The position numbers were made by a program, and so were the translations under genes. From Guillardia theta CCMP2712 (lineage: Eukaryota > Protista > Cryptophyta): 64,000 nt of DNA. The DNA lies in assembly GCF_000315625.1 (NCBI RefSeq), contig NW_005434650.1, positions 571,069 through 635,068 on the forward strand. Direction: 5' to 3'. Positions 1 through 64,000 of the stretch are shown here, in pieces (the stretch's first letter is position 1; the number at the start of each line of letters is the position of its first letter). The notes beneath the pieces were generated by a model that worked only from the letters and a program-made list of their open reading frames with translations, did not search any database and was not told the origin of the DNA.

Positions 1-831
1 AGGAGGAGGAGGAGGAGGAATGCCCCCTCACCTTGCCGAAGTCCCTCTTCACAGCCTCGGCACAGGACTTGATATCGTAGTGCTCGAGACCAGCATAGCG
101 CTTGTTCCTTCACGGCAGAGAGTGAGATGCAACAAAGCACGCAAGCATCGACTATCATACTCGAGGATGTCGGCGGGGATCTCCTCGGGGGTGGAGAACA
201 TGGCGTCAAGGGGGTAGATCTGTCATGGACATAGTCATGCGCCCGCTGCCACACCCGTGCATGCACTACCTTCTCGATCTTCATCATGGAGCCGTCCTTG
301 AGGACCTGGTCATCACCGAACCCCTTCTTCAGGCCGCGCTCGAACAGGCTGAGGACAGGTGGCCATGTTCCCACAACAATGGTCGCTCCCGCGTTCGCCA
401 GCTGCTTGGCAATGGCCCAGCCATACCCGCTAGAGTCCGCAACACCCGCAACGAAAGCAACCTAGGGAGCAGATGCATGAGTGGAATGGGGGTCGAAAGG
501 AGTGTGTGAGGAGATCCAAAGGTGGCGCATGAAGAAAATGAAATAGGACACTGCAACACAAGCACATCCAGTGCATCTTCTCTTTCCACTATACCTTGCC
601 AGTCAGGTCGATGTTGTAACCCATCTTGGCTCCGGCGGCAGCACTACGCCCTTGCTTGGAGCGAAGGGCAAAGGCAGGGGATCGAAGACCCGTGGGGGAC
701 ACCCTGGGAGAGGTGAAGGAAGAGGTGGCAGACGAAGAGACAGACGAAGTGAAGGCAGGGGAGAACGACGGGGAGCAGCTGAAGGCAGCGACGCTCTGCA
801 CCAGCGCCACAGCCATGGCCGCGCGCATCAT
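1..831 (-). CDS. fabI: Plastid-targeted enoyl-[ACP] reductase (5' part; gene continues past window start)
   Basis: Spliced exons 831-595, 461-270, ~219-161 and ~108-32 give [17 protein letters not shown] (signal peptide, AxA-F), a Ser-rich transit peptide, then [41 protein letters not shown]...KIYPLDAMF...[25 protein letters not shown]. This is the plant/apicomplexan-type ENR signature. Introns are GT-AG. Confidence 0.95.
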
Positions 832-1059
832 TGCTGGGATCCTCAGGCTTGAGCCTGTTCCGAGGGGGGTGTTTAGAACGACAAGTTTGAAGACAGGTTT
901 CAAAAATTGTTGAATTTTTACTAGAAATTTGCGCTAAGTGGGGGACATTTTTCAGTAAATAAACAAATGTTCGAGTGCTTTGACGAAATTTATATACCCC
1001 TCGTTGAAATTCCGAGATGGGGGGGAGGCCGTCCCTGTTGTAGGCACGCAACCGCAGTT

Positions 1060-1440
1060 GGCTTAAAAGTAACTAAAACTACATATATACATAAATAGAT
1101 ATAAAATTGAAGAAGACTTTTATTTTAAATACGATGTTTGATTAAGTGACTAATATTTGATTTGATAAAATATAAAATATTTTAAATATTTATACTAGAA
1201 AAGAAACAAGGTAACCAAATCCCTGGCAAATATGGCTTTAAGCACTGCTATCAGTAAAGCCAATGGTATCAAAATCACAACTTAAAACTATATTTGAATT
1301 GTTTATATATCAACTACTGGAGGATAGAACAGTTTCAATAGAAATGATTTAGCATAGTACAAATTATGTGTACTATATGAAACATATATAATACTTAATG
1401 CCTCCATACAACGTTATAAAAGCCGCCCACACACATAAGG
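1060..1440. other. AT-rich island in the divergent intergenic region
   Basis: Runs such as tttgataaaatataaaatattttaaatatttatac; far more AT-rich than the rest of the window; no ORF. Confidence 0.8.
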
Positions 1441-1830
1441 GAATATTGACTATAGACAACCCCATAACCCCTGCATCTTACGGTACCCCAGCACCCACCC
1501 CCTCAACCTTGACCTGCCTTCAAGCTCAAGGGAAGCCTCACTAGTATACGATATTTCCTATATTGCAAATAAATAAAATTACTGGGTTCACTGTACGTCC
1601 TGACAAGACTGATTCCTAGCAAACGCTGACCCCCAACTTTATCATGTACCCCACCTAGAAGATTGTAAAAAATTGAGAAATCCATAGTCAATATCAATCT
1701 GTGATTACCCCACCCTTCTCTTTCCCAAGTACCCACCCTTTATCGTGCCCTTGGATCACAGGAAAACTACCGTGCCTTGATAGACATGAGCCATAACCCC
1801 CACCCTCATCAATCGCAAGGCGGCCACCAC
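1440..1830. repeat. ACCCC-rich strand-skewed intergenic tract
   Basis: Repeated acccc/cccacc/tacccc. Similar tracts at 34780-35000 and 47130-47560 (G-rich on +) and 56520-56850, 59970-60070, 63720-63910 (C-rich on +). Confidence 0.55.
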
Positions 1831-1849
1831 ATTCCGAATCCCGCCGAGA

Positions 1850-2250
1850 CATGGCAGTGGCCGCCGGGCGGCGCGGGCGCCGGAGGTCCGACGCCGGAGC
1901 GGCCGGCGGCAGCCGGCCGAAGTTCAGCGAGTCCGGCGGCGACTCGGACGTGCGCCGCCTGAGACGCCTCCCGGCCCGGCGGTGGACGGCCGCTTCAACT
2001 TGACTTAGTGACTTGCCACGGAACTTGAAGTTGCCGCGTGCAGTGGCCGTGCGCGGCCGCGCGGGGCCGGACCGTTCGGACTTGGAAAACTTGCGCCGCC
2101 GTCCGTCGGACCGGCGGGCCTCACAGAGTCACGGCCGGGCCCGGCCCCGACCGGGCCTCGTAACCGTTCGATCGTCGGCGGCGTTGAGCTACACTGGCAG
2201 TGCCAGGCCCGGATCAGGGGGCAGCCCGGGCCGGCGCCGAGGCTAGGTCA
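1850..2250. promoter_or_regulatory. CCGG/GGCC-rich island upstream of the giant gene
   Basis: Very high GC, dense ccgg/ggcccgg. Similar islands lie at gene starts: 31405-31770, 34395-34720, 36895-36990, 45180-45235, 63910-63960. Confidence 0.5.
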
Positions 2251-2256
2251 CTGAAC

Positions 2257-2299
2257 AATGTTCTTGTGAAGGAACATGGGAATGTTCCTTTGAAGGAAC
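2257..2299. promoter_or_regulatory. Tandem pair of palindromic sites (period 24 nt)
   Basis: aatgttcttgtgaaggaaca and aatgttcctttgaaggaac; each is an inverted repeat (atgttc..gaacat; gttcctt..aaggaac). Confidence 0.4.
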
Positions 2300-2539
2300 C
2301 GTCGGGCACAACCCTTCGCCTTGACTAGCATGCCTGACATGGCGGAAAGCGCTGCAGGGAGGGGAGGGGAACATGCAGGGGGAGGCTGCCTGAGGGATGA
2401 AGAGAGGCAGAGAGGCAGATGTGAGGAGGAGAGTGCTCGGGGACTGCATGAGAGAAAGAGGTCACGAGGTCGAGGTCGGGACTGCGCTGCTCTGGCATCC
2501 GTGAGGAAGGTTGGTTTTCAAATTGGGGCGGGAGGGATC

Positions 2540-5500
2540 ATGGCAAGGATCTTCGTAGTCTTTAGTTGCTTCGTGCTGTCTCGGGGTGAGAATGTGACAA
2601 CGATTCTCAATCCTACTGGGCACTTGAACGAGGCATTCAACGTGAGCTTTTCAGGGTCCGGGTTCGACAGCGCAGGAGTGTATTCATGTACTATCAACCG
2701 CGGGAGCATGTTGGAGGTTGGCTCTGCACTCAGAGTCGATCCCGATCTGATCGTCTGCTACTTCTCTCCATCTTCAAGACTGCCCGGAGTGTGGAATGCA
2801 ACATTGCTGAGAGATGGCCTGTCGGTGCAAGTGGTGGGCAATAACGTTCTCACAGTCTTCCTACCGCCGAAGTTGTATGCATCCTCTAACAATTATTCTT
2901 TTCCTGCTCCCGATTGCAAAGGCTCCTGCTGGCCAATCTACATCCCTCTTCAGGGTGAGGGGATTCTGCTGAGCGAGCGAGGCAAGTTCAGTTGTGGTAT
3001 CGTGAGCTCGAAGGATGGCAGTCAGATCCTGCTTCAGACGAGGATGGATACCATGCTTTCTTCCGCATTGTCGTCCATCGTTCAAATCAGCCAAGATGGG
3101 AGTCTTACGTGCGCCATAGGCACTGCAGATTCCTTTCCTCAATATTCCCAAGGGACTTTCAAGCTGGTAGTCATGTACCAAGGGAGGCCAGTGGAATGGA
3201 ACGGGGATGGGTTGACGTTTCACTTGGGGGAGGCTTGGACACACACAAGCTGTGATGGCTCTTCTTGCGCACTGAGTGCGATGGGAGAGACCGAATTCCA
3301 AGTCTATGGGTTTGGTTTCAGCAATTCCTCGTACGACTGCCAGTTCAGTGGGAACGGTGTAGATGTCACTGGAAAGGTTTCGTACGTAAGTCAAGTGCAG
3401 TTAGCCTGCACAGCTCCTGCAAGGAGTCAGACAGCATCTAAAGTCTCGTTCTCGCTCCACAACTCTATGAGCAATCAAGTTCTTTTCTCAGGCCCTGCCG
3501 TTCCTACCTTCCGTTACTTTGCCGCCTGGTGGTTCCCTATAACGCCCGTGTTTTCAGTGTTGGGTGTTCCAGATGCAGGTTGGACAACGCCGCAGGTCTA
3601 TCAGAATGACAAGGTTGTGATCAATGGAGTCGGCTTCAACCTGTCAAGAAGCTATGTCGCTCATTTCATTGGGAGGGATGTGAACGGAGACAGATTGGAA
3701 ACGGTCCAGGCTGATCTGCAAGTCGTTTCTGAAACGCGCATGCTGTTGCAAGTTCCTCAGTATGGTGGACCAGAGGCATTGGTTCTTGTTAGCCTTTACG
3801 AGTGTAGCTCTGAACAGAACTGCCAACTGCTGTCCTCTCGTTACGATGGCAATCGCTTCCGCTTCGTTGCAAGTGTCTTCCATATGACAGTTTTGAACAG
3901 CAGCCTGTGTTACCCGCAGGGATCGTACCGTTGCTGGGGGCACATTTCTAATCCAATCAGCATCACTGTTGCGGGTCAAGGGTTCAATCCTTCCTATTCA
4001 TATCCAGTGTACAGATGTCGATTTTCTTCTCACGACAATCAATCATTCTATGTCCTTTCCGACAGCGTCGTCGCTGTTGATCAGCACACTATTGTATGTA
4101 GCATGCCAGCATGGCCTTTCTTATTCGTTCCAAAAGTGGAGCTGACGATATACTCGATGATCTCAGAGGTCACCCTGTCTGCTGGCCTCTCCAACGTCAA
4201 GCCTCTCTACTTTTTCCTTCCTGTAGTCACCCGGATGGCTCCTACCGCTGCTCCTGCCTCAGCTGCCCTGCTGACGCTCAGCGGGTTTGGGTTTGCTGGG
4301 AACACCTCTTGTTTCTTGCATGTACAGGAAGACTCCCCTTGGCCCCACGTCTTCGGCTTTCGCAGGCTCATGCTGCCTGCCAAGAGGTTGTCTCCTTCAA
4401 CTTTGAATTGTGACCTCGGGGACCTTTGGGGGATCCGATTCCCTTCCTCGGTAGCAGATGTATACGTCATTCAGTATCTTGGTCTGGGAGTAGCAACGCC
4501 CACACACTATGGATCCATGGAGGCCTCCCTGTCGGTCAACTTCAGCTCACCCGACGACATCTGGCCGATCGAGAGTGGAATGATGCTGATCGTTGGGCAG
4601 GAGGTGATGATGATCAAGAGCGCCTCCGACGGAGGGAGTCAGTTGGTGGTCAACCGCGCGTGCGTCACTTGCGCCATAGGTGTCGAAGACGTCTACCTGG
4701 TCCTGCCGAGAAATTCCAGCTTCGTGTTCAAGTTTTACTTGTCCCCTTGGTACTCCATCAGCAACACAGACTTGTACTCTGCCGGGGGAAGTTTGGTTCT
4801 TCAGGGCTATGGCCTGTACAATACCAAGATCCCAGAAGCAAGAAGTCTAGCCTCCTCAGTGACCAGCGGACTTTTGGCAGATTTCACTCCAGGGAACTAC
4901 GCAGCAGGAGGACTTGTTTATGGGGTACTGTTCGACCTGTTCCCGGAGGAATACGTCTCTGTGACCGGAGTCGACGTCTCCATGAAGGCTGGAGCGGGTC
5001 ATGTCTGGGTTTACACGAGAAAATGTGAGTGCAGCCTGTGGTTCAGCGAGTTGAACCTCGACGACTGGCAGCTCGTTGCCAACGTGAGCGTGGAGGGAGG
5101 TGGCCTTGTAAATGTGAAGATCAACGATGTAAATATCTCGGCCAACGGCAGGAGAGGTCTCATGATCCTCTCTGACCTCTCCTTCGCGTATGCCAGGTGT
5201 GACAGCGCTTACGGAGGCTGCGGCACCAACTCGTCAACTGACAACATCTTGACGATCGAAGCCGGTCTCTCCGTCTCGTCCTGGGTCAACGTGATGGGTG
5301 AACCAACACTGCTCAAGGAGCAGTGGGGCAACAGGGCCAGCCCTCGTTTCTTCGTCGGCAACGTCAACTATTCCGTGTTACTTGGGGATACCTACGTCTG
5401 TGAGCTTCAGAACGAGGCTGAAACTGCCTTGTCCGACTGCTCCAAGGCCATCTCCACCGCGAGGATCGACGAGCCTTCGCTGGTGACTTGCAACTTCCAG

Positions 5501-8500
5501 CACCTTGACACTGCGGGCATCTTCAACCTCCGTCTGTTGAAAATCACCAGCGGAGGGAAGGAGTACCTCGATGCCCCGACGTACAACGTGACCGTGCACG
5601 CGTCCTGGATCACGTTGGAAGGAAACCTGACGCTCCCCAGGTGGGGTGGGAGTGACCTGGTGGTGTATGGCTTCGGCTTCTCGATGGCCGGCATGCGATG
5701 CCGCTTCTCCGCTCAGGGCGTCTTCATCGACACCAACGTCACCGCCCTGCAGATCCATGACGTCTGCCGTTTCCAGTACTCGAGCTCCGTGGCCATTGCA
5801 GGCTGCCAGGAAGGAACATGCATAGTGCCCAAGTGGCCCACCTCAGATCTGAGCTCCCCCTTGACAACTGTGGAGATCAGCGTTGTCGACGCGGCTAGCC
5901 GAGTGATAGACTGGACGCCCCTGGCCTCGACCTTCCCTTACACGTTGTATGGGATGACGGCAGCGGGCAACTCGACTAGCGGGTGTGGGTACAACACAAC
6001 CTACTACCTCGTCTCCGACTCGCCCGAGTACACTGGGCGATCTGCAACCCTGTACGAGGTCTGGTCCTACGTGACCCCGTCGGTAGTCCCGGCGACGGGG
6101 GAGGAAGACGTTGTCATCTCGGGCTACGGGTTCAACAGCAGCGGCGAGTACGTGTGTGCAGTCAGTATGCTGGGCCATAGCGCCTTGTACTCGTCGCAGG
6201 TCGTGAATGACTCGGCGCTCCGTTGTAACCTCAAGGAGTTTGTGTGGGGGAGTCACTTTCCTGCTTTCCACTCAGAGCAGGCGCTGTGGGGCAACGAGGG
6301 AGAGGTCTCCGTGCTCAAGTCGGTAACGGCAGTCAACGGCTCCGACTTGAACGACCATGTAGGGATGTATGAGGAGATCCTGAGGCGGGGCCTCAGCCTG
6401 TACTTGATGGGTTGTGGCAGTATCAGATCGCTGCTGGTGCAGGAGCAGAACGGAATCAAGTCAGCGGTCTTGGGAGACTTTCTATGGGGGGACGGGGGCG
6501 GTTGGCAAGCATGTGACTCGCTGACTGTCATTTCGGAGGTGAAGAACGAAGAGCCGAGGTGCGAGAGGTTGGCAGGGAGCCTGTTCTGTGACAAGTCAAG
6601 GTCGACTTCCCTGTCGTTCACCTCGAGCTGGGGCTCGCAGAGCAGGCAGTACTCGGTGACGAAGGAGAATATAGCGGTGGAAGTGAAAGGGAGCGGGTTG
6701 GACGTGTCGAGCTGTTACTTCCTCAACTTTACATCTGAGCTCGGCTGGCAGCTCTCTTCCTTTGAGAAGCCGCGGAATTCAACTTTCATCGGGTTTGTGT
6801 TTCCCGGATGGAAACTGAACAGCGTCAGGACAAGTCTGGAGCTTCATCGAATTATCTCCGACCAGCCCATCCCATCGTGCGAACACTACTCTTCAATCTT
6901 CAACTCCTCCGTCACCAACAACACCAACACGTCCAATACTTCGAATGTGAGCGATGTATTCCTTGACACCATGGCTTCGTTCAACTCTTCAAATATCTCA
7001 GCAACGAACAACTCAAACACAACATCAGACCCTTCCCTTTCTTTCTCTACTGAGCTTGCCGCCTTCAACACTACAGAACTAGTATGCCGCAGCGGATATT
7101 TTCCGGACTGCGAGGGTGGAGAGCAGGTCAACTATGACTTTCTTGCCGAATGGTACTTTGGAGGCAACGACGCGAACTCGGTCCAGCTTCAAGGGTACGG
7201 CATCGGAGAAAACTACAACTACACCTGTGTCTTCCAGAACAACATCGGCGAATTCCAATCAGCACTGAACATAACCTCGCTAACTTGTCCGATTCCATCA
7301 GGCTACTTCTCGCCTTCGTACCTCAACATCTCAGTCATCTCGTCGCTTCCTCTGCTCAGAAACGGGATCAGCGATACTGTACAGACTTTCTACTTCGGTC
7401 TTCTCCAGGGCCTCAGTGCCAACCCAAAGCTGTCTGGTCCAGCATCGGGAGGGTCCGTGGTGAGCGTGAAAGGATTCAGGTTTTCTGCTTCTGCCACGTA
7501 CACTTGCCTGTTCTCAAGGGAGCTGGAAGAGAGAGAAGAGCAAGCGGAGTATGTCAACGACGAGCTTCTCCTCTGTCCCACTCCAAACTGGGGCAAGGAT
7601 TACCCAGCCATGGGGGGCAGAGTCCAGGTTGACATCGCCTACGAGGGTTGGAAGTTTGCCAAGGCCGACGTCGACTTCTCGTTCGAGTTCTACATGATAT
7701 GGAACTCTTCCTACGTGTCACTCCTACAAGCGTCAGTCAAGGGCGGGAGCAGCCTCGACCTCCGCGGCTTCGGCTTCGTTCAGTCGGTCGAGTACTTCTG
7801 TCTCTACGAAGCCTTTCAGACCACCGTGGCTGTTCGAGCAGACTACACGACGGTGACGAGCTTGACTTGTCCATCGCCAGTGGTCGATTATCCTGCGACC
7901 ACCGTCACTGTGAGCCTGTCCTACTCTTACAACGGAACAAACCTGTCAATTCCCCAGCTGGATTCTACCACCCTCTCTCTTTCCCTCTACGAAGTGGTTG
8001 ACAGCGTCTCTCCCAGCTCGGGCTGGGCTAAAGGCGGCCAGAAAGTCGTTGTGTTCGGCCAAGGGTTCGTCCCTGAAGCAAACTACTACTGCAAGTTCGA
8101 GCATGGGGAAAGCATGTCGGTGAAGGCGAAAGTGGTGAGCACCACTGAGCTCTCATGCAACGTGACAGCATGGGATGTGCACGAGACTGTCGGCCTGGAG
8201 ATTCTCAGGGAAAGTGCGAGCGTCGTCCACTCGACTCAGCTCTCCTTCACCTTCCTGCAAGGATGGGACTGGATCGAACCGACCCTTGCCTCAGCTCGAG
8301 GGACAGCCAACGTCACCATCTACGGCTTCGGCTTTGACGTATCTCCCTACCTCTGCAGATTCTCGTCCGGGAGCTCCAACTTGACGACTGAGGCCGCCGC
8401 GATCTCCCCTGGCCTCATCGTCTGCCCCGTTCCAGCATGGGGCGCTGACTTTCCGGTCGCTCCCAACGAGACTGTATCGCTCGAGCTGCTGCAAGGGATG

Positions 8501-11500
8501 GAGGTTGTGCCCTTCACCAACTCAGGGTTGGAGCAGGTGAGCTCGGCTCCGTGTCAAGACACTTCCTGTCAGCTCCTCCTCTGCTTCGAGTGGGTCTCTT
8601 ACAACATCGACAATCAGGACAACGGGATGTTTGCTGGGGGCTCCAGCAGTGACGGCAAACTTGTTACAGTCCATGGGTTCGGCTTCTCCCCGGATTTCAC
8701 CTACACGTGCGAGTTCACCATCGGAAGCTGCAAATATCAACAAGTTGGGACTATTCAGAGCTTCCAGGAGCTCAGCTGCCCCGTCCCAGCTCTTGCTGCC
8801 TCCTGCCCTGCTTCGTCAGGGACTCTGCAGCTTCTCCTGGAACCCCTCCCGTCTCTCTGTCCCGCCCTGTCTGTTCTGAGCCTCACCTACCGGCCTTCAT
8901 GGTCGTCGATGGGCTCGCTGCGACTGCCAGCGAGCGGGTCGGAGACGGTGATGGTGTATGGCAACGGGTTTGTAGAGGGCTCGATATATCAGTGTCAGTA
9001 CGTGTGTGCAGGAGTCAGTTTTACCATGAAAGGGTACTGGAGGGACACAACCATCCTTGAATGTCACTCGCCCACCTGGAATTTCGCCGCTACCACGTGC
9101 AAGGTGTCGATATTGCAGGACAGCCACATCGTTCGCTTCCTTCCCCACCCGGTGAACTCGTCTGACGTCGTCTTCTTGTATCCTTGTACTGACGGAGTCG
9201 TGGCGCCATCCTCGTTCTCCTCCATCGGGGGATCTATCCTCACTGTGTTCGGGTTTGGCTTCAACACAGACGTCTCCAAGGACTACATCTGCATCTTCTC
9301 CGGCCCTTCACTGCAGAACTACACGCAAGCCAGAGCGGTTGATGCCAACACCATCATCTGCCGAGCGCCGGACCAGTGGGGATTGACGAGGCCGTCAGGA
9401 CAAGTCGCGGTGGAGGTGACGGAGAACGAGGTTCCATTGCCCTGCATCAACTCGTCACGGTGCTGGTCCAACACGACCGTGAGGTTCGAGAGCCTTCCTC
9501 TCATTCGAAATCTCTCCATCTCAACCTTCTCAGCCTCGGGCGGGGACACTCTGACCATCTCGGGGTATGGCTTCGGGTACTGGCCAGTAGAGTTGGAAAT
9601 GCCGGGCAAGCTCTGCATCTTCAGAAGCAGCCTGTCGCCAGGTGCAGTGTCAGTGCAGTCGTCGATCTCGGTGGTGAGCCCAGCTCGCATGGAGTGTCGA
9701 ATTCCAGAGTGGAACTACAGCACAATTTCCACCGGGGTCCTGCAGGTCAGACTGCAAGGGGCATACGTCCCGTTCCTGCCCAACGGCCAAGTTACCTCGC
9801 CCTTCGTCTTCGAAGCCGTGTGGGGCCACAAGAATGTCTCCCAGAGTCTGGCCAAGGGTGGACATGTCGTGAGCATACAGGGAGTCGGGTTTCGGCTCGA
9901 GGCGACTTACTCTTGCGTCTTTGACTATCAGGGCAATGCCACGTCATCAACGGCGCAGTTTCTTGACACCCAGAACCTCCTCTGCCTCATTCCGAGCTGG
10001 GTCTATCCTCAGGCGACTGCGCGTTTTTCTGTGCATGACGTGTCGGGGAGCAGGGAGCTGGACAGGCTGCCGGGTACCGACGACTCGTTCACCTTCTATC
10101 AATCCTGGGACTCAGTCTCTTCCTCGAACCCCGTCGATGGGCTGGCGAGCGGGAACGAAGAGCTCCTGCTCGAGGGGTTCGGCTTCGTTCCTTCGGGCAT
10201 GTACCGCTGTGTCTTCCAGCGGTACGTGGACGGAGAGGTCAACCAGACCATGACGGTTGAGGGACATTCAGTGAGCCCCACTACAGTCTCTTGTCAAACT
10301 CCCGCCTGGGGCCTGCAGTACGTGGCGTTCCAGGTCGAGGCCGAGTCGGAGCTGAGAAAGGAAGGGCACACGGCCGTGCTCTTGACGATGGATGACGTTG
10401 CAGTCAACTTCACCAATCGCACGCTGGACGCTGTGGAGGTCGACACCTTCTCATGGTACGAGCTGTGCACTTCGGTGGAGCAGAGGGTGGATCAGCCGCA
10501 GAGAGGGTCATGCATCTTCCGCTTCCTGGTTGCCTGGTCCTCCCAGGGCACATTCCCTTCCACGTTTTCTGCTGCAGGAGGGGAGCTGATACACGTGAAC
10601 GCGTTCGGCCTCTCGGCCTCGCTGGAATACCTGTGCGTCTTCTACTATCACACGGGTGACAGCCTGCAGTACAAGACTTTCTCCAACGACATCACACGAG
10701 CATGGCAGGGGTATCGGTTCCTGCGGAGGTTCTTCAGCCCGATCAACAAGACATCATTCGAATGCACCTCTCCTGCATGGAACTACCAGCACGTCAAGAA
10801 CGCGACGCTGGAAGTGAGGATACAGGATGAAGTCACCGACGTGTTCAGCTGCCAAGTGGTCAGCAAGGCTCCAGGTCCTCCCAGGTATATTGAGTTTCTC
10901 CCTGGGATCCTGCAAGTCAGCCCGACGAGCCTGCCAGCGCTGGGCGGGTTCTTGATAACCATCTCGGGCTTCGGCTTCGGTAACGAGAAGCACGTGTGCG
11001 ACTATGGGGGGCTGCAGCAGACGGAAGCAGTTGTATCCACTTGTTGTGAAATCCCTCAGCAACCCTGCATGTACTATCAGGTGCTGTGTGTAGTGGAGGA
11101 TTGGTACTTCGACCCTGGGCTCTTCAACCTGTCCGTGATCCCTGCCTCGCTGTCCTCCCCGATACAGTTCTACGACAGGAACGGAGAAGATTTCGTAGCC
11201 AAGGAACAGTTCGCGCAGACTGTAGATTTCTACACTGTCTGGAACAAGACTAATCCAACTTTCTTCGACCGCCTGGGAGGAATCGATGGAGGGAGGTCGC
11301 CAGCGCTGACGATCACTGGGAGAGCTTTCTACGAGCAGAACAAGTACTTCTGTGTGGTTGGGAGCACCCTCAACGAGAGCGCAATGCAGCAGGCTCAGAG
11401 TGAGCCGGCAGGCAGTATCGCCGATCTCCTGACTTCCTACTCCAACTTGGTTGTGGAGGCTGTTCACTTGGAGTACAGCCCAGCATACAGGGTGAGCAGA

Positions 11501-14500
11501 AGCGAGGTGGTATGCATCCCTCCTGTGTGGGACAACAGCACCTTGTGGCCGTATGCTGCGTTCCCCGTCAACCTGAGCATTGTTGTGATGTCAGGGTCAG
11601 AATGGGGCATCGTTCCCTTCCGATCGCCTCTGCTCTCGCCTTCCTGCAATCAGCAGATGCTTCTACTGGAGGCGACAACCGCGGATGCCGTCCACATCAA
11701 CAAGCCTCCTCAGTTCTACACCAAGGGCAACATCTTTGTGCCGGCCGACTCGTCCTACGTGATCATGACGACTGAATGGATCGAGTACCTCTCGGCAGGG
11801 AACACCTATGACGGGAGGAGGGTGGACTACGTGGAGTCGCCTCAGTCCCTCACGTTCTCAGTGCAGTTGACGACCAACGAACAGAAGCTGTTCACGCTGC
11901 CTCCCTCCATCACCAGCAACGGCACCCTCCAGTTCAGGACCAAGTACCTGGCGTCAGGCAGAGCTGAGATCTTGGTTCAGCTCAAGGACAACGGAGGTAC
12001 AGAGTTTGGAGGGGGCGATCTCTCCAGCCTCAAGAGGTTCTTTGTCTCCCTGATCCCTCAGATCGACATTCCGACATTCCAGTTCGGAGGCAAGATCGTG
12101 GTCCTCGAGGCGGAGAGCTCGGAGGCGAACTCCAACTTCTTCTACCGCATCATGACTGACCTGATTCACGGGCCCTATGAGTTCTTCCAGCAGATGACCT
12201 TCAAGCTGGTCCCCGAGGAGAACGAGTACCTGTTCGACCTCACCATCACTAACAACTTCGACTTCGGGTCCGGCCTGAACCTATTCTTCAGAACGCGAAA
12301 CTTCACCTTCGGCAACACCAGCGTTGAGATCGTCCTCAACAGCTTCGACTTGATCACAAGGCAGTCCAGCTCCCTCAACAAGACATTCGAGGTTATCATC
12401 ATCCCCGTCAACACTCCACCTTCCTTCCAGCTCGCCGTCGACCTGATCACTGTCAACCAATCCTCTTCTCGATCGTGCCATCAGTTGGCCCATCAGATCT
12501 TTAAAGGGCCCACCACCTTGTCCTCCCTTGTAGGCCCGAAGGGAGAGGATTGGTTTGAGAGCGCGCAGGATCTCACGTTCAAGATCAGTGGAGGAGGAGG
12601 AGGAGGAGGCGATTGCTTTGCCGACCTGCTGGAAAACGTGTCCATCTCCAACGATGGGATACTCTGCTTCACCCCGGTGCCCCGCATCGTCGGCCATGCG
12701 ACATGCTCGCTGACCTTGTATGACAACGGAGGGACCTTGAACGGAGGGAAGAACGTCTCGGGCACGCTGGACTTTACCGTTGAGGTCGTCCCTGTCAACG
12801 ACGAGCCGTTCTTCAGCTTCAATGAGGTTGCCTGCGAGCATGCATCTCAGTATGCCTGCCAGGTGAACGACAGTTACTTCGAGGTCCGGGTGCCTTCGAC
12901 CTTCCTAGGAGAGTGCTCGAGCCCTGTCTGCCAGGGCTGCGACTTTCCGATCCTGATCTCCAACTTTGCCAAGAACGTCACGGCCAGCAGGCAGTATTTG
13001 TACAACGAGCGGAATCAGCAGTTGACCTTTGACATCGTCCCTGAGTCGAACGTGTCGCTCCTTTACAGCAACCTTTCCATAACCCTGGAGACCATCTTTC
13101 TATGCATGAACAAGGACGTCCTCGGATCGGAGAACTTTGGGATCTCCCTGTGGGACGACGGAGGTTCGTCCAACGGCGGGGTCAACAACTTTGGGCCCCT
13201 TCTCTTCCGGATGACAGTGTACCTTGTCAATTCAAGACCGACCTTCGACCGTTGTGACAACGGAAGTTTGACCTTCTGGCAAGGAAGCGGGGGGCACATG
13301 ATCCCCTCGTTCATCTACAACATTGACAACGGAATCGGAAAGCTGAATGACGTCATCGAGGCTGACCAGATCGTAACCTTCACTACCTTCCCATATTTTG
13401 ACCTGCCAGGTTTGATTCAAGATCCACTGATCTACCGGAACGGGACGCTAAGCGTATCCATCGGAGCTTCCATCAACGAGAAAAACTTCTCCTTCGAAAT
13501 AAAAGCGCAGGACAACGGAGGGACTGAGGGAGGTGGGGAAGACACCACAACGTCGAACATGATGATCTACGTGGCCAAATCGTATCGGATCGTACAAGTC
13601 CACCTCGATCCAGGCGTCGACTGTCTGCACTTGGAGGAACAGCTGAAACATGCTCTGCTTCCTGAGGATAACATCGTAGATGTCCGCGTCAGCCAGTGCT
13701 CTACCGGTAGCGAATGTGACGATACCGTCAGGAGTGACCTGCTCGTCGACCTTGAAGGTCTTTCTGCAAGCAATAGAAACGTGGTCTTCATATCGACTGA
13801 CTGTAACCCGTCGCTGCATCTGGACCTACAGGGTTTCTTTGGGCTCAACTTCAACAGCAAGACTTTCAACAGGAACTCTGCACGCGTCCCTTCGTTCTCA
13901 CTGGCTCGCGAGACTTACTGGACGTACGAATACGGTGAGCTCGCCCTGCAGGATGCTTGTAGCACCTCCGATTACTTGCAAGTTCAGCTCGACGACACGC
14001 ACATGAGCCTAACCCTGAAAGATTTCATCAATGACATCATTGGGCCAATCAATGTTGACATCGGATCCACGGGAAAGCTCGAGTTATACTTTGATATCAC
14101 ACCGACGGAGATCGTGGTGAATGATGCCTCCTACATGAATAGCAACGACACTTTCTTTGCAAACACAAGCAGATCGGTAACTGCCTTCTGCCCCATAGAG
14201 AGCAATTGCTACGACAACTCTTTCTTTGTGAACTGTTCGATTGAAGTTTTTCTTGGGAAGGCACAGAAATTCTTGAATGGGCACGTCGTGTATAATATAT
14301 CAATGCGGAATTCAGATCAAAAAGCTGTCTTCACAGTAACAATTAACCCTGTCAACCAAGAACCTCGTTACACAATGGTAAAGACGAGCATCGAGCTGGA
14401 AGAGAATGTTACTCTTGTTTCGAGTCAATATGAGTTTGCTAGTGACGTGTTATCCGGGCCTCCGGTCTACGACGAGCTCCAGCAGCATCTGACATTCCAC

Positions 14501-17500
14501 CTGGAGACACTGACGGGCTCGTGGCTGTTTGTAAGCCCCCCGACTATTCTGATTGCTTCGCAGAAAGCATACATCAACTTCTCTGTGGTGCCGTTCTTGA
14601 ATGGTAATGCAAGCTTCGTCCTGACCTTGTACGATGACGGCGGCTACATGTGCGGAAGGAACGTCTCCACTAGCAGCAGTCTTTCAGTGACTGTCCATCC
14701 TGTCAATCAAGTCCCTTTCTTCGAACTCAGCTGCTCTTCTCTCTCTGCTTCAGAATGTGTCAACACCTGCGGACAGAACAGCTGGCCCGATTTCTCCTCG
14801 TGCTCCTATAATATGAAACTCTTACAAAACTGCTTGACCTGCTCCCCGGCTCCCATGTCAGTGAACTGTTCTGCTGGCAAAGTCCCCTTCTACCTGCCGT
14901 CCTTCGCAATCAACATCAGGCCTACCGGCTACATGAGTACCTCGACAGATCGGGAGATCGCAGCCATTGAAGACGAGAGCGATCAGTCGGTGTCGTTCTA
15001 TGTCCCACCTGCTGGCCCTGCTGATTTGATCTCGAGTCTCGCCCTCGACAGCAATGGCAACCTGTCGTTCTGTCTTCAGGAGAACTCCGTCGGCTCGACA
15101 TCCTTTGCTATCGAGCTGCATGACTCTTTGGGCGGTGTCTACGGGACTGCGAACCTGACTGTTGATGTGCAACGTGTCAACCAACGACCGTCATTCTCCC
15201 TTTGCAATGGAGGGATCGTGAACGTGTGGAGGGGCATCACCTATCATCAAGTGCCGAAGTTTGCCGACAACATCCTGAAGGGGGATTATTACAATGGGAA
15301 TGATGTTGAAAATTTTCAGCTCATCACTTTTGTCGTCACTCAGTTCAGTGATCTCTCAATCATCAACACGACAACGGTAACAGTGACGTCAGAGGGCACG
15401 TTATCGTTCGAGGTCCTGCCGGACGCGTTCGGCACCGTCACGATGATCGTCCATGCTGTGGACAACGGAGGGACACAGAACGAAGGGGTTGACACGTCAA
15501 TTGCACACACAATTCAGATATCTGTCATCGGATTTTACGCTCAACTGACAAGAGCTGTGCAGGGAGCTTGCCCTGAGGTTGAGATGCTTACAAACAACTT
15601 GCCGTTGAACTTGAGCTTCGTGTATGGTGGAGGAAATGACGTGCAGGAAGTCAACTTGGCCCCTGTGTGCGAGGGCAATCAGCACGTGTACTACAATGCA
15701 TCGGACTGTAAGTTCATCTACATCATGATGCCTTACACCGAGATCAGTGCCGACTTCCGTCAGAAGGTCAAGAGTTGGGCAACAGAGTATGGATGGACGG
15801 TCTCGTACTTCGATTATAGTGACAGCAGAACCTCCTCTTTTCAAACGAATCAGAACTACACATCCTGTGAGTACGGGACTGACTTGACTGTCGACATTCT
15901 GTCCTGTCAGATCTCCGAGTACGTCAACGTTACCTATGACGGCACTGATCAGACGATGTCTATTGTTGTTTTGAATGTTGTTTCCAATGTAGTTGGCCCT
16001 AAGAGTGTTTTGGTCAATGATATGGACCAACTTCAGCTGTCATTCCAAGTCTCGACCATGTCTCAGTACGTCTTCGACTATCAAGCTGACATACGAGCAA
16101 GTGACTCGACCTTGATCACCGGCGGCGAGGGTCACTTTGACATCACTTGCGATCAGCAGCTAGAAGGCTCGCGGATGGTTGTGGTTAAGTGCACCCATGG
16201 GAGTGTTCTCCTGGGGAAGGTTGAAAAATACCTCAACGGCCGGATGAAATTCCAGGTCAACATGGACGGGACAGAGAGTCGAGCGGAGTTCGAGCTTGAC
16301 ATCCGCCCGATCAATCAGCAACCAAACTTTGAGATCTCAAGGCAGCTCATCGACGTTTACTCCTCAGATCCTGATCACTACATCTATGACTTTGCCTTCG
16401 GAATCTCGCCAGCGCCTGAGGTGACCACTCAATCCGAAAAGTGCATCCAGGACGAGTACAAACAGAATGTCATCTTCAAGATTGCCACCATTGACATTTT
16501 TGGCGACATCTTCTCTATCTTTCCCTCCATCGTAACTCAGGGGAACAAGGGGGCTTGCAGCGACTTCTACTATCCCAACGGAACTCTGACCTTCTCACTC
16601 AACAAAGGGCAGCAAGGTAACGCGACGCTGCAAATATCCGCCAGCGACTGCTACGACAGCTCGGCGAACTGTAATCCCCAGGGGTTTCATCGAGCAAACT
16701 TCACCATCGTAGTTCAGCCCGTGCCAAGGCCAACATGCTTCCAGCTGAGCTCGAGCGTCTACCAGGCACAGCAGTCAGACTCGGCGCAGGTCTTCTGGAT
16801 CCACGGGCTGCTCAAGGACGAGTATGGTACTCACCAGTCAAGTAGCGCAACCTTCGAGGTTCAGGGCTACGACCAGGGAGCGATCTCAGACGCGCACTTC
16901 TACCCCAACGGCAGCCTCATGCTGGCAGTAAGCAAGTACACCTTCGGCAAGTTCCCCATGGTGATCCGACTCGACGACCCAGCGAATGTGGGGCAAGAAG
17001 GGGGCGATTGCTTCCTACGGAACTTCAGCCTTGACATTGCCAAAGAGAACTTTCCGCCCTACTTCTATCTGTCGACTCCAGTGATCCAGATATGTGAGAA
17101 CCACAACTACAGCCAGCAGATTCTGGTGGATATCGCCACGTCGAAGGATTCAGAGGCAAGGGATGGTCCACAGAACATGACTTTCTGCGTTGTGGCGCTG
17201 GGTGAAGAAATGAATATCTTCCAACTCGGCCCATCTGCTGGGGTAGATGGAATTTTCTCATTTCAGCCGATACCGAATCACTTCGGCCATCGCGCGTTCA
17301 ACATCACGCTGATAGACGAGGGCACATGTCAGGATTACAAGTCGGCCAGCGCTACCTACCAGCTGGACATCTACATCACGGCCAACAACGACCCTCCTTC
17401 CTTCCAGCTGTCAAGTGGTCTACTGCTAGTCAACGAGTCGTCGATCGAGGGATACTTGGTTGAGGTAGAGCAGTTCGCGGTGAACATCTTGAAAGGTCTT

Positions 17501-20500
17501 GACCTGCCATACCCCTTCGGAGATCAGGACCAGAACGTCTCGTTCCACATGATCGTCAAGGACGTGTCAGTTCCCGCAAGGTACCACATCTCCTACGGAA
17601 CTGTCGACACCTTGCTGCTGGACAACAGCTGGCACATCAGGCCGAATGGGGCCCTGGAGTTTCAGCTGCACCAGTATGTCAACGGCAAGGCAGAGTTCGA
17701 GGTCTACATGGAGGATGACGGAAGCCTCGCTTGCGGGGGGGCGAGGCAGGCTCAGCAGAACTTCACCTTCCTGCTGGAGGTCCTGCCGGTGAACCAGAAC
17801 CCGAGGTTTGAGTTCTCTCCCTCCTCCGTGCAGCAGGGCGGCGAGATCCCCGTGCTGTGGCTTCTCGAGTCGAGCCAAGACATTGTGAGGGAGGAGGGGA
17901 GGAACCTGCTGGTCAACGTCACATCTGGCGAATGGGACGAGGGCGACCAGGGCCTGATCTTCCAGGTAGACCTTGTGGTCGCGCCTGATGATGAGATAGG
18001 AGCTGATGATGTTTCTTCTCAGGTCGAGTTCGTGTCCGGCGATCCGGATCTGCTCTTGGGCCCGCAAGTCGTGCTGAACTTGAGAGGTTTCGGCTGCAGC
18101 TTTGCTTCTGCTAGGCTTTGCTACTCCTCTGCGGATTTTCTTTTCAGGACGGACAGGTGATTGAATCCTCCTCCGACCTTCTCTGCCTCTTCTCATTGTC
18201 TTCAACCCTCTTCCATCCCCAACTCCTTGATCTCCATCTCTTCCAATCGCTGATCATCTTTGCATTTCAGCCATCGTTTCGGATCGAGCCTCTACAACTT
18301 CGTTCTGAGAGACACGGGGTCTTATGCGGGGCCGAACCGAGGAGAGACGAGGAAGCTGCTGATGGTGAACGTTGTGCCTGTCAACGACGAGCCTCGCTTC
18401 ACCATGACTGAACATCTCCTGAACATCCGGATGGGTGAAAACTGCAACCTACAAGCTTCCCAGGCGATGATGTACAACCTAACGATCAGTTCCATCAGCA
18501 ACAACAGCGAAGTCTTCAACTTGACTACTCTAGCTGACCTGTTAGTCTTTCCGACGGCCTCGTCATCGCAGCAGGACTTGTACCGAACTATCTCGGACAC
18601 TCTGAGCACGTTTACAGGGAAGAAGATGTCCGTGAGCCTCAGGGCTCCCTGCGTCTCGGGTCCGTCAGACTTATCTGCCCTGATGAACATCACTTGCTTC
18701 CTGTACGTTGAAGGCTGTCGGGATGCCGCTGACCACCTGGCCGTACGGAGCCAGCTGCAGACATCGATTGCTGGACTTATAAGTCTGAGGGACTCAAACT
18801 CGACCCTACCTGTCTCGGTCTCCGACGGGACATTCGCGTGCCTTTTGGACCGCAACATCTTCGTGGTCCCGAACTTCATCACCAAGTTCACCGTTGGCCC
18901 GTTCGAGGGCTACAACCACGACAAGAGCACAAGGAGAAGCTACGAAAACCAGACGGGCTCCTTCGAGTTTGCTAACGTCAACGGTGCCCAACAAGAAACT
19001 CCCGTCATCCCTCGCGTCCTCCTGCCCTGCGGGTCCCTCGTCTTAGAGGTGACCAACTCTTCCATGAGCAGCACAAACTTCTCCATCACCCTCGTGGACT
19101 CTCATGCTGACGACGGAACCACCCAGCGCTCCCAGACTGAGCACTTCGTCGTCCAGATCCTCCCCTACGTCAAGCTTCCCAGCTTCGACCTGCGTGTGCA
19201 GGAGTTGACGATGTTTGAAGGGTCTGGAGAATTCTTCAACAATTCTGTGGCATACAACATACTCTCTGGATCAGGTAACTGGGAGAACACGACCTTCAAC
19301 ATTGTAGTGCAGTATCCAAGCATGTTTGCTGTGCTACCAACGATGACGCTGGATGGATCCTTGAATTTCACTCTCTCGCCATATCAACATGGGACAACAA
19401 CGCTGAGCATAACCTTGCTGAGTGTCTTCCATGACTACAAGACCTCGGTGATCACCTCGGCGGTCAAGGTGATAGTGTTGAAAGTGCTGCCGGTAAATCA
19501 GAAGCCCACTTTCATAGTGCGGGACGTGTTCATTGTGAAGAACTGTCCGGTGCAGGCAGATGAAGCATGTCAGAACAGGTTCCACATCGTAGAGAACTTG
19601 GTGTCGCAGCTAGTGGTGGACATGCCGAACAAAGTTTGCAACTCTCAGGGCGTCTTCTGCGACAACCAGAATGTCACCTTCTTCATTGATGACGTCACTA
19701 ACCCCTCGTTGTTCAATCTTCAGCCAGTGGTTCATGCCAACGGTTCGCTGGTCTTCAGCGTCAATCCTGACCTGACCGGCGAGTCTTTGGTGATGCTGCA
19801 CGCGACGGACGACGGGCCCATGAACAGCGACCCGATGTTTGCAGGAGACAACACGTCCACTCGACACTCCTTCAAGATCCTCATCGATACCATCGACTAC
19901 CCGCCGACCTTCGCCCTTCAGCGGAACGTCTCATGTGGAAACCTGAACGCGACGAGGAACGAGACTTGTACCTGCCCGACCCTCGAGAATTCAACCATGA
20001 GCTATCAGGTCTGCTCGGTACCCATGAACATCCTTCGTAACGATTCAGTCAACGTCGAGATTCTCCAGGGAGCTGGTCTCCTGCGGATTGACAACTTCGC
20101 CTCCTACGTCTCTCCTGCCGAAGGGTTCTTTGCGAGACATAGATCGATCTTCGGGTTCCCAAAGCCTCCGGCCAGTCTCGTGACGTCAGCCGTGAACTTC
20201 ACGGTCCAGAGGAGCGACCCTGTGGCAGCGATCGGAGGGCTGGGCAAGTATTACACAGACTATGTCGTCTCACCTGACAAGAAACACATTTATGCCGTCC
20301 AGAGGGACACAAACTCTGTCTCCATCGCGCAGATTCAGAATCAAAACATCTCGCAGACAGCGTTCCTGGACAGAAGGTCCGACGGCGAGGACAGGTTGAG
20401 ATTCCGAGGCTTCACCCAGTACGCTAAGAACGACAGTGACATCATCACATACAACCTGACCGACCTCTGCCACTTGTCGTCGGTAGTTGTCGATCACAGG

Positions 20501-23500
20501 CCCTACATCATGAACTCGGCAGGATGTCAGTACATTCCAGAACCTGCGCCTGTTCCCTCGGACTGCCCCATCGACAAGCTGACTGTCCTTTGCGACATCA
20601 ACTGCTGCAACGAACTTCTGCTGCAGACTGTCGGAAACTGGGTCTTCGAGTCTGCTAGCCTCTATGGTGAGCAGTCCGTCCAGAAATCCCTGTCGAGCCT
20701 CGGCAATCTGACGTGCAACTCCAGCATGTGTGTGTACTCCAGGAACAGACTGCAATCAAACTGCGATGAGAGATATGACACAGTCTACGGACCCGCCACC
20801 TTCCGCGACTCGTCGGGGGTGTTGGGAGCGGCTCTGGTGCTCGGGGCAGGCCTGAGTTGCAAGTCTGACGTGTATGCTGACTGGGACCGGACGCCACAAG
20901 CGAGCATGTCGCCACTCAACTTCATCTCCAACAACGGCGTGAAGGAGTCGATTCAACTGAACATGTTGAACCCAAGGTTGGTAGTGTCCGGGGACACGAC
21001 CACTGTAGCAAGTGTGCTGCAGAAGCAACTGGCCGTCTCAATTTGGTTCACGATCGAGAAAGACACGGTCGAGTCGGGGCTGGTGAGCGCGGGATACTTT
21101 GCTACATGCGTGAAGGGCTGGACGATCTCATATTCAAGAAGCTCTACCAGTACCTCCTTCTACTTCAACTTCACCGCCAGCAGCAGCATCCAGAGGAAGA
21201 TCTTAAACACTTACCGCAGGACCCCGACGCTGGAACTCGGCAGCTGGGCTCACCTGGTGGTGTCCTACAACGGGACGGGAGTTGACTTCTACCTCAACGG
21301 AAACCTCGTCCAGTCAAGGATCGCCTGCCCAGCTGACTGTGGGGTCCTCAAGTACACTTCCGACGCACCTCAGTGCAAGTTTGACAACCCGTTCTTGCTG
21401 GGGGACCTGGGAGTTACCAGCAACCCTCAGCAGCACACGGGGATGGTAAGAAGTGTCAGGATCTTCAAACGAGCCCTGGTTGCCAGCGAGGTTGACTTCC
21501 TCTACAAGCTGGAGAACTTGACAACAACTGTGCTGCTTGACAACTACTGGGTCCACGGAACCGGAAGGGTAGTCAACAAGACCATCCTTGGGGCGATATC
21601 GCCTAGTGGGGACTTTGCAAACACGAATGAGTCGACGAGCATCATGTTGCACGGGAGGTTCAGCAAGGGCTTCGGGTACCGCTGTGAGTTCATCACTGCA
21701 GGGCAGACGGGCGTGTCCAACATCTCCTACCCCATCTGTGATGACCCTCTCTACTGCAGCTACCTCATCTGCCTGGACATATTCTGGCCTTCGGGGATGA
21801 GAGCGACTACGATGCGACTGATCCGACGGAACATGACGAGGGGAACAGAGGCGACGGTCTTGCAGCGCTTCTGCTTCGATGAGAGCTGCGGTTACATCCC
21901 TCCTGACCAGCGGAATGTCAGCGACTGGTGGATGATAGTAACGGAGGACGGGTCCACGAAGCTCGACACAGGCTGCACGGGAGTTCTCACAACCTTCCGC
22001 TTCATCATCCGGTCGGAGATCCAGAGGCTCGACGTGACGTCCAAGGCCGTCAGCCGGGTCAAATCTCTATCGCCGCTGATAGTGACTCAGGACTTCAAGT
22101 TTGACACCTACGCCGTCAACGTTTCTAGCCGCGCCATCATCGAAACAAACCTCACGTCAAGGAACTTCACCATCAACGTCGGCCTGTGGAACCGGACGGT
22201 CTGCCCGTCGGGCACACTGACTGTCATCAACACGTCCGTCTCCATCCTGCCGTACTTCCATGACTTCTGCAACAGCACCAACAGCACGTGCAAGGGAGGG
22301 ATCTGTACTTACTTCAACAACCTTACCGTCCTCGGTGTCTCCTCCATCACCCCCTTCGAGTTCTCCGGTCAGACCTACCTGATGGTGGCCAACTACTGGG
22401 ACGGGAAGAGCACCTCAGTCTTCTCCCCGCTCCTGCACATTACTGTCAGCGGCACCTCGGGGGATGTTGGACTAGTCCATGTGCAGTCAGTATTCACCAG
22501 CGGGGCCAGGAAGTGGTTGTACGTGGATGTGAACTCTCGATCCGACGACAGCAGGCCGCTGCTGATCCTGACGTCCTTCGTTGACAACTCAGCTGGCTAC
22601 CTCTTGAACTCCTCGAGCGGACTTCCCTTGCAAGCTTCTGACCCTATCCCGTTCCCAGTGTGGTCCTCCGCGTCTTCCTGCTCCTTTGAGATCTTCAACG
22701 TCTCCTACGTGGCTTTTGCCTCCTTCACGAGCAACCAGGACTCTACCATCTTCGCCCTCGGCGTCCCGAAGAACTCGACATTCAGCTACTTCGGCGACCG
22801 GCTGGTCCCTCACGATCGGGAGTTTGCCAACAGGCGGGTGACTGCGAAGAAGGTCCTGTCTTTCACAACCACCAACGCCTTTGACGTGGTACATCTCACC
22901 GCCGACAACCGCAACTTCGTCATGTTCGCCAGCTTCATGCTCAACGGGGCCTCGCAGATCTTCGAGCTCAAGGGCTCCGGAATGATCTCGTCCGCTGACC
23001 TCCTGCAGTCTCTGAATGTTCCCTATGCCACGTCCTTGCGCGCCTTCACCTACAGCGTCACCTACATCATGGTGGGAAGCGCATCGAGATTGACAGAAAT
23101 GTATCGGTGGAACGGGACTCAGTTCAACGGCGCTCTGTCCGCCAACACACCTGCCTCTGGATCGTCAGGAGGACAACAGATCCCGTTTGCGAATGTTTCC
23201 TCGATTGACCTCGTGCAGTGGCCGAGCTCGGACGGGCTTCATACCTGCAACAACCAGGTCGCCTTGTTGTTTGTCGGGCTTCGATCGTTCGACCCGAATG
23301 TCTCGGCCAGCGTGAAGATACTGAGGGGATGGAGGGAGTGTGTGTCAGAAATGCGCAGGCCAGTCGCTATCGACATCCTCCCTACTGGCAACTTCGTCTA
23401 CATCGCATCTGCAGAGTCTCGCTCGATCTCCGTCTTCTGGCGTGACCCTGCCGTCGGACATCTGATCTACAGCAGCAGCGCCTCGTTCACCTCAGGATAC

Positions 23501-26500
23501 TCAGCTCTGATGCAGCAGATCTCCACCAACGTGATCACCAAGGACAAGCTGCTGAGCAAAACCGACTTCGGATTCCCTTTCCGCTCCATCCGGTCGATCC
23601 AGGTGAGCGCGGATGCTCAGAATCTCTACGTGACGAGCTTCAACGACAATGCGATCACCGTGTTCAACGTCGACCAGACGACTGGCGGACTGACTCGCGT
23701 GCAGACGCTGAGTGAGGGGCAGAGCATTGCTGGGACTGTGACGAAGGGAATCAAAGGGGCGACGGGGCTGCACATTGCCAACCTGGTGTATGTGACAGGA
23801 TGGTTGGACGATGCTGTGAGTGTGTTCAACAGGAACTCGAACGGAGAGCTGGGGTTCTGCGATGCGACATACAACGGAGAAGTGAACTTCCTGTCTTTCA
23901 ACGTGTCTTCACCCAACACTCTGATCCCGATCAAAGCGCTGACCACGACCCAGTCATTCCAGGAGGGGAGCTTCTACCCGAAGAGGATCGGAAGTTTCAG
24001 CAACAACTGGGCTCTGACTGCCCGAGCTACGAGGCACTTTCAGATCGACCAGGTCGACTACCTCGCTGTTGCCTCTAGCGATGGTGAGACGGGCGTCGGA
24101 ACCGTCACGGTCCACCGTTGGAGCTCTTCCTCCACCAAGTTTGTCCTGCTCCAGACTCTCTCCGGCAACCAGGCGGCCCATTCAGTCACCTACTTCAACA
24201 TCAGCGACCGTGCCGGGCATGTCCTGCACTACCTCGCCGTCTCCAACTCCATGACTTCAACTTGCAACCGTCAGTCAAACGGGGTCAACATCTTCTCTTG
24301 GAACCAGGGCCAGCAGCTGTTCGAACTTTTCCAAAACCTTCAGAACACTGATCCAGCCCGCGAATCCCTAACGGGGGCCGTGCACGCTGAATTCTTCACC
24401 TTGAAGGGAGACGTGCACTACCTGGCTGTGGCGTACTATGACGATTGCTATAGAAACTCCACAGTTGAGTCCGTCATCTACCGCTGGAACCCCTATGGGT
24501 GGATGCGGCAGACCAGCGAGACGGCGATGACCTGGACCCCTGGCTTCGAGCCCTTCCAGAGGGTCCAGACGTTTGGAGCCGTTTGGATCGAATTCCAAGA
24601 TCCAGTCCTGGTGATCTCCAACTTCTATGACGGGCATTCTTGCTCGTTTGACAACGTCGACGTGTACGTATTCAACAAGGATCTGTACAACGACATGCTG
24701 CGAAGTCCAGCTGGATCGTTCGAGATACGGCAGAAGATAGCTGGACATGGGACCACGGGGACCAAGATCTTCAACCTGGAGGGGGTCGGCATGCTGATGG
24801 CTGTCGCAAACAGGCAAGCCGATCTCTACAGGATGGACGACATGAGTGTGTTCGATGTGGATCCTGTGATCTACATATGGAATGACACTTGTGTGAACCA
24901 ATGGACTGAGAATCGCCCGTCGGGATGCTTTCTCTTGTATCAGACCCTGCAGTTCCAGTCTTCCATGGGCAACGTCACCATCCCCGACAGCCTCTACACA
25001 ACAGCAGCCTCCTCCGGCTCTTCCATCTTCAACGAGTTCCGTGCCAACATGACGGCAAGGTACTGCATGGAAAATGCCTGCACGACGTCGGACGACGGGG
25101 CGACGAAGGTAGTCAACCATGTCCGGGGAGCAACGAGAGTTCACTTCTTCGAGGAGGGAGGCAACGTGTTCCTGGCTGTTGCCCAGTCAGTCTGCAACTT
25201 CAGTTCCTCCAGAGCTGCCTGCATCGGGGAGATGGGGATGAACGGGGCTGTTCCGCAGTCCAAGTCTTCCATCTTCCAGTGGGAGGCGAGGACGAGAAAG
25301 TTTGTGGAGATGCTCGCGATCAACCAGGAGGATGCCAAGTACCCACGGCATCATCAGTACGCTATGAGAGTTGACGTGGGTCAGGCTCTCAACATCGAAG
25401 ACTTCGTCATCGGCGGTCAACACTTCCTGGTCTTCTCCAGCCATACCCACGGAGCGCTACTCTTTCTATGGCGCTTCGAGCTGGTCAACGGGATGACTGG
25501 GCCCGTCGGTGTCACCACGGCCGATACCGACGCAATGTCAACCATCTTCGTGCTGAACGAGCTAGAGCACTCGCTCGTCACTTTCGACATCGCCAGCGTC
25601 TACGACGGTCTTGGCCACCGACAGAGTCTGTGCGACAACGTGGGCTTCAAGTTCCGGGGAACGCAGGTCGAGCAGCTGCTGACCAAGAGCGGGCAGGCGG
25701 TGGATCCGAGCAAGAAGTCAGCGATGGGGCTGAATGGAGCAAGGAAGATCATTTCCTCCTGCCTGGGGTCAAACTCTTCTAGAAACATCTTCTGGTTGTT
25801 CCAGACTGCCGACTCAGCATTCAACAACATGTGCAAGGTCACAGTCCTGGCCGGGCCGAGACGGGACGAGGAGGTCTGTTCTTCTATAGGGACGGCGATC
25901 AGCAAGGCCGGGGAGGCTGTTCCCTGCCAGTCAGTGAGCTTCCTCGTAACGCAGTTGTCCGCTGACCCCCCCCAATTTGTCCTGCCCAACCTCACGCTGC
26001 ATATCAACGGGACCCTCTCGCTCCTCGCTCCCAGCATCAGCGGCTCCGCGAGCTTCAAGGTGGAGCTCTTGGACGACGGGCTGTCAACCAGCTACGAGGG
26101 GAGGCGGTTAGGAGACGATCGATCCTCGCCGAGGTACTTTAACCTGGTCGCCATCCCCACCACCTCCGTCCCCTTCTTCGTCCCCTTCGACGTCTTCTGC
26201 AACCAGGGCACAGGAACACAGTCCCTCGTGTTCGCTTCTGACCTCTCCTTCGGTGCTGCCGGCAGTTTCATCTCGGACATGTACTGGGAGTTCACCTGGT
26301 CCAGGGCAACCTTTCTACAGACCCAGCCACTGCTCTCGGTCGAGCTGGTTGAGGGCATTCCCATGGGTATCGTCAGAGTCACCCCTACCGCCGACGGCTT
26401 CGGGAGCACAGTCTTCACCGTTCGCCTCGTGAACAGGTACTCCCTGACGCTGAAACGCGGCAGCTTCGCCTCTGTCTACAAGAACTTCACGCTGACCGTC

Positions 26501-29371
26501 CGGCCTGTCAACCAGCCGCCGACCTTCAGGCCGAGAGTCCCTTCGCTCACCGTCATGGCCGGAAACGGAAGCTACTTCGAGAAGGGTTTCGCTACGCAGC
26601 TCACGGCAGGGAATGCAGCAGAAGACAAGACACAACTTGTATCGTTCAGCATCGCTGGCATACACTTAGGAAGTCAGTACTACACGCAGGACCAGCTCTT
26701 CAGCAGCTTCCTTCTCAACTCTACCGTCCTCGCGTTCACCGTCCTCCCCAACACAACGGGAACTTTCAACCTGACATTGATGATCAAGGACAACGGCGGA
26801 ACGACGGACGGAGGAGTCGACTACTCGCTCGTTGGCATGCAGCTCGTCGTCATTCCTTCTAACAAGCTCCCCAAGTTCGCTCCTCGGGCTCTGAAGGTCC
26901 CAGAGGCGAAGCTGGTCGTCCCCCAGGTCTTCACTGCCTTCTTGGTCCGAGAGATCTCCGACCTCAAGTTCAAGGCGAGGAACCTGAGCTTCTGGACCGA
27001 GAGCTCCAACAAGAACCTCTTCCTCCAGGGACCCAACATCTCCTACCCTGACGGCACCCTAAGCTTCACTCTCAACCCCTTCCACAACGGCGTTGCCAAC
27101 CTGACCATCTGGCTCTATGACTCGTCCCAGCAGCTCAACAGGAGCACCAACAAGGACTTCTTCACAGCACAGCTCACCGTCATCCCTGTCAACGACCCTC
27201 CTACCTTCAACGTCACCCCCGAGTATCGTTGCGTAGAGAACAGCGGGCCGCAGATAGTCCGGGGATTCGTCTTCGACGCTCTCCCCGGCCCTCCGGACGA
27301 GAGCTGGCAGAGCATTTTTTACAATATCAGGATCGAGAACCTCTCCCCCAACCTCTTCTCCTCCTCCCCGTACCTCGACGCCAGCGGCACCCTCTACTTC
27401 ACGAGCGCTCAGGACGCCCATGGCACAGCGACGCTCCTCATCTCCGCGTTCGATGACGGGGGGTCAGACTTCGGAGGCCTCTCCACCAACGCCTCCCTCA
27501 GCTTCGTCGCTGTCGTCCGCGTCCTCCCGCTGCCGAGGCTGCTGGGAATCACTCCAGCAGTCCTCCCGTCCAGCACAAGCATGCAGGTCACAGTTCTTGG
27601 GTTGTACTTCGGGTCCACGTACAGCAGGGGATACGCAGCGGGCGAGTATCGAAATGCGCAAGTCTTCTTCGGCAACCGATCATGCGCCAACGTGTCCATC
27701 CTGTCTGACAGCAAGATCCTGTGCGAGACGCCGCTGCTCCAGGGAGCCCAACAGCTCTCGCTGCGAGTCAACGAGCTGGGGCTGGACCGGCGAGTTTCTC
27801 TTCCCAAAAACGTCTTCTTCAACTCCTTCTACGTGGGAGGCCTCGGGGTCGGGGCGACGGGCGAGGGTTTCATGGGATACGGCTACTCGGCACTGAGCTC
27901 CGGAGGGGTTCAGTTCCACCCTGATGAGATGGCAATCGACGGTTCCATCCTGGCCCTGTACACAGAAGCACACGTCATCGTCTTCGGCGGCTCCTTCCGG
28001 TCTGTGAACTCCGTGATGGTCAACCACATCTTCATGTGGAACGGGGTCACAGTCAGGCCCTTGGGCTTCGGAGTGGACGGGGAGGTGAAGGCGATCGCCA
28101 AGTACGGCAAGAGCCTGTTGGTAGGAGGATCCTTCACCAAGGGCTACTCCACACGAGGAGCAGCGACTCACAGCGGCGGCCTGATCAGGTGGGACGGTGC
28201 GCGATGGCAGCAGGTGGAGGGAGTTCTGCAGGGGGAGATCCGGACCATTGTCACCAACGAGAGCAGCATCTTCGTCGGAGGGGAGTTCAACCAGTTCTGC
28301 TCGAGGCCCTTCAACGGCATCGCCATGTTCGACGGGACGCAGTGGCGGTCGCTCGGGGACGGGGTGTCAGGGGGGAGCGTCTCGGGTCTTGCCGTCTACG
28401 GCAGCGTCCTCGTGGTCGCTGGCAGCTTCACAAGCGCCAGCAGCCTCCCCATCGCAAAGCTCGCGCTCTGGAACGGAACTACATGGAGAGGCCTTGGGCG
28501 GGTGAGCTATTTCTCCATCCCAACTCCATCCTTGCTCCATCCCTGCTCTACCATCCTTCCCCTTCCCCCTCCTTCCTCTCCCTCTCCCTCCCCTTCCTCC
28601 CTCCNNNNNNNNNNNNNNNNNNNNNNNNNNNNNNNNNNNNNNNNNNNNNNNNNNNNNNNNNNNNNNNNNNNNNNNNNNNNNNNNNNNNNNNNNNNNNNNN
28701 NNNNACACAACACCCCCCTATCCGTAAAAAAAAACAAAAAAACTCTCCATCTCCCTCTCCCTCTCCCTCTCCCTCTCCCTCTCCCTCTCCCTCTCCCCTC
28801 TCCCTCTCCCTCTCCCTCTCCCTCTCCCTCTCCCTCTCCCTCTCCCTCTCCCTCTCCCTCTCCCTCTCCCTCGTTCCCCATCATCTTCCACTACCCTGAC
28901 GAGCTGCTGCAGGTGGAAGGAGACGTGTTCGCTCTCGTGACGTGGGGCTCCGACTTGTTCGCAGGCGGGGCGATGAAGGCAATCGACGGGTTGAGCGTCA
29001 ACGGCTTTGCCCGCCTCTCCCTCCTCCAGGACTACTCCCAGTACGCCAACCCCTGGGCTGCTGTCGGGCTTGGCATCAACGGCTACGTGACAAGCATGGT
29101 CACAGCTGACGACTGCGTGTACGCTGTTGGCGCTATCGACAGGGTCTTCTCCTCCCCAGGGCAAGGAGCAGCAGCGAGCAACGGCTTCAGAGTCTGCAGA
29201 GCTAGTGGGTGGGAGGAGTACGAGGCGTTTGTGGAGGACGAGAATCGGACAAGCTCGATCTTGTACGTGATCGCGCCTGCGGGAAGAACAGTCCATCCCT
29301 CCTCCCTCCTTCCTCTCCTCAACTATACCAACTCGACTTGGACCAACTCCACCAACTCTAGTGTCATATAA
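2540..29371 (+). CDS. Giant secreted multidomain protein (~8768 aa): signal peptide, IPT/TIG array, cadherin-like Ig array, lactonase-type propeller with LamG and EAR/EPTP inserts, cadherin-like repeats, IPT, Rax2-like propeller
   Basis: Exons 2540-18156, 18271-28501 and 28913-29371 (26307 nt). Starts MARIFVVFSCFVLSRG. GxGF..YxCxF..CxxPxW repeats span ~2620-11690. VNxxPxF...GTLxF...LxDxGG repeats span 11695-20130 and 25850-27530. LamG motif WAHLVVSYNG..FYLNG. C-terminal GxVxA..GGxF..WDG repeats. Confidence 0.9.
18157..18270 (+). other. Intron 1 of the giant gene (114 nt, GT-AG)
   Basis: ag|gtgatt...gctgat...tttcag|c. Splicing gives FLFRTD-S-HRFGSSLYNFVLRDTG and completes a cadherin-like repeat. 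Both ORFs are in the same frame. Confidence 0.9.
28502..28912 (+). other. Intron 2 of the giant gene, with a (CCCTCT)n tract and a 100-N gap (28605-28704)
   Basis: cgg|gtgagc...ctgac...ctgcag|gtg. Splicing gives WRGLGR-VEGDVFALVTWGSDLFAGG, restoring the propeller blade. Confidence 0.9.
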
Positions 29372-29387
29372 GCCATTCATTAAAAGG

Positions 29388-31087
29388 TCACGATGTCTGC
29401 TGCGGGAACGGAGGCTTCACGATGATCGCATGGCACTTTGAGTTGCGACTGCGGGGCATTCAGCACAAAGTTTTCCCTCCATTCCCCTCCCCCTCCTTTC
29501 CCTCCTCTCCATCATCAAGTCGCTTCCTCCTCTACCTGCAGTAGAGGGCCGTCGAGCCCAGGTCGATCAAGGACTCGCGATTCTTCGCGCCGTGTGCAGT
29601 GTTGATGGACCCGAAGACCTGTTTCAAGGTGAGATGGAAGGAGAGCAGCTGAGCAACGAGCACCAAAAAGTCGGCCTCGAACCTCTCCGATGCTCTGATC
29701 AGATGCTCTGCTGCCGTTCCCTCCCCGTCCACCTGAGATCCATCACTCAGGCAAGGTGCAGGAGGAGGGGAGGACAGAGAGAGGAGACGAGGAGGGGGAA
29801 CTGAAACAAGCGGGTAGGGGGAGCGAAGAGAGTGCACCTGCTGAAGCCATATGACCTGTGAGGAGAGTTTCTTCTTGGTAGCCATGGCGCTTGTCTGAAT
29901 GAACTGCTGAGCTTTCTCGATGATTGCGACGTCATTGGGACCCTGGTTCTACACCTCAACTCCCCTCCCATACCCGCCAGATGTCTTCACCTTGTGCCTG
30001 CTCACCGTCACACAGACAAGCTTGTCGCCATCTCTCGCAAGGAAGATCACCTGCAACTTGTCAGGCCTCCCCCATCGCCCCTCCTCCTCCTCCTCCTCCC
30101 CCTCCCCCTCCCCCTCCTCCCACCTTCTCGAGCCCTTCGTTTGCAGCAGGGCTTCCATCCAAGCAGACCAGAAACGTGGCTCCTTCCCCCTGCTTCGGAA
30201 CTGGCCGCCAGTGTTTCACAACCACCTGGGCGAGCATCAAGAGCAGCAGCAGCAGGGAGGAAGGGACCATGGTGTGATTACACAGACGCAGCATGTAGTC
30301 AGTGACTGACCCCATCTCTCCCACCTGGACCTTCGTCAGCTCCTCCCACACACCCTTCAGCTATCACCCGCTTCCCTCCGACTCCGAACGATCCCATGAA
30401 GACGTAGTCCGCTTGGAAGCTCTTTGCGATGCAATCCAAGATGACGGCAACTACAGCAGGAGCATGCTCGCTCGTCCCAACAGACTCTGCGTATTCCAGA
30501 CTCGCAACCTGCCCGACATCAGCTCGAGCTTGCAAGGTCGTGCCCGCCACCAACCTTGACAAGCTCTTCGGAGGTCTTGTACTCGAGGGGGAACGTTTGA
30601 GACTTGAGACGTCCCGGTCCCTTCAGGTCATAGTTCCTCCTAACAGCAACAAGATCAGCAGGACATCTCGACAACAAGCACAAGCAGCACCTTGCACGGA
30701 TGAGGTTGGTTTCATACTGCTGAAGAATCCGTGGCGACTGAAGGTGTATCGGCTTCTCGAGATCCATCTGTGTTGGAACAAGAATCATGGCACGGGGACT
30801 CACGGCAAAGATGCAAGATGCAAGATCTTGATGACAAAGATCGATCATGCAAGTCAAGGAAGAGTCCTCACCATCTTGTCATACGCATGAATGACGGCGA
30901 CCTCGTTGGTCCTCCCCTCGGTGTTCTAGAGTTCCAAGAATCGTTGGATACAAGAATGAAACTGCAGCCAAGGAAGACAAACCTGGCCGTTGATGAAGTA
31001 GCACAGAGAATCGAAGGCCTTGCCACTCACAGAGCTGCCATCCACCAACACACACCACCGCAAGTCTGACTCACTTCGACCCGGCAT
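29388..31087 (-). CDS. Tandem universal stress protein (USP/UspA) domain protein, multi-exon
   Basis: Exons give WCVLVDGSSVSGKAF..VAVIHAYD..ADYVFMGSFG..MGSVTDYMLR..VVVK, then FLVCLDGSPAANEGL..ADFLV..LGSTALYCSRNSKCHAIIVKP. Start codon uncertain. Confidence 0.85.
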
Positions 31088-31628
31088 GATCAGCTCCTGC
31101 AAGTCGGGTGACGATGTCAGAGGCAAGACATGGAAAAGAGGAGGGGGGGGTGGAGAGGGAGGGAGGGAGGGAGGGAGGGAGGGAGGGAGGGAGGGGGGGA
31201 GGGAGGGAGAAGAGGAAGACCACAGGGACTATTAAGTTGCCATGACGACTGAGATCGCTACCTCTCCACCCTGCCTCCCCTCCCCCTACTTCGCTCTCCT
31301 AAGTTCATCATTGGTTACTCCCCTCGCCATCGCTTTCTTAACTGCCAGTCGTTACAGACCGTTGCACTTTTACAGTCAGCAATAAAATTATTGGTTGCCA
31401 AGTTCAAGGCGCGCCGGGCCCGGCGGACTCACTGTCAGTCCCGGTCCGGGAGGCCAGCCTGGCGGCTGAGGCCCGCGCCGGCGGGCGGCAGGCCCGGACC
31501 AGGGCCCGGGACATGATCGGATCCTGGTCGAGCAAGACTATCGAGCCCTTTTTTGACTCGGTGAAAGTTAAGTTACAAGTTAAAAATCAGCCTGTCCCCC
31601 CGGGCCCAAACTTAACTGATACCTTCAC

Positions 31629-31666
31629 TTACTCAAAGTTAAGTTAAAAATCAGTACGAGGACAAT
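31629..31666 (+). repeat. Dispersed ~40-nt motif, copy A
   Basis: ttactcaaagttaagttaaaaatcagtacgaggacaat; a partial copy lies at 31564-31590. Confidence 0.7.
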
Positions 31667-31841
31667 ACCAGTGGCCGGTTATCACCGTTGAAGGATGCCC
31701 GGCGCCGCCGGGCGCGGCCCGGCCCGCCGGCGCAGCCGGGGACTCCCGAGACTCAGTCCCCGGGGAGGCCGGCTCAACCTACTGAATTTACACTTCGAAT
31801 TTCCTTGCATCGAAATGCACGGAATTTGCGCGCAAAGTGAA

Positions 31842-32717
31842 ATGCGGTGCGATGCGCTGGAGCTGTTGCTCTCTCCGTTGCCCCTCAGCGCCTTCCTTGA
31901 GAGTCTTGGTGATGTCGCAGAGGAGAGGAGCAGCCATGGCAGCAAACTGAGCCATCCCTCCGCTCACAGCCATGGCCCATGCGCGCACAAGAGCAATGAT
32001 GCGCTTGACTTCCTGCTCCCAGCCATGCCCTCAGGTTGCCTCCCGCAGAACCTCATCTGCAAGAGTCCACCAGTGAGGTGTGTCCCTGTCCAGCAAGGTC
32101 ATCAGGGCTGCGAGGATAGTTTCATCCACCACATCCATACCAATTCAAGAATCATTATCTCGCATTGGAAGGTAAGCCTGTGATATCTTGATGCATTCCT
32201 AGTGCTTCATGTGCTGATAGCTCTGCCCTGCCCAGAAAGCAATCAAAGGAACTACGTATGAGGACACTTTCAGGAGCCAGATGCAGCACCTGCAGTCGAT
32301 GAAAGCTGGCGAAAGCAAGATCTTGTTCTTGGCTTTCCTGCACGTCAGCTTCATAGAAGGCTTCATAGACATGAAGTATGACTACCGCAACCATGATGAG
32401 TCTTTGAGCGGAATCACCGCATTTTGTGCAATTTCGAACCCGCGTTTCAGGTTCTTCAACAGGTTATGGCGATCCTTCCCTCGTCTCCTTCCATAATCCT
32501 CAACATCGACATCTGACATTTTCCAACCAGGCTTCTCTCCCTGAAGAACGGTTCATGGCCTGCTTTCACGGGGCCCGTTTTCGACTCGTTTCTCGAGCTC
32601 CCTGAGAGAGAGCAGCTCGCTCTGTGCAAGATGCTGGTTACGGTCAATGTGGGACCATACGGAGGCGACTGGCTGCGAGCTTTCAACGAGCAGACGGTCT
32701 TTATCTTCTGTGAATGA
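31842..32717 (+). CDS. Hypothetical protein, multi-exon
   Basis: Open exons bounded by GT/AG: MRCDALELLL..., KAIKGTTYEDTFRSQ...FRFFN, ...LPEERFMACFHGPVFDSFLELPERE...FIFCE*. No family recognised. Confidence 0.5.
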
Positions 32718-32999
32718 GCAGGATTGGCCTGAAGGCTGTGATGATGACTCCGAGGGCTCATCAGGAGGACAGGGTAGGAGAGAAGGTGTTGTTTTGATCT
32801 CCTCGGAGGCCACTCGCAGAATCAATGTGCCTTCGGATTTTCTTGAAAAGGGGGAGGGGGAGGGGGGGGGTCAACGCTTCATATTGAATCGTTGAATCAT
32901 CGGGCGTTTTGGCTTCATCAAGACAGATTCCACAAGAAGTTTCGAGAAGCAATACCACATTGTGACAAGATTGTTCCAAAAATTTCATTGGAATCGGCT

Positions 33000-34207
33000 C
33001 TATTTGTGATGAACCGAGGGTAGAAGCTTTTTCATCTCAGACATGGCCTGGGGATCAGAAGCGAGCTTTGAGCATGCCTGTGATTATCAGTTAGATTATT
33101 TACATCTTTATGATACAAAACTTCACCTTTTCATTGCCATTCGCACAATCGACAATCGTTGAGGACTTCCCACGGAGAGAGCCATGAGCAAACTCGCCAT
33201 CTGTTCAAAGTCACTCCCAAAAGCACAACCCCAATGCAATTCAATACCCTTTGATGCTTCCAAACCCAGTTGCTTCAGACACGTCGTGATCGCAGCCAGG
33301 GAATGGAGGTCGTATGGTACACTCTGACAGTGTAAAGTCAGAGGGGTTCCAAACTGTTTCTGATTGCAGAAAGATTTGATACCTGCCAGCTCTTGCCGAA
33401 AAACTGTTTCAACTGGGTCCTTGACACAGATCGGATCACTGAATCAGAGTTGCAGAAGTCACTTCGCGTGAACATGTCATGCTCCCTCGCATATCTCCTG
33501 AGCTTCGAGAATTCCCATTGCTTGTACTCTTTTTTGTAGTCAGGGATGGGAAGAGAAAAATCTCTGCTCAGCTGCTGTTCTCGAGCGTGATGCGCATGAA
33601 CAGCATCGACCATCGTGGTCTTGGCTCTTGCTTTCTCTACTGTGGGAGGCTTGAAATGCTGTTCAAGTCTGGTTGTGATCGCCTTTTTGTGTTCTGCATG
33701 ACTCCGTCTGGCCTTGCCAACACTAGTAGCATGCTCAATCTGAATTTTCTTCGTTTCTTTGGTGGCCGTTCGTTGCAGTGACTTTTTCAACTCTGCTTTC
33801 TGCTTTGCTGCAATCCACTTTCTGATCTTAACCATGGCCTGCTTTCTCAAAATCATCTGTGCCAAAGACTTGGCATGCAGCACGAGTTCGTTGGCTTGCT
33901 GATCTTCCTCCTGAGCTCTGTTTAGAAGAGACTGACTTTCCAACTCCTTGAACTTCTCAGCTGCCCGCACCTTGCGACTCGCCGAGTGGGATTGCACTCC
34001 TTCCTCTGAATTGAGTTCACCCATTCCCCCAAGAGCTTGGAAGAAGGTTGCTTGTTCTTGCTGGTCAGAGGGATCATTGTTGCCAGCCTGAGAGGATAGC
34101 AATGCTTCTCGCTGGCCTTCAGTCTTCATGTTTGAGGTAAGACCCACCATGAGGAGAAGGAGCAAGGCAACAGTTGCTGCCAGCATGCTGCTGGTTGAGA
34201 TTCGCAT
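33000..34207 (-). CDS. Signal/anchor-bearing coiled-coil protein with a C-terminal DCxxGxxxACxxL motif
   Basis: 289-aa ORF with hydrophobic N-terminus, spliced to SVPYDLHSLAAITTCLKQL, GEFAHGSLRGKSSTIVDCANGNEK and ACSKLASDPQAMSEMKKLLPSVHHK*. Confidence 0.7.
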
Positions 34208-34663
34208 CGTGTTGTCTAGAAGGCTGTTCCTCCTATGTTCCGTAGCTCTGACACTGAATTCTCTCTCTCCCTCCTACTCTCCTCTCTTTCTCTCTCTCCT
34301 CTCTTTCTCTCTCCTCTCTTCAATGAAAGCTGACCAGCAATGCCATCGTTTTTCGTGCCCCTTCACCTCCAAACCTGGCCCTCGTCTCCACCACAACCCC
34401 GGGGCCCGTTCGGGCCGGATGGCCCGGCCCCGACACTCAGTGACTGCTGAGCTCAGCTCTTGAATGATTCACTGAGTCATGCTGCAGGGATGGATCGGAC
34501 CGGACCGGGTACCAGAGGTTGAGTTAAAATGTGGTACATCACCGCGGCACGGTGCCCCGACCCCTGAGGCCCCCCTATGCCATTTCCTATCGGCCTGCAT
34601 TGTACCCGGCCATACTACGGTCGGCATCTAGTACCCAGGCTGGCATGCCTTACGGTGACCAAT

Positions 34664-34708
34664 TTACTCAAATTAGTAAGTCAAAAATCAGTACGAGGAT
34701 CGGACAAT
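34664..34708 (+). repeat. Dispersed ~40-nt motif, copy B
   Basis: ttactcaaattagtaagtcaaaaatcagtacgaggatcggacaat. Confidence 0.7.
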
Positions 34709-35220
34709 CGCTCGGGCCGTGACTTTAGCAAACCGAACGGTACGGTAGTAACGAGGGACCCCTCAAGGCAGAGGCTCGTCAGGGGAGGGGGAGGGATGGG
34801 GTACAGGTGTAGTATTGAGGGACGTGAGAGACCGGGGGAAAAAGAACCAGGTACCCCCCCTTAGAAGACATATACCTTATCATTTCCACCCCTGTTTCTG
34901 GCAGGAGATGTAACTAAGGGTAGGGGTACTTGATAGGGCTCTCCCGATAGGAAGAGGGTGGGGGTACGAATGTTTATGTTTCCCCGACAACGGGAGGGGA
35001 TCCATCGAGTTCTCCTGCTCCTCCTGCTCCTCCTGGCTTCCCATCTTGCTCCTCCAGCTTCGACGACTACTTCACTTAGCTCGTAGCAAGTTCTCCTGCT
35101 CGGCCTTCCATTGCGTACGTTGGTTAAAAGATTCTTCATTTTGCGAGAGCAATCCTACCTAGAAAGTATTCTTGAAAGCGATTGCACGGTCCCTTTCAGA
35201 ATCAGGCCAATCATCGGTAG

Positions 35221-36708
35221 ATGTGCAGCAAGAATAGCAAGAATGTCGTTCTGCCTGGGAAAGCGTCAGGTGTCAGCACCGCAAGGAACGCAGGCCTTGT
35301 CTTGGCAGTGATCTGTGGGATGCTTCTGCGAGATCTCCTGATAAGCTGCATGCATTCTTGTTTTCCAAACAGCCCTTCGCTCGATCAGCAACAAGATCCG
35401 ACAATGATCGGGCAGGGTAGCGCAAACGTGGGAGAGGAGTTTCGGCTTGTTCTGTCGACCTCGTCCCTGCTGAACATCTCTACCTACGTGCACAACCTCT
35501 CATTGACATCGAATGGACTGAACGTCACAAGACTGAAAAAACTATTCACTAGGCTGACAGTGGAGGACATCTTGCTGCTCTCGAGCATGAAGAAAGGAGT
35601 CTCCAGGCTAGCAGGAGCAACCCCGGACCCACGAAACGCTTCTAGCAAGATGCAGAACAGCTCCTCGTCCTACAACCTCAGCACCGCAGACAGACGAGCC
35701 TCGAGCTCTGCTCTGCTCGCAGGTCAAGCGCTGCAGTCTAACACCACGGGGACCTTCAAGGCTGCTGCAGCATCCGAGGTGGTCCGGCGGAGGATAAGCC
35801 TGAGCCCTCTCCTCACCAAGAGCTTTCAAAGGCCGTCAGTGGGCGGAGGCAAGTCAGGTGGGCCGGTATTTGTGTTTTGGGCAGGAGTAGAAGGCACTGG
35901 ACATCATCTCATCGATCAGCTGGGCAAGAATCACCCTCATGTCCGCACTGACCAAGAAGCCGTGCAGATGACGTGTCTGCTCTGGAACGAGCAGGGTCAG
36001 AACGGTCTCTTCAACGTGAGGTGGCATGGAAGCCCAAGGACGGCGAGCTCTGCGATCGCTGAGATTGTCAGACGCTCTCGGCGTAGGCAGCAGTCTCCTT
36101 CCTTCTACTTCCTGAGCGGACTAGAGCATAGCTCCAGCTGCTCTACGGGAATGCTCTCATACCCCAACTACGCAGGCCCAAGCGAAAGAACGCCGGACGT
36201 GGCCAAGCTTGTCAAGGCGATGCGGCGATCGGAGGCTAACTTCAAGGTGGTCGTCTTGATCCGAGACGCGCTGAGCATCATCTGCTCTTGCTCGATCAAG
36301 CGCAACTTCAGGCCCTGGAACGAACAAGCTCAGAGGCTTCGGGCGGCAGCCTTGGACCTGGTCGCTCAGCTTCGACACCTCGACGCGAGCGAGTACATAT
36401 GCTTGGACTACAATGGGATCGCCGGAGGGTCTTCGGTGGAGACCTTGGACAACTTCCTGTACGACGGGAGAGCTCCAGACACAAGCATAGGGAAGAAGAT
36501 GAAACAAATCTTCAACAAGCCGAGGTACCAGCCTGCAGCAACGTGCTCTGACTATCAGTGTGATCATGCGTTTGGAAGACAAAGGTATCAGATATCAGAA
36601 GGAGAGTGCATGTCAGCGTCAGAGCTACACGATGCGATGGAGGTACTGCGGCAAACGTGTCCCAATCACATTCCAGCAGACATGGTGTCGTTCCCGAGCA
36701 CAGCGTGA
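35221..36708 (+). CDS. Type II membrane sulfotransferase-like protein, copy 1 (intronless, 495 aa)
   Basis: N-terminal TM (GLVLAVICGMLL), Ser-rich stem, 5'-PSB-like FWAGVEGTGHH and 3'-PB-like VVVLIRDALSIICS. Confidence 0.7.
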   Translation: MCSKNSKNVVLPGKASGVSTARNAGLVLAVICGMLLRDLLISCMHSCFPNSPSLDQQQDPTMIGQGSANVGEEFRLVLSTSSLLNISTYVHNLSLTSNGLNVTRLKKLFTRLTVEDILLLSSMKKGVSRLAGATPDPRNASSKMQNSSSSYNLSTADRRASSSALLAGQALQSNTTGTFKAAAASEVVRRRISLSPLLTKSFQRPSVGGGKSGGPVFVFWAGVEGTGHHLIDQLGKNHPHVRTDQEAVQMTCLLWNEQGQNGLFNVRWHGSPRTASSAIAEIVRRSRRRQQSPSFYFLSGLEHSSSCSTGMLSYPNYAGPSERTPDVAKLVKAMRRSEANFKVVVLIRDALSIICSCSIKRNFRPWNEQAQRLRAAALDLVAQLRHLDASEYICLDYNGIAGGSSVETLDNFLYDGRAPDTSIGKKMKQIFNKPRYQPAATCSDYQCDHAFGRQRYQISEGECMSASELHDAMEVLRQTCPNHIPADMVSFPSTA

Positions 36709-37280
36709 GTGAGTCGGAGGCATTGCAGTCATCACTCGGAGTCAAACTACTATCACTTAGCTTCAAGTTTATATCAGTAGTACTTTGTTTGACCTTTGAT
36801 TGACTAGTTCAACGGTTGATCCCTTTAACAGCAACACGCCGTGATTGAAGTGCGAGGAGAAACAGACGAGCACAGTAATCGTAGCTCCAACTCCAATCAC
36901 CCGGCCCCAGCTCCCGGGCCTCTCCGAGTAGACCGGGCCCCGGGCCGGGGCAGGGTGTCAACTTACTAAGTTAGGCTCAGTGACTCGGAGATGAGTAAAG
37001 TTGTGATTGAAGAGGGGATGAGGTCCAATAATGAATTGCGGCCGGCAGGACTCAGGGCATGGGAGCAAGAGAAGCGAAGAAAACAGACAGGAGTCAGGAG
37101 TCGTGAGGGCGGGGAAGGGTAGAAAGGACGCAGGCAGCCATGTTGCATGGGTTGTGATCTGAGTGAGAACGTTTCTTGCTCGGGTAGAGGATTGTCATGA
37201 TTCAATCCAGAAAGTTTAATGTGAGATCAATAACTTGATCGGATCTCAAGGTCTCTTCCTCTGAGAGATTTTCTGTGCAG

Positions 37281-39924
37281 ATGAGGTGGCAGAGACATGT
37301 AAATTGGAGCATTCTTTGTGTGATCTTGCACTCGATGGCGTACTCGACTTGTTGGGGGGCGAGATTTTGTCAAGATGCCGAAAGGAGGACCTCTCATGGG
37401 TTCATGGGGTTTCAGTCCAGCCCCTCCCTGGGATCTCAGGTGAGATCAGCACTCATCCCTTTCGCTGTTTGAAGCTTGTTGCAGGGATGTCTCTCAGCGA
37501 CAACGCACAAGTATCTCTTATCCCATCTCGATCTTTGATCGCCCTTTGCTGAACTTTCTCTTTCCGTTTAGGATCCTCCCATCAACATGCGTTTCGAGCA
37601 GAAGGCGTGTTGCGCGTCGGTTGAACTCGAATGATTTAACTTTCCATTTACCAGGAGACCCTTTGTTGTGTGTACAGCGAAATCCGAGAACAGGTAGAGT
37701 CTTCTTTGCAGTTGGATTGCGATCATTCAGTGACGGTTCAGGCAATTGCCATGGCGCATCGGAGGATGCAGCAAGATTCTTCGAGCTGCAGATCAGTCAG
37801 AGGTAGTCACAAGCACCTCCATCTGCTCCCGTGATTGATGCTGTCCAGATCTTCTACAGAGTACGTGAACGCCAGGTACAAGAGATTGCGTGGGGGCCTC
37901 TGGAAGAATTGGAGAGCGAGTTGCTTCCAAAGGAAGCTCAGTTAGAAGAGGTCTATACAAGGCTGCTTTCATCCAAGTCGCTGATCATGAGATAAAAGAT
38001 GAAGCTCAAGTATGAAGAGACAGAGAATGAAATCTTTCGGAGCCAAATCTTACCGCTGGAAGTCAAAATCAGACCTCTCAAGGTAAAGCACTACACGTAG
38101 AGATTCATGAGTAAGCGTTCGTCCCTCGTGAATAGGAGAAACAAAAGCAGCTTCTGAAACTGAAAAGGAAGGGTGAAAGAATCCTTGGGGCCATTCAACG
38201 GCTCAAGAAATCCGCTGTTGAGAAATACCAACCCGAAGGTAGTTTTCTTGCACACAATCGTTGGAGTTCACTGCAGTCCGGACAGGTGAACACGAGGTCT
38301 ACCTAGCTGGAAGAAATGAGACAGTCACGGCAAAAATGAAGAGAACGTTTGGATTTGCTGCAGAGTGATGTCTTGAAGGTGTTGAAAATTGTCTCCTGAT
38401 CGAATGAGCAGGCCAGGAGTGAAATTGGAAGCGAATATAGATCCAAAGATGGACGTGAGTTACAGAGGATTTAAGACCCTGCATGAAATTTCTTCCAGGC
38501 GATTAGTATTGCAGCACAGTGGGCCACTGAATACCCTGGTAAGATTGATGCTGATATCGCGATCTGACTCGCTGGACAGGACAACCGATATTTATCGATG
38601 ACCATCTGTTTTCAAGTAATCCAAGATCACTCCTTTGCTCTGCCCCTGATTTTGATGTTTTCAATGACCAGGAATCCTCGTGGGTTTCTCTACTCCAGAC
38701 GAAGGGTTCACAAAAGTCTGTGCTGTTGCAGAATGGTCCTCGAACTCTGTCGCGAGTAAACCTGATCCTGAAGGCAACAGGAAGGGAGAGGCAAACTCAG
38801 CGGAGGCGCAGAGGAAGTACGAGGGTGTGCTCAATGCCATGAGAGCAGATGGACTGAAGCCACTTGAGGAGGTTCGTTCAGACTCTGTTCGGATGGAGTT
38901 CATGGGATCTGACCTGAGAGCAAGATCGTCCGCACAACCTGTAACAGCAACACAATACCAATATTTCGACTTAACGAGCTCTGGGTCCCTCTTGATGTGA
39001 ATTTGATCTTGTGTTTACCAGCGTGTTGATGGACTTGTGTAGCCACCACGAACGGCAGAAGAATGGCTTGAACTCGCTCGTATTCTCAACCTCTCTGATT
39101 CCTTGCGGCTGATTGTTTACCAGCCAAGGTTTGCAGCGACATGCCTGCAAAAAATTCAACAATTTATTCTATCAAGGTTGCTTTGCGATGCAATGGAGTT
39201 TGGTCTGACTGACTGAAGGATTGCCCCTGGGCATGGCCTAAGCCCCTCTTGTGGGAGGAGGACCCTGATGTAGACGAGGAGGGAAGCATCGCATGGAAGT
39301 CGACATCTGCTCTGGTAGTTGAATGATTGTGGTTTGAATTGAGCTGATGAGATTGTTGCACAGAATCAGAATACTTTCACAATGACAGTCTCCCGCCCTA
39401 CTGAAGGGTTCTGCTACACTTTTCTTGGATGGTCATTTGACGCGATGTACACAGATGGGCAGTCGCGTTTGATCAGTTCGAGACAGGAGAGTTCTCTTTG
39501 ACGAGGTTACCATAAGAGCCTCTCGACGACCCTAGGACCTGACAGCTTCTCCTTTTCTATCAGAGTTCGTGATGAAGTTTATGAAGGCGACTCGTTGCGG
39601 ACGTTTGCGGTTGCCAAGCTCGACTGGCCCATCACTAATGAGGTGAGACGCGTCTGTCAGCCCTTATTGCAAATGAGTTCTGCCGTGAAGAGCGTCCAGC
39701 GTGCTCGACGAAATTTATTGAAGGAGCTGGAGCAGTCAAGGTCTTAAACATTCGCTTTCTGCCGTCGGAGAAGGTTTGAACGTTTCCTCCAGCAAGGAGG
39801 CTGTCGACCCTGCGGCGTTCAGGATCCTCTTCAAGCCGGGAGGTGCGTGGCGTGTCCAAGCGTTTCAAGTCTCTTCTCACCTCAGCTGGCAGACCTGGTG
39901 GAGTTGCTCATCGAGTACGAGTAG
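37281..39924 (+). CDS. Hypothetical multi-exon protein(s) with signal peptide and coiled coil
   Basis: Many short open exons with GT-AG borders (MRWQRHVNWSILCVILH..., EKQKQLLKLKRKGERILGAIQRLKK, GILVGFSTPDEGF..., FYEGDSLRTFAVAKLDWPITNE). Could be two genes. Confidence 0.45.
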
Positions 39925-40049
39925 ATCGGACCGGGACCGTCAGACGACTTTTGCCTGCCCGCCTCAGGCGAGGGCGGGTAAGGCAGACTGGCTTGTAAGG
40001 GCTCTACACATAAAGACCCATTACTGCCCTCCCCTACACACTCTCTTCC

Positions 40050-41293
40050 ATGGTCCTTGCTCGCTGGCTGCTTGCCGCTCTCATGGTGGGAGAGGTCGGG
40101 GGCTTCATGTCGGCTGTGCGGTCCTTGTCGTCAACAGGGAGACAGGAGGCGAGGATAGAGACGGTCAGCGAGGGATGGAGGAAGGGATGGAGGCTGGGGA
40201 GCGAGGGGAGGAGAAGACGGCTATCGGGGAACGTCGTTACCAACTTGGTACCTCTTGCCTGACCCCCAACTCCCCGGCATCTTTCTGATGAGCTTCTCAT
40301 CAGTATGCCGTCAGCTCCTTTACCAACCCGCAGGATATTCTGAGCAAGGCAGCAGAGGTGCGAGCTGACTGAGCTCCCTGTTGACACGTGACGTGGGTTT
40401 CTTGAGCTCAGCTGGGGTTGAAGCTGAAGATGAAGTCCTATGGGAGGGTAGAGGTACATGTGACGAGCTCGCCGGGGTGAGAAGACAACATCTTGCTGCT
40501 GTCTCCTCCTTGACTTCTCCTTCGCAGGAGGATCCTGTCCGGCAAGGTGGACGCAGTTCAGGTGAGGTCGTGTGTGTGGAGGGCGAGGGTCCGTCAAGAT
40601 CACCAGGTGTCCGGGAGAGCATGGGAGTCCCCCCTCAGTCTGACGTGCAGGATGATCGACGTGGCTGTGGGAGATGCAGCGGTGGACTTGATGGGGCTGG
40701 TGCAGGTGACGCCTGACGTGATGGTTGGCTGCTTTTGACGGCAGGTGAGCAGAATAGAGAGATACGAATGCTCAAGACGGCCCGAGGATCAGCTGTGGTG
40801 TACTTTGACAGCAGGTAGGATGGGGGAAGGGAGGGAGCTGGAAGTGGAGGAAGGAGATGATTGAGCGATGAGCAGGGACTGGGGAAACTTTCTCTGCCAT
40901 CCCCTTGTCGCGTCAGCAAGGCTCGGGGACGACGATCAGTTCGTCTTCAGACGCGTCGGCAAGGCGAGTAGCTGAATGAGAGGTGAAGGTTCCTTGAGAT
41001 GATGTTGCTTGCCACGGGCAGGTGGATACTAAAGGGGGAAAGGCTACCTTCAGCGGAACATACAAGGGTTGTGCGATGGGCGAGGGGAGTTTGATGATTG
41101 ACTTGTTGTACCTCAGGACAGCAGTTCGACCTTTACTTGTCCAAGGATGGTGCAGGAGAGCTCATTGTTGGAATAGAGAATGTCTGTGAGAAGATTTGTT
41201 ATACCTCCTGGTCTGAACTTTATCTGGAAGGATTTGACGTCAACAACAAAGACCATGACGACTGCGACAGCGTCATACTCTACAACAACATCC

Positions 41294-41333
<40 letters not shown>

Positions 41334-41774
41334 AAGCAGCCACTACATCAGCAACAGTATCAACGATCGATCTGTGCCAGTGAGTGCTTCTTGAATAATC
41401 ATGCTTGACAGATGCTTGTCTGATTGACATGCGGACGCAGAAAGCTCAAGGTTTGGTTTTCAAACCTCGAGATCAACTTGGACGGCGCAAGGTGAGCGAG
41501 CGGTTTTCAGATATTGTCATTCATCGCATTTTCAGGTTTCGATTCAAGAATTTGCAGTTCGCGCGATTCGGTGAGATGAGAAATCGAGAGGAGAGGAGTG
41601 GAGAGGAGCGGAGAGGAGAGGAGAGGAGAGGAGAGAGGAGAGAGGAGAGAGGAGAGAGGAGAAGACGTTTCTTTACAGAATGACTCTTCTTCCTCTCTGT
41701 CTGCAGACAATCTCGTCCTGGAGCTGGACATCGCAGTGGACAAGTTCCCCAATCCCATCACGACGACGTTCTGA
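40050..41774 (+). CDS. Probable plastid-targeted DUF2993/LmeA-like protein
   Basis: MVLARWLLAALMVGEVGG-F presequence. Exons DILSKAAE, LGLKLKMKSYGRVE, RILSGKVDAVQ ... DNLVLELDIAVDKFPNPITTTF*. Family call from resemblance only. Confidence 0.45.
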
Positions 41775-41802
41775 AGTCAAACAGCACAGGATCAAGTCAC
41801 CC

Positions 41803-44800
41803 TTACTTCCTCTGCCAGCAGCTCCTCTTGTTCGTCATGATCTGCCATGGAAACAAGTGTAAGATGGTTACTGTCTCCCTCCCTCGCTCCCTCCACCTTG
41901 AGTACGCACGTCCCCTCGTTCACGACGTCCGTCTTCTTCATCAGCTTCCTCTGAACCGCTTGTTGTCAACACTTGCTACCCTCCTCCTCCTCATTCCCTT
42001 TTCCCTCCTCCTCCTCTTTCTCCTGCTCGCCTTCCTGCTTCAAAGATCCTCCTCCTCGTCCCTCTATTTCCTCTCCCCCGTCCTCCTCCTCCTGTTCCCC
42101 TCCTCCTGTCTCCCCTCCCCCCTTTCTCGTCCTCTTCCTTCCTGTCCTCTCTCGTCACCTGCTCCTGGTCTATCCTGCACTCCGCCCGGATGAAATCTCC
42201 GGATATCATCTGAGAGGAGGAGCTCAACTTCACCATTCCCTCCTCCCTCCTCCTCACCTGCCATGGCGGCCGTTTCATCGTCTCATACACGTCCTGTACC
42301 GAGCTCCCTGCCATGGAGGGATCAGCCCGGTCGGTCGGTCGCTCCTCCTTCCCCTCACCCGGCTTCATCACGATTACGTCGCGCAGAATGTGATCTGAGC
42401 CTGCTGCACAAGTCGAGAACCAGCTTCCTGCGACCCCGAGACTTTCTTGCCGCTGCAACGAGCTTGAGGATGGGCGAGGAGAAGGAGCAAGGAGGATCGA
42501 GGAGGAGAAAGTGAAGGAGAAAAAGAAGGAGTGAGGAGAAGTAGTGAGGAGGAGGAGGAGGAGCGCGGAAGAGCGAGGAGAGAGGAGGGGGAGAAGAGAG
42601 GAGGAGCGAGGAGCGAGGAGCGAGGAGCGAGGAGGAGGTGGAGGTGGAGGCACCTGTACGGGTCCCTCACACCGACAGGTCTCCAGGTCAGCCACAGGGA
42701 ACACGAGGAGGGGAGGGCGAAGGTGAACGGCAGCGTTGACGAGCTCAAGCACTCCCGTAGACCCTCCCAGATTCGCCATAACGTCCTGCACCCACCGCAG
42801 CTCCTCCCCGAAGGTGGATAAAGGACTGATGACGTGGACATGGCGGGAGCCAGGACTGTAGTCGACCCTCCCCTCCCGTCGCCACCGAGAAAGTCTGAGC
42901 TCGGCGAGAGCGCTGACTCGAGCATGCGGCTCCTTGTCGTACCTTCGCAGCAGCTCCTGCACGTGCCCCTCCGAGTCCGGGTGGTCGCACTTGTTGAGGG
43001 CGAGGAGGATGGGGAACCTGACCCGGAGGAAGTGAGCGACGAGCCGGTGAAGGTCGATGGGCATCCAAAGGCGGAGCTTAAGGGGAAGTATCAGCAGAGC
43101 CAAGGAAGAAGAAGGAAAAAAAAAAAGAGACGAAGACAAAAGGAGAAGGGCAGAGACGTCCGAGGAGAGGAGAGAGGAGAGAGGAGATGAGGAATGTAGA
43201 GGTAACGAAAAGATTTTGGGAGCATAGAAGAACGAAAAGAGGAGAAAACAAGGGGCTGGTGGAGAGGTGGCAAGAAAAAGATTTCAAGAATCATGAAACT
43301 CACTTCCTCCGACGATATTGTCTTCAGATCAACTCCCATCCTCTTCAGAGCTGCTGCGGCTACCGCGCGAGACGCATGGTAACCGCTGAGCAGCTCGACC
43401 AGTCGATCGACGCCGAGCCGGACGACGGAGGCCCACTTTGCTTGTATGTTGTTGTAGATCCAGCGATGGATCTCGTTTCGTACCCATGCCACGTCATCAC
43501 TCGGTCTGTAGACATCCTGCTCCTCCTTTGCCTTCTCCTCTCTTCTCCCGAGCCCGGAGAAAGAAGCTTCCGTCGGGTTGCCGCCTTTGTCAGTCCCTCC
43601 CGACGCGTCCACCACATGGATCAGCACGTCTGCTCCACACAGGTCGTTGAGGAACGCGTTCCCGTGCCCTCTGCCCTGGTATGCCCCAGGCACAAGACCA
43701 GCCACATCGATCACCTGGATCGGCAATAGCCGCTCGCCGTTTCCAGCGAAGCCATGGGCAGGCGTCATCGTGCCCTCTACATCCTTGGCAGGGGAGGGGC
43801 AGGGGACAGTGAAGTAGCCCTGACCTGTGTTGGGAAGGATCGTCGTGAAGGGGAAAGACTCCATCCTCGCATCGTCCTCGGGCCTGACTGGGTTGACAAG
43901 GGCGTTGAAGAGTGTTGACTTGCCCGCTGACGGCTTGCCGACCAGACCTACCACGAAGTTCCACTGCCCTCCCTTCCCCTCAACCTGATTATGATGCTCA
44001 TCGCTCAACCTGTGGAGATGATCGTACTTGGCTGCGTCCTCGCTCGCCTCCTCCACAAGACCCTCGTCGTCCCCGGCGTCCTCCTGGCCACTAATCAGCA
44101 GTCCAGCCAGCCCTTCGAGGTTGCTGGAGTCAGTTGCAGCTTGTTCAGCTCGCTCTCCGCTGTCAGGTGCTGCAGACACCTCAGGAGGATGGTTGAACAT
44201 CCATTCCTTGACGACGTTGATGACGTCAAAGATCATCGGGTTCCCCTTGCTGCCCTCGCACTCCCCCCGAATGCGGTCGAACATGGCTGGGTCCACCTGC
44301 TTCAACCCCTTCACCTCTACCTTGGGAATAGCCTCGTCTGGATAGTCCTTGGGGAGGAGGATCTTGACACTGACAAGAGCATCCACCTCGGACAGGCGGA
44401 CATGAACCATCGGGGGCTCTAGGCAGGACTCCAAGACGTCATCGCCGAAAATGGCGGCTACCGCTTCAAGCTCATCCTGTTGGCATGCTGAGGCTGCGAA
44501 GCAAGGAGCGTCGCTCTCCTCCTCGGGCTGCATCTGTCTGCGCAAGAAAGCCTCATACACGTCAAGATCCGCGGCCTTGCAAGGGAAGATGTGACTGTGG
44601 TTGTGACAATGGCTCTCCGCTCCCTTGAACAAGGACGACAGTCGTTGGCTCTCCTCCACCGTGACAGCCTCGTCCTCCGTACCCATTATGTGAAGCGACG
44701 GCACCTTCAGCTCTCCTGCAAGACCTGCCTCCTCCACCGCGCTCGTGGCGTATCCTCCAGAAACCATGATGAACCGCAAACTTCTCAACGGATGGCCCAT

Positions 44801-45169
44801 CGGCAGTCCAGCAGCCTTTGCTGCAATCTCTGCCGCCAGAGCAGCTCCCTGGGAAAACCCAACGATGCCGTCGAACCTCGTCCCTTGGAAGGCATCCTCC
44901 ACCTCCCTATGAGCTGCTCCCCCCCCTCCCCTCTCCTTCCGACCCCCTCCGTTCCACCAGCATCGCATCGGGACCATCTGCCCCTCGGATAGAGGCAGCT
45001 CAACAGGCCCATCGAGGAAGTGGAAGTCGGCGAAGCTCTGACATCTGGCAGTAAGAGGAGAAAGCCTCTGAGAGAAGATCTCCCCGCACTGCTGGCTGCC
45101 ATGCAGGCAAAGCACTTGCAGCCGCCCTCCCGCCGGCATGGCCTCCCCGACACTCCTGTCGACAAACAT
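41803..45169 (-). CDS. FSH1/OVCA2 serine hydrolase - RWD - Obg-family (Ygr210/archaeal-type) GTPase - TGS fusion
   Basis: Hydrolase: LCLHGSQQ, GFSQG, GTEDEAV, HSHIFP. RWD: QQDELEAVAAIF..LPKDYPDEAIP..GNPMIFDVI. GTPase: G1 GKPSAGKS, G2 FPFTT, G3 DVAG, G4 NKCD, G5 VSAL. TGS-like end MKPGSSVQDVY..GDFIRAE..VLKIMTNKRSCWQRK*. Confidence 0.9.
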
Positions 45170-45337
45170 CTTCAATTCTCAGTGTCCGGCCCGGGCCCGG
45201 CCCGGGGCCCTGAGCCCGACCGAAACTGAGGCCACCGCAGTAACGAGGCGATCATCGGATGGCGAAATCGATCAGTTGAGAGTCATCAATCTACTTCATT
45301 CACATACCAACATATCAACTGCATACTCTGTGCTCAC

Positions 45338-46822
45338 TCACGCTGTGCTCGGGAACGACACCATGTCTGCTGGAATGTGATTGGGACATGTTTGCCGCAG
45401 TACCTCCATCGCATCCTGTAGCTCTGACGCTGACATGCACTCTCCTTCTGATATCTGATAATTCCAGCCAAATTTCCGACCACACTGATAGTCAGAGCAC
45501 GTTGCTGCAGGCTGGTACCTCGGCTTGTTGAAGATTTGTTTCATCTTCTTCCCTATGCTTGTGTCTGGAGCTCTCCCGTCGTAGAGGAAGTTGTCCAAGG
45601 TCTCCACCGAAGACCCTCCGGCGATCCCATTGTAGTCCAAGCATATGTACTCGCTCGCGTCGAGGTGTCGAAGCTGAGCGACCAGGTCCAAGGCTGCCGC
45701 CCGAAGCCTCTGAGCTTGTTCGTTCCAGGGCCTGAAGTTGCGCTTGATCGAGCAAGAGCAGATGATGCTCAGCGCGTCTCGGATCAAGACGACCACCTTG
45801 AAGTTAGCCTCCGATCGCCGCATCGCCTTGACAAGCTTGGCCACGTCCGGCGTTCTTTCGCTTGGGCCTGCGTAGTTGGGGTATGAGAGCATTCCCGTAG
45901 AGCAGCTGGAGCTATGCTCTAGTCCGCTCAGGAAGTAGAAGGAAGGAGAATGCTGCCTACGCCGAGAGCGTCTGACAATCTCAGCGATCGCAGAGCTCGC
46001 CGTCCTTGGGCTTCCATGCCACCTCACGTTGAAGAGACCGTTCTGACCCTGCTCGTTCCAGAGCAGACACGTCATATGCACGGCTTCGTGGTCAGTGCGG
46101 ACATGAGGGTGATTCTTGCCCAGCTGATCGATGAGATGATGTCCAGTGCCTTCTACTCCTGCCCAAAACACAAACACCGGCCCACCTGACTTGCCTCCGC
46201 CCACGGACGGCCTTTGAAAGCTCTTGGTGAGGAGAGGGCTCAGGCTTATCCTCCGCCGGACCACCTCGGATGCTGCAGCAGCCTTGAAGGTCCCCGTGGT
46301 GTTAGACTGCAGCGCTTGACCTGCGAGCAGAGCAGAGCTCGAGGCTCGTCTGTCTGCGGTGCTGAGGTTGTAGGACGAGGAGCTGTTCTGCATCTTGCTA
46401 GAAGCGTTTCGTGGGTCCGGGGCTGCTCCTGCTAGCCTGGAGACTCCTTTCTTCATGCTCGAGAGCAGCAAGATGTCCTCCACTGTCAGCCTGGAAATCA
46501 CTTTTTTCCATTTCATGACGTTCAGTCCATTCGATGTCAATGAGAGGTTGTGCACGTAGGTAGAGATGTTCAGCAGGGACGAGGTCGACAGAACAAGCCG
46601 AAACTCCTCTCCCACGTTTGCGCTACCCTGCCCGATCATTGTCGGATCTTGTTGCTGATCGAGCGAAGGGCTGTTTGGAAAACAAGAATGCATGCAGCTT
46701 ATCAGGAGATCTCGCAGAAGCATCCCACAGATCACTGCCAAGACAAGGCCTGCGTTCCTTGCGGTGCTGACACCTGACGCTTTCCCAGGCAGAACGACAT
46801 TCTTGCTATTCTTGCTGCGCAT
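45338..46822 (-). CDS. Type II membrane sulfotransferase-like protein, copy 2 (inverted paralogue, 494 aa)
   Basis: Near-identical to 35221-36708 with the same motifs. Confidence 0.7.
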   Translation of the reverse strand: MRSKNSKNVVLPGKASGVSTARNAGLVLAVICGMLLRDLLISCMHSCFPNSPSLDQQQDPTMIGQGSANVGEEFRLVLSTSSLLNISTYVHNLSLTSNGLNVMKWKKVISRLTVEDILLLSSMKKGVSRLAGAAPDPRNASSKMQNSSSSYNLSTADRRASSSALLAGQALQSNTTGTFKAAAASEVVRRRISLSPLLTKSFQRPSVGGGKSGGPVFVFWAGVEGTGHHLIDQLGKNHPHVRTDHEAVHMTCLLWNEQGQNGLFNVRWHGSPRTASSAIAEIVRRSRRRQHSPSFYFLSGLEHSSSCSTGMLSYPNYAGPSERTPDVAKLVKAMRRSEANFKVVVLIRDALSIICSCSIKRNFRPWNEQAQRLRAAALDLVAQLRHLDASEYICLDYNGIAGGSSVETLDNFLYDGRAPDTSIGKKMKQIFNKPRYQPAATCSDYQCGRKFGWNYQISEGECMSASELQDAMEVLRQTCPNHIPADMVSFPSTA

Positions 46823-47707
46823 CTAACAGATAGCCCTGCTGCACCAGCAGCGACAGGAGAGGTGTTGATTGGTTAGCTTTGCCTGCTCGCTGGTGGAGAA
46901 GGGCAATGGATCTCGATTTTCTCTGTCCGAATCAGAATCGATGCTGAAGAATATTGGAGGATGAAAGGAGAGTAAGGAGATGCGGCGAAGTGGTGAGGAG
47001 AGGAGCGGGGGCTTGCGGAGAAGGGGGGGGGGAGAGAATCGCAAGGCTGCGAGGGCAGCAGGAGCGTGAGGATCTTTCCCACTTGTTGCCTTGTCGGGGA
47101 AACTCAGAACCCTGTCTGACCACCCCAGGTGCGTCATCCCAGAGGGGTGGGGTGATGTGGGTTCCAAACTAGGGTAGTCCGAGCGTTGGGGTGCAACATT
47201 TTGTAGGGTGGGGGTGATGATGGATGGGGTTCAGGGGCTAGGGGGGTAGGGGTTGACTTCCTCTCTTCGTCACGTCCCTCACTACAACGCCTGCACCAGT
47301 GCGAATGGCCTTCCCTAGACTGCACCAGTACCCCTCCTTCGAAGCCATCCACAAAGGGTGGTGCGCAGATGAGCGAGGGGTGGTCAAAAGATAGGGGGCA
47401 CGTAGGAGGCCTACGAGCAAGGGGGTAGGGGGTTGGGGATCGGTGCAGCACTTGGTAGTGTCGTGGCGCATAGGGATACAGGGGTGGTACACGGAGAGGA
47501 GGACGGAAGGGTAGGGGTGGTGATGAGGCTGTTCCATTATAAGAGGCTTTCAACCTTATCTAAAACTCTCCCCAGATTTTTTTACTTATTGACTGATATG
47601 ACTAAAAGTTTGTACCCAGCCGGGTGACTTTTGTTGAGAGAGTACAAGTCTGTGATCGATGTATCGATGTATCGGCCTGATGACTGAGCAGAGGCCTGGT
47701 CGGCAGG

Positions 47708-50700
47708 TCACTTGACAAGCCGTGACTCCCTGGCTGCAAGGATCTTCTTCAGCGTGTGCGCGAGGACCTGGACAGCATGAGCTGGCGGGAGAGGAGGATG
47801 AGAAGAACTCACTGCCTCCTTCTGCTCCTCGTCATGCTCGCTCTCAAAGTAGACGTCGAGGGCTCCGATGACTGCGCAAGAGTCAAAGGGAAGGGATTGT
47901 GACGGTTTCATCGTGCGAGCCTTGAGGGTCGTCGTCCGTTAGCATGTTCTTGAGCAAGCTCTCGTCGTCCTGAAATGTAGAGTCATCGAAGTCACTGTGA
48001 GAGGAGGCAAAGAGAACAGAACAGAGAGCAGGGAAAGGAGGAGAAGGACAGTAGGAGTAGGAGTAGGAGTAGGAGTAGTGTCCTCCTTACCGCATTTAGA
48101 AAGTTCTGCTGCATCAATCTTTCCAGTATTCTCTGAGACAACAGGATTGGTTCACATTGCAAGTCGGGAGATCAAATGGCAAGAGACCTCGGGCTGCAAC
48201 TCGCGCTGCTCTCCGTTGGACTTTGCCTTGGGGTCGGGACCTTGCGAGGCTGTCAAGGGTAACGTCCATTGACGGTCACAGAGAGTTCGAACCTGATACC
48301 AACGGCTCCTGCTCGTTGATAGATTCCTGTCGCGATGAGTAAGTAGAGAATGGAGAAGAGGAACGGGGTATCGTGGTGGTGGTGGTGGTGGATGAGCAGA
48401 AGCAGGAGAGAAAAGGAGTGTCGGGTTAAAGAAGTACCCTCTTGTTGTCTTGTGAACTACTGCCCTCTTCCTCCTCCTCGCCGTTCTCGCTCATTCGCTT
48501 CTTCTTGAAGAAATTTTGAATTCTGTTCATGACGACGGCCATGATGAGCCCGAAGGCGAAGCAGGCGATGGGAGCGAAAATGATCATTCTGATCGAGTCT
48601 GTCGATGAAAGCATCAGCGTGGAAGACATGCGGGATATCCTTCAAGGGCGACGACGAGGATGGGGAGAAGGCGAGGAGGAGGGAGGAGAGAGACTGGAGG
48701 AGGGGAGCAAAGAGGTTGGAGGAGAGGAGGAGCGAGAGAGGCTGAAAGAGAGGATGGAGCAGGAAAACCTTGATTCGAGCGTGAAACGCCGAAGACGGGG
48801 ATGGGAGCGATGGGAAAGACTCGGCGCCAGTTGTTGTTGACCCAGACTTCCATGGTGCCGTTGTCAGCTGAGAAAGGATAGAAGATGATCTCATATAAGC
48901 CCGAATCCTGCGCGACTTGCCGGACGCCAACCTGGCAATAATCATGAACATGTAAAAAATAGAGGGAGGAGGGAGGGAGGGAGGGAGGGAGGGAGGGAGG
49001 GAGGGAGGGAGGGAGGNNNNNNNNNNNNNNNNNNNNNNNNNNNNNNNNNNNNNNNNNNNNNNNNNNNNNNNNNNNNNNNNNNNNNNNNNNNNNNNNNNNN
49101 NNNNNNNNNNNNNNNNGGGAGAGAGAGAGGGAGGGAGGGAGGGAGGGAGAGATGGGTAACCTGCATGGGGTCGTTGGAGATGCTGCCATCAGGAGCGCTT
49201 TTCCAGAAGAGCGCAGCGATCGAGTCTGAGCCGGAGGTGCTGATGTTGTTCCCAAACACCTGCCCCCTCCGTCAGCTCTTCCGCGTCTCCTCCTCTTAAC
49301 CGTCTCGGTCGCGTACATCTCTTGTCTGCACGTAGAACTTTGAGGAGATGCCGGCCTCGGAGAAAGAGAGGCCCTCGCCGTAGATGAGGGAGAAGGAGGG
49401 GTCGATAGTGTTCGACTGGATGTTCATTAGGTAGGGGCTGCCGCTGATATGCTGATTGCCGTCCATCAAGACATGGATCTGCAGCATGTTTGTTAGATTC
49501 TCCTCGTAGCATGTAGTGCCTGGTCAGCAGGACAGATCGGGCGAGGAGGAGGAGAAAGCAGGTTGATGAAGAGCGACAGGTAGGGGGATAGGGAGGAGGG
49601 GGAAAAGAATGTGTAGTAGATCTGACCGAGTAGTTTCCAGTAGCTGTGATAGTATAGCTCACGTCGTAGGTCCCATCCAAGTTGTCAAGTTGGAATCCAG
49701 TCATTGAGTCTGGACCGAGACAGGGTTGCAAAATCTGCAGGACTTTCAATTGGCCTCGTCCTCCTCCGCCTCCAGCTCCCACTCATCCTCCTCCCTCTGC
49801 CTCCTTTCCCTGCCAATTCTTTCGTTCCTCTAAGTCCTCTCCTCATTCATTGTTCACACTTCCCCTCCTGCTGAACACCTGCAGACCTCAATTCTCCCTC
49901 TCCCTCTTCACCTCTGCCCTCCTGCTCCTCCTCCCCTTCCTCCTGCTCCTCCTTCACCTGCGTGTTTGGATCCTCCAGAGGGCCAAAGCAGGGCCCTGTC
50001 AGGAGCACCCGGATCGCGTCCTCCCCCCGGCCCTGATTCCCGCTGCTGTCACGAGCGATGATGGTGAAGGTACAAGTAATGCCAGCGGTACAGGACGACA
50101 GCCCGTCGCCCTGAGCTACGGACATGGAGTACAGGTTGGGTCCTGGACGGACGTTGATCTCCGTCGGAGAGTTGCTGATCTCGACGTTCATCGTGAAGAT
50201 CTTCATCTGGAATATCCCGATCTTCTTCATCTTGTACTGCACCCTGTACCTGCACGCGGCAAGGTCAGCTATTGAGCAGGAGGAGGTGTCGGCGGTCAAG
50301 GGGAAGGGAGAAGGAAGGAGTTGGGAGGGGGAGGGAGGAAGAGGAGTAGGAGGAAGTACCGGCAACTTGTCTCTGTGAGCGTCTTGAGTACTTTGCCTGA
50401 GAGGAAGGAGCTTGTCTGGAGGTTCTGAAACTCAACTGTGAAGTCCGACGAGCAGTCTTGATTGTTGCCTCCGAAGATATTCCTCACAATGATGTTGAAC
50501 TCCATGTCCTGCGTTTCGTGCTTACTTCCCTCTCCCTCTCCCTCCTCCTCAACATGCTGCAGCTGCCTTCAACTCTTCCTCCCCGATCGCGCCCTCCTCC
50601 TTCTCATCCTCCTCATCCTCCTCGTCCTCTCTTTGTCCTCGACCTCCGCTCGCTTACCTCGTTTGCTGTCGCAAACCTAGTAGCCTCCCCTACAGAGAAG

Positions 50701-53700
50701 CACTTCGGGGGAAACGCAGCGGTGTAATCAAACCTCCACCTGATCGAGAGGAGCGGCAGAGTCAGCAGATATGCATCTGAAGTCATGAAGGAGAAGTAGC
50801 AGCAGAAGGTAGAGAGGGAGGGAGAGTCAAAATTGCCCCTTGTTGTCCTGCACCTTCACCTACTCCTGCGCCTGCTCTGTCCCTTTCCTTCTCCCTCCTC
50901 CTCCTCCCTCCTCTCCTTCATAGCTCACATGTCCGAGAGTTCTCCGGCAACGACGTTGGCTCCCGAGAAGATGAACACGTAGGGGTCGGACAGCAGCATC
51001 CCAGCGCATGCTCGCGGTCGGGGAGCTGCACCTGAGACGATGACTGCCAGCCAAGTGAAGGCCACGTAGCTCTTGTCCAACGTCAACTTGAGCACCCAAA
51101 GATCGTTGAGATCCCCCCAGTCCTGGTCGTGGAAGTAGCTCGCTCCTCCGAACATGACGAGGTAGTTCCCAAAGATCTGCACTGCCGCTCCTTTCCTCGC
51201 CCTCGGGCTCCCTTGCTGGGGGTCGTCGAAGATGTTGAGCTTGTCCAAGGTGTACACGCTGCTCTCGTTGCTCGTCGTTACATCGACCTTCCACACTTCC
51301 ATGATGACTTTCTGACACCCACGGTCAGCAACTGCTGAACTCTCTCCTCCTCCTCCTCCTCCTCCTCCTCCTCCTCCTTCCTCCTTCTCCTCCTCCTCTT
51401 CCTTGTCTTCTCTTCATTCTTCCCCTCCTCCTCCTCTCCCCCTCCTCCTCCCACCCGCTGCGACAAGAAGCTGTCCTGTGATGAGCACTGGTCCTGGCTC
51501 CCTGTGCAAACAGCTCCAGCAACGATCCGGAAGCTTCCTGGAGCTGCCGGCAGCATGGAAATACTCCAGGTGAACGGGAGGCCCTCGCCTTGGGCCTCCA
51601 CCTGCTGCCAGCGGACGGTCAGGCTACCTGAGAAGCTCATCCTCCAGAGAGAGTTGGAGGGAGCGAACGAGTTCTGCTGCAGGCCCCCACAGACGTACAT
51701 CTGCACGCGAGCGTCAGAGGGAGGAAGGATGGAGGGAGTGGGAGGAGGTGGGGAAAGTAGAGGAAGGAGAGGAGAAGGGAAGGGGAGAGTTCTGCCCCCT
51801 CCTCAGACTCCAGGGGCGCAGGAAGAGATCGATTACGTTATTTCCATCGACAGCAGCAGCGTGAAAGTACAGTCCCCCGGGAGTAGAGGAGGATTCGACT
51901 CGAAGGGGCCCGATGACCATCCCCATGTTGGAGGAGGAGGAGGAGGAGGAGGAGAGCTGAACGATGTAGACATCATCGTAGGGCAGGAGCCGATCCTCGG
52001 TAAAGCCTCCATAGATCACAGCAGCGTTCGCCAGGTAGGGGCTAGAAGTCGGAGACATGCTCACGCTTGAGTGGCCGTACCGGGACAAGGGGAGGCACTG
52101 CTGCACGCTAGAGCAGGAGGGAACGGCTGCTGTCGTGTCGTTGCTGCCGACGCTGAGCACGGAATAAGTCAACATGCTCCAGGTGGAGGAGGAGACGTCA
52201 AGAGTCCACAGCATAGCATGAGCGTGCATGTCGCTCAACCCCGCAAAGATCAGCATGGTGGTTCCTCCCACCAGCGTCAGTCCTGTCCCCCAGAACTCCG
52301 AGCCCGGTTTGATCCCGGGTACCTCCATCACTCCCCACGTCTTCGCCGTATCCTGGTAGAGGTAGAGCGCGTTGGATACGCTCTCCCCCTTATGCTGCCC
52401 GTCCTCCTTCGCGGTGGACGCATGCCGGGAGTCTCCGCCGAAGATCATATTGCCCGTGCTGCTCTCGAGGAGGGAATGATAGGAGAGGGGAGGGAGACCT
52501 GAAACAGGGGACATCTCCATGATCAGATTGCCGAAGTTCGCGTCCAACTGCAGCATCTCCATCGGGAGGGAGGTCGATCGCTGAGAAGCTCCTGGGTGAA
52601 GGGCAAGGATGTCAGAGTGAGCAGGGGGAGAAGGTGAAGGAGGAAAGGAAAGTTCTATGAGTGAGGAAGGGAGGGAAGAAGAGGAGGAGCTGGAAAGGAC
52701 GAGGAGTCTGAAGAAGTTGACAAGGAGAGAAGGGTTGGAAGGGGACACACTGGAGGAGGACAGCAGGACGTCAGGAGACAATGAGAAAAGTTGGTAGAGA
52801 GGAAGTAAGAAGAGAGGAGGGAGAAGGAGCAAGAGAGCGAGGAGAGAGCGCAAGGGAGAACTCAAGAGCAAGACGTCACCGTAGGCAAGGACGGAATGCC
52901 CTCCGACCAGGATCGCCTTATGGCCGTACATGGGGAACATGGTGACTGTAGACAGGGGACGGATCAGCTGCCATGGGTTTCCAGTCGTGATGCCGAAGTC
53001 GAACATCCAGACGTCAGCAAGGATGGTCCAGGTAGAGCTGACGCCTCCGTGCACGAGCAGGCGGGTCTTGGAGATGGAGGCAGCGACGTGCGAGTGGCGA
53101 GGGGAAGGAGTGCCGTCTGCGGGAGTAACAATCTTCTGCCATGAGCCGAAGGACAGCTGCTTCTGCGACAGCCACTCGGTCTTGGAGCAGGGGACGGTGG
53201 AGGGGAGGATGCTGGGCCTTGCTATGAGCGCACCGTTCCCCTTGCTGCCATGGCGGCCGGAGGGAGAGAAGTCTCTGACCACTCCATCCACGTTGGCGCT
53301 CTCGAACTGCCACCAGCCCTGGAGCGTCTGGTCGTTGTTAAATAGTCCCCACATGCTGCTCTGAACCTGATCTGGGGTCCTTGAGACGTTCCACCACTTG
53401 ACATCGTCCATGTACCCGTTGAAGTAGGAGGAGACAGCTTCATCCCCGTATCCCAGCACCAGCGACTGCGTCGAGTCGTAGGTACCAACTTTCAGCCCTG
53501 TCAGGTTCTTGCTGACGTCGACCTGGCCGTCCACGTAGAGGACAAGCTCGTCGTAGCCCCTCCCGCTGCCGAAGGTGACGGCGATGTGGTGCCAACTAGA
53601 GTCGAACACGTTGACTCTGCCCTTGAGGTGGATGTCAAGGGCTGTGACCCGGAGGTAGCTGGTCGAGGAGAGGCGCTGGATGTTGAGGTTTGACCCCATC

Positions 53701-56295
53701 GAGAGGATCGACTGATACTCCGTGTCAAAGTCAAAGATGAACACCCAGGCCTCGATGGTAAAGCTCAGCTTGCCCCCAGCTGTGGAGATCGGGTCGTAGA
53801 TGACCACAAAGTCGTTGATCCCGTCGAACCTCGCCATGTTGTTCAACCTCTGCTTGCACGCAGCGTCGCGGGAGGAGGCGGATTGGACGGGCTTGAACGC
53901 CCAGAGGTCGTTGCTGATCAATTCCTTTGCTGCTCCTACATCCGCCACCCCACCGAAGACCAGGGCGTACGGCTCGAGGGAGAGCGGGTCCATGACAGAG
54001 CAGGAGTGCTTGCTGCGCTTGCTCGGGACCTCAGAGGAGGAGAAGCTGATGGGATTCCATTTCTGACTTCCAGGGTGAAATCTCCACATATCCTGCAGCC
54101 ACACACTGTCTGCCGCTTCTCCCCCGTGGATGATCTAGAAACGCAACGTCAAACCTGCACGGCAGAGGAGGAGAAGGAAGGAGGGAAGAAAAAGAGAAAA
54201 GGAGTAACAGCAGCAGCAGGGCCCACCATGTAGTTCCAGATCTTGAAGGAGCAAGAGTAGGCTCTCGCAAGGGGCTGCGCGTCAGTTCCGTAGCTCACTG
54301 GCGACCAGATTCCCTGCCCGAGGTCGAACCTCCAGGTATCTCCGTACATCCCGTACCGCGGGGAAACTCCTCCGAAAACGATCAGGCTCGACGCGAACGC
54401 CTCGGCCGCATGCCCGCTTCTCCTTGAAGGGAGCGTGCCGGAGGGCCTCGCTCGCCTCCACACCTGCGTGCTGACGTCATCCTTACACTCGGAGCGATGG
54501 GAAGCACCATGTCGTTGATGTCGGCGTAGTAGACCTTGTTGGAGAACTTCACTCGGTTCGTTGACCCGAACAGCACGATCAGCAGCTTCGGGCCCTGCAG
54601 AACGTCAGCCGGTCCAGCCACGGCCATCACTGAGACTTTACAGCAGCGTACTCCATGGTGTGGAAGGCAACCTTCGGAACTGCCTGACCGGACCCAAGGA
54701 GCTCCGTCCTCTTCCACTTGAACTGCTCGGTGTCGTAGTACCACATACTCGACACAACTTTCTCCGTTCCTGCTCCCCCGTTTCCTTCTCCACCGACGAC
54801 GATGATCTTTGAAACGGAAGTTACTGGCCCAGCTACATCTCCAAGACTATCCTTGACTCCAACCTACGAACTCCCACTGTTCCTCCACTCAAATCCAACC
54901 TCTCTCCCACTCCCTTGCCCTCTCCCTCTCCCTCTCCATGTAACCAAGTCCCCTCCCAACACCATTCTCCCTTCTCTCTCTCTCCCTCTCCTTCCCTCCC
55001 TCCCTCCCTCCCTCCCTCCCTCTACCTGAAAGTTGTAGAATATTGACGTGTGTGCTGCTCTGCCCGACGGCCCACTCGTCGATGGATCCCACGTTATCCA
55101 GAAGGCAGAGTCGGGGTTGACTTGCAGGGTCCAAAGGTCGTTCTGAAGGACCGTAGACTCGTCGATCCCTCCGAAGAAGAAGATCTGATAGCCTCCTGAC
55201 CATACAGACACGTCAGACATTATCGTGCTGCCTCCAGCCTGCGGTCTACCCGAGCTGGTATCGCTCTGGTACGCCGTCGACGAGTGGAACATCCGGGGGC
55301 CGGGCCCGGGGCTCCGAGACCTGGTGGGAAACGACAAGGTCACGTAGAGCTTCACCGAGCCCAACGGCTGCCAGGTCGTACTGGTCCACGTTGACTGCCG
55401 ACCACTCTCCGCTGTTGATGCTTGTCTGCGGCTGAAACCTGAGCAGAAAGTAGGTCATCCCCGAGAAGCTTGTCCGACCCGAACACTTACATCCAGATGT
55501 CACTGAGGACAGACTTGCCGTCGCTCCCCCCGAACAAGAGGATCTGCGAGCCAAGGATGTCCATGGAATGTCCATACCTCCCTGCTCTCACCGTGACTCC
55601 ACGACAGTGGTCCCCCTAGCTCATCCTCCGTCCTTACCCGTCGGGGCGACGTTGCTCAGCGACTCAACCTTGACCCACTTCGACTGCGAGCCAGAAAAGG
55701 CAAACTTGAACATGGCGGCAGAGAAGCAGTCGTTGGACAGGCTTGTCGTCGGGCAGGCGCTCCTGGTGTACGTCCGCCCTCCCCACACCAGAGCAGCCAC
55801 GGCATCCGGGTTATCTTTCTGCCACAGGACTCCCCTTGCTCCCTCCACCGGCGGAGGAGTGACGGAGTCCCCGCAAGAGGAGCACTGCTGCAGCGGGATG
55901 AACTCGAAGGAGAGTACGTTGAATGTCCATGCATCGTTGAGCAGGCAGTGGTCCTTTACCACACAAAAGCCTCCCTGACAGACGCTTGCTGCCGTGCTTG
56001 GGTCGCAGGGCAGGCCAGCGGTCTCAATGGGTCCTCCTTCGCATATTGAGCACCCGTCCGTCGCTCCTCCGAAGATGAAGATCTCGTTGGTGCTCTCGAT
56101 CTGAACGCTCACATGCGATCGACGGGGAGGAGGTTGAGGGCCCGACGGGATCATCTCAGTCCACGATGAATCGCAGGGACGGCAAACAAGAAGGGCAAGA
56201 AGGAGGGAGAGATAAAGATTCTGCGCCAGAGCAAGGACTCTCTTGATGCTGTTCTCTTGGCCAGGAGAGTTCGACATGCTAACATCCCTTGACAT
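47708..56295 (-). CDS. Type I membrane protein: signal peptide, Kelch repeats, LamG, Kelch repeats, filamin-type Ig repeats, TM, helical cytoplasmic tail
   Basis: Kelch PPPRRSH..IFGG..NDAW repeats. LamG FDGINDFV..FTIEAWV..WHHIAVT..LYVDG..YFNGYMDDVKWWN. Filamin GDGLSSCTAG..FTIIARDSSGN..DGTYDVSY..ISGSPY. TM IIFAPIACFAFGLIMAVVM followed by KKKR. One intron holds the 49017-49116 gap. Confidence 0.85.
48961..49150. repeat. (GGGA)n intronic microsatellite spanning a 100-N gap
   Basis: gagggagggagg on both sides of N 49017-49116. Similar tracts at 31140-31210, 41587-41660 (GAGAG), 51343-51400 (TCC) and 57020-57107. Confidence 0.9.
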
Positions 56296-57152
56296 GTTGC
56301 TGGCTATTGTCCTGACGTTGAGTACAAACACAAAATCATCGACTTTGCTTACCGCTGAGTCCCCCAGCAATCCTCATTCGTCTTCACCATCAATCTCTTC
56401 CCTTGAACCCTCCTCTCCTCCTCTCCTCTCCTCTCCTCTTCGCCTCTCCTCCTTGAAACCTCTCTCCTCCTCTCCCGCGTCCTCCCATTTCGCCTGACGC
56501 TCTCCCATAGCCATCGAGTCCCACTTTTGGACGAAATCATCGTACCACCCCATCCACTACCAAGCGGAGTATCCCCTAGAAAAACTTTTCGGACCCCACC
56601 CATCAGTGAATGACCCTATCCTTGTCTATGTGGAACCCCACCAATATAGACAATTTTCAACCCACTGTTCACTCACTACCCCTCTCTTTCACCCCACCCT
56701 CAGGATTAGCACTTTTTTTTAACCCCACCCTCAGGATTAGGACTTTTTTTTTTGGACTGGTTCAAAACATCACCTACCTGGTTATTTCCAAGCACTCAGT
56801 ACTATAAACCACCGGTCCGACGAAGGCGCCGTACCCCCACCCCCAAAGATCACTTGTCAAATGCAATGAAAGCAAGGAGAACAGGGAGGAGGAAGGATTC
56901 CCAACGGAAGGGAGGAGAGGACATGCGGAGAGGGAGGAGCCGGTGCGAGAGAGAAGAGCAGAGGCAAGAGTGTAGAGCAGAGGGAGAAGAGTGAGGTGGA
57001 GAAAATTGCAGATTGCAGAAGAGAGGGAGGGAGGGAGAGAGGGGGGGGAGAAGTGGGGCAGAGGGAGGGAGGGAGGGAGGGAGGGAGGGAGGGAGGGAGG
57101 GAGGGAGCTACAAAACATATAGAAACATTTACTATTTACACAAGGACACATA

Positions 57153-59924
57153 TCATGATTCAAGTTCATGGGGATCAAAAGCCATGGGATCTTCAAAGCC
57201 TTCACATTCCGAATGGGTCGAGTAGTCTTCGTCAAGTGCAAAATCTGGCTCAGGTACGGGCAAGAGATCTTTTTGGGGGTCCTGATCAAAGACATTGAGG
57301 ACAAGAAGCTTGTAAAATTAGAACTCACCGCTTCGTCCTCCTTCGTTCCATAAACTCCTCCATTCTTCCACCACTTGGAGGACATGATCGTGAACTCGTC
57401 GCTCTGCTCGTTTTCTTCATCGAGCGTCATGTTGATTGAGTTGAAAGCATGAGTCTTGTTCATCTCCTTTGCAATGGTATCGTAATCCCCAGGGATGACG
57501 ACATCGCCGTCGTACGACTGGATCATCGTCTTGTCCATTTGCGTTCGGAGCATCTCAGGCAAGAAGGAAATGTTCTGATCCCGAGGTATTCTTCCTGCAC
57601 AAATCGTTCACGCTATGAGGAAGGGCTGCACTCTAACTACCTGAATGGAGAGGAAAGATCGGGTCCACCCTCAACGCCTTGAACGACTCGATGTAATCAA
57701 TGGGGGCCCCTTGCTTGTACAAGTTTTCCTGCACCACCGTGATCAAGTCGTAGACGGGGAGCCAGCAAAGCTGGTGAAGAACTCCCACCTTGAACATCTT
57801 CACCAGGTCCTCCTTGTGGTGGGAGATTGCTAGACTAAGAGGACAGTGACCAAACCTGCCAAGAACTTCACTGGAGAAGTTTTGAGCCTCAGCGTGAGGT
57901 TGAACCGATTCAGCACGTCGGGACGACACCCTTTCTTTAGCAAGTATTCCGCAATCTCTGTGTTGCCCCAAATTGCTGCGATGTGCAGAGGCCTGGATAG
58001 AGTGTGAAGAGATAGTTCGGATGAATAGGAATACCTATCCAGCAGAATGTCCTTGGCATTATAGTCAGCTCCGTACGATATCAGCAAACGAGCTATGTTC
58101 AATGACGAGTAGATGCAGGCTGAAACCAGCTGTGAGACTGAACTATGGAAAGAAACGTTACTTTCACCCCGGTGGAGGGCAGTCCGTCCGTGATTATCCT
58201 TGTGATCAACCGAAGCGCCAGCATTCAACAGGAGCTCAGCTGCACGGAAGAAGTTCTGGTCGCAAGCGTACTGCAAGGGAGAGGCTAGGGTTGATCAGTG
58301 CGAGCACATGGTGAAGGGCTGAATGTACACCTAGATTCGCATCGACTTCATTCGGTGTTGCTCCATTTCTCAGCAGAACAAGCATCGCACCTATTTCACC
58401 AGAGCCCGCAGCCAAATGCATCCCTGATACCTGAAATTCCTGTCAGCGTTTGAACTAGCAGTCCCATGATCCCACTTTGAACGGCGAGTCAAAAGAAGAT
58501 CTATAAAGAGCTCCCATCTTCATGTATTTCTCCATGAGGGACTGGTTGCCTTCGAGGACTGCCTGTACCCAGGATCTGTCAAGGTTTGAACCAAACTGTT
58601 TGGAATAAGCTACTTCTTCAAACTCATATTGCAATGTCAGGTTGATTGCCCTGGAGATATTTCGCTTCTTCATCCCAGAGAGCTGAGAGCCTTGGAATCA
58701 GCAACGAAGGCAACTTTTGAAGGAAGCTCACTTCTTCCTCTGTAGGATAGTCCTGTCAAGAGTTTAGACGTTGACAACTGGTTCTATGCAAAACCTGGTG
58801 ATACAAGAGGAGCGTACAATTGTTATTGGCGAGATAAAAGTACGTGGTATCGGTAATACATGAGGAGTTGACGATCTGTACAAGCAATCATCTAATTAAA
58901 CGGGGTGTCTACAACCGCCAACCTTCATGTTGCTGTTCTGTAGAAGGGCACTCCTTGATTGAAGAAGTGTTTCCCTGGATCGGAGATGTTCATTGCAAAA
59001 CCATTCAGCTTCGCACAACACCTGATTTTTTCCTTTGATTTAGCACCGCTCACTGCAGGATTCAGCTCTTCGGAAGTGAGAGCTGAGAAATCATTTATAT
59101 CCCCCAGCTTCACACCAAGTCAGTGTCTGAACATTCCAAGTTCATGGGACTGATAATACCAGCCCAAACTTGTTCTTCATCGCTTTCAACTTCTTTGACT
59201 GGAATGGCCAAGGGGCATTTTCAGTATCCTAATCCTACAATTACAATATACAGATAGAACGTAACGACTAGACCTTTGGACCATAGGGCAATGATTCTCT
59301 ATCCCAAATATGATCAACCTTCTCGGGCTTTTCTTGTCGTGGGATTTGTTCTTCTGACGTTATCGAAGTCGCTTTCAGAAGGTCGTCAATCTCTTCCACT
59401 GCATCCTTCTGTGTCTCTTCTAAAGTCTCCTCCTCTCTGTCAAATTCCTCCAACACCTGCCTTTTCTCATCCTCCAAGATTTTCTCAGCGGTCTCCTGCT
59501 CCTCCATCATCCGGCTTAATGTCATGTTGCACTTGAAAGCCATATCTCTCTCAGTGTGCATCTGTCGCATTTCTTTCTCGAAGGATTTCTTCAGCTTTAG
59601 TAAACTTTGAATCCTGTAACGGAACAGGCTTCGGTACATCGCTTCTGCTTCATCCTCAGACGTTTTCTTCACGGCATCATCTTCGTTTTGCATATATTCT
59701 TCAGATGATTCGCTGCTTCCTGTAGTTTCTCCGGAAGATCCTCCTCGCAACTGCAAAACAAGACAACTCGCACTCGAGGAAAGCTCATCAAGCCTGATGT
59801 TGATGGTATGAAACGAGGACGGCAGTGGTGATAGTGATGATGATGGTGGTGATGAACATGCAATGATCACACAGATCAACACGAGCCTCCTCCTCCATTC
59901 CCCTGGCATTTTCGCCGCTTTCAT
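57153..59924 (-). CDS. Signal peptide + LRGG motif + coiled coil + ankyrin-repeat protein, multi-exon
   Basis: RRRLVLICVIIACSS..LQLRGG, acidic coiled coil, ankyrin repeats MHLAAGSG, GRTALHR-ACIYS, PLHIAAIWGNTEIAEYLLKKG; last exon ..DPHELES*. Confidence 0.8.
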
Positions 59925-60828
59925 CTGATCCCTTCACACCATCGCAAGTCGCATTCACCCGATTCTCCACACTCACAACCCCACCCCTGGGGTCATGGCA
60001 GAATGAGCTACCCCTACTTTCAAGGTTCCAAGTACCGGTTCTTTAATACCCCATACTCCCAATCAAAATGGGTCCTATAGTGAAGTTTTATCCTCTATTG
60101 GTGTTATAGTCAACAATCTCATAGTCAATATTTATTTTTTTTCTCGGTTGTGCGCGTGCGCAGGAGGAATTGAAGCCATGGCAGCGGTAAGCGAGCAAGT
60201 GACGGCGGTGATGGCGGGATGTGGAGGAGGCTTGAAGTGTTGGGGAGGGAGGTGGACATGCAGGATGAGGAGACATGTGCAGGGCAGATGAGGTAGATAT
60301 GTTGAAGGAGGAGACGCGTGCAAGAAAGATGGTGAGACATGATGAAGAGGTAGCTGTGAAGGGCACGGGTGAAGCATGGATCGGAGAAGGCCTTGTTAGA
60401 CTGGAGGAGAAGGTTTGTGGACGGTGAGACAGAATCAGAGTGCTACAATGTATGCGAGGAGCAGAACTTCTATGAAGGGAGGGAGGGAGGGAGGATGGGA
60501 AGAGCATGGAGAGTGGTTATAAAGCCGTGAGATGTGTGTTGGGCCAGGGACACAAAAAATACAGTGCTGATGATTGAAGTGTGGCCAATGATCTCTTATT
60601 GTATTGCAACTTTGTGAATGAAGAGCACAAGTTTTCAGTCAGATGAATTGCAGGAAAGCAGACGAAAGGACAGTTTTATCTCTGTTTCTCGTGAGCCAAA
60701 TGCTAGTTCGGTTCACTGTGACAAGCTCATGAATGATGACACATTGAAATTCTTGATCATGAATGTTATTTCAAATCAATCTTGTTATCTGGGTTAGCTC
60801 TGTTCGTGTACCTGGGTTGCTGCTGTTG

Positions 60829-61328
60829 ATGTCGGACAGGCCGCGAATCATTCAGTCATTTCCAAAAGCTGACTTGTCCGTTCAGTTGGATGAAAATATG
60901 CTCGCGTGCACATACGCAACCCTGATTCTTCACGATGACGGGCTTCCCATCACCGCTGACAACGTTGCCAAGCTTACTGAGGTCAAACTAAATGAGAGGA
61001 GGAAAAGATTTTCTCACCCCACTGCAGGAGGCTGGACTAGAAGTCCCGGGATTCTGGCCGAAACTCTTCGTCAGCGCCATCGCCGATTCAAACATCAACG
61101 AGCTCATGATGAATGTCGTAGCGACTAGCCCAGGAGGAGGCGCAGCAGCAGGAGGCGCTGCTCCTGCTGCCGCTGCCGCCGCTCCTGCTGCCGGCGGAAA
61201 GCCCGGTGAGAATCTTGAAACTGCTCGTTCCCCTGCTCTTACTGACTTCCTCGGCAGCTGCTGATGCCAAGAAGAAGGCACCGGAACCTGAGGAGGAGGA
61301 GGACATGGGATTCTCATTGTTTGACTAA
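60829..61328 (+). CDS. RPLP1: 60S acidic ribosomal protein P1
   Basis: LACTYATLILHDDGLPITAD, EVPGFWPKLF, Ala/Gly hinge, EEEEDMGFSLFD*; at least two introns; start uncertain. Confidence 0.95.
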
Positions 61329-61422
61329 TCATTTAGCATGGGGAATTAAAAGTCATCTCTGGGAATTTATTGTTATAGTTAATGCAGGACATGAAAGAAA
61401 CTGTTTGTTTTTGCAGAAGCGT

Positions 61423-63203
61423 CTACCGATGGACTCGCAGCATCTTCTCTTGTAGCGCCTTGCGCTCATGATAGGGCACTGGAACGTACGGACGTTTCCC
61501 GCATCCCCCGCTTGGACGGCGATTGTCAACGATGCCTGGCAAGCGCCGCCGGTCGTTCTGCATGACATGCTCGTCATTTCCTAACGTATCACATTCACTT
61601 GCATCTACTGACCTCCTTCTCATTCTCCTCCTTCGTTACAACGTCTTCGTTGGCCTGCATCACAAACGACTTCCGTACTTGCAAGTCCCGACCCTACTCC
61701 ACGCAGTCAGTATCCTCCATGTCATCATACGAGTATCCGCGCCTGCGCAGTCGGAGGAACGCTGAAGTCTTCACTGCGTCTTCCCTGAGATGTTCCTGGC
61801 TTGTTTGCGGGATACTTGGAACCTGGCAGTTTGCTCTGGAGCTGTGGCAAGGGGTCAGCTGGAGTGTCAAGGAGCCGCACAACCCACTTGGCTGAGCTGC
61901 CGAGGGACGCGGATTGTGTCGACGAGGTTTTTGCTTGTATGGCCTTCAGTGTCTGGACCGCATTTGATCGCAGCGTCCGCCATCCTTCTCTGGACTATGG
62001 GATGATTCCTGGGGGATTGTCAGCCGTTGGACATGCACCAGGCGCAAACTCATCACAGGATGTCGTCGACTGTTGGTCTCTTTGCTGGGTCTACTTGAAG
62101 GAGCAGGTTGACCATGATCGAGAGATCTTGACTGTATGTAGCAGGTATTGACGGATACACTCCCCGAATCACCTACATTTGACAACCATGGTCCATCAAC
62201 GGTCGATGAACATGATTAGTATCACCTTCTCAGCCAGGCTGCGTTCATCCCGCGCTTCGAATGGATGCTTGAGGGCTGCTAGCTCGTACCTTCATCCGCT
62301 TGTCAAATACAAAGCCAGCAGGTCGAGGCTCTTACAAGAGGCATCCCACAGACCAGATGTCGGATTTCTTGTTGTAAGGCCTTCTCCTCCAGATCTCGGG
62401 TGACATGTAGTATCTTGATAAGAGTGTCAGATGCACGTCGACCATCATGGAAGTTGAGCATGGAGCTACGTACGGAGTTCCGATCTGAGTGTACGCCATC
62501 CCACCCTTCGTGACCTAGCAAGAACATTCATTCCTGCGATCCGGTTCTCCCTTGCAGCTGCTCTATCACCTTTGCTACTCCCAAGTCTCCAATCTTCACT
62601 TCTCTAGCAGCTACAAGAAAGATGTTTTGCGCTTTGATATCTCGATGTAAGATGTTTGCAGAGTGTAATGACCTTAACCCTTGGCAAGTCTGCAAGCAAC
62701 AGCAAGTGACTACATCAATGTCATACGGGCGAATCTGCTCCTACCTGTATAAAGAATCCCCATATCATGTCTTCATTCATCGGTTCATTTCTCGCTGCGT
62801 GCCGTTTGACCTGCCACTCTCAATCAGCCATGCTGTCAGCATGTTATGGACTCTACCTTAGCCCCGATGTCCCCACCCCTTGCAAGCTCAGTAACAATGA
62901 AGAGTCTATCATTCTCGATGAAAGCATCATAATATCTTACAACATCAGTCATTCGCATGAGCGATCTGATGTCACATCGATGCGATCTCACCTGATGACC
63001 ATGTTGTGATTGACTGACGCAAGAATCCTGACCTCGTTCACTGCATCCTCCCTCTCTCGCTGCGACATTGACTTGATGTTGACCTCCTTGATCGCGTACT
63101 CCTGGTTGTCGGAGCATCTGATACAGCGATAGACTCTTCCAAATGATCCCTTGCCGATGAGCCTGAGGTCTCGGAAAGACTTGAGACTGCTACCCTCGCT
63201 CAT
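61423..63203 (-). CDS. NEK: NIMA-related Ser/Thr kinase (NEK family), multi-exon
   Basis: [81 protein letters not shown]. Confidence 0.92.
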
Positions 63204-64000
63204 CCTCTGCCCTAGTCTGATCAGGAGATAAGAGTTGTTCAGGACGGGGTCACTGTCATGAGCAGACTGTAGAATGAATATCAGAACCAGAGAAAAACAA
63301 GAGAAATCTTTTCAAGTTTTTTGTTGTATACAAAGAGAGTTAGTTTTGCATGAAGATGATTTCGATCCCAGCGATGCCGCGCATCGCTGGGAATTGTTTT
63401 TCAGTCTGCGATGAGTGCTTTTCTATGCCGAATGAATTCATTAGGCTGCATGCGTAACGAATTCCGTCAACAAAGGTGATATTCACTTTCGAATGACTGA
63501 CGCTCACTGCTATTTTCTACACCGTCTTCCGACAGGTCATCGAACAGTCTTCTGACACTTCCAACATGCCGCACACCCAAACACTTCATCATGCTTGGCA
63601 AGATCGAATCCAATCTCTACCAAAACTTGCAATTGAGTTCGTAACTACATGTAGAATCAGATCATGGGGCATTTTTTCTCTGTAAATCTCGTTCTTCCTC
63701 TCCCTCCCCCTGCATCCCGTTCCCTTCGTCTTTCATTTCGTATTTGCTAGATAACGGCTTTTCCCTCATAATCTCATCCCCCACCCCCTCTTTCCCCTTT
63801 GATTTCCCTACACCCCTCATACACTTCGTGTTTGCCTCAAGGCTCTACCGTACCGGTGCAGTCACTGTACCCTCCCTTTTCCCTCGATGTACCCCCCACC
63901 CCCACCGCTAATGCCCGGGCCCAGCATCGGAAGCCGGTAGCGCGGCTCACAGCCGACTCTCGACTGAGAAACTCAGAACCTGTAAGAGCGGGGATGTGGT

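Follow-up and report, generated by a model that had tools for sequence, protein, structure and literature searches.

ADGRV1 (VLGR1) is an animal protein of ankle links and periciliary fibres, and the entire architecture of TSPEAR consists of LamG plus EAR; the pairing of LamG with an EPTP/EAR propeller is otherwise known from animal proteins related to hearing and epilepsy. Among bacteria, the RTX adhesins SiiE, LapA and FrhA are examples of giant repeat proteins, and bacterial giant adhesins are anchored N-terminally, with their binding heads distal. Here we describe a locus that recalls systems of both kinds, in a 64,000-nucleotide window of the genome of the cryptophyte alga Guillardia theta. 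We conclude, with a probability of about 0.75, that it is one gene encoding a single protein of the secretory pathway, probably an adhesin or fibre of the cell surface or matrix.

Two long open reading frames, 2321-18160 (ORF1; 5,279 codons) and 18260-29371 (ORF2; 3,703 codons), share frame 2. The gene model that we propose for them is as follows:

2330..2539, + strand: possible 70-codon N-terminal extension (MPDMAE...) or conserved 5′ leader, opened by an in-frame ATG 11 codons past a stop
2540..2587, + strand: start codon of the original prediction and signal-peptide-like segment MARIFVVFSCFVLSRG, from a hydropathy scan and comparison with the Hanusia protein P0001
2540..18156, + strand: exon 1, 15,617 nt; residues 1-5205 and two bases of codon 5206
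18157..18270, + strand: intron 1, 114 nt, GT..AG, phase 2; holds the TGA stop of ORF1
18271..28501, + strand: exon 2, 10,231 nt; residues 5206-8616
28502..28912, + strand: intron 2, GT..AG, at least 411 nt; includes an assembly gap (28605-28704) and CT-rich microsatellites
28913..29371, + strand: exon 3, 152 codons and the TAA at 29369-29371

With both introns removed, the coding sequence has 26,307 nt and no internal stops, and it specifies 8,768 aa ending in ...NYTNSTWTNSTNSSVI (8,838 residues if the start is at 2330). The product would be about 960 kDa before glycosylation, with a pI of about 4.9, close to the size of about 8,770 aa and 1 MDa given in the original prediction.

The case for a single gene turns on intron 1. 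Its boundaries are ACAG/GTGATTGA...TTTGCATTTCAG/CCATCG, it is 75% pyrimidine, and the TGA that terminates ORF1 (18158-18160) belongs to it. The original prediction, that the two frames are joined by a canonical 114-nt intron whose removal completes a repeat, is borne out by the common frame, the GT..AG boundaries and a repeat unit (residues 5112-5254) that straddles the junction. In our alignment A4 this unit is spaced like the rest of its family, as L-x-F-(7)-G-(5)-hydrophobic-x-L-x-D-x-G. Four distant homologues (P0002-P0005) span junction 1 (FRTDS/HRFGSS) without gaps, and in P0003 (6,944 aa) and P0004 segments matching both ORFs are collinear within a single protein.

If ORF1, with its TIG and cadherin-like repeats, were instead a gene ending at the TGA at 18158, and ORF2 were transcribed and translated independently, the stop would cut short a repeat unit that needs the splice for its completion. 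The first in-frame Met of ORF2 falls in mid-repeat, and ORF2 has no signal peptide of its own, yet it encodes domains of extracellular type. Homologues that carry both halves in one chain also speak against two genes, as do the intron-like length and boundaries of the 114 nt, since the introns of the neighbouring gene are likewise short and GT-AG. Two genes would fit the sister-species contigs, which halt on either side of the junction, and the lack of an RNA junction read: P0001 runs to about residue 5151, some 54 residues short of the junction, and its last 7 residues differ from the window, while P0006 begins at residue 5378. However, these breaks are contig ends rather than demonstrated transcript ends, and we regard the two-gene arrangement as extremely unlikely. 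Judged by sequence comparison at junction 1, the ORFs are almost certainly a single three-exon gene with two GT-AG introns.

The transcript-derived proteins of the sister lineage are otherwise collinear with the gene model. P0001 follows residues 1-5144 with indels of at most 3 aa, and P0006 follows the model from residue 5378 onward, with a single indel (3 aa) and a conserved C-terminus, so that residues 5145-5377, junction 1 included, are left unbridged. Short proteins that might bridge residues 5207-5379 were looked for and none was found, and a metagenome-contig scan for Hanusia nucleotides, based on the alignment of exon 1 with Hanusia, gave 216 pattern sites, none of them related. Because ortholog indels do not exceed 3 aa over 8,533 aligned residues, no exon is concealed in the assembly gap and there is no further intron.

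Intron 2 is bounded by GGGCGG/GTGAGC...CTGCTGCAG/GTGGAAGG, and the gap of N letters lies entirely within it. At junction 2 (GLGR/VEGDVF) the product aligns without gaps to the ortholog P0006 and to the homologues P0003 and P0004; the coding frame and its continuity are therefore independent of the true length of the gap. The Hanusia-like transcript contig L003 (76% identical) is also gapless here, reads GLGRVEGDVF in its product and has the same C-terminus. It represents spliced RNA, because it is without the three short GT-AG introns of the gene that neighbours ours in the window. The original prediction had a second intron take out a PSPS/X tract, and this agrees with what we see: the tract is the in-frame reading of (CTCCCT)n repeats in intron 2, and the segment is absent from P0006 and L003. 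A straight read-through of 28502-28912 was considered and rejected, as it would consist of CT microsatellite and N and is missing from the orthologs.

RNA junction reads from G. theta itself, the direct confirmation of the introns, were not obtained. An RNA run from 2026 (764 million letters), mapped on 15400-21300, gave 1 read in 5.9 kb and none covering intron 1, which indicates that the gene is nearly silent in that sample; a second, putative RNA run gave zero reads on the same region. Four runs from 2011 contain the locus, and their assembled contigs retain the intron, so these runs are DNA and provide no junction evidence.

The domain content of the product was determined by scanning Pfam on overlapping protein tiles, by custom profiles and by structural models. 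The following features were recognized:

2633..11662, + strand: IPT/TIG (Ig-like) array of at least 21 domains, residues 32-3041; in tandem from residue 1540 onward, with one domain every ~97 aa
11789..19927, + strand: first cadherin-like/tandem-95 array, at least 16 units of about 100-130 aa, residues 3084-5758; split by intron 1
19931..25834, + strand: non-repetitive cassette in the centre (residues 5760-7727), kept as one block across the family
21011..21493, + strand: LamG/concanavalin-A-like jelly-roll, residues 6120-6280 (Pfam) or about 5980-6295 (model)
22328..23485, + strand: seven-bladed beta-propeller 1, residues ~6559-6944; weak EPTP matches (20.8 and 22.9 bits), last blade lactonase-type
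23588..23872, + strand: two 6-phosphogluconolactonase-type blades, residues ~6979-7073; Pfam Lactonase at 37.5 bits, and PDB 6NAU at E 3e-13
23885..25474, + strand: propeller 2, of EPTP/EAR type, residues ~7078-7607; seven blades, with insertions in the loops
25832..27538, + strand: second cadherin-like/tandem-95 array, 5 units, residues 7727-8295, from a profile search and alignment A4
27554..27775, + strand: C-terminal IPT/TIG domain, residues 8301-8374; Pfam TIG, 28.8 bits
27851..29224, + strand: C-terminal Rax2/DUF5122-like beta-propeller, residues ~8400-8720, blades of about 55-60 aa; split by intron 2

The TIG array is the clearest of these in Pfam, with 142.4 bits for TIG (PF01833) against a cut-off of 20.9 over residues 1-2500 and matches in 8 of the 10 N-terminal tiles. 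TIG_2 and Anth_Ig also match in the array, and custom profile searches counted 17 and 20 units. Over the whole protein, Ig-like and cadherin-like modules together number about 45.

About one-third of the protein consists of bacterial-type tandem-95/cadherin-like repeats, which the original prediction had overlooked. The units terminate in V-x-P-V-N-[DQ]-x-P-x-F. Single-sequence profiles of the unit found only their own seed, and the search worked once homologues had been added. The family matches themselves stay below their cut-offs: NCBIfam tandem-95 (NF012211) has an E-value of 3.3e-8 and 33.4 bits against 90, and Big_9 has 15 bits against 23.6. BLAST relates the protein at E 1e-40 to P0007 and P0002, both of which pass the cut-offs for Big_9, Cadherin_4 and Cadherin_5 (PF17963, PF17803, PF17892). 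Against PDB sequences the unit profile retrieved an RTX protein and cadherins at insignificant E-values of 0.2-0.9.

Within the central cassette, lactonase-type blades come first; a Cys-rich stretch, LamG, a domain of Ig-like type and the propellers follow in that order. LamG is recognized as Laminin_G_3 (PF13385; 56.4 bits, cut-off 27.6) and by a profile match to the LamG of pappalysin (E 2e-12), and its modelled fold reaches Z 16-19 to lectin-like and carbohydrate-binding jelly-rolls. Propeller 1 has 28 strands in the AF2 model, with pLDDT mostly 80-93, and PDB profile matches as well. The Lactonase match (PF10282; 37.9 bits, cut-off 21.7) covers only profile positions 249-330 of 344, and further blades of this type lie upstream of LamG; the two groups may belong to one propeller nested around LamG and propeller 1. 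Many other proteins contain the unit of about 95 aa, in 5-26 copies in tandem; an enzymatic role is not implied.

Propeller 2 is assigned to the EPTP/EAR type on several grounds. EPTP (PF03736) scores 66.2 bits against 21 over residues 5207-7706, with tile scores of 43.7 and 47.3 bits (overlapping tiles that have one best stretch in common) and 36.3 in the next tile, and there is a profile match to LGI1 at E 3e-11. Identity to LGI1 is only 17%. The AF2 model of the propeller (model residues 549-1078) superimposes on the LGI1 EPTP domain (5Y2Z_B) with Z 35.8, 316 of 328 residues aligning at an rmsd of 2.0 A; unrelated propellers of generic WD40 type follow at Z of about 29-30, some 6 units lower. 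Foldseek with the whole 1,200-residue model returned only generic multi-propeller proteins, e.g., DDB1, at TM ~0.15. The C-terminal propeller matches Rax2 at 28.7 bits, just below the cut-off of 28.8, and P0003 and P0004 align to it gaplessly. The extracellular repertoire of TIG, LamG and EPTP named in the original prediction thus stands, each above its Pfam threshold and EPTP also by fold.

With respect to topology, the hydropathy scan finds a single hydrophobic segment in the whole protein, the N-terminal MARIFVVFSCFVLS, and no C-terminal transmembrane or GPI-like tail, as had been predicted. The protein contains 183 N-x-S/T sequons, a twofold enrichment over the approximately 88 expected, and 201 Cys. 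The start codon is ambiguous: with translation from the ATG at 2330, the hydrophobic segment would be preceded by 70 further residues of hydrophilic character, and the protein could be either type-II anchored or equipped with a signal peptide having a long n-region. The earlier claim of secretion by a signal peptide is accordingly upheld only in part: the N-terminal hydrophobic segment is present, but Met-2540 is not conserved (it is Leu in Hanusia).

The same gene might therefore produce a type-II (N-in, C-out) surface fibre, starting at 2330 and held by an uncleaved signal-anchor, with a 70-residue Arg/Glu-rich tail that would be cytoplasmic. The proximity of that ATG to the preceding stop is in keeping with such a product, as are the change at Met-2540, the basic residues ahead of the hydrophobic segment (positive-inside) and the analogous layout of bacterial giant adhesins. 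P0001, which is transcript-derived, begins with MPDMAE too, and shares 34 of the 70 extension residues, with all indels in-frame. However, the hydrophobic core is merely about 11-14 residues long with Arg nearby, its 19-residue hydropathy of 1.64 is borderline, and in both species a Met stands directly ahead of it. A small-residue pattern at -3/-1, S-R-G (A-E-G in Hanusia), just precedes a conserved ENVTT, and such a conserved small-x-Gly site resembles those of cleaved signal peptides. Codon usage also sets 2330-2539 apart from the remaining gene: its score of -7.1 is lower than that of any coding window (mean 21.8, minimum 5.8), and its GC3 is 0.53 versus 0.69. On balance we find the type-II form somewhat unlikely, and prefer entry into the secretory pathway by way of the N-terminal segment without committing to its retention.

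Relatives of the protein fall into two sets. The orthologs are Hanusia-like transcripts (P0001/P0006), collinear and 72-76% identical. The other relatives (P0003, P0004, P0016 etc.) have 22-33% identity and share with this protein the central LamG-propeller cassette, some 2,000 aa long, as well as flanking cadherin-like and TIG arrays. Lengths and repeat numbers vary, and no relative in either set is labelled more than ‘hypothetical protein’. Only Hanusia phi and Rhodomonas salina (P0009, P0054) are named sources, the rest being unnamed metagenome proteins. The G. theta genome has at least five paralogous loci, a family that had escaped the original prediction. On these matches a cryptophyte origin is supported, as is membership of a family present in cryptophytes. 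No studied relative is among the matches found, and literature on cryptophyte mastigoneme proteomics and on giant adhesins or TIG proteins of Guillardia held nothing on this protein, in line with the earlier statement that no characterised protein is known to have this architecture.

The gene is under strong purifying selection. Over 3,389 codons its dN/dS is about 0.11 (0.147/1.28); no segment reaches 0.2, and exon 3 compared with L003 gives about 0.17. These values bear on a different origin for the locus, namely that it is a recently acquired bacterial adhesin mosaic, decaying or unused, which would account for few introns and little RNA. There are indeed only 2 introns in 26.3 kb, while the neighbouring gene has three or more within some 1.5 kb, and RNA is nearly absent from the sampled run. 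The cadherin-like units are nearest to bacterial tandem-95/Big_9 repeats, and the lactonase-type unit is found in tandem in many unnamed proteins, one cluster of which is labelled 6-phosphogluconolactonase. A decaying import, however, would not be expected to show such constraint, or to be collinear with its counterpart in a sister species, where very long transcripts of it are expressed; the paralogues and Rhodomonas relatives, the spliceosomal introns, the eukaryotic-type signal sequence and Pfam scans without RTX or type-I secretion features likewise argue against it. We consider recent transfer very improbable, although individual modules may be of ancient bacterial origin. An upstream scan for bacterial promoters and terminators gave nothing above chance, which is irrelevant for a eukaryote.

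For the single gene that we favour, a possible scenario is the following. The N-terminal hydrophobic segment would direct the chain into the secretory pathway, where it would become heavily N-glycosylated and disulfide-bonded. A long, stiff stalk might be built from some 21 Ig-like TIG domains and, after them, some 21 cadherin-like beta-sandwich units, and it would bear ligand-binding modules toward the C-terminal part: LamG, the EPTP- and lactonase-type propellers and the terminal Rax2-like propeller. The protein could then be released after signal-peptide cleavage, or its N-terminus could stay in the membrane with the binding heads outward. By analogy, the most likely role for this layout of stalk and binding modules is that of an adhesin or fibre at the cell surface or in the extracellular matrix. 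The more particular roles put forward in the original prediction (periplast fibril, flagellar hair, prey capture) would be candidates within this reading.

If the model is right, the product is among the largest proteins of this alga and the first to be described from a family of giant cryptophyte surface proteins that has not been studied. Two of its combinations would be of interest: an EPTP/EAR propeller beside LamG outside animals, and the fusion of tandem-95/cadherin-like repeats of bacterial type to eukaryotic TIG arrays, in a 26-kb coding sequence with hardly any introns and under purifying selection. By itself the locus would reveal no new mechanism; it yields a corrected gene model and candidates for periplast, flagellar-hair and secretome proteomics.

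Finally, we compare the protein with the known systems. The bacterial tandem-95/Big_9/cadherin-like repeats resemble its units of about 100 aa, which end in VNDxPxF and have a D-x-G-G...G-G motif, and giant bacterial adhesins resemble it in having an extender stalk with ligand-binding modules near the far end. It differs from them in its spliceosomal introns and N-terminal ER signal, and the Pfam tiles contain no RTX nonapeptide repeats (HemolysinCabind or related) or type-I secretion features. With fibrocystin/PKHD1L1 and plexin-type proteins it shares tandem IPT/TIG domains as a long extracellular stalk; unlike fibrocystin/PKHD1L1 it has no C-terminal transmembrane segment, and G8, PbH1, Sema and PSI domains are absent from all Pfam tiles.

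Like ADGRV1, the protein has a very long extracellular chain of beta-sandwich repeats into which a jelly-roll of LamG/pentraxin type and an EAR/EPTP propeller with seven blades are set. Its own repeats are of the TIG and tandem-95/cadherin-like kinds rather than Calx-beta; Calx-beta, GAIN and 7TM had no match in the Pfam tiles, and with its hydrophobic segment only at the N-terminus the protein does not have the make-up of an ADGRV1-type GPCR. Among protein-atlas features, a TSPEAR cluster appears at 0.85 (all scores being at most 0.86), which is a lead only. Compared with both ADGRV1 and TSPEAR, there are additional lactonase-type blades and the terminal Rax2-like propeller, and the resemblance does not imply common descent of the entire architecture. 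A more specific and decidedly doubtful suggestion is that the protein forms an N-anchored fibre, with a length of the order of 0.2 micrometre, as a structural component of the cryptophyte surface or flagellar apparatus (periplast fibrils, flagellar hairs or bacteria-capturing links), with its LamG-EPTP head as a protist counterpart of the LamG-EAR of ADGRV1 and TSPEAR. If this were so, the adhesion module would be older than animals, or would have been assembled twice.

Two giant open reading frames lie in the same frame on the plus strand, at 2321-18160 (ORF1, 5,279 codons) and 18260-29371 (ORF2, 3,703 codons) in the six-frame ORF list, and we put the probability that they form a single gene at about 0.9. 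As the original prediction proposed, they are joined by a canonical 114-nt intron, and the TGA terminating ORF1 is bases 2-4 of that intron. The spliced coding sequence (2540-18156, 18271-28501 and 28913-29371) has 26,307 nt and 8,768 codons with no internal stop, matching the expected product of ~8,770 aa, and ends in ...NYTNSTWTNSTNSSVI.

Introns and neighbouring gene (slashes mark exon borders)
18157-18270, plus strand: intron 1, 114 nt, 75% pyrimidine, GT..AG; ACAG/GTGATTGA...TTTGCATTTCAG/CCATCG
28502-28912, plus strand: intron 2; GGGCGG/GTGAGC (28501/28502) and CTGCTGCAG/GTGGAAGG (28912/28913)
29535-31105, minus strand: convergent neighbour gene, starting ~160 nt past the giant gene's stop

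Junction 1 falls inside a repeat unit (residues 5112-5254) of a family with at least 21 members. Splicing completes this unit, as had been claimed: the joined sequence, FLFRTDSHRFGSSLYNFVLRDTG, keeps the spacing L-x-F-(7)-G-(5)-h-x-L-x-D-x-G of the aligned cadherin-like repeats. Four distant homologues (P0002, P0003, P0004 and P0005) align without gaps over the junction, and P0003 and P0004 are single chains that each have segments collinear with both ORFs. The first in-frame Met of ORF2 occurs only mid-repeat; the frame has no signal peptide, and its domains are all of extracellular types. The one raw-read RNA run, of 764 million letters, gave a single read over 5.9 kb and no evidence across junction 1, for which reason the support there is comparative; the four runs in which the locus occurs are DNA, as the intron is retained in their contigs. 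We regard the overall gene model as very likely correct.

Among named relatives the nearest is Hanusia phi, of the sister genus of Guillardia theta. Its transcript-derived protein P0001 (EukProt, 5,214 aa) is 72% identical to residues 1-5144, with indels of at most 3 aa. It ends ~54 residues ahead of junction 1, and its last seven residues (5208-5214, HCLKLTR) differ from the window. A second Hanusia-like ortholog, P0006, begins at residue 5378, at the end of its contig 227 residues on. These breaks may mark the borders of Hanusia introns or forks in its assembly; searches of metagenome contigs and short proteins found no fragment bridging them.

For intron 2 there is transcript evidence. P0006 (3,393 aa) is 76% identical to residues 5378-8766, shares the C-terminal end point and reads ...LALWTGTSWQGLGRVEGDVFAVVTWGG... 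without a gap at the predicted junction, over which the distant homologues P0003 and P0004 are also gapless. The contig encoding P0006 (L003, JGI sample 3300017027) is spliced RNA, because the convergent neighbouring gene that it also carries is without three short GT-AG segments (50, 70 and 42 nt) present in the window. Intron 2 contains an assembly gap (28605-28704) as well as extended (CTCCCT)n tracts, and the mechanical ORF reads through because the tracts and 100 N happen to lack stops; the "PSPS/X tract" that a second intron was said to remove is this read-through. The gap lies entirely within the intron, and its unknown length therefore cannot alter the coding frame; the only indel in the full P0006 alignment is 3 aa long and away from junction 2, so the gap hides no exon. 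A (CTCCCT)n microsatellite of ~130 nt (28741-28872) adjoins the gap and is probably its cause. Another 100-N gap (49017-49116) lies outside the gene.

No indel longer than 3 aa occurs in the two ortholog alignments, which together span 8,533 residues; this leaves no place for further introns and shows that the long exons, 15.6 and 10.2 kb, are real. The coding sequence is under genuine constraint: comparison with L003 over 3,389 codons gives dN 0.147 and dS 1.28 (near saturation), a ratio of ~0.11, and the ratio is below 0.2 in every segment, exon 3 included. The window copy of the neighbour gene, orthologous to a 382-aa partial product on L003 (60-78% aa identity), has at least three short introns in ~1.5 kb, so that two in 26.3 kb of coding sequence is unusual in this genome. 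Possible reasons are retroposition, homogenisation of the repeats, or modules of bacterial origin.

The predicted protein is an ER-targeted, glycosylation-rich and Cys-rich chain of ~45 beta-sandwich modules, with 201 Cys residues, 183 N-x-S/T sequons (~88 expected), a pI of 4.87 and a mass of 959.8 kDa, close to the ~1 MDa foreseen.

Domain architecture of the 8,768-aa model (residues)
32-3041: at least 21 IPT/TIG domains (Pfam, 142 bits)
3084-5758 and 7727-8295: at least 21 cadherin-like repeat units of 100-130 aa, ending VxPVN[DQ]xPxF
5760-7727: central cassette, non-repetitive, comprising in order
 lactonase-type blades (profile matches)
 Cys-rich stretch
 6120-6280: LamG jelly-roll (Pfam, 56 bits; pappalysin LamG, E 2e-12)
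 Ig-like domain
 ~6559-6944: seven-bladed propeller 1
 ~6979-7073: two 6-phosphogluconolactonase-type blades (window 23588-23872)
 ~7078-7607: EPTP-type propeller
8301-8374: one further TIG
~8400-8720: Rax2/DUF5122-like propeller (28.7 bits; cut-off 28.8)

The anticipated IPT/TIG, LamG and EAR/EPTP domains are thus all recovered. The EPTP propeller model superposes on the LGI1 EPTP domain (Z 35.8, rmsd 2.0 A, 316/328 residues), clearly better than on generic propellers, and the LamG fold matches lectin-like and carbohydrate-binding jelly-rolls (Z 16-19). Lactonase-type blades flank LamG and propeller 1 on both sides. The cadherin-like units match the NCBIfam "tandem-95 repeat" below cut-off (E 3e-8), and proteins carrying Big_9, Cadherin_4 and Cadherin_5 by BLAST (E 1e-40).

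With residues 6530-7729 as query, an exhaustive profile-free search returned 2,222 proteins at E <=0.001, 93 of them at E <=1e-30. Among the matches collinear with the whole cassette are two proteins from Rhodomonas salina as well as metagenome proteins without names, 1,000-6,900 aa long; many others cover the two-blade lactonase unit alone, in 5-26 tandem copies. Such arrays of the ~95-aa unit account for most of the 150 representative-library proteins listed, one cluster being named by its source 6-phosphogluconolactonase (cycloisomerase 2 family). The relative P0004 is encoded on a metagenome scaffold (L001, ENA) by two giant ORFs at 63-9833 and 9866-22672 (3,256 and 4,268 codons), whose frames differ; an N run, a scaffold gap, splits them, and the full length therefore exceeds 7,500 aa. 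Gene calls around it are short and spurious, as expected of eukaryotic DNA. The same genome assembly (G000; 87,145,349 bases, 669 contigs) holds at least five further loci with the LamG-propeller cassette, in open frames of 1,000-3,955 aa. The paralogous loci listed below carry it at 25-36% identity, their open frames running from 269 to 3,955 aa, and together they make up a multigene family encoding giant surface proteins. A literature search on the protein or its family found no paper.

Paralogous cassette loci in G000
C7:260584-263550
C18:827981-829771
C18:591627-594860
C23:487122-489326
C5:936889-939315
C61:376912-378789

The sole hydrophobic segment of the whole protein, MARIFVVFSCFVLS, sits at ATG 2540 and is followed by S-R-G/ENVTT (A-E-G/ENVTT in Hanusia); the absence of a TM or GPI tail was thus correctly called. 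The claim of a secreted product with a signal peptide is uncertain, because an in-frame ATG at 2330, 11 codons past a stop, opens a 70-codon Arg/Gly/Glu-rich extension. The Hanusia protein likewise begins MPDMAE, shares 34/70 residues, its indels all being in frame, and carries Leu at the window's Met-2540. Conversely, the extension scores -7.1 in codon usage, where equal-sized windows of the gene average 21.8 (SD 8.3, minimum 5.8), its GC3 is 0.53 against 0.69, and a Met directly ahead of the hydrophobic core is kept in both species. The protein may be released or type-II anchored.

The TIG domains of plexin and fibrocystin form stalks, bacterial giant adhesins carry extender repeats, and LamG and EPTP are ligand-binding modules in LGI1, TSPEAR and ADGRV1; pappalysin-type LamG was also compared. 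Because such modules act in this way in other proteins, we suggest that the repeats would form a stiff extended stalk, estimated, at ~4 nm per module, to be of the order of 0.2 micrometre long, displaying heads that would bind carbohydrate or protein; the lectin-like and propeller modules sit in the C-terminal third. By this analogy it is reasonable to read the protein as a cell-surface or matrix adhesin or structural fibre. Its significance would lie chiefly in cryptophyte cell biology and in the presence of a LamG-EPTP module outside animals. The protein would function like ADGRV1-type links or bacterial giant adhesins. It falls outside both classes, because the Calx-beta/GAIN/7TM of the former and the RTX/type-I features of the latter were tested and are absent. 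Its architecture is new, within the known giant modular extracellular proteins.

What the first reader, a model, noticed from the sequence alone, without database searches (positions are those of the whole stretch)
20078..25930. Russian-doll nesting: cadherin-like repeat > lactonase propeller > LamG and two EAR arrays
Seen: an intact repeat reads PxF..xxF..GP..E..QxxxF..P.L..GTL.F..DDGG. One repeat is split. Its first half ends LRIDNFASYVSPAEG (~20126) and its second half resumes AGPRRDEE..CQSVSFLV..INGTLSL..SGSASFKVELLDDG (~25847), about 1,900 aa later. Inside, lactonase-type blades come in three blocks: VVSPDKKHIYAV (~20240-20375), IDILPTGNFVYIAS / IQVSADAQNLYVTSFNDNAITVF / GIKGATGL (23350-23880) and GMTGPVGVT..GLNGARKI (25485-25760). 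Between them sit LamG + IPT + EAR set 1 (20630-23330) and EAR set 2 (24010-25480). Inference: a branched multi-propeller head projecting sideways from an Ig rod, built by serial domain insertion.
Basis: partly seen in the sequence, partly recalled or inferred. Interest (0 to 1): 0.8.

Follow-up and report, generated by a model that had tools for sequence, protein, structure and literature searches.

The report
Four-deep nested propeller head, algal protein
Inside one giant secreted protein of a unicellular eukaryote, a rod-forming repeat is split by a propeller that itself carries two more propellers, one of which is again split by lectin-like domains; this nesting is conserved in dozens of uncharacterised relatives and is unusually deep, but its function is unknown.

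Summary
All named motifs lie at the stated coordinates, in one open frame of a giant eukaryotic gene. That gene joins ORFs 2321-18160 and 18260-29371 through a 114-nt intron.

Pfam confirms Laminin_G_3, EPTP/EAR (two arrays) and Lactonase. Profile comparison supports the IPT call.

The nesting is supported:
- The two cadherin-like halves match complementary parts of the intact repeat: positions 7-32 (P 8e-5) and 39-120 (P 3e-17).
- The lactonase-type propeller begins with the back half of a blade and seems to end with the front half of one (that end weakly, P 0.015), which suggests a single closed ring.

The topology needs correcting:
- So the Cys-rich, LamG and IPT-like domains sit inside that EAR propeller. 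This gives four nesting levels.
- The hub propeller probably has six blades, not seven.

At least 51 cluster representatives carry the core of the module, and about 20 longer ones show the same domain order. Named members come from the cryptophytes Guillardia theta and Rhodomonas salina. No simpler intermediates were found.

Pairing of the two halves could not be folded directly. Function is inferred as an adhesin or receptor head.

Unchecked notes from this scan report the same architecture on other pieces of this genome.

The parts
2540..18156 (+). Exon 1 of the giant gene. It has a putative signal peptide (Met at 2540), about 19 IPT/TIG copies (2633-11029) and cadherin-like repeats (11828-17809).
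   Evidence: Pfam TIG E 6e-42. jackhmmer finds 19 TIG copies and the cadherin-like repeat hits. The hydrophobic N-terminus follows the Met.
18157..18270 (+). In-frame 114-nt GT..AG intron joining the two large ORFs.
   Evidence: The sequence shows the GT and AG ends. A cadherin-like repeat spans the splice: 25.6 bits spliced against 4.5 bits unspliced.
19904..20125 (+). First half of the split cadherin-like repeat (Q549-622). It holds the P-x-F boundary, a Cys-rich loop and strands A-B.
   Evidence: The family profile of 24 sequences aligns to positions 7-32 of the intact repeat, P 8e-5, against controls of 0.3-0.76.
20126..20209 (+). C-terminal half-blade that opens the lactonase-type hub propeller (Q623-650). 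It is the proposed velcro partner of the last half-blade.
   Evidence: hhalign of the head profile against the bacterial blade profile: head columns 2-27 align to blade positions 25-50, P 5e-4.
20210..20380 (+). Lactonase-type blade (Q651-707, contains VVSPDKKHIYAV).
   Evidence: hhalign gives a full blade, P 2e-12. The AF2 model shows four strands at pLDDT about 91.
20381..20554 (+). Detached first blade of the EAR1 propeller (Q708-765).
   Evidence: Whole 7-bladed propellers align to model range about 66..1048 at Z 28-30 and rmsd 2.5-2.7. The EAR-blade profile gives P 5.5e-5 and the lactonase blade profile P 0.46.
20570..20956 (+). Cys-rich domain of unassigned fold (Q771-899), nested in EAR1.
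   Evidence: It is conserved in the family, with invariant Cys residues. AF2 pLDDT is about 85-93. Pfam gives only a weak LCCL hit, E 0.013.
20957..21514 (+). LamG / concanavalin-A-like domain (Q900-1085), nested in EAR1.
   Evidence: Pfam Laminin_G_3, E 5.9e-16, 59 bits against a cut-off of 27.6.
21515..22324 (+). IPT/TIG-like domain (about Q1105-1200), a small beta subdomain and a low-confidence linker (Q1281-1355), nested in EAR1.
   Evidence: hhalign against the gene's own TIG repeats gives probability 94%, P 1.4e-7. Pfam and PDB sequence searches found nothing. AF2 pLDDT falls below 50 at Q1278-1354.
22325..23341 (+). EAR1 propeller, blades 2-7 (Q1356-1694).
   Evidence: Pfam EPTP, three stretches, E 4e-6. 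The AF2 model shows about 25 strands at pLDDT 88-95. Foldseek matches LGI1 EPTP at E about 5e-12.
23342..23875 (+). Three lactonase-type blades of the hub (Q1695-1872).
   Evidence: Pfam Lactonase E 3e-10. hhalign finds three blades, P 1.9e-22, 2.6e-17 and 1.4e-10.
24002..25474 (+). EAR2 propeller, seven contiguous blades with long loops (Q1915-2405).
   Evidence: Pfam EPTP, five stretches, E 5e-19. The AF2 model shows seven four-stranded blades. Foldseek's top hits are LGI1 EPTP at E 1.2e-11.
25475..25855 (+). Lactonase-type blade (Q2406-2455), then a variable loop and the N-terminal part of the last blade (Q2456-2532).
   Evidence: hhalign gives a full blade at P 2.4e-11 and a partial blade (positions 2-36) at P 0.015, which is weak. 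The AF2 model is poor here, pLDDT about 30.
25856..26179 (+). Second half of the split cadherin-like repeat (Q2533-2640), strands C-G up to the next P-x-F boundary.
   Evidence: The tail family profile of 14 sequences aligns to positions 39-120 of the intact repeat, probability 98.9%, P 2.6e-17. hmmsearch places it at hmm positions 27-119.
26180..28604 (+). Continuation of the rod: further cadherin-like repeats, one TIG domain and a repeat-rich C-terminal region, up to the assembly gap.
   Evidence: Cadherin-like repeat hits at Q2684-3087. Pfam TIG at Q3092-3170. The N run lies at 28605-28704.

Best explanation
The stretch encodes a conserved module of about 1,900 residues inside one giant secreted protein. 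The protein has a signal peptide and a long rod of IPT/TIG and cadherin-like repeats.

Architecture (supported):
1. One cadherin-like repeat is interrupted after its first two strands.
2. In the gap sits a lactonase/YVTN-type beta-propeller that acts as a hub. It starts with the back half of a blade and ends with the front half of a blade, so its two ends meet (velcro closure) next to the host loop. It probably has six blades.
3. After its first full blade the hub is interrupted by an EAR (LGI1-type) seven-bladed propeller.
4. That EAR propeller is itself interrupted after its first blade by a Cys-rich domain, a LamG lectin-like domain and an IPT-like domain.
5. After three more hub blades comes a second, contiguous EAR propeller.
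6. The remaining hub blade and half-blade lead back into the cadherin-like repeat.

Function (inferred, not shown): the result is a compact, branched, three-propeller head projecting sideways from the rod. It probably serves as a multivalent ligand-binding head of a cell-surface or matrix adhesin or receptor.
For: - Domain identities: Pfam, local profile tests against bacterial lactonase-family propellers with shuffled controls, and Foldseek matches of both EAR propellers to LGI1 EPTP.
- Split repeat: the halves align to complementary, non-overlapping parts of the intact repeat. These are positions 7-32 at P 8e-5 and 39-120 at P 2.6e-17, against controls of 0.3-0.76.
- Hub closure: the head begins with blade positions 25-50 (P 5e-4). 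The tail ends with blade positions 2-36 (P 0.015). Full blades score 2e-12, 1.9e-22, 2.6e-17, 1.4e-10 and 2.4e-11.
- Discontinuous EAR1: the AF2 model of Q645-1844 built on 31 sequences has mean pLDDT 83.2 and pTM 0.76. Complete 7-bladed propellers superpose on model residues about 66..1048, for example Ski8p at Z 30.2, rmsd 2.6 and 306 aligned, and WDR61 with 279 of 293 aligned.
- The detached segment matches an EAR-blade profile (P 5.5e-5) but not the lactonase blade profile (P 0.46).
- In compact relatives the part of EAR1 after the insert is 283-306 residues, about six blades.
- Conservation: the same domain order occurs in G. theta (25% identity) and in about 20 longer representatives of 50% clusters. 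At least 51 representatives carry the non-blade core of the module. Two copies are in Rhodomonas salina.
- One gene, secreted: a cadherin-like repeat spans the intron, and the N-terminus looks like a signal peptide.
Against: - No model contains both cadherin-like halves or all hub blades, so their packing is inferred from sequence complementarity and blade arithmetic.
- The first half is invisible to a plain HMM. It adds 2-4.5 bits, and 7-13% of random segments do as well.
- The last half-blade match is weak (P 0.015), and AF2 was uninformative for Q2406-2640 (pLDDT about 30).
- The AF2 construct lacked most hub blades. This could have biased the detached blade towards EAR1.
Contacts are deduced only from the alignment ranges of VIA-align.
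- No RNA evidence was obtained for this locus: 2 reads.
- Function rests on analogy only.
Confidence: 0.72

Rival explanations
1. A seven-bladed lactonase propeller is split 2+3+2, with LamG-IPT-EAR1 as one linear insert between blades 2 and 3 and EAR2 between blades 5 and 6. EAR1 is a contiguous propeller.
For: The segment Q708-765 has the size and four strands of a blade and directly follows a lactonase blade. Pfam's Lactonase family is seven-bladed. The AF2 construct lacked hub blades 4-6, which might have biased the assignment.
Against: Complete 7-bladed propellers superpose on model range about 66..1048, so they include this segment. Only about six blades follow the insert. The segment matches an EAR-blade profile at P 5.5e-5 and the lactonase blade profile at P 0.46. 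The bacterial blade HMM never hits it in 23 relatives.
Confidence: 0.17
2. No true nesting. The blade blocks and repeat halves are decayed remnants or independent beads on a string. Alternatively, the partial propellers complete each other between molecules (domain swap) rather than within one chain.
For: Pairing of the halves and closure of the hub were not seen directly. Block 3 and the second half were modelled with low confidence.
Against: The order, the junction positions and the half-blades are conserved down to about 25% identity in more than 20 relatives, which argues for constraint. The halves are precisely complementary. No block has enough blades to close alone. The 1,200-residue model has pTM 0.76.
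Confidence: 0.07
3. Gene-model or assembly artefact. Unspliced introns, a chimeric contig or fused neighbouring genes create the apparent insertions.
For: The organism has introns. The ORF tail runs through an N gap and a microsatellite. There is no RNA support.
Against: The frame is open for 3,448 codons. Independent contigs of public runs match 20000-25999 without differences, except for two short uncovered stretches (about 20113-20217 and 23562-23760). The same domain order appears in proteins from other sources: NCBI G. theta, EukProt R. salina, ENA, JGI and Logan.
Confidence: 0.04

Closest known systems
Integrin subunits: the beta subunit nests PSI > hybrid > beta-I, and the alpha-subunit propeller carries an inserted alpha-I domain (my own knowledge; the alpha propellers are among the structural matches)
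   Same: These are extracellular adhesion proteins in which a domain is inserted into a loop of a host domain, three levels deep in integrin beta. A seven-bladed propeller carries a ligand-binding domain inserted between blades. Integrin alpha propellers align to EAR1 at Z about 27.
   Different: Here there are four levels. Two of the guests are themselves propellers, the host at the bottom is a rod repeat, and there is no sequence relationship to integrins.
LGI1-4, TSPEAR and ADGRV1 (metazoan EAR/EPTP proteins)
   Same: The EAR/EPTP seven-bladed propeller is present: Pfam hits, and Foldseek matches to LGI1 EPTP at E about 1e-11. EAR is combined with LamG as in TSPEAR and ADGRV1. As in ADGRV1, the setting is a long rod of Ig-like repeats (domain list in the abstract of PMC13729602).
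   Different: No such nesting is known to me in the animal proteins. In TSPEAR, LamG precedes a contiguous EAR array, as its name says. Here LamG lies inside the EAR propeller, and the EAR propellers lie inside another propeller. The organism is a unicellular eukaryote. Identity to animal EAR proteins is about 22-27% over blades only.
Bacterial 'beta-propeller fold lactonase family' surface proteins (YVTN-type, tandem 7-blade units)
   Same: The hub blades match their blade profile strongly. Such proteins also combine with Ig-like and cadherin-like domains (Pfam lists).
   Different: The bacterial proteins examined have contiguous propellers, 14 blades as 2 x 7 at a period of about 53 residues. 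Two bacterial-type hits that combine propellers with Ig-like or cadherin-like domains showed no cadherin-like repeat halves around their propellers.
Sec13-Nup145C and other propellers completed by a distant or foreign blade; NanB/NanC sialidases (lectin domain plus propeller with an inserted domain)
   Same: These are propellers whose ring is completed by a non-adjacent segment (3jrp, Z 26.6), or a ConA-like lectin domain beside a propeller with an insert (Foldseek top hits).
   Different: There the extra blade comes from another chain. The sialidases are enzymes with six-bladed catalytic propellers. The resemblance is one of fold and arrangement only.

Membership tests
EPTP/EAR repeat propeller (PF03736; LGI1-type) | Pfam EPTP matches above the gathering score | tested here: met
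   EAR2 scores 68.5 bits and EAR1 27.2 bits, against a cut-off of 21.
EPTP/EAR repeat propeller (PF03736; LGI1-type) | Seven-bladed beta-propeller fold resembling LGI1 EPTP | tested here: met
   Foldseek matches to LGI1 EPTP at E 1.2e-11 (model A) and about 5e-12 (model B). Seven blades are seen in both models. EAR1 is discontinuous, 1+6.
Lactonase, 7-bladed beta-propeller (PF10282) | Pfam match above the gathering score | tested here: met
   40.2 bits against 21.7 for Q1690-1880. Blocks 1 and 3 match only through family profiles.
Lactonase, 7-bladed beta-propeller (PF10282) | Seven blades in one ring | tested here: inconclusive
   Five full blades plus two complementary half-blades make six. 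The seventh candidate belongs to EAR1. No full model of the hub exists.
Lactonase, 7-bladed beta-propeller (PF10282) | Catalytic lactonase activity or active-site residues | not tested
   No active-site comparison was made. The label is used for the fold only.
Laminin_G_3 / concanavalin-A-like (PF13385) | Pfam match above the gathering score over nearly the whole model | tested here: met
   59.4 bits against 27.6, model positions 12-150 of 151.
IPT/TIG (PF01833) | Pfam match above the gathering score for Q1086-1280 | tested here: not met
   No TIG hit for this segment or for 17 relatives.
IPT/TIG (PF01833) | Profile similarity to bona fide TIG domains | tested here: met
   hhalign against 19 Pfam-positive TIG copies of the same gene gives probability 94%, P 1.4e-7, 72 columns.
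Cadherin (PF00028) and bacterial cadherin-like / Big_9 | Pfam match above the gathering score | tested here: not met
   There is no Cadherin hit. Big_9 scores only 17.2 bits against 23.6 in the upstream ORF. 'Cadherin-like' rests on the P-V-N-D-x-P-x-F boundary and the DDGG motif.
Cadherin (PF00028) and bacterial cadherin-like / Big_9 | Inter-repeat calcium-binding motifs | not tested
   Not examined.
Nested (discontinuous) domain architecture | Host-domain segments on both sides of the guest are complementary parts of one domain | tested here: met
   Cadherin-like halves align to positions 7-32 and 39-120. Hub half-blades align to positions 25-50 and 2-36. EAR1 is 1+6 blades.
Nested (discontinuous) domain architecture | The segments pack into one fold in three dimensions | tested here: inconclusive
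   Indicated for EAR1 only, from VIA-align alignment ranges and lengths on an AF2 model, without coordinates. It is not testable here for the cadherin-like repeat or the whole hub, because of the 1,200-residue limit and because spliced constructs are not accepted.

The most novel reading that the evidence does not exclude
This is the type example of an uncharacterised family of surface proteins in cryptophyte-like protists. Its family-defining module is a four-deep nest: Ig-like repeat > six-bladed hub propeller > EAR propeller > Cys-rich/LamG/IPT, plus a second EAR propeller on the same hub. To my knowledge that is deeper than the classic three-level nest of integrin beta, and it includes propeller-in-propeller insertion. 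It would also show that the EAR-LamG pairing of animal TSPEAR and ADGRV1 exists outside animals in a different topology.
Probability: 0.4. Interest if true: 0.7.

Novelty: new variant of a known kind. Interest (0 to 1): 0.55.

Why it matters
Domain insertion is known, but multi-level nests are rare, and nests in which a propeller hosts a propeller are hardly documented. This case is natural and strongly conserved, with at least 51 sequence clusters down to about 25% identity.

It offers three things:
- A test bed for how discontinuous domains fold. Every guest has adjacent termini: velcro propellers, and a detached first blade.
- A warning for automated domain annotation. Pfam saw only fragments, and half-domains were invisible to single HMMs.
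- A new uncharacterised family of giant extracellular proteins in algae that can be grown in culture (Guillardia, Rhodomonas), combining EAR and LamG modules otherwise studied in animal neurobiology.

The function remains unknown, which limits the immediate impact.

Tried and rejected
1. Plain HMM detection of the first repeat half failed. An N-terminal sub-HMM did not find it. The spliced-versus-random test gave only 2-4.5 extra bits, and 7-13% of random segments did as well. Only family profile-profile comparison worked.
2. The first AF2 job (Q1690-2640) used six sequences and gave pLDDT 54. It was uninformative for block 3 and the second half.
3. Word-index protein searches found only three architecture homologues. 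The search for medium-length fragments found nothing. The exhaustive profile search was needed.
4. I looked for a shorter natural intermediate, a cadherin-like repeat holding only a lactonase propeller, to fold the whole nest within 1,200 residues. None turned up among the bacterial hits or the family members.
5. RNA evidence was sought. Only 2 reads from a run of another organism code (B; the genomic runs that hold the stretch are A), listed under the same species label, were laid, so nothing can be said.
6. The Pfam and PDB sequence searches of the IPT-like domain came back blank.
7. Model coordinates are not exposed, so inter-blade contacts could not be measured directly.
8. I at first thought the 'KVTVLAGPRRDEE' element was absent in G. 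theta. A better alignment showed it is conserved across the family as the last hub strand followed by P-R-D-E.

Full report
**Numbering and context.** Q numbers the residues of ORF 18260-29371 (+). Residue i starts at window position 18260+3(i-1).

The window is eukaryotic. The finding lies in an open frame of 3,448 codons that ends at an assembly gap (N run 28605-28704).

This ORF and the 5,279-codon ORF upstream (2321-18160) are in the same frame. A 114-nt GT..AG interval (18157-18270) separates them. When that interval is removed, a cadherin-like repeat spans the junction, scoring 25.6 bits against 4.5 bits for the unspliced end. The two ORFs are therefore one gene.

The upstream part opens with a hydrophobic signal-peptide-like N-terminus (Met at 2540). 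It carries about 19 IPT/TIG copies and many cadherin-like repeats. No transmembrane segment was seen in the parts read.

Pfam matches above gathering score:
- Laminin_G_3 (E 6e-16).
- EPTP in Q1360-1695 (three stretches, E 4e-6).
- EPTP in Q1880-2410 (five stretches, E 5e-19).
- Lactonase on the middle blade block (E 3e-10).

Blade blocks 1 and 3 had no Pfam hit alone. Profiles built from four orthologues scored 150 and 92 bits on bacterial lactonase-family propeller proteins, against 7 bits or less on shuffled or reversed controls. The EAR profiles did not cross-hit.

**Relatives.** Word-index searches found three proteins that share the same domain order:
- a 75%-identical JGI protein;
- Guillardia theta GUITHDRAFT_133265, about 25% identical and sharing the same order over the whole module, including the junction at Q622;
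- a metagenomic protein.

A profile search of 1.84 billion representatives found many more. At least 51 representatives carry the non-blade core of the module. About 20 that are long enough show the same order, flanked by cadherin-like repeats. That order is:
1. first half of the split repeat;
2. a blade segment;
3. the Cys-rich domain;
4. LamG;
5. the middle (IPT-like) domain;
6. EAR1;
7. three blades;
8. EAR2;
9. a blade;
10. the second half of the split repeat.

Two of these proteins are Rhodomonas salina entries in EukProt. The rest come from metagenomes or Logan assemblies. No member with a simpler, partial nest was seen.

**The split cadherin-like repeat.** A 119-position HMM of 28 intact repeats matches Q2545-2640 at positions 27-119.

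The first half is too weakly conserved for a plain HMM. A family profile of 24 first halves aligns to positions 7-32 of the intact repeat, P 8e-5, against controls of 0.3-0.76. A family profile of 14 tails aligns to positions 39-120, P 2.6e-17.

The two halves therefore cover complementary, non-overlapping parts of one repeat.

**The hub propeller.** I built an independent single-blade profile from 265 blades of 19 bacterial 14-blade proteins. Applied to the module, it gave:
- three blades in the middle block (P 1.9e-22, 2.6e-17, 1.4e-10);
- one full blade after the first junction (P 2e-12);
- one full blade after EAR2 (P 2.4e-11).

The roughly 26 residues right after the first cadherin-like half match only the C-terminal half of a blade (positions 25-50, P 5e-4). 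The last segment before the second half matches the N-terminal part of a blade (positions 2-36, P 0.015, weak). Controls gave 0.19-0.42.

This is the signature of a velcro-closed ring whose two ends meet. That is what an inserted domain needs. No block has more than three blades, so none could close alone.

**The correction.** A second AF2 job on Q645-1844, using a 31-sequence family alignment, gave mean pLDDT 83.2 and pTM 0.76.

In a structure search against 48,161 PDB representatives, complete seven-bladed propellers superpose on model residues about 66..1048:
- Ski8p, Z 30.2, rmsd 2.6, 306 residues aligned;
- WDR61, 279 of 293 aligned;
- integrin alpha propellers that carry an I domain;
- Sec13 with the Nup145C insertion blade.

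It ends with the EAR1 array, which by itself has only about six blades. In compact relatives the array is 283-306 residues.

Sequence agrees with the model. This segment matches an EAR-blade profile (P 5.5e-5) but not the lactonase blade profile (P 0.46). The bacterial blade HMM never hits it in 23 relatives.

Hence EAR1 is itself discontinuous, one blade before and six after. The Cys-rich, LamG and middle domains are nested inside EAR1. The hub is left with about six blades.

**The other domains.**
- The middle domain is IPT-like. It has no Pfam or PDB sequence hit. It aligns to the gene's own TIG repeats with probability 94%, P 1.4e-7.
- EAR2 is a contiguous seven-bladed propeller. Its best PDB matches are LGI1 EPTP.
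- EAR1 also matches LGI1 EPTP.

**Mechanism (inferred).** The protein is a secreted or surface-bound rod of Ig-like repeats. From one repeat a compact head projects. The head is a hub propeller presenting two EAR propellers, and one of these carries a LamG lectin-like and an IPT-like domain.

By analogy with LGI1 (EAR propeller binding ADAM22/23), LamG domains and integrin heads, this head is most likely a multivalent binding unit for adhesion or recognition. Nothing here tests that.

**Limits.**
- No RNA support was obtained. Two reads only were laid, from a run carrying another organism code (B; the genomic runs that hold the stretch are A) that was listed under the same species label.
- Public contigs confirm the DNA of 20000-25999 without differences, except for two short uncovered stretches (about 20113-20217 and 23562-23760).
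- The hub's blade number, the pairing of the cadherin-like halves and the last half-blade are not directly modelled.

**Comparison and novelty.** Nested domains are well known. From my own knowledge, integrin beta nests PSI > hybrid > beta-I, and the integrin alpha propeller carries an I domain. Literature searches found nothing on this family or on propeller-in-propeller nests of this depth.

I rate it a new variant of a known kind. It is an uncharacterised, conserved family whose defining module is a four-level nest.

Earlier unchecked notes of this scan report the same architecture on other pieces of this genome. The 75%-identical JGI protein may be one of those copies.

Noticed in passing
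window 18157-18270: An in-frame 114-nt GT..AG intron joins ORF 2321-18160 to ORF 18260-29371. The finding is therefore part of one gene of about 9,000 codons or more.
   Followed up: yes
window 28440-28900: The tail of the ORF runs through a 100-N assembly gap (28605-28704) flanked by CT/CCT-type microsatellite that translates as PLPL/SPSP runs. The reading frame beyond about 28440 is unreliable and may be intronic.
   Followed up: partly
window 2540-11029: A putative signal peptide (Met at 2540) is followed by about 19 IPT/TIG copies with a conserved G-x-G-F...Y-x-C-x-F motif. Pfam Anth_Ig (E 1.5e-17) overlaps one of them.
   Followed up: partly
window 27800-28600 (Q3180-3440): After the C-terminal TIG domain lies a repeat-rich region with recurring GGSF/GGEF...W.G motifs, suggestive of yet another propeller. 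It had no Pfam hit at E 0.1 or better.
   Followed up: no
P0119 (residues 563-1732) and P0037 (residues ~990-1230): Some family members carry further large extra segments inside the module. P0119 has about 1,170 residues between the IPT-like domain and the EAR1 blades. P0037 has about 240 residues within the first hub blade, which I read as helix-rich from the sequence alone. The nest seems to tolerate still more insertion.
   Followed up: no
P0021 and P0022 (Rhodomonas salina, EukProt): Two distinct paralogues with the full module occur in one cryptophyte species. Notes of this scan suggest several copies in the window's genome too.
   Followed up: partly
window 20570-20956 (Q771-899): A conserved Cys-rich domain of about 130 residues, confidently modelled (pLDDT about 85-93), has only a sub-threshold LCCL hit (E 0.013). 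Its fold was not identified because propellers filled the structure-search lists.
   Followed up: partly

What the first reader, a model, noticed from the sequence alone, without database searches (positions are those of the whole stretch)
41803..45169. FSH1 serine hydrolase - RWD - Ygr210-type Obg GTPase - TGS fusion
Seen: hydrolase, RWD and G1-G3 lie in one uninterrupted ORF, so the fusion is not a splicing artefact. The Ser-Asp-His triad (GFSQG at 44846-44860) and G1-G5 are intact. Known: RWD proteins (Gir2/RWDD1, Gcn2, IMPACT) dock on Gcn1, and Gir2 partners the Obg-family GTPase Rbg2/DRG2 on stalled ribosomes. Ygr210-type GTPases and FSH1/OVCA2 hydrolases lack clear functions. Inference: a Rosetta-stone protein that delivers an esterase to stalled or collided ribosomes (for example a peptidyl- or acyl-ester substrate), a possibly undescribed translation quality-control module.
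Basis: partly seen in the sequence, partly recalled or inferred. Interest (0 to 1): 0.75.

Follow-up and report, generated by a model that had tools for sequence, protein, structure and literature searches.

The report
Esterase–RWD–Obg GTPase fusion gene
A cryptophyte-alga gene really does join an active-looking esterase, a GCN1-type docking (RWD) domain and a ribosome-type GTPase in one protein; the same unstudied fusion occurs across most eukaryotic supergroups, and a link to stalled ribosomes is plausible but untested.

Summary
A 7-exon minus-strand gene (ATG 45169, TAA 41803, 858 codons) encodes an FSH1/OVCA2-type serine hydrolase, an RWD domain, an acidic disordered linker, a Ygr210-type Obg GTPase and a divergent TGS-like tail. 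Hydrolase, RWD and G1-G3 lie in one 622-codon exon.

- **Conservation:** Ser106/Asp166/His193 and the G1, G2 and G3 residues are invariant in 42 fused homologues (G2 lies in a gap in one).
- **Distribution:** 86 of the 120 listed homologues carry FSH1+RWD+GTPase. They include choanoflagellates, ichthyosporeans, chytrids, dinoflagellates, stramenopiles, haptophytes, green algae, Rhizaria and kinetoplastids. Invertebrate animals keep RWD+GTPase without the esterase, so RWD-GTPase is the core.
- **RWD type:** the family profile is closest to RWDD1 (the partner of the Obg GTPase DRG2), then GCN2, RNF25 and IMPACT, all reported GCN1 binders.
- **GTPase type:** a homologue's GTPase-to-tail model matches the archaeal Ygr210-type structure 1WXQ end to end (Z 29).
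- **Esterase type:** its fold neighbours are acyl-protein thioesterases.

No functional study was found. One 2025 paper notes the same architecture in a Chlamydomonas gene lost in a viable deletion strain. The best reading is a single-chain analogue of RWDD1-DRG2 with an esterase add-on; GCN1 or ribosome binding is inferred only. A word search of earlier scan notes found no similar finding on other DNA.

The parts
41803..45169 (-). Whole coding region: 7 exons, 858 codons plus stop
   Evidence: All introns are GT..AG. Each exon's translation aligns to conserved family positions.
43304..45169 (-). Exon 1 (622 codons): hydrolase, RWD, linker and GTPase G1-G3 in one ORF
   Evidence: AF2 model has mean pLDDT 79.
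44537..45121 (-). FSH1/OVCA2-type alpha/beta serine hydrolase (aa 17-211). Ser106 lies in GFSQG (44846-44860), Asp166 at 44672-44674, His193 at 44591-44593.
   Evidence: Pfam FSH1 E 1.4e-31. Triad invariant in 42/42 homologues. pLDDT mostly above 90. Best fold match is yeast FSH1 1YCD, E 2.4e-12, TM 0.69-0.73.
44189..44503 (-). RWD domain (aa 223-327). Invariant E233, Y276 and P277; D244 is at the GCN2 D37-equivalent position.
   Evidence: Pfam RWD E 8e-10. Family profile against PDB: RWDD1 2.7e-22, GCN2 9.4e-18, RNF25 7.4e-15. Predicted alpha-4beta-2alpha topology at pLDDT 81-96. Acidic position counted.
43976..44188 (-). Acidic linker (aa 328-398). Residues 332-363 are predicted disordered; a helix follows at 365-388.
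   Evidence: Composition (E 11 and D 8 of 72 residues). pLDDT below 50 for 332-363.
43304..43975 (-). Obg/Ygr210-type G domain, first part (aa 399-622). G1 at 43916-43939, G3 DVAG at 43697-43708, followed by the GxGxGNxFL switch II motif.
   Evidence: MMR_HSR1 E 6.7e-15. PDB 1WXQ E 2.2e-26. NF007171 profile positions 4-195.
42654..43076 (-). Exon 2 (141 codons): helical insert and the G4 (NKCD, 42984-42995) / G5 part of the GTPase
   Evidence: YGR210-like_G4 E 8.7e-18. NF007171 profile positions 202-330. The CEGPV motif is shared with P0001 and P0002.
41803..42452 (-). Exons 3-7 (42452-42359, 42307-42258, 42209-42159, 41950-41897, 41841-41803): divergent TGS-like beta-grasp tail, ending in the TNKR..WQ motif and TAA
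   Evidence: Alignment to the family tail. hhalign against the archaeal Ygr210 TGS region gives probability 88%. Homologue model against 1WXQ covers chain residues 1-395 at Z 29.4. Pfam TGS not detected.

Best explanation
Shown: this is a real, intact nuclear gene of a cryptophyte alga. It belongs to an old, widespread and functionally unstudied eukaryotic family. The family is built as an (optional) FSH1/OVCA2-type Ser-Asp-His esterase or thioesterase, an RWD domain, an acidic flexible linker, a Ygr210-type Obg GTPase with a helical insert, and a TGS-like tail. The catalytic residues of both enzymes are strictly conserved, so both are probably active. There is no N-terminal targeting sequence, so the protein is probably cytosolic.

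Inferred: it works as a single-chain counterpart of the RWDD1(Gir2)-DRG2(Rbg2) pair. [quoted passage not shown] The Obg-type G domain and TGS tail engage the ribosome near the A site and GTPase centre. The tethered esterase, present in most lineages but lost in animals, removes an acyl or ester group from a component of that complex. The substrate is unknown. The fold points to an acyl-protein or long-chain acyl (thio)ester more than to peptidyl-tRNA.
For: - **Gene and domains:**
- **Conserved catalytic residues:** triad and G motifs invariant in 42 homologues (A4 invariants).
- **Fusion is widespread:** 86 of the 120 listed hits carry FSH1+RWD+GTPase, several from complete transcripts.
- **Core module:** RWD+GTPase persists without FSH1 in molluscs, annelid, nemertean, amphioxus and ascidian.
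- **RWD type:** nearest to RWDD1, then GCN2, RNF25 and IMPACT, all reported GCN1 binders. An acidic residue sits at the GCN2 D37 / RNF25 E30 position in the window and in 29 of 37 members.
- **GTPase type:** the GTPase-to-tail model of a homologue matches 1WXQ (Z 29.4), then ribosome-bound YchF (8KIE, Z 17.8) and Rbg1 (4A9A, Z 13.6).
- **Linker:** acidic and disordered. Gir2/DFRP2 is itself described as intrinsically disordered.
- **Yeast data:** high-throughput maps place stand-alone YGR210C with eIF2/eIF2B or with the small-subunit processome.
Against: - There is no experimental or co-complex evidence for any family member binding GCN1 or ribosomes.
- No DFRP domain is present, and the GTPase is Ygr210-type, not DRG-type, so the parallel is an analogy.
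- Only one of the three GCN2 interface acids is well conserved. The E125 position is acidic in 8 of 37 members and the E136 position in 21 of 37; the window has Asn at the latter.
- Some RWD domains bind other partners, for example RWDD3 with Ubc9.
- AF2 gives no fixed arrangement of the domains (pTM 0.43).
- A Chlamydomonas strain that has lost the orthologous architecture is viable, with no phenotype attributed to the loss.
- Orthology to yeast Ygr210 was not resolved.
Confidence: 0.4

Rival explanations
1. A GTP-regulated protein or lipid deacylase unrelated to ribosomes. The esterase is the business end, acting as a depalmitoylase or long-chain esterase like APT1/2 or OVCA2. The RWD is a general E2-like adaptor for another partner, and the GTPase acts as a switch or chaperone.
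For: Fold neighbours after FSH1 are APT1/APT2, SOBER1, LYPLAL1 and carboxylesterases. OVCA2 and FSH1 prefer esters longer than 10 carbons in vitro. RWDD3 binds Ubc9 rather than GCN1. The triad is invariant wherever the domain is present.
Against: Animals retain RWD-GTPase without the esterase, so the esterase cannot be the core function. The RWD profile ranks RWDD1, GCN2 and RNF25 above RWDD3. The characterised Obg-family members are ribosome-associated.
Confidence: 0.22
2. A ribosome- or translation-linked GTPase that does not work through GCN1 or stalled ribosomes. It might act in 40S biogenesis or in initiation (eIF2/eIF2B), with the RWD binding another partner.
For: Yeast YGR210C clusters with small-subunit processome proteins or with eIF2/eIF2B. 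Structural kinship to YchF/OLA1 and other ribosome-binding Obg GTPases.
Against: Those data are high-throughput, mutually inconsistent, and concern a stand-alone protein whose orthology to this family was not established. They do not explain why an RWDD1-like RWD is conserved from kinetoplastids to amphioxus.
Confidence: 0.2
3. One reading: the esterase hydrolyses the peptidyl-tRNA or aminoacyl-tRNA ester on stalled ribosomes, as a new rescue or quality-control release activity.
For: The GCN1/A-site analogy above. The TGS domains of DRG-type GTPases lie near the A-site tRNA. One chytrid gene model adds an N-terminal 2H/CPDase phosphoesterase, a family that acts on a cyclic-phosphate by-product of tRNA splicing.
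Against: No known peptidyl-tRNA hydrolase has this fold, and the fold neighbours are lipid or protein deacylases. The esterase was lost in animals. The chytrid 2H junction rests on a predicted intron of about 29 nt.
Confidence: 0.1
4. An artefact: a merged gene model, a pseudogene or an assembly chimera.
For: Exons 3-7 are short, introns 2 and 5 are low-complexity, and no transcript of this organism was examined.
Against: The three key domains share one 622-codon ORF. There are no frameshifts or stops, all splice sites are canonical, and exon ends match family motifs. Complete transcripts of other protists carry the same architecture.
Confidence: 0.02

Closest known systems
RWDD1(DFRP2/Gir2)-DRG2(Rbg2) complex on GCN1-bound stalled ribosomes
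   Same: It combines an RWD domain (the family profile's best PDB hit is RWDD1), an acidic disordered segment, an Obg-family GTPase and a C-terminal TGS-type domain.
   Different: It is one polypeptide rather than a heterodimer. There is no DFRP domain. The GTPase is Ygr210-type with a helical insert, not DRG-type with HTH and S5D2L. An extra N-terminal esterase is present. GCN1 or ribosome binding has not been shown.
Ygr210-type Obg GTPases (P. horikoshii PH0525, PDB 1WXQ; NCBIfam NF007171; yeast YGR210C)
   Same: The G1-G5 motifs, the YGR210-like_G4 insert and the overall G-insert-TGS fold. A homologue's model aligns to 1WXQ at Z 29.4, rmsd 3.5 A, over 333 of 344 residues.
   Different: Scores are far below the family cut-offs: YGR210-like_G4 gives about 55-65 bits against 101 for the archaeal-type protein, and NF007171 gives 167-196 bits against a cut-off of 387. 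The TGS is too divergent for Pfam. N-terminal RWD and FSH1 extensions are absent from archaeal and yeast proteins.
FSH1/OVCA2 serine hydrolases (yeast FSH1 1YCD; human OVCA2)
   Same: Pfam FSH1 match, GxSxG elbow and a Ser-Asp-His triad whose spacing (S to D 60 residues, D to H 27) resembles OVCA2 Ser117/Asp179/His206. Best fold match is 1YCD.
   Different: Stand-alone FSH1/OVCA2 proteins are at most 36% identical. Here the domain is the N-terminal module of an 858-residue protein.
Other GCN1-docking RWD effectors (GCN2 kinase, RNF25 and RNF14 E3 ligases, IMPACT)
   Same: The same logic of an RWD fused to an effector enzyme or regulator. The acidic residue at the GCN2 D37 / RNF25 E30 position is conserved.
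   Different: The effectors here would be a GTPase and an esterase, not a kinase or ubiquitin ligase. No binding data exist.

Membership tests
FSH1 serine hydrolase family (Pfam PF03959) | Profile match above the curated cut-off | tested here: met
   110.2 bits against a cut-off of 21, E 1.4e-31
FSH1 serine hydrolase family (Pfam PF03959) | GxSxG nucleophile elbow and a Ser-Asp-His triad | tested here: met
   GFSQG with S106, D166 and H193; invariant in 42/42 homologues. Spacing resembles the OVCA2 triad.
FSH1 serine hydrolase family (Pfam PF03959) | Alpha/beta-hydrolase fold closest to yeast FSH1 | tested here: met
   AF2 pLDDT above 90. Foldseek top hit 1YCD, E 2.4e-12.
FSH1 serine hydrolase family (Pfam PF03959) | Esterase activity | not testable with these tools
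   Needs an enzyme assay
RWD domain (Pfam PF05773), GCN1-binding subgroup | Profile match above the cut-off and the alpha+beta RWD topology | tested here: met
   39.3 bits against 22.8. Predicted helix, four strands, two helices.
RWD domain (Pfam PF05773), GCN1-binding subgroup | Conserved YPxxxP loop | tested here: inconclusive
   Y276 and P277 are invariant. The window reads YPDEAIP, one residue longer than the canonical spacing; most relatives have the canonical spacing.
RWD domain (Pfam PF05773), GCN1-binding subgroup | Closest kinship to RWDs that bind GCN1 | tested here: met
   Family profile against PDB: RWDD1 2.7e-22, GCN2 9.4e-18, RNF25 7.4e-15, RWDD3 1.1e-12, IMPACT 1.5e-8
RWD domain (Pfam PF05773), GCN1-binding subgroup | Acidic residues at the predicted GCN1 interface (GCN2 D37, E125, E136) | tested here: inconclusive
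   D37 position: window Asp, acidic in 29/37. E125 position: window Asp, acidic in only 8/37. E136 position: window Asn, acidic in 21/37. The interface itself comes from an AF3 model in a preprint.
RWD domain (Pfam PF05773), GCN1-binding subgroup | Physical binding to the GCN1 RWD-binding domain | not testable with these tools
   No multimer prediction or binding assay was available
Ygr210 subfamily of Obg GTPases | G1-G5 motifs with the Obg-type switch II (GxGxGNxFL) | tested here: met
Ygr210 subfamily of Obg GTPases | YGR210-like G4-containing insert domain | tested here: met
   PF08438, 65.2 bits against a cut-off of 24.7
Ygr210 subfamily of Obg GTPases | Closest solved relative is a Ygr210-type protein, not YchF or DRG | tested here: met
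   1WXQ E 2.2e-26 against YchF 1.6e-13. Fold Z 29.4 against 18.4 for OLA1 and 13.6 for Rbg1 (on homologue P0001).
Ygr210 subfamily of Obg GTPases | Whole-protein score reaching the NCBIfam NF007171 cut-off | tested here: not met
   166.7 bits (exon 1) and 57.3 bits (exon 2) against 387; homologue P0001 scores 195.8. This is a divergent eukaryotic branch, so it is filed as Ygr210-type rather than as a member of the archaeal model.
TGS domain (Pfam PF02824) | Profile match | tested here: not met
   No TGS hit at E up to 1 in fused homologues P0001, P0002, P0009 and P0073, nor in window exons 3 and 6 (exons 4, 5 and 7 are too short to scan). The archaeal-type P0120 is hit at 1.6e-13.
TGS domain (Pfam PF02824) | Homology and fold equivalence to the TGS of Ygr210 proteins | tested here: met
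   hhalign probability 88%, E 3.2e-6. The model aligns to 1WXQ through residue 395 of 397. This was tested on the family and on a homologue, not on the joined window protein.
DFRP-DRG system (Gir2-Rbg2 / RWDD1-DRG2) | DFRP domain that binds the GTPase | tested here: not met
   No DFRP family hit in exon 1 at E up to 0.01
DFRP-DRG system (Gir2-Rbg2 / RWDD1-DRG2) | DRG-type GTPase (HTH, S5D2L insert) | tested here: not met
   The GTPase is Ygr210-type
DFRP-DRG system (Gir2-Rbg2 / RWDD1-DRG2) | Association with GCN1-bound stalled ribosomes | not testable with these tools
   Needs experiment

The most novel reading that the evidence does not exclude
The family is an ancestral eukaryotic arm of the GCN1 stalled-ribosome response: an RWD-docked, GTP-gated esterase that cleaves an ester or thioester on the stalled translation complex (peptidyl- or aminoacyl-tRNA, or an acylated factor). 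This would give the orphan FSH1/OVCA2 hydrolases and Ygr210 GTPases their first physiological function. It would also explain their fusion as a Rosetta stone.
Probability: 0.12. Interest if true: 0.85.

Novelty: new variant of a known kind. Interest (0 to 1): 0.58.

Why it matters
FSH1/OVCA2 hydrolases and Ygr210-type GTPases are conserved proteins without a physiological role. This fusion appears in most eukaryotic supergroups seen here. It ties both proteins covalently to an RWD domain of the type that recruits GCN2, RNF25, IMPACT and RWDD1-DRG2 to GCN1 on stalled ribosomes. That yields a concrete hypothesis, testable in tractable organisms such as Chlamydomonas, trypanosomatids, diatoms and Salpingoeca. 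It also suggests that 'RWD plus Obg GTPase plus TGS' is a recurring functional unit, found both as a heterodimer and as a single chain. If the hypothesis is wrong, this remains an ordinary member of a catalogued but unstudied family.

Tried and rejected
- **TGS by sequence:** Pfam TGS was not detected in the tail of four fused homologues or in the two window tail exons long enough to scan. A family tail profile against PDB sequences gave nothing significant. Support came only from hhalign and from fold.
- **Literature:** searches for Ygr210+RWD, FSH1+RWD domain+GTPase, and Cre12.g538200 gave only a bystander mention in PMC12711092.
- **Chytriomyces 2H/CPDase fusion as an RNA link:** the junction depends on a predicted intron of about 29 nt, so it is kept only as a lead.
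- **Gene neighbourhood:** flanking ORFs have no Pfam match or are unrelated.
- **Stand-alone relatives of the FSH1 domain:** only 8 hits, all at most 36% identical except two probable fragments of the same family: the Hanusia phi piece and P0069 (48%, 372 aa). The closest stand-alone subtype was not resolved.
- **Orthology with yeast Ygr210:** no Dikarya sequence reached the top-120 list and no other route to that sequence was available.
- **Earlier scan notes:** a word search found no similar finding on other DNA.
- **Joined protein:** the joined, spliced 858-residue protein was not searched or folded. The exons were handled separately by reference, and a natural homologue (P0001) served as proxy for the GTPase-to-tail fold.
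- **Big representative search:** it was not used because relatives were plentiful.
Full report
**1. What is in the sequence**

The region is GC-moderate eukaryotic DNA. On the minus strand there is a 694-codon open frame, 43091-45175. An in-frame TGA lies four codons above the ATG at 45169, so 45169 is the first possible start.

This single ORF matches three Pfam families:
- FSH1, E 1.4e-31
- RWD, E 8e-10
- MMR_HSR1, E 6.7e-15

The ORF leaves the coding frame at a GTGAGT donor (43303). The gene continues through six GT..AG introns of 48-227 nt. The exons are:

| Exon | Coordinates |
|---|---|
| 1 | 45169-43304 |
| 2 | 43076-42654 |
| 3 | 42452-42359 |
| 4 | 42307-42258 |
| 5 | 42209-42159 |
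| 6 | 41950-41897 |
| 7 | 41841-41803 |

The total is 2577 nt, or 858 codons plus TAA.

Three results support the model:
- Exon 2 carries YGR210-like_G4 (E 8.7e-18).
- NCBIfam NF007171 covers profile positions 4-195 in exon 1 and 202-330 in exon 2, so that junction is seamless.
- Exons 2-7 each align to conserved family blocks, including CEGPV at the end of exon 2 and the terminal TN(R/K)K..WQ motif in exon 7.

No transcript of this organism was examined. Each exon was used by reference, and a natural homologue served as proxy for the C-terminal half.

**2. Integrity of the catalytic sites**

I aligned 42 full-length fused homologues with the window's exons added as fragments.
- Ser106 (GFSQG, 44846-44860), Asp166 and His193 are invariant.
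- The G1 lysine and the G3 aspartate are invariant. The G2 threonine is present in 41 of 42, with one gap.
- G4 (NKCD) and G5 (SA) lie in exon 2.
- Triad spacing is S to D 60 residues and D to H 27. This resembles human OVCA2 Ser117/Asp179/His206.

The AF2 model of exon 1 has these features:

| Residues | Element | pLDDT |
|---|---|---|
| 17-211 | hydrolase | mostly above 90 |
| 228-326 | RWD, with the expected helix, four strands, two helices | 81-96 |
| 332-363 | acidic segment, disordered | below 50 |
| 365-388 | helix | about 60-80 |
| from about 400 | G domain | — |

The pTM of 0.43 means no fixed mutual arrangement of the domains is predicted.

**3. The TGS claim**

Pfam TGS does not detect the tail in four fused homologues. 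It also does not detect it in window exons 3 and 6, the two tail exons long enough to scan. A profile of the family tail finds nothing in PDB sequences.

Two results do support it:
- hhalign of that profile against the TGS region of an archaeal-type Ygr210 protein (P0120) gives probability 88% and E 3e-6.
- An AF2 model of the GTPase-to-end part of the closest full-length homologue has pLDDT 84 and pTM 0.87. That homologue is P0001, 44% identical to exon 1. The model superposes on P. horikoshii 1WXQ from residue 1 to 395 of 397, with Z 29.4 and rmsd 3.5 A over 333 residues.

So the tail is a divergent TGS-type domain of the Ygr210 kind. This is shown for the family and inferred for the window protein from its alignment.

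**4. The fusion is old and widespread**

With exon 1 as query, 307 proteins scored E <= 0.001. Of the 120 listed, 86 carry FSH1+RWD+MMR_HSR1 by precomputed Pfam (my count). The taxa include:
- Salpingoeca (choanoflagellate) and Ichthyophonus (ichthyosporean)
- several chytrids
- Symbiodiniaceae and Polarella (dinoflagellates)
- diatoms, Tribonema and Hondaea (stramenopiles)
- Prymnesium (haptophyte)
- Tetraselmis and a pedinophyte (green algae)
- Diplonema (Pfam does not detect an RWD in that hit) and the trypanosomatid Porcisia

Several of these come from complete transcript assemblies. Plasmodiophora (Rhizaria) also has the fusion.

Using a chytrid GTPase half as query revealed a second form. 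It is about 557 residues and has RWD+GTPase without the esterase. It occurs in bivalves, gastropods, Capitella, Lineus, Branchiostoma and an ascidian, and in Pelomyxa and Chrysoparadoxa. NCBI names these 'YGR210C-like' or 'C428.15-like'.

On the accepted species tree, the simplest reading is an ancestral three-part fusion with loss of the esterase in animals. RWD-GTPase would then be the indispensable core. Vertebrates, Dikarya, land plants, apicomplexans and ciliates were not among the listed hits. The lists are truncated, however, so absence is not established.

The best hit is only 44% identical. No near-identical annotated protein was returned. A Hanusia phi fragment is 74% identical over 16% of the query. 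Together with earlier scan notes, this places the window in a cryptophyte, probably Guillardia theta.

**5. What kind of RWD, GTPase and esterase**

- **RWD.** The family profile (A2) against PDB gives RWDD1 2.7e-22, GCN2 9.4e-18 and 3.1e-16, RNF25 7.4e-15, RWDD3 1.1e-12 and IMPACT 1.5e-8. RWDD1(Gir2), GCN2, RNF25 and IMPACT are the reported GCN1 binders. A 2026 preprint predicts that GCN2 D37 and RNF25 E30 contact GCN1 R2312. The window has Asp244 there, and 29 of 37 family members are acidic at that position. The other two GCN2 interface acids are poorly or only partly conserved.
- **GTPase.** By sequence it is closest to 1WXQ (E 2.2e-26), then YchF/OLA1. By fold it follows 1WXQ, then OLA1, ribosome-bound YchF and Rbg1.
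- **Esterase.** By fold it is closest to yeast FSH1, then acyl-protein thioesterases APT1/APT2, SOBER1, LYPLAL1 and carboxylesterases. OVCA2 and FSH1 prefer long-chain alkyl esters in vitro.

**6. Mechanism**

The combination of RWD, acidic disordered linker, Obg-family GTPase and TGS reproduces in one chain the composition of RWDD1(Gir2)-DRG2(Rbg2). According to the papers read, that pair sits in the A-site factor region of the leading stalled ribosome. Its RWD touches the GCN1 C-terminus.

I therefore rate as most likely (0.4) that this protein is recruited by its RWD to GCN1 on slowed or collided ribosomes. Its GTPase and TGS would engage the ribosome, and the esterase would act as a tethered accessory. 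Which steps are shown and which are inferred:
- **Shown:** the architecture, the conservation of the catalytic residues, the RWD subtype and the GTPase subtype.
- **Inferred:** everything about GCN1, ribosomes and substrate.

The peptidyl-tRNA idea is the weakest link (0.1), for two reasons. The fold group is made of deacylases of lipids and proteins, and animals dispense with the domain.

Three rivals remain:
- a ribosome-unrelated, GTP-gated deacylase (0.22)
- a translation or 40S-biogenesis role independent of GCN1 (0.2); high-throughput yeast data place YGR210C with the small-subunit processome or with eIF2/eIF2B
- an artefact (0.02)

**7. What is known already**

The only paper in the library that names the architecture is PMC12711092. 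It reports that the Chlamydomonas lf5-2 deletion also removes Cre12.g538200, which JGI annotates with exactly these four domains. [quoted passage not shown] That strain is viable. Reviews of DRG and GCN1 list Ygr210 only as an Obg subfamily and do not mention an RWD-bearing form.

The family is therefore catalogued but uncharacterised. This locus is one more member. The single-chain analogy to RWDD1-DRG2 is, as far as I could search, not in print.

**8. Verdict**

I class it as a new variant of a known kind, an RWD-docked Obg GTPase module with an esterase. Interest is 0.58.

Noticed in passing
L001:3001-6359 (Chytriomyces hyalinus, GCA_027604105.1): Two C. hyalinus gene models (P0073, P0081) add an N-terminal CPDase/2H phosphoesterase domain in front of FSH1-RWD-GTPase. 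The junction rests on a predicted intron of about 29 nt, and the following exon has no ATG of its own. If real, it hints at an RNA-end or tRNA link.
   Followed up: partly
P0132, P0137, P0139, P0149, P0161, P0176 and others: Invertebrate animals (bivalves, gastropods, annelid, nemertean, amphioxus, ascidian) have an RWD-Ygr210-type GTPase of about 557 aa without the esterase. No vertebrate was among the listed hits.
   Followed up: partly
literature: PMC2233647, PMC1940025, PMC4839750: High-throughput yeast maps put stand-alone YGR210C either with eIF2/eIF2B or with the small-subunit processome. PMC5793785 reports a strong AUG uORF on YGR210C.
   Followed up: no
window 41803-45169: No near-identical annotated protein for this locus was returned by two searches, although earlier notes place the genome in Guillardia theta. 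The public annotation may miss or mis-model this gene. Only a Hanusia phi fragment (P0233, 74% identical) was found.
   Followed up: partly
window 42453-42653 and 41951-42158: Introns 2 and 5 are CT/GA-rich low-complexity DNA. They create long spurious ORFs on both strands, for example 41973-42398 (+) and 42374-42925 (-).
   Followed up: no
window 45338-46822 (-): A 494-codon ORF with no Pfam match ends only about 170 nt upstream of this gene's ATG, on the same strand. The intergenic spacing is very tight.
   Followed up: partly
window 51714-54104 (-): A 796-codon ORF with Laminin_G_3 and Kelch beta-propeller matches. It may relate to the propeller proteins noted earlier in this window.
   Followed up: no
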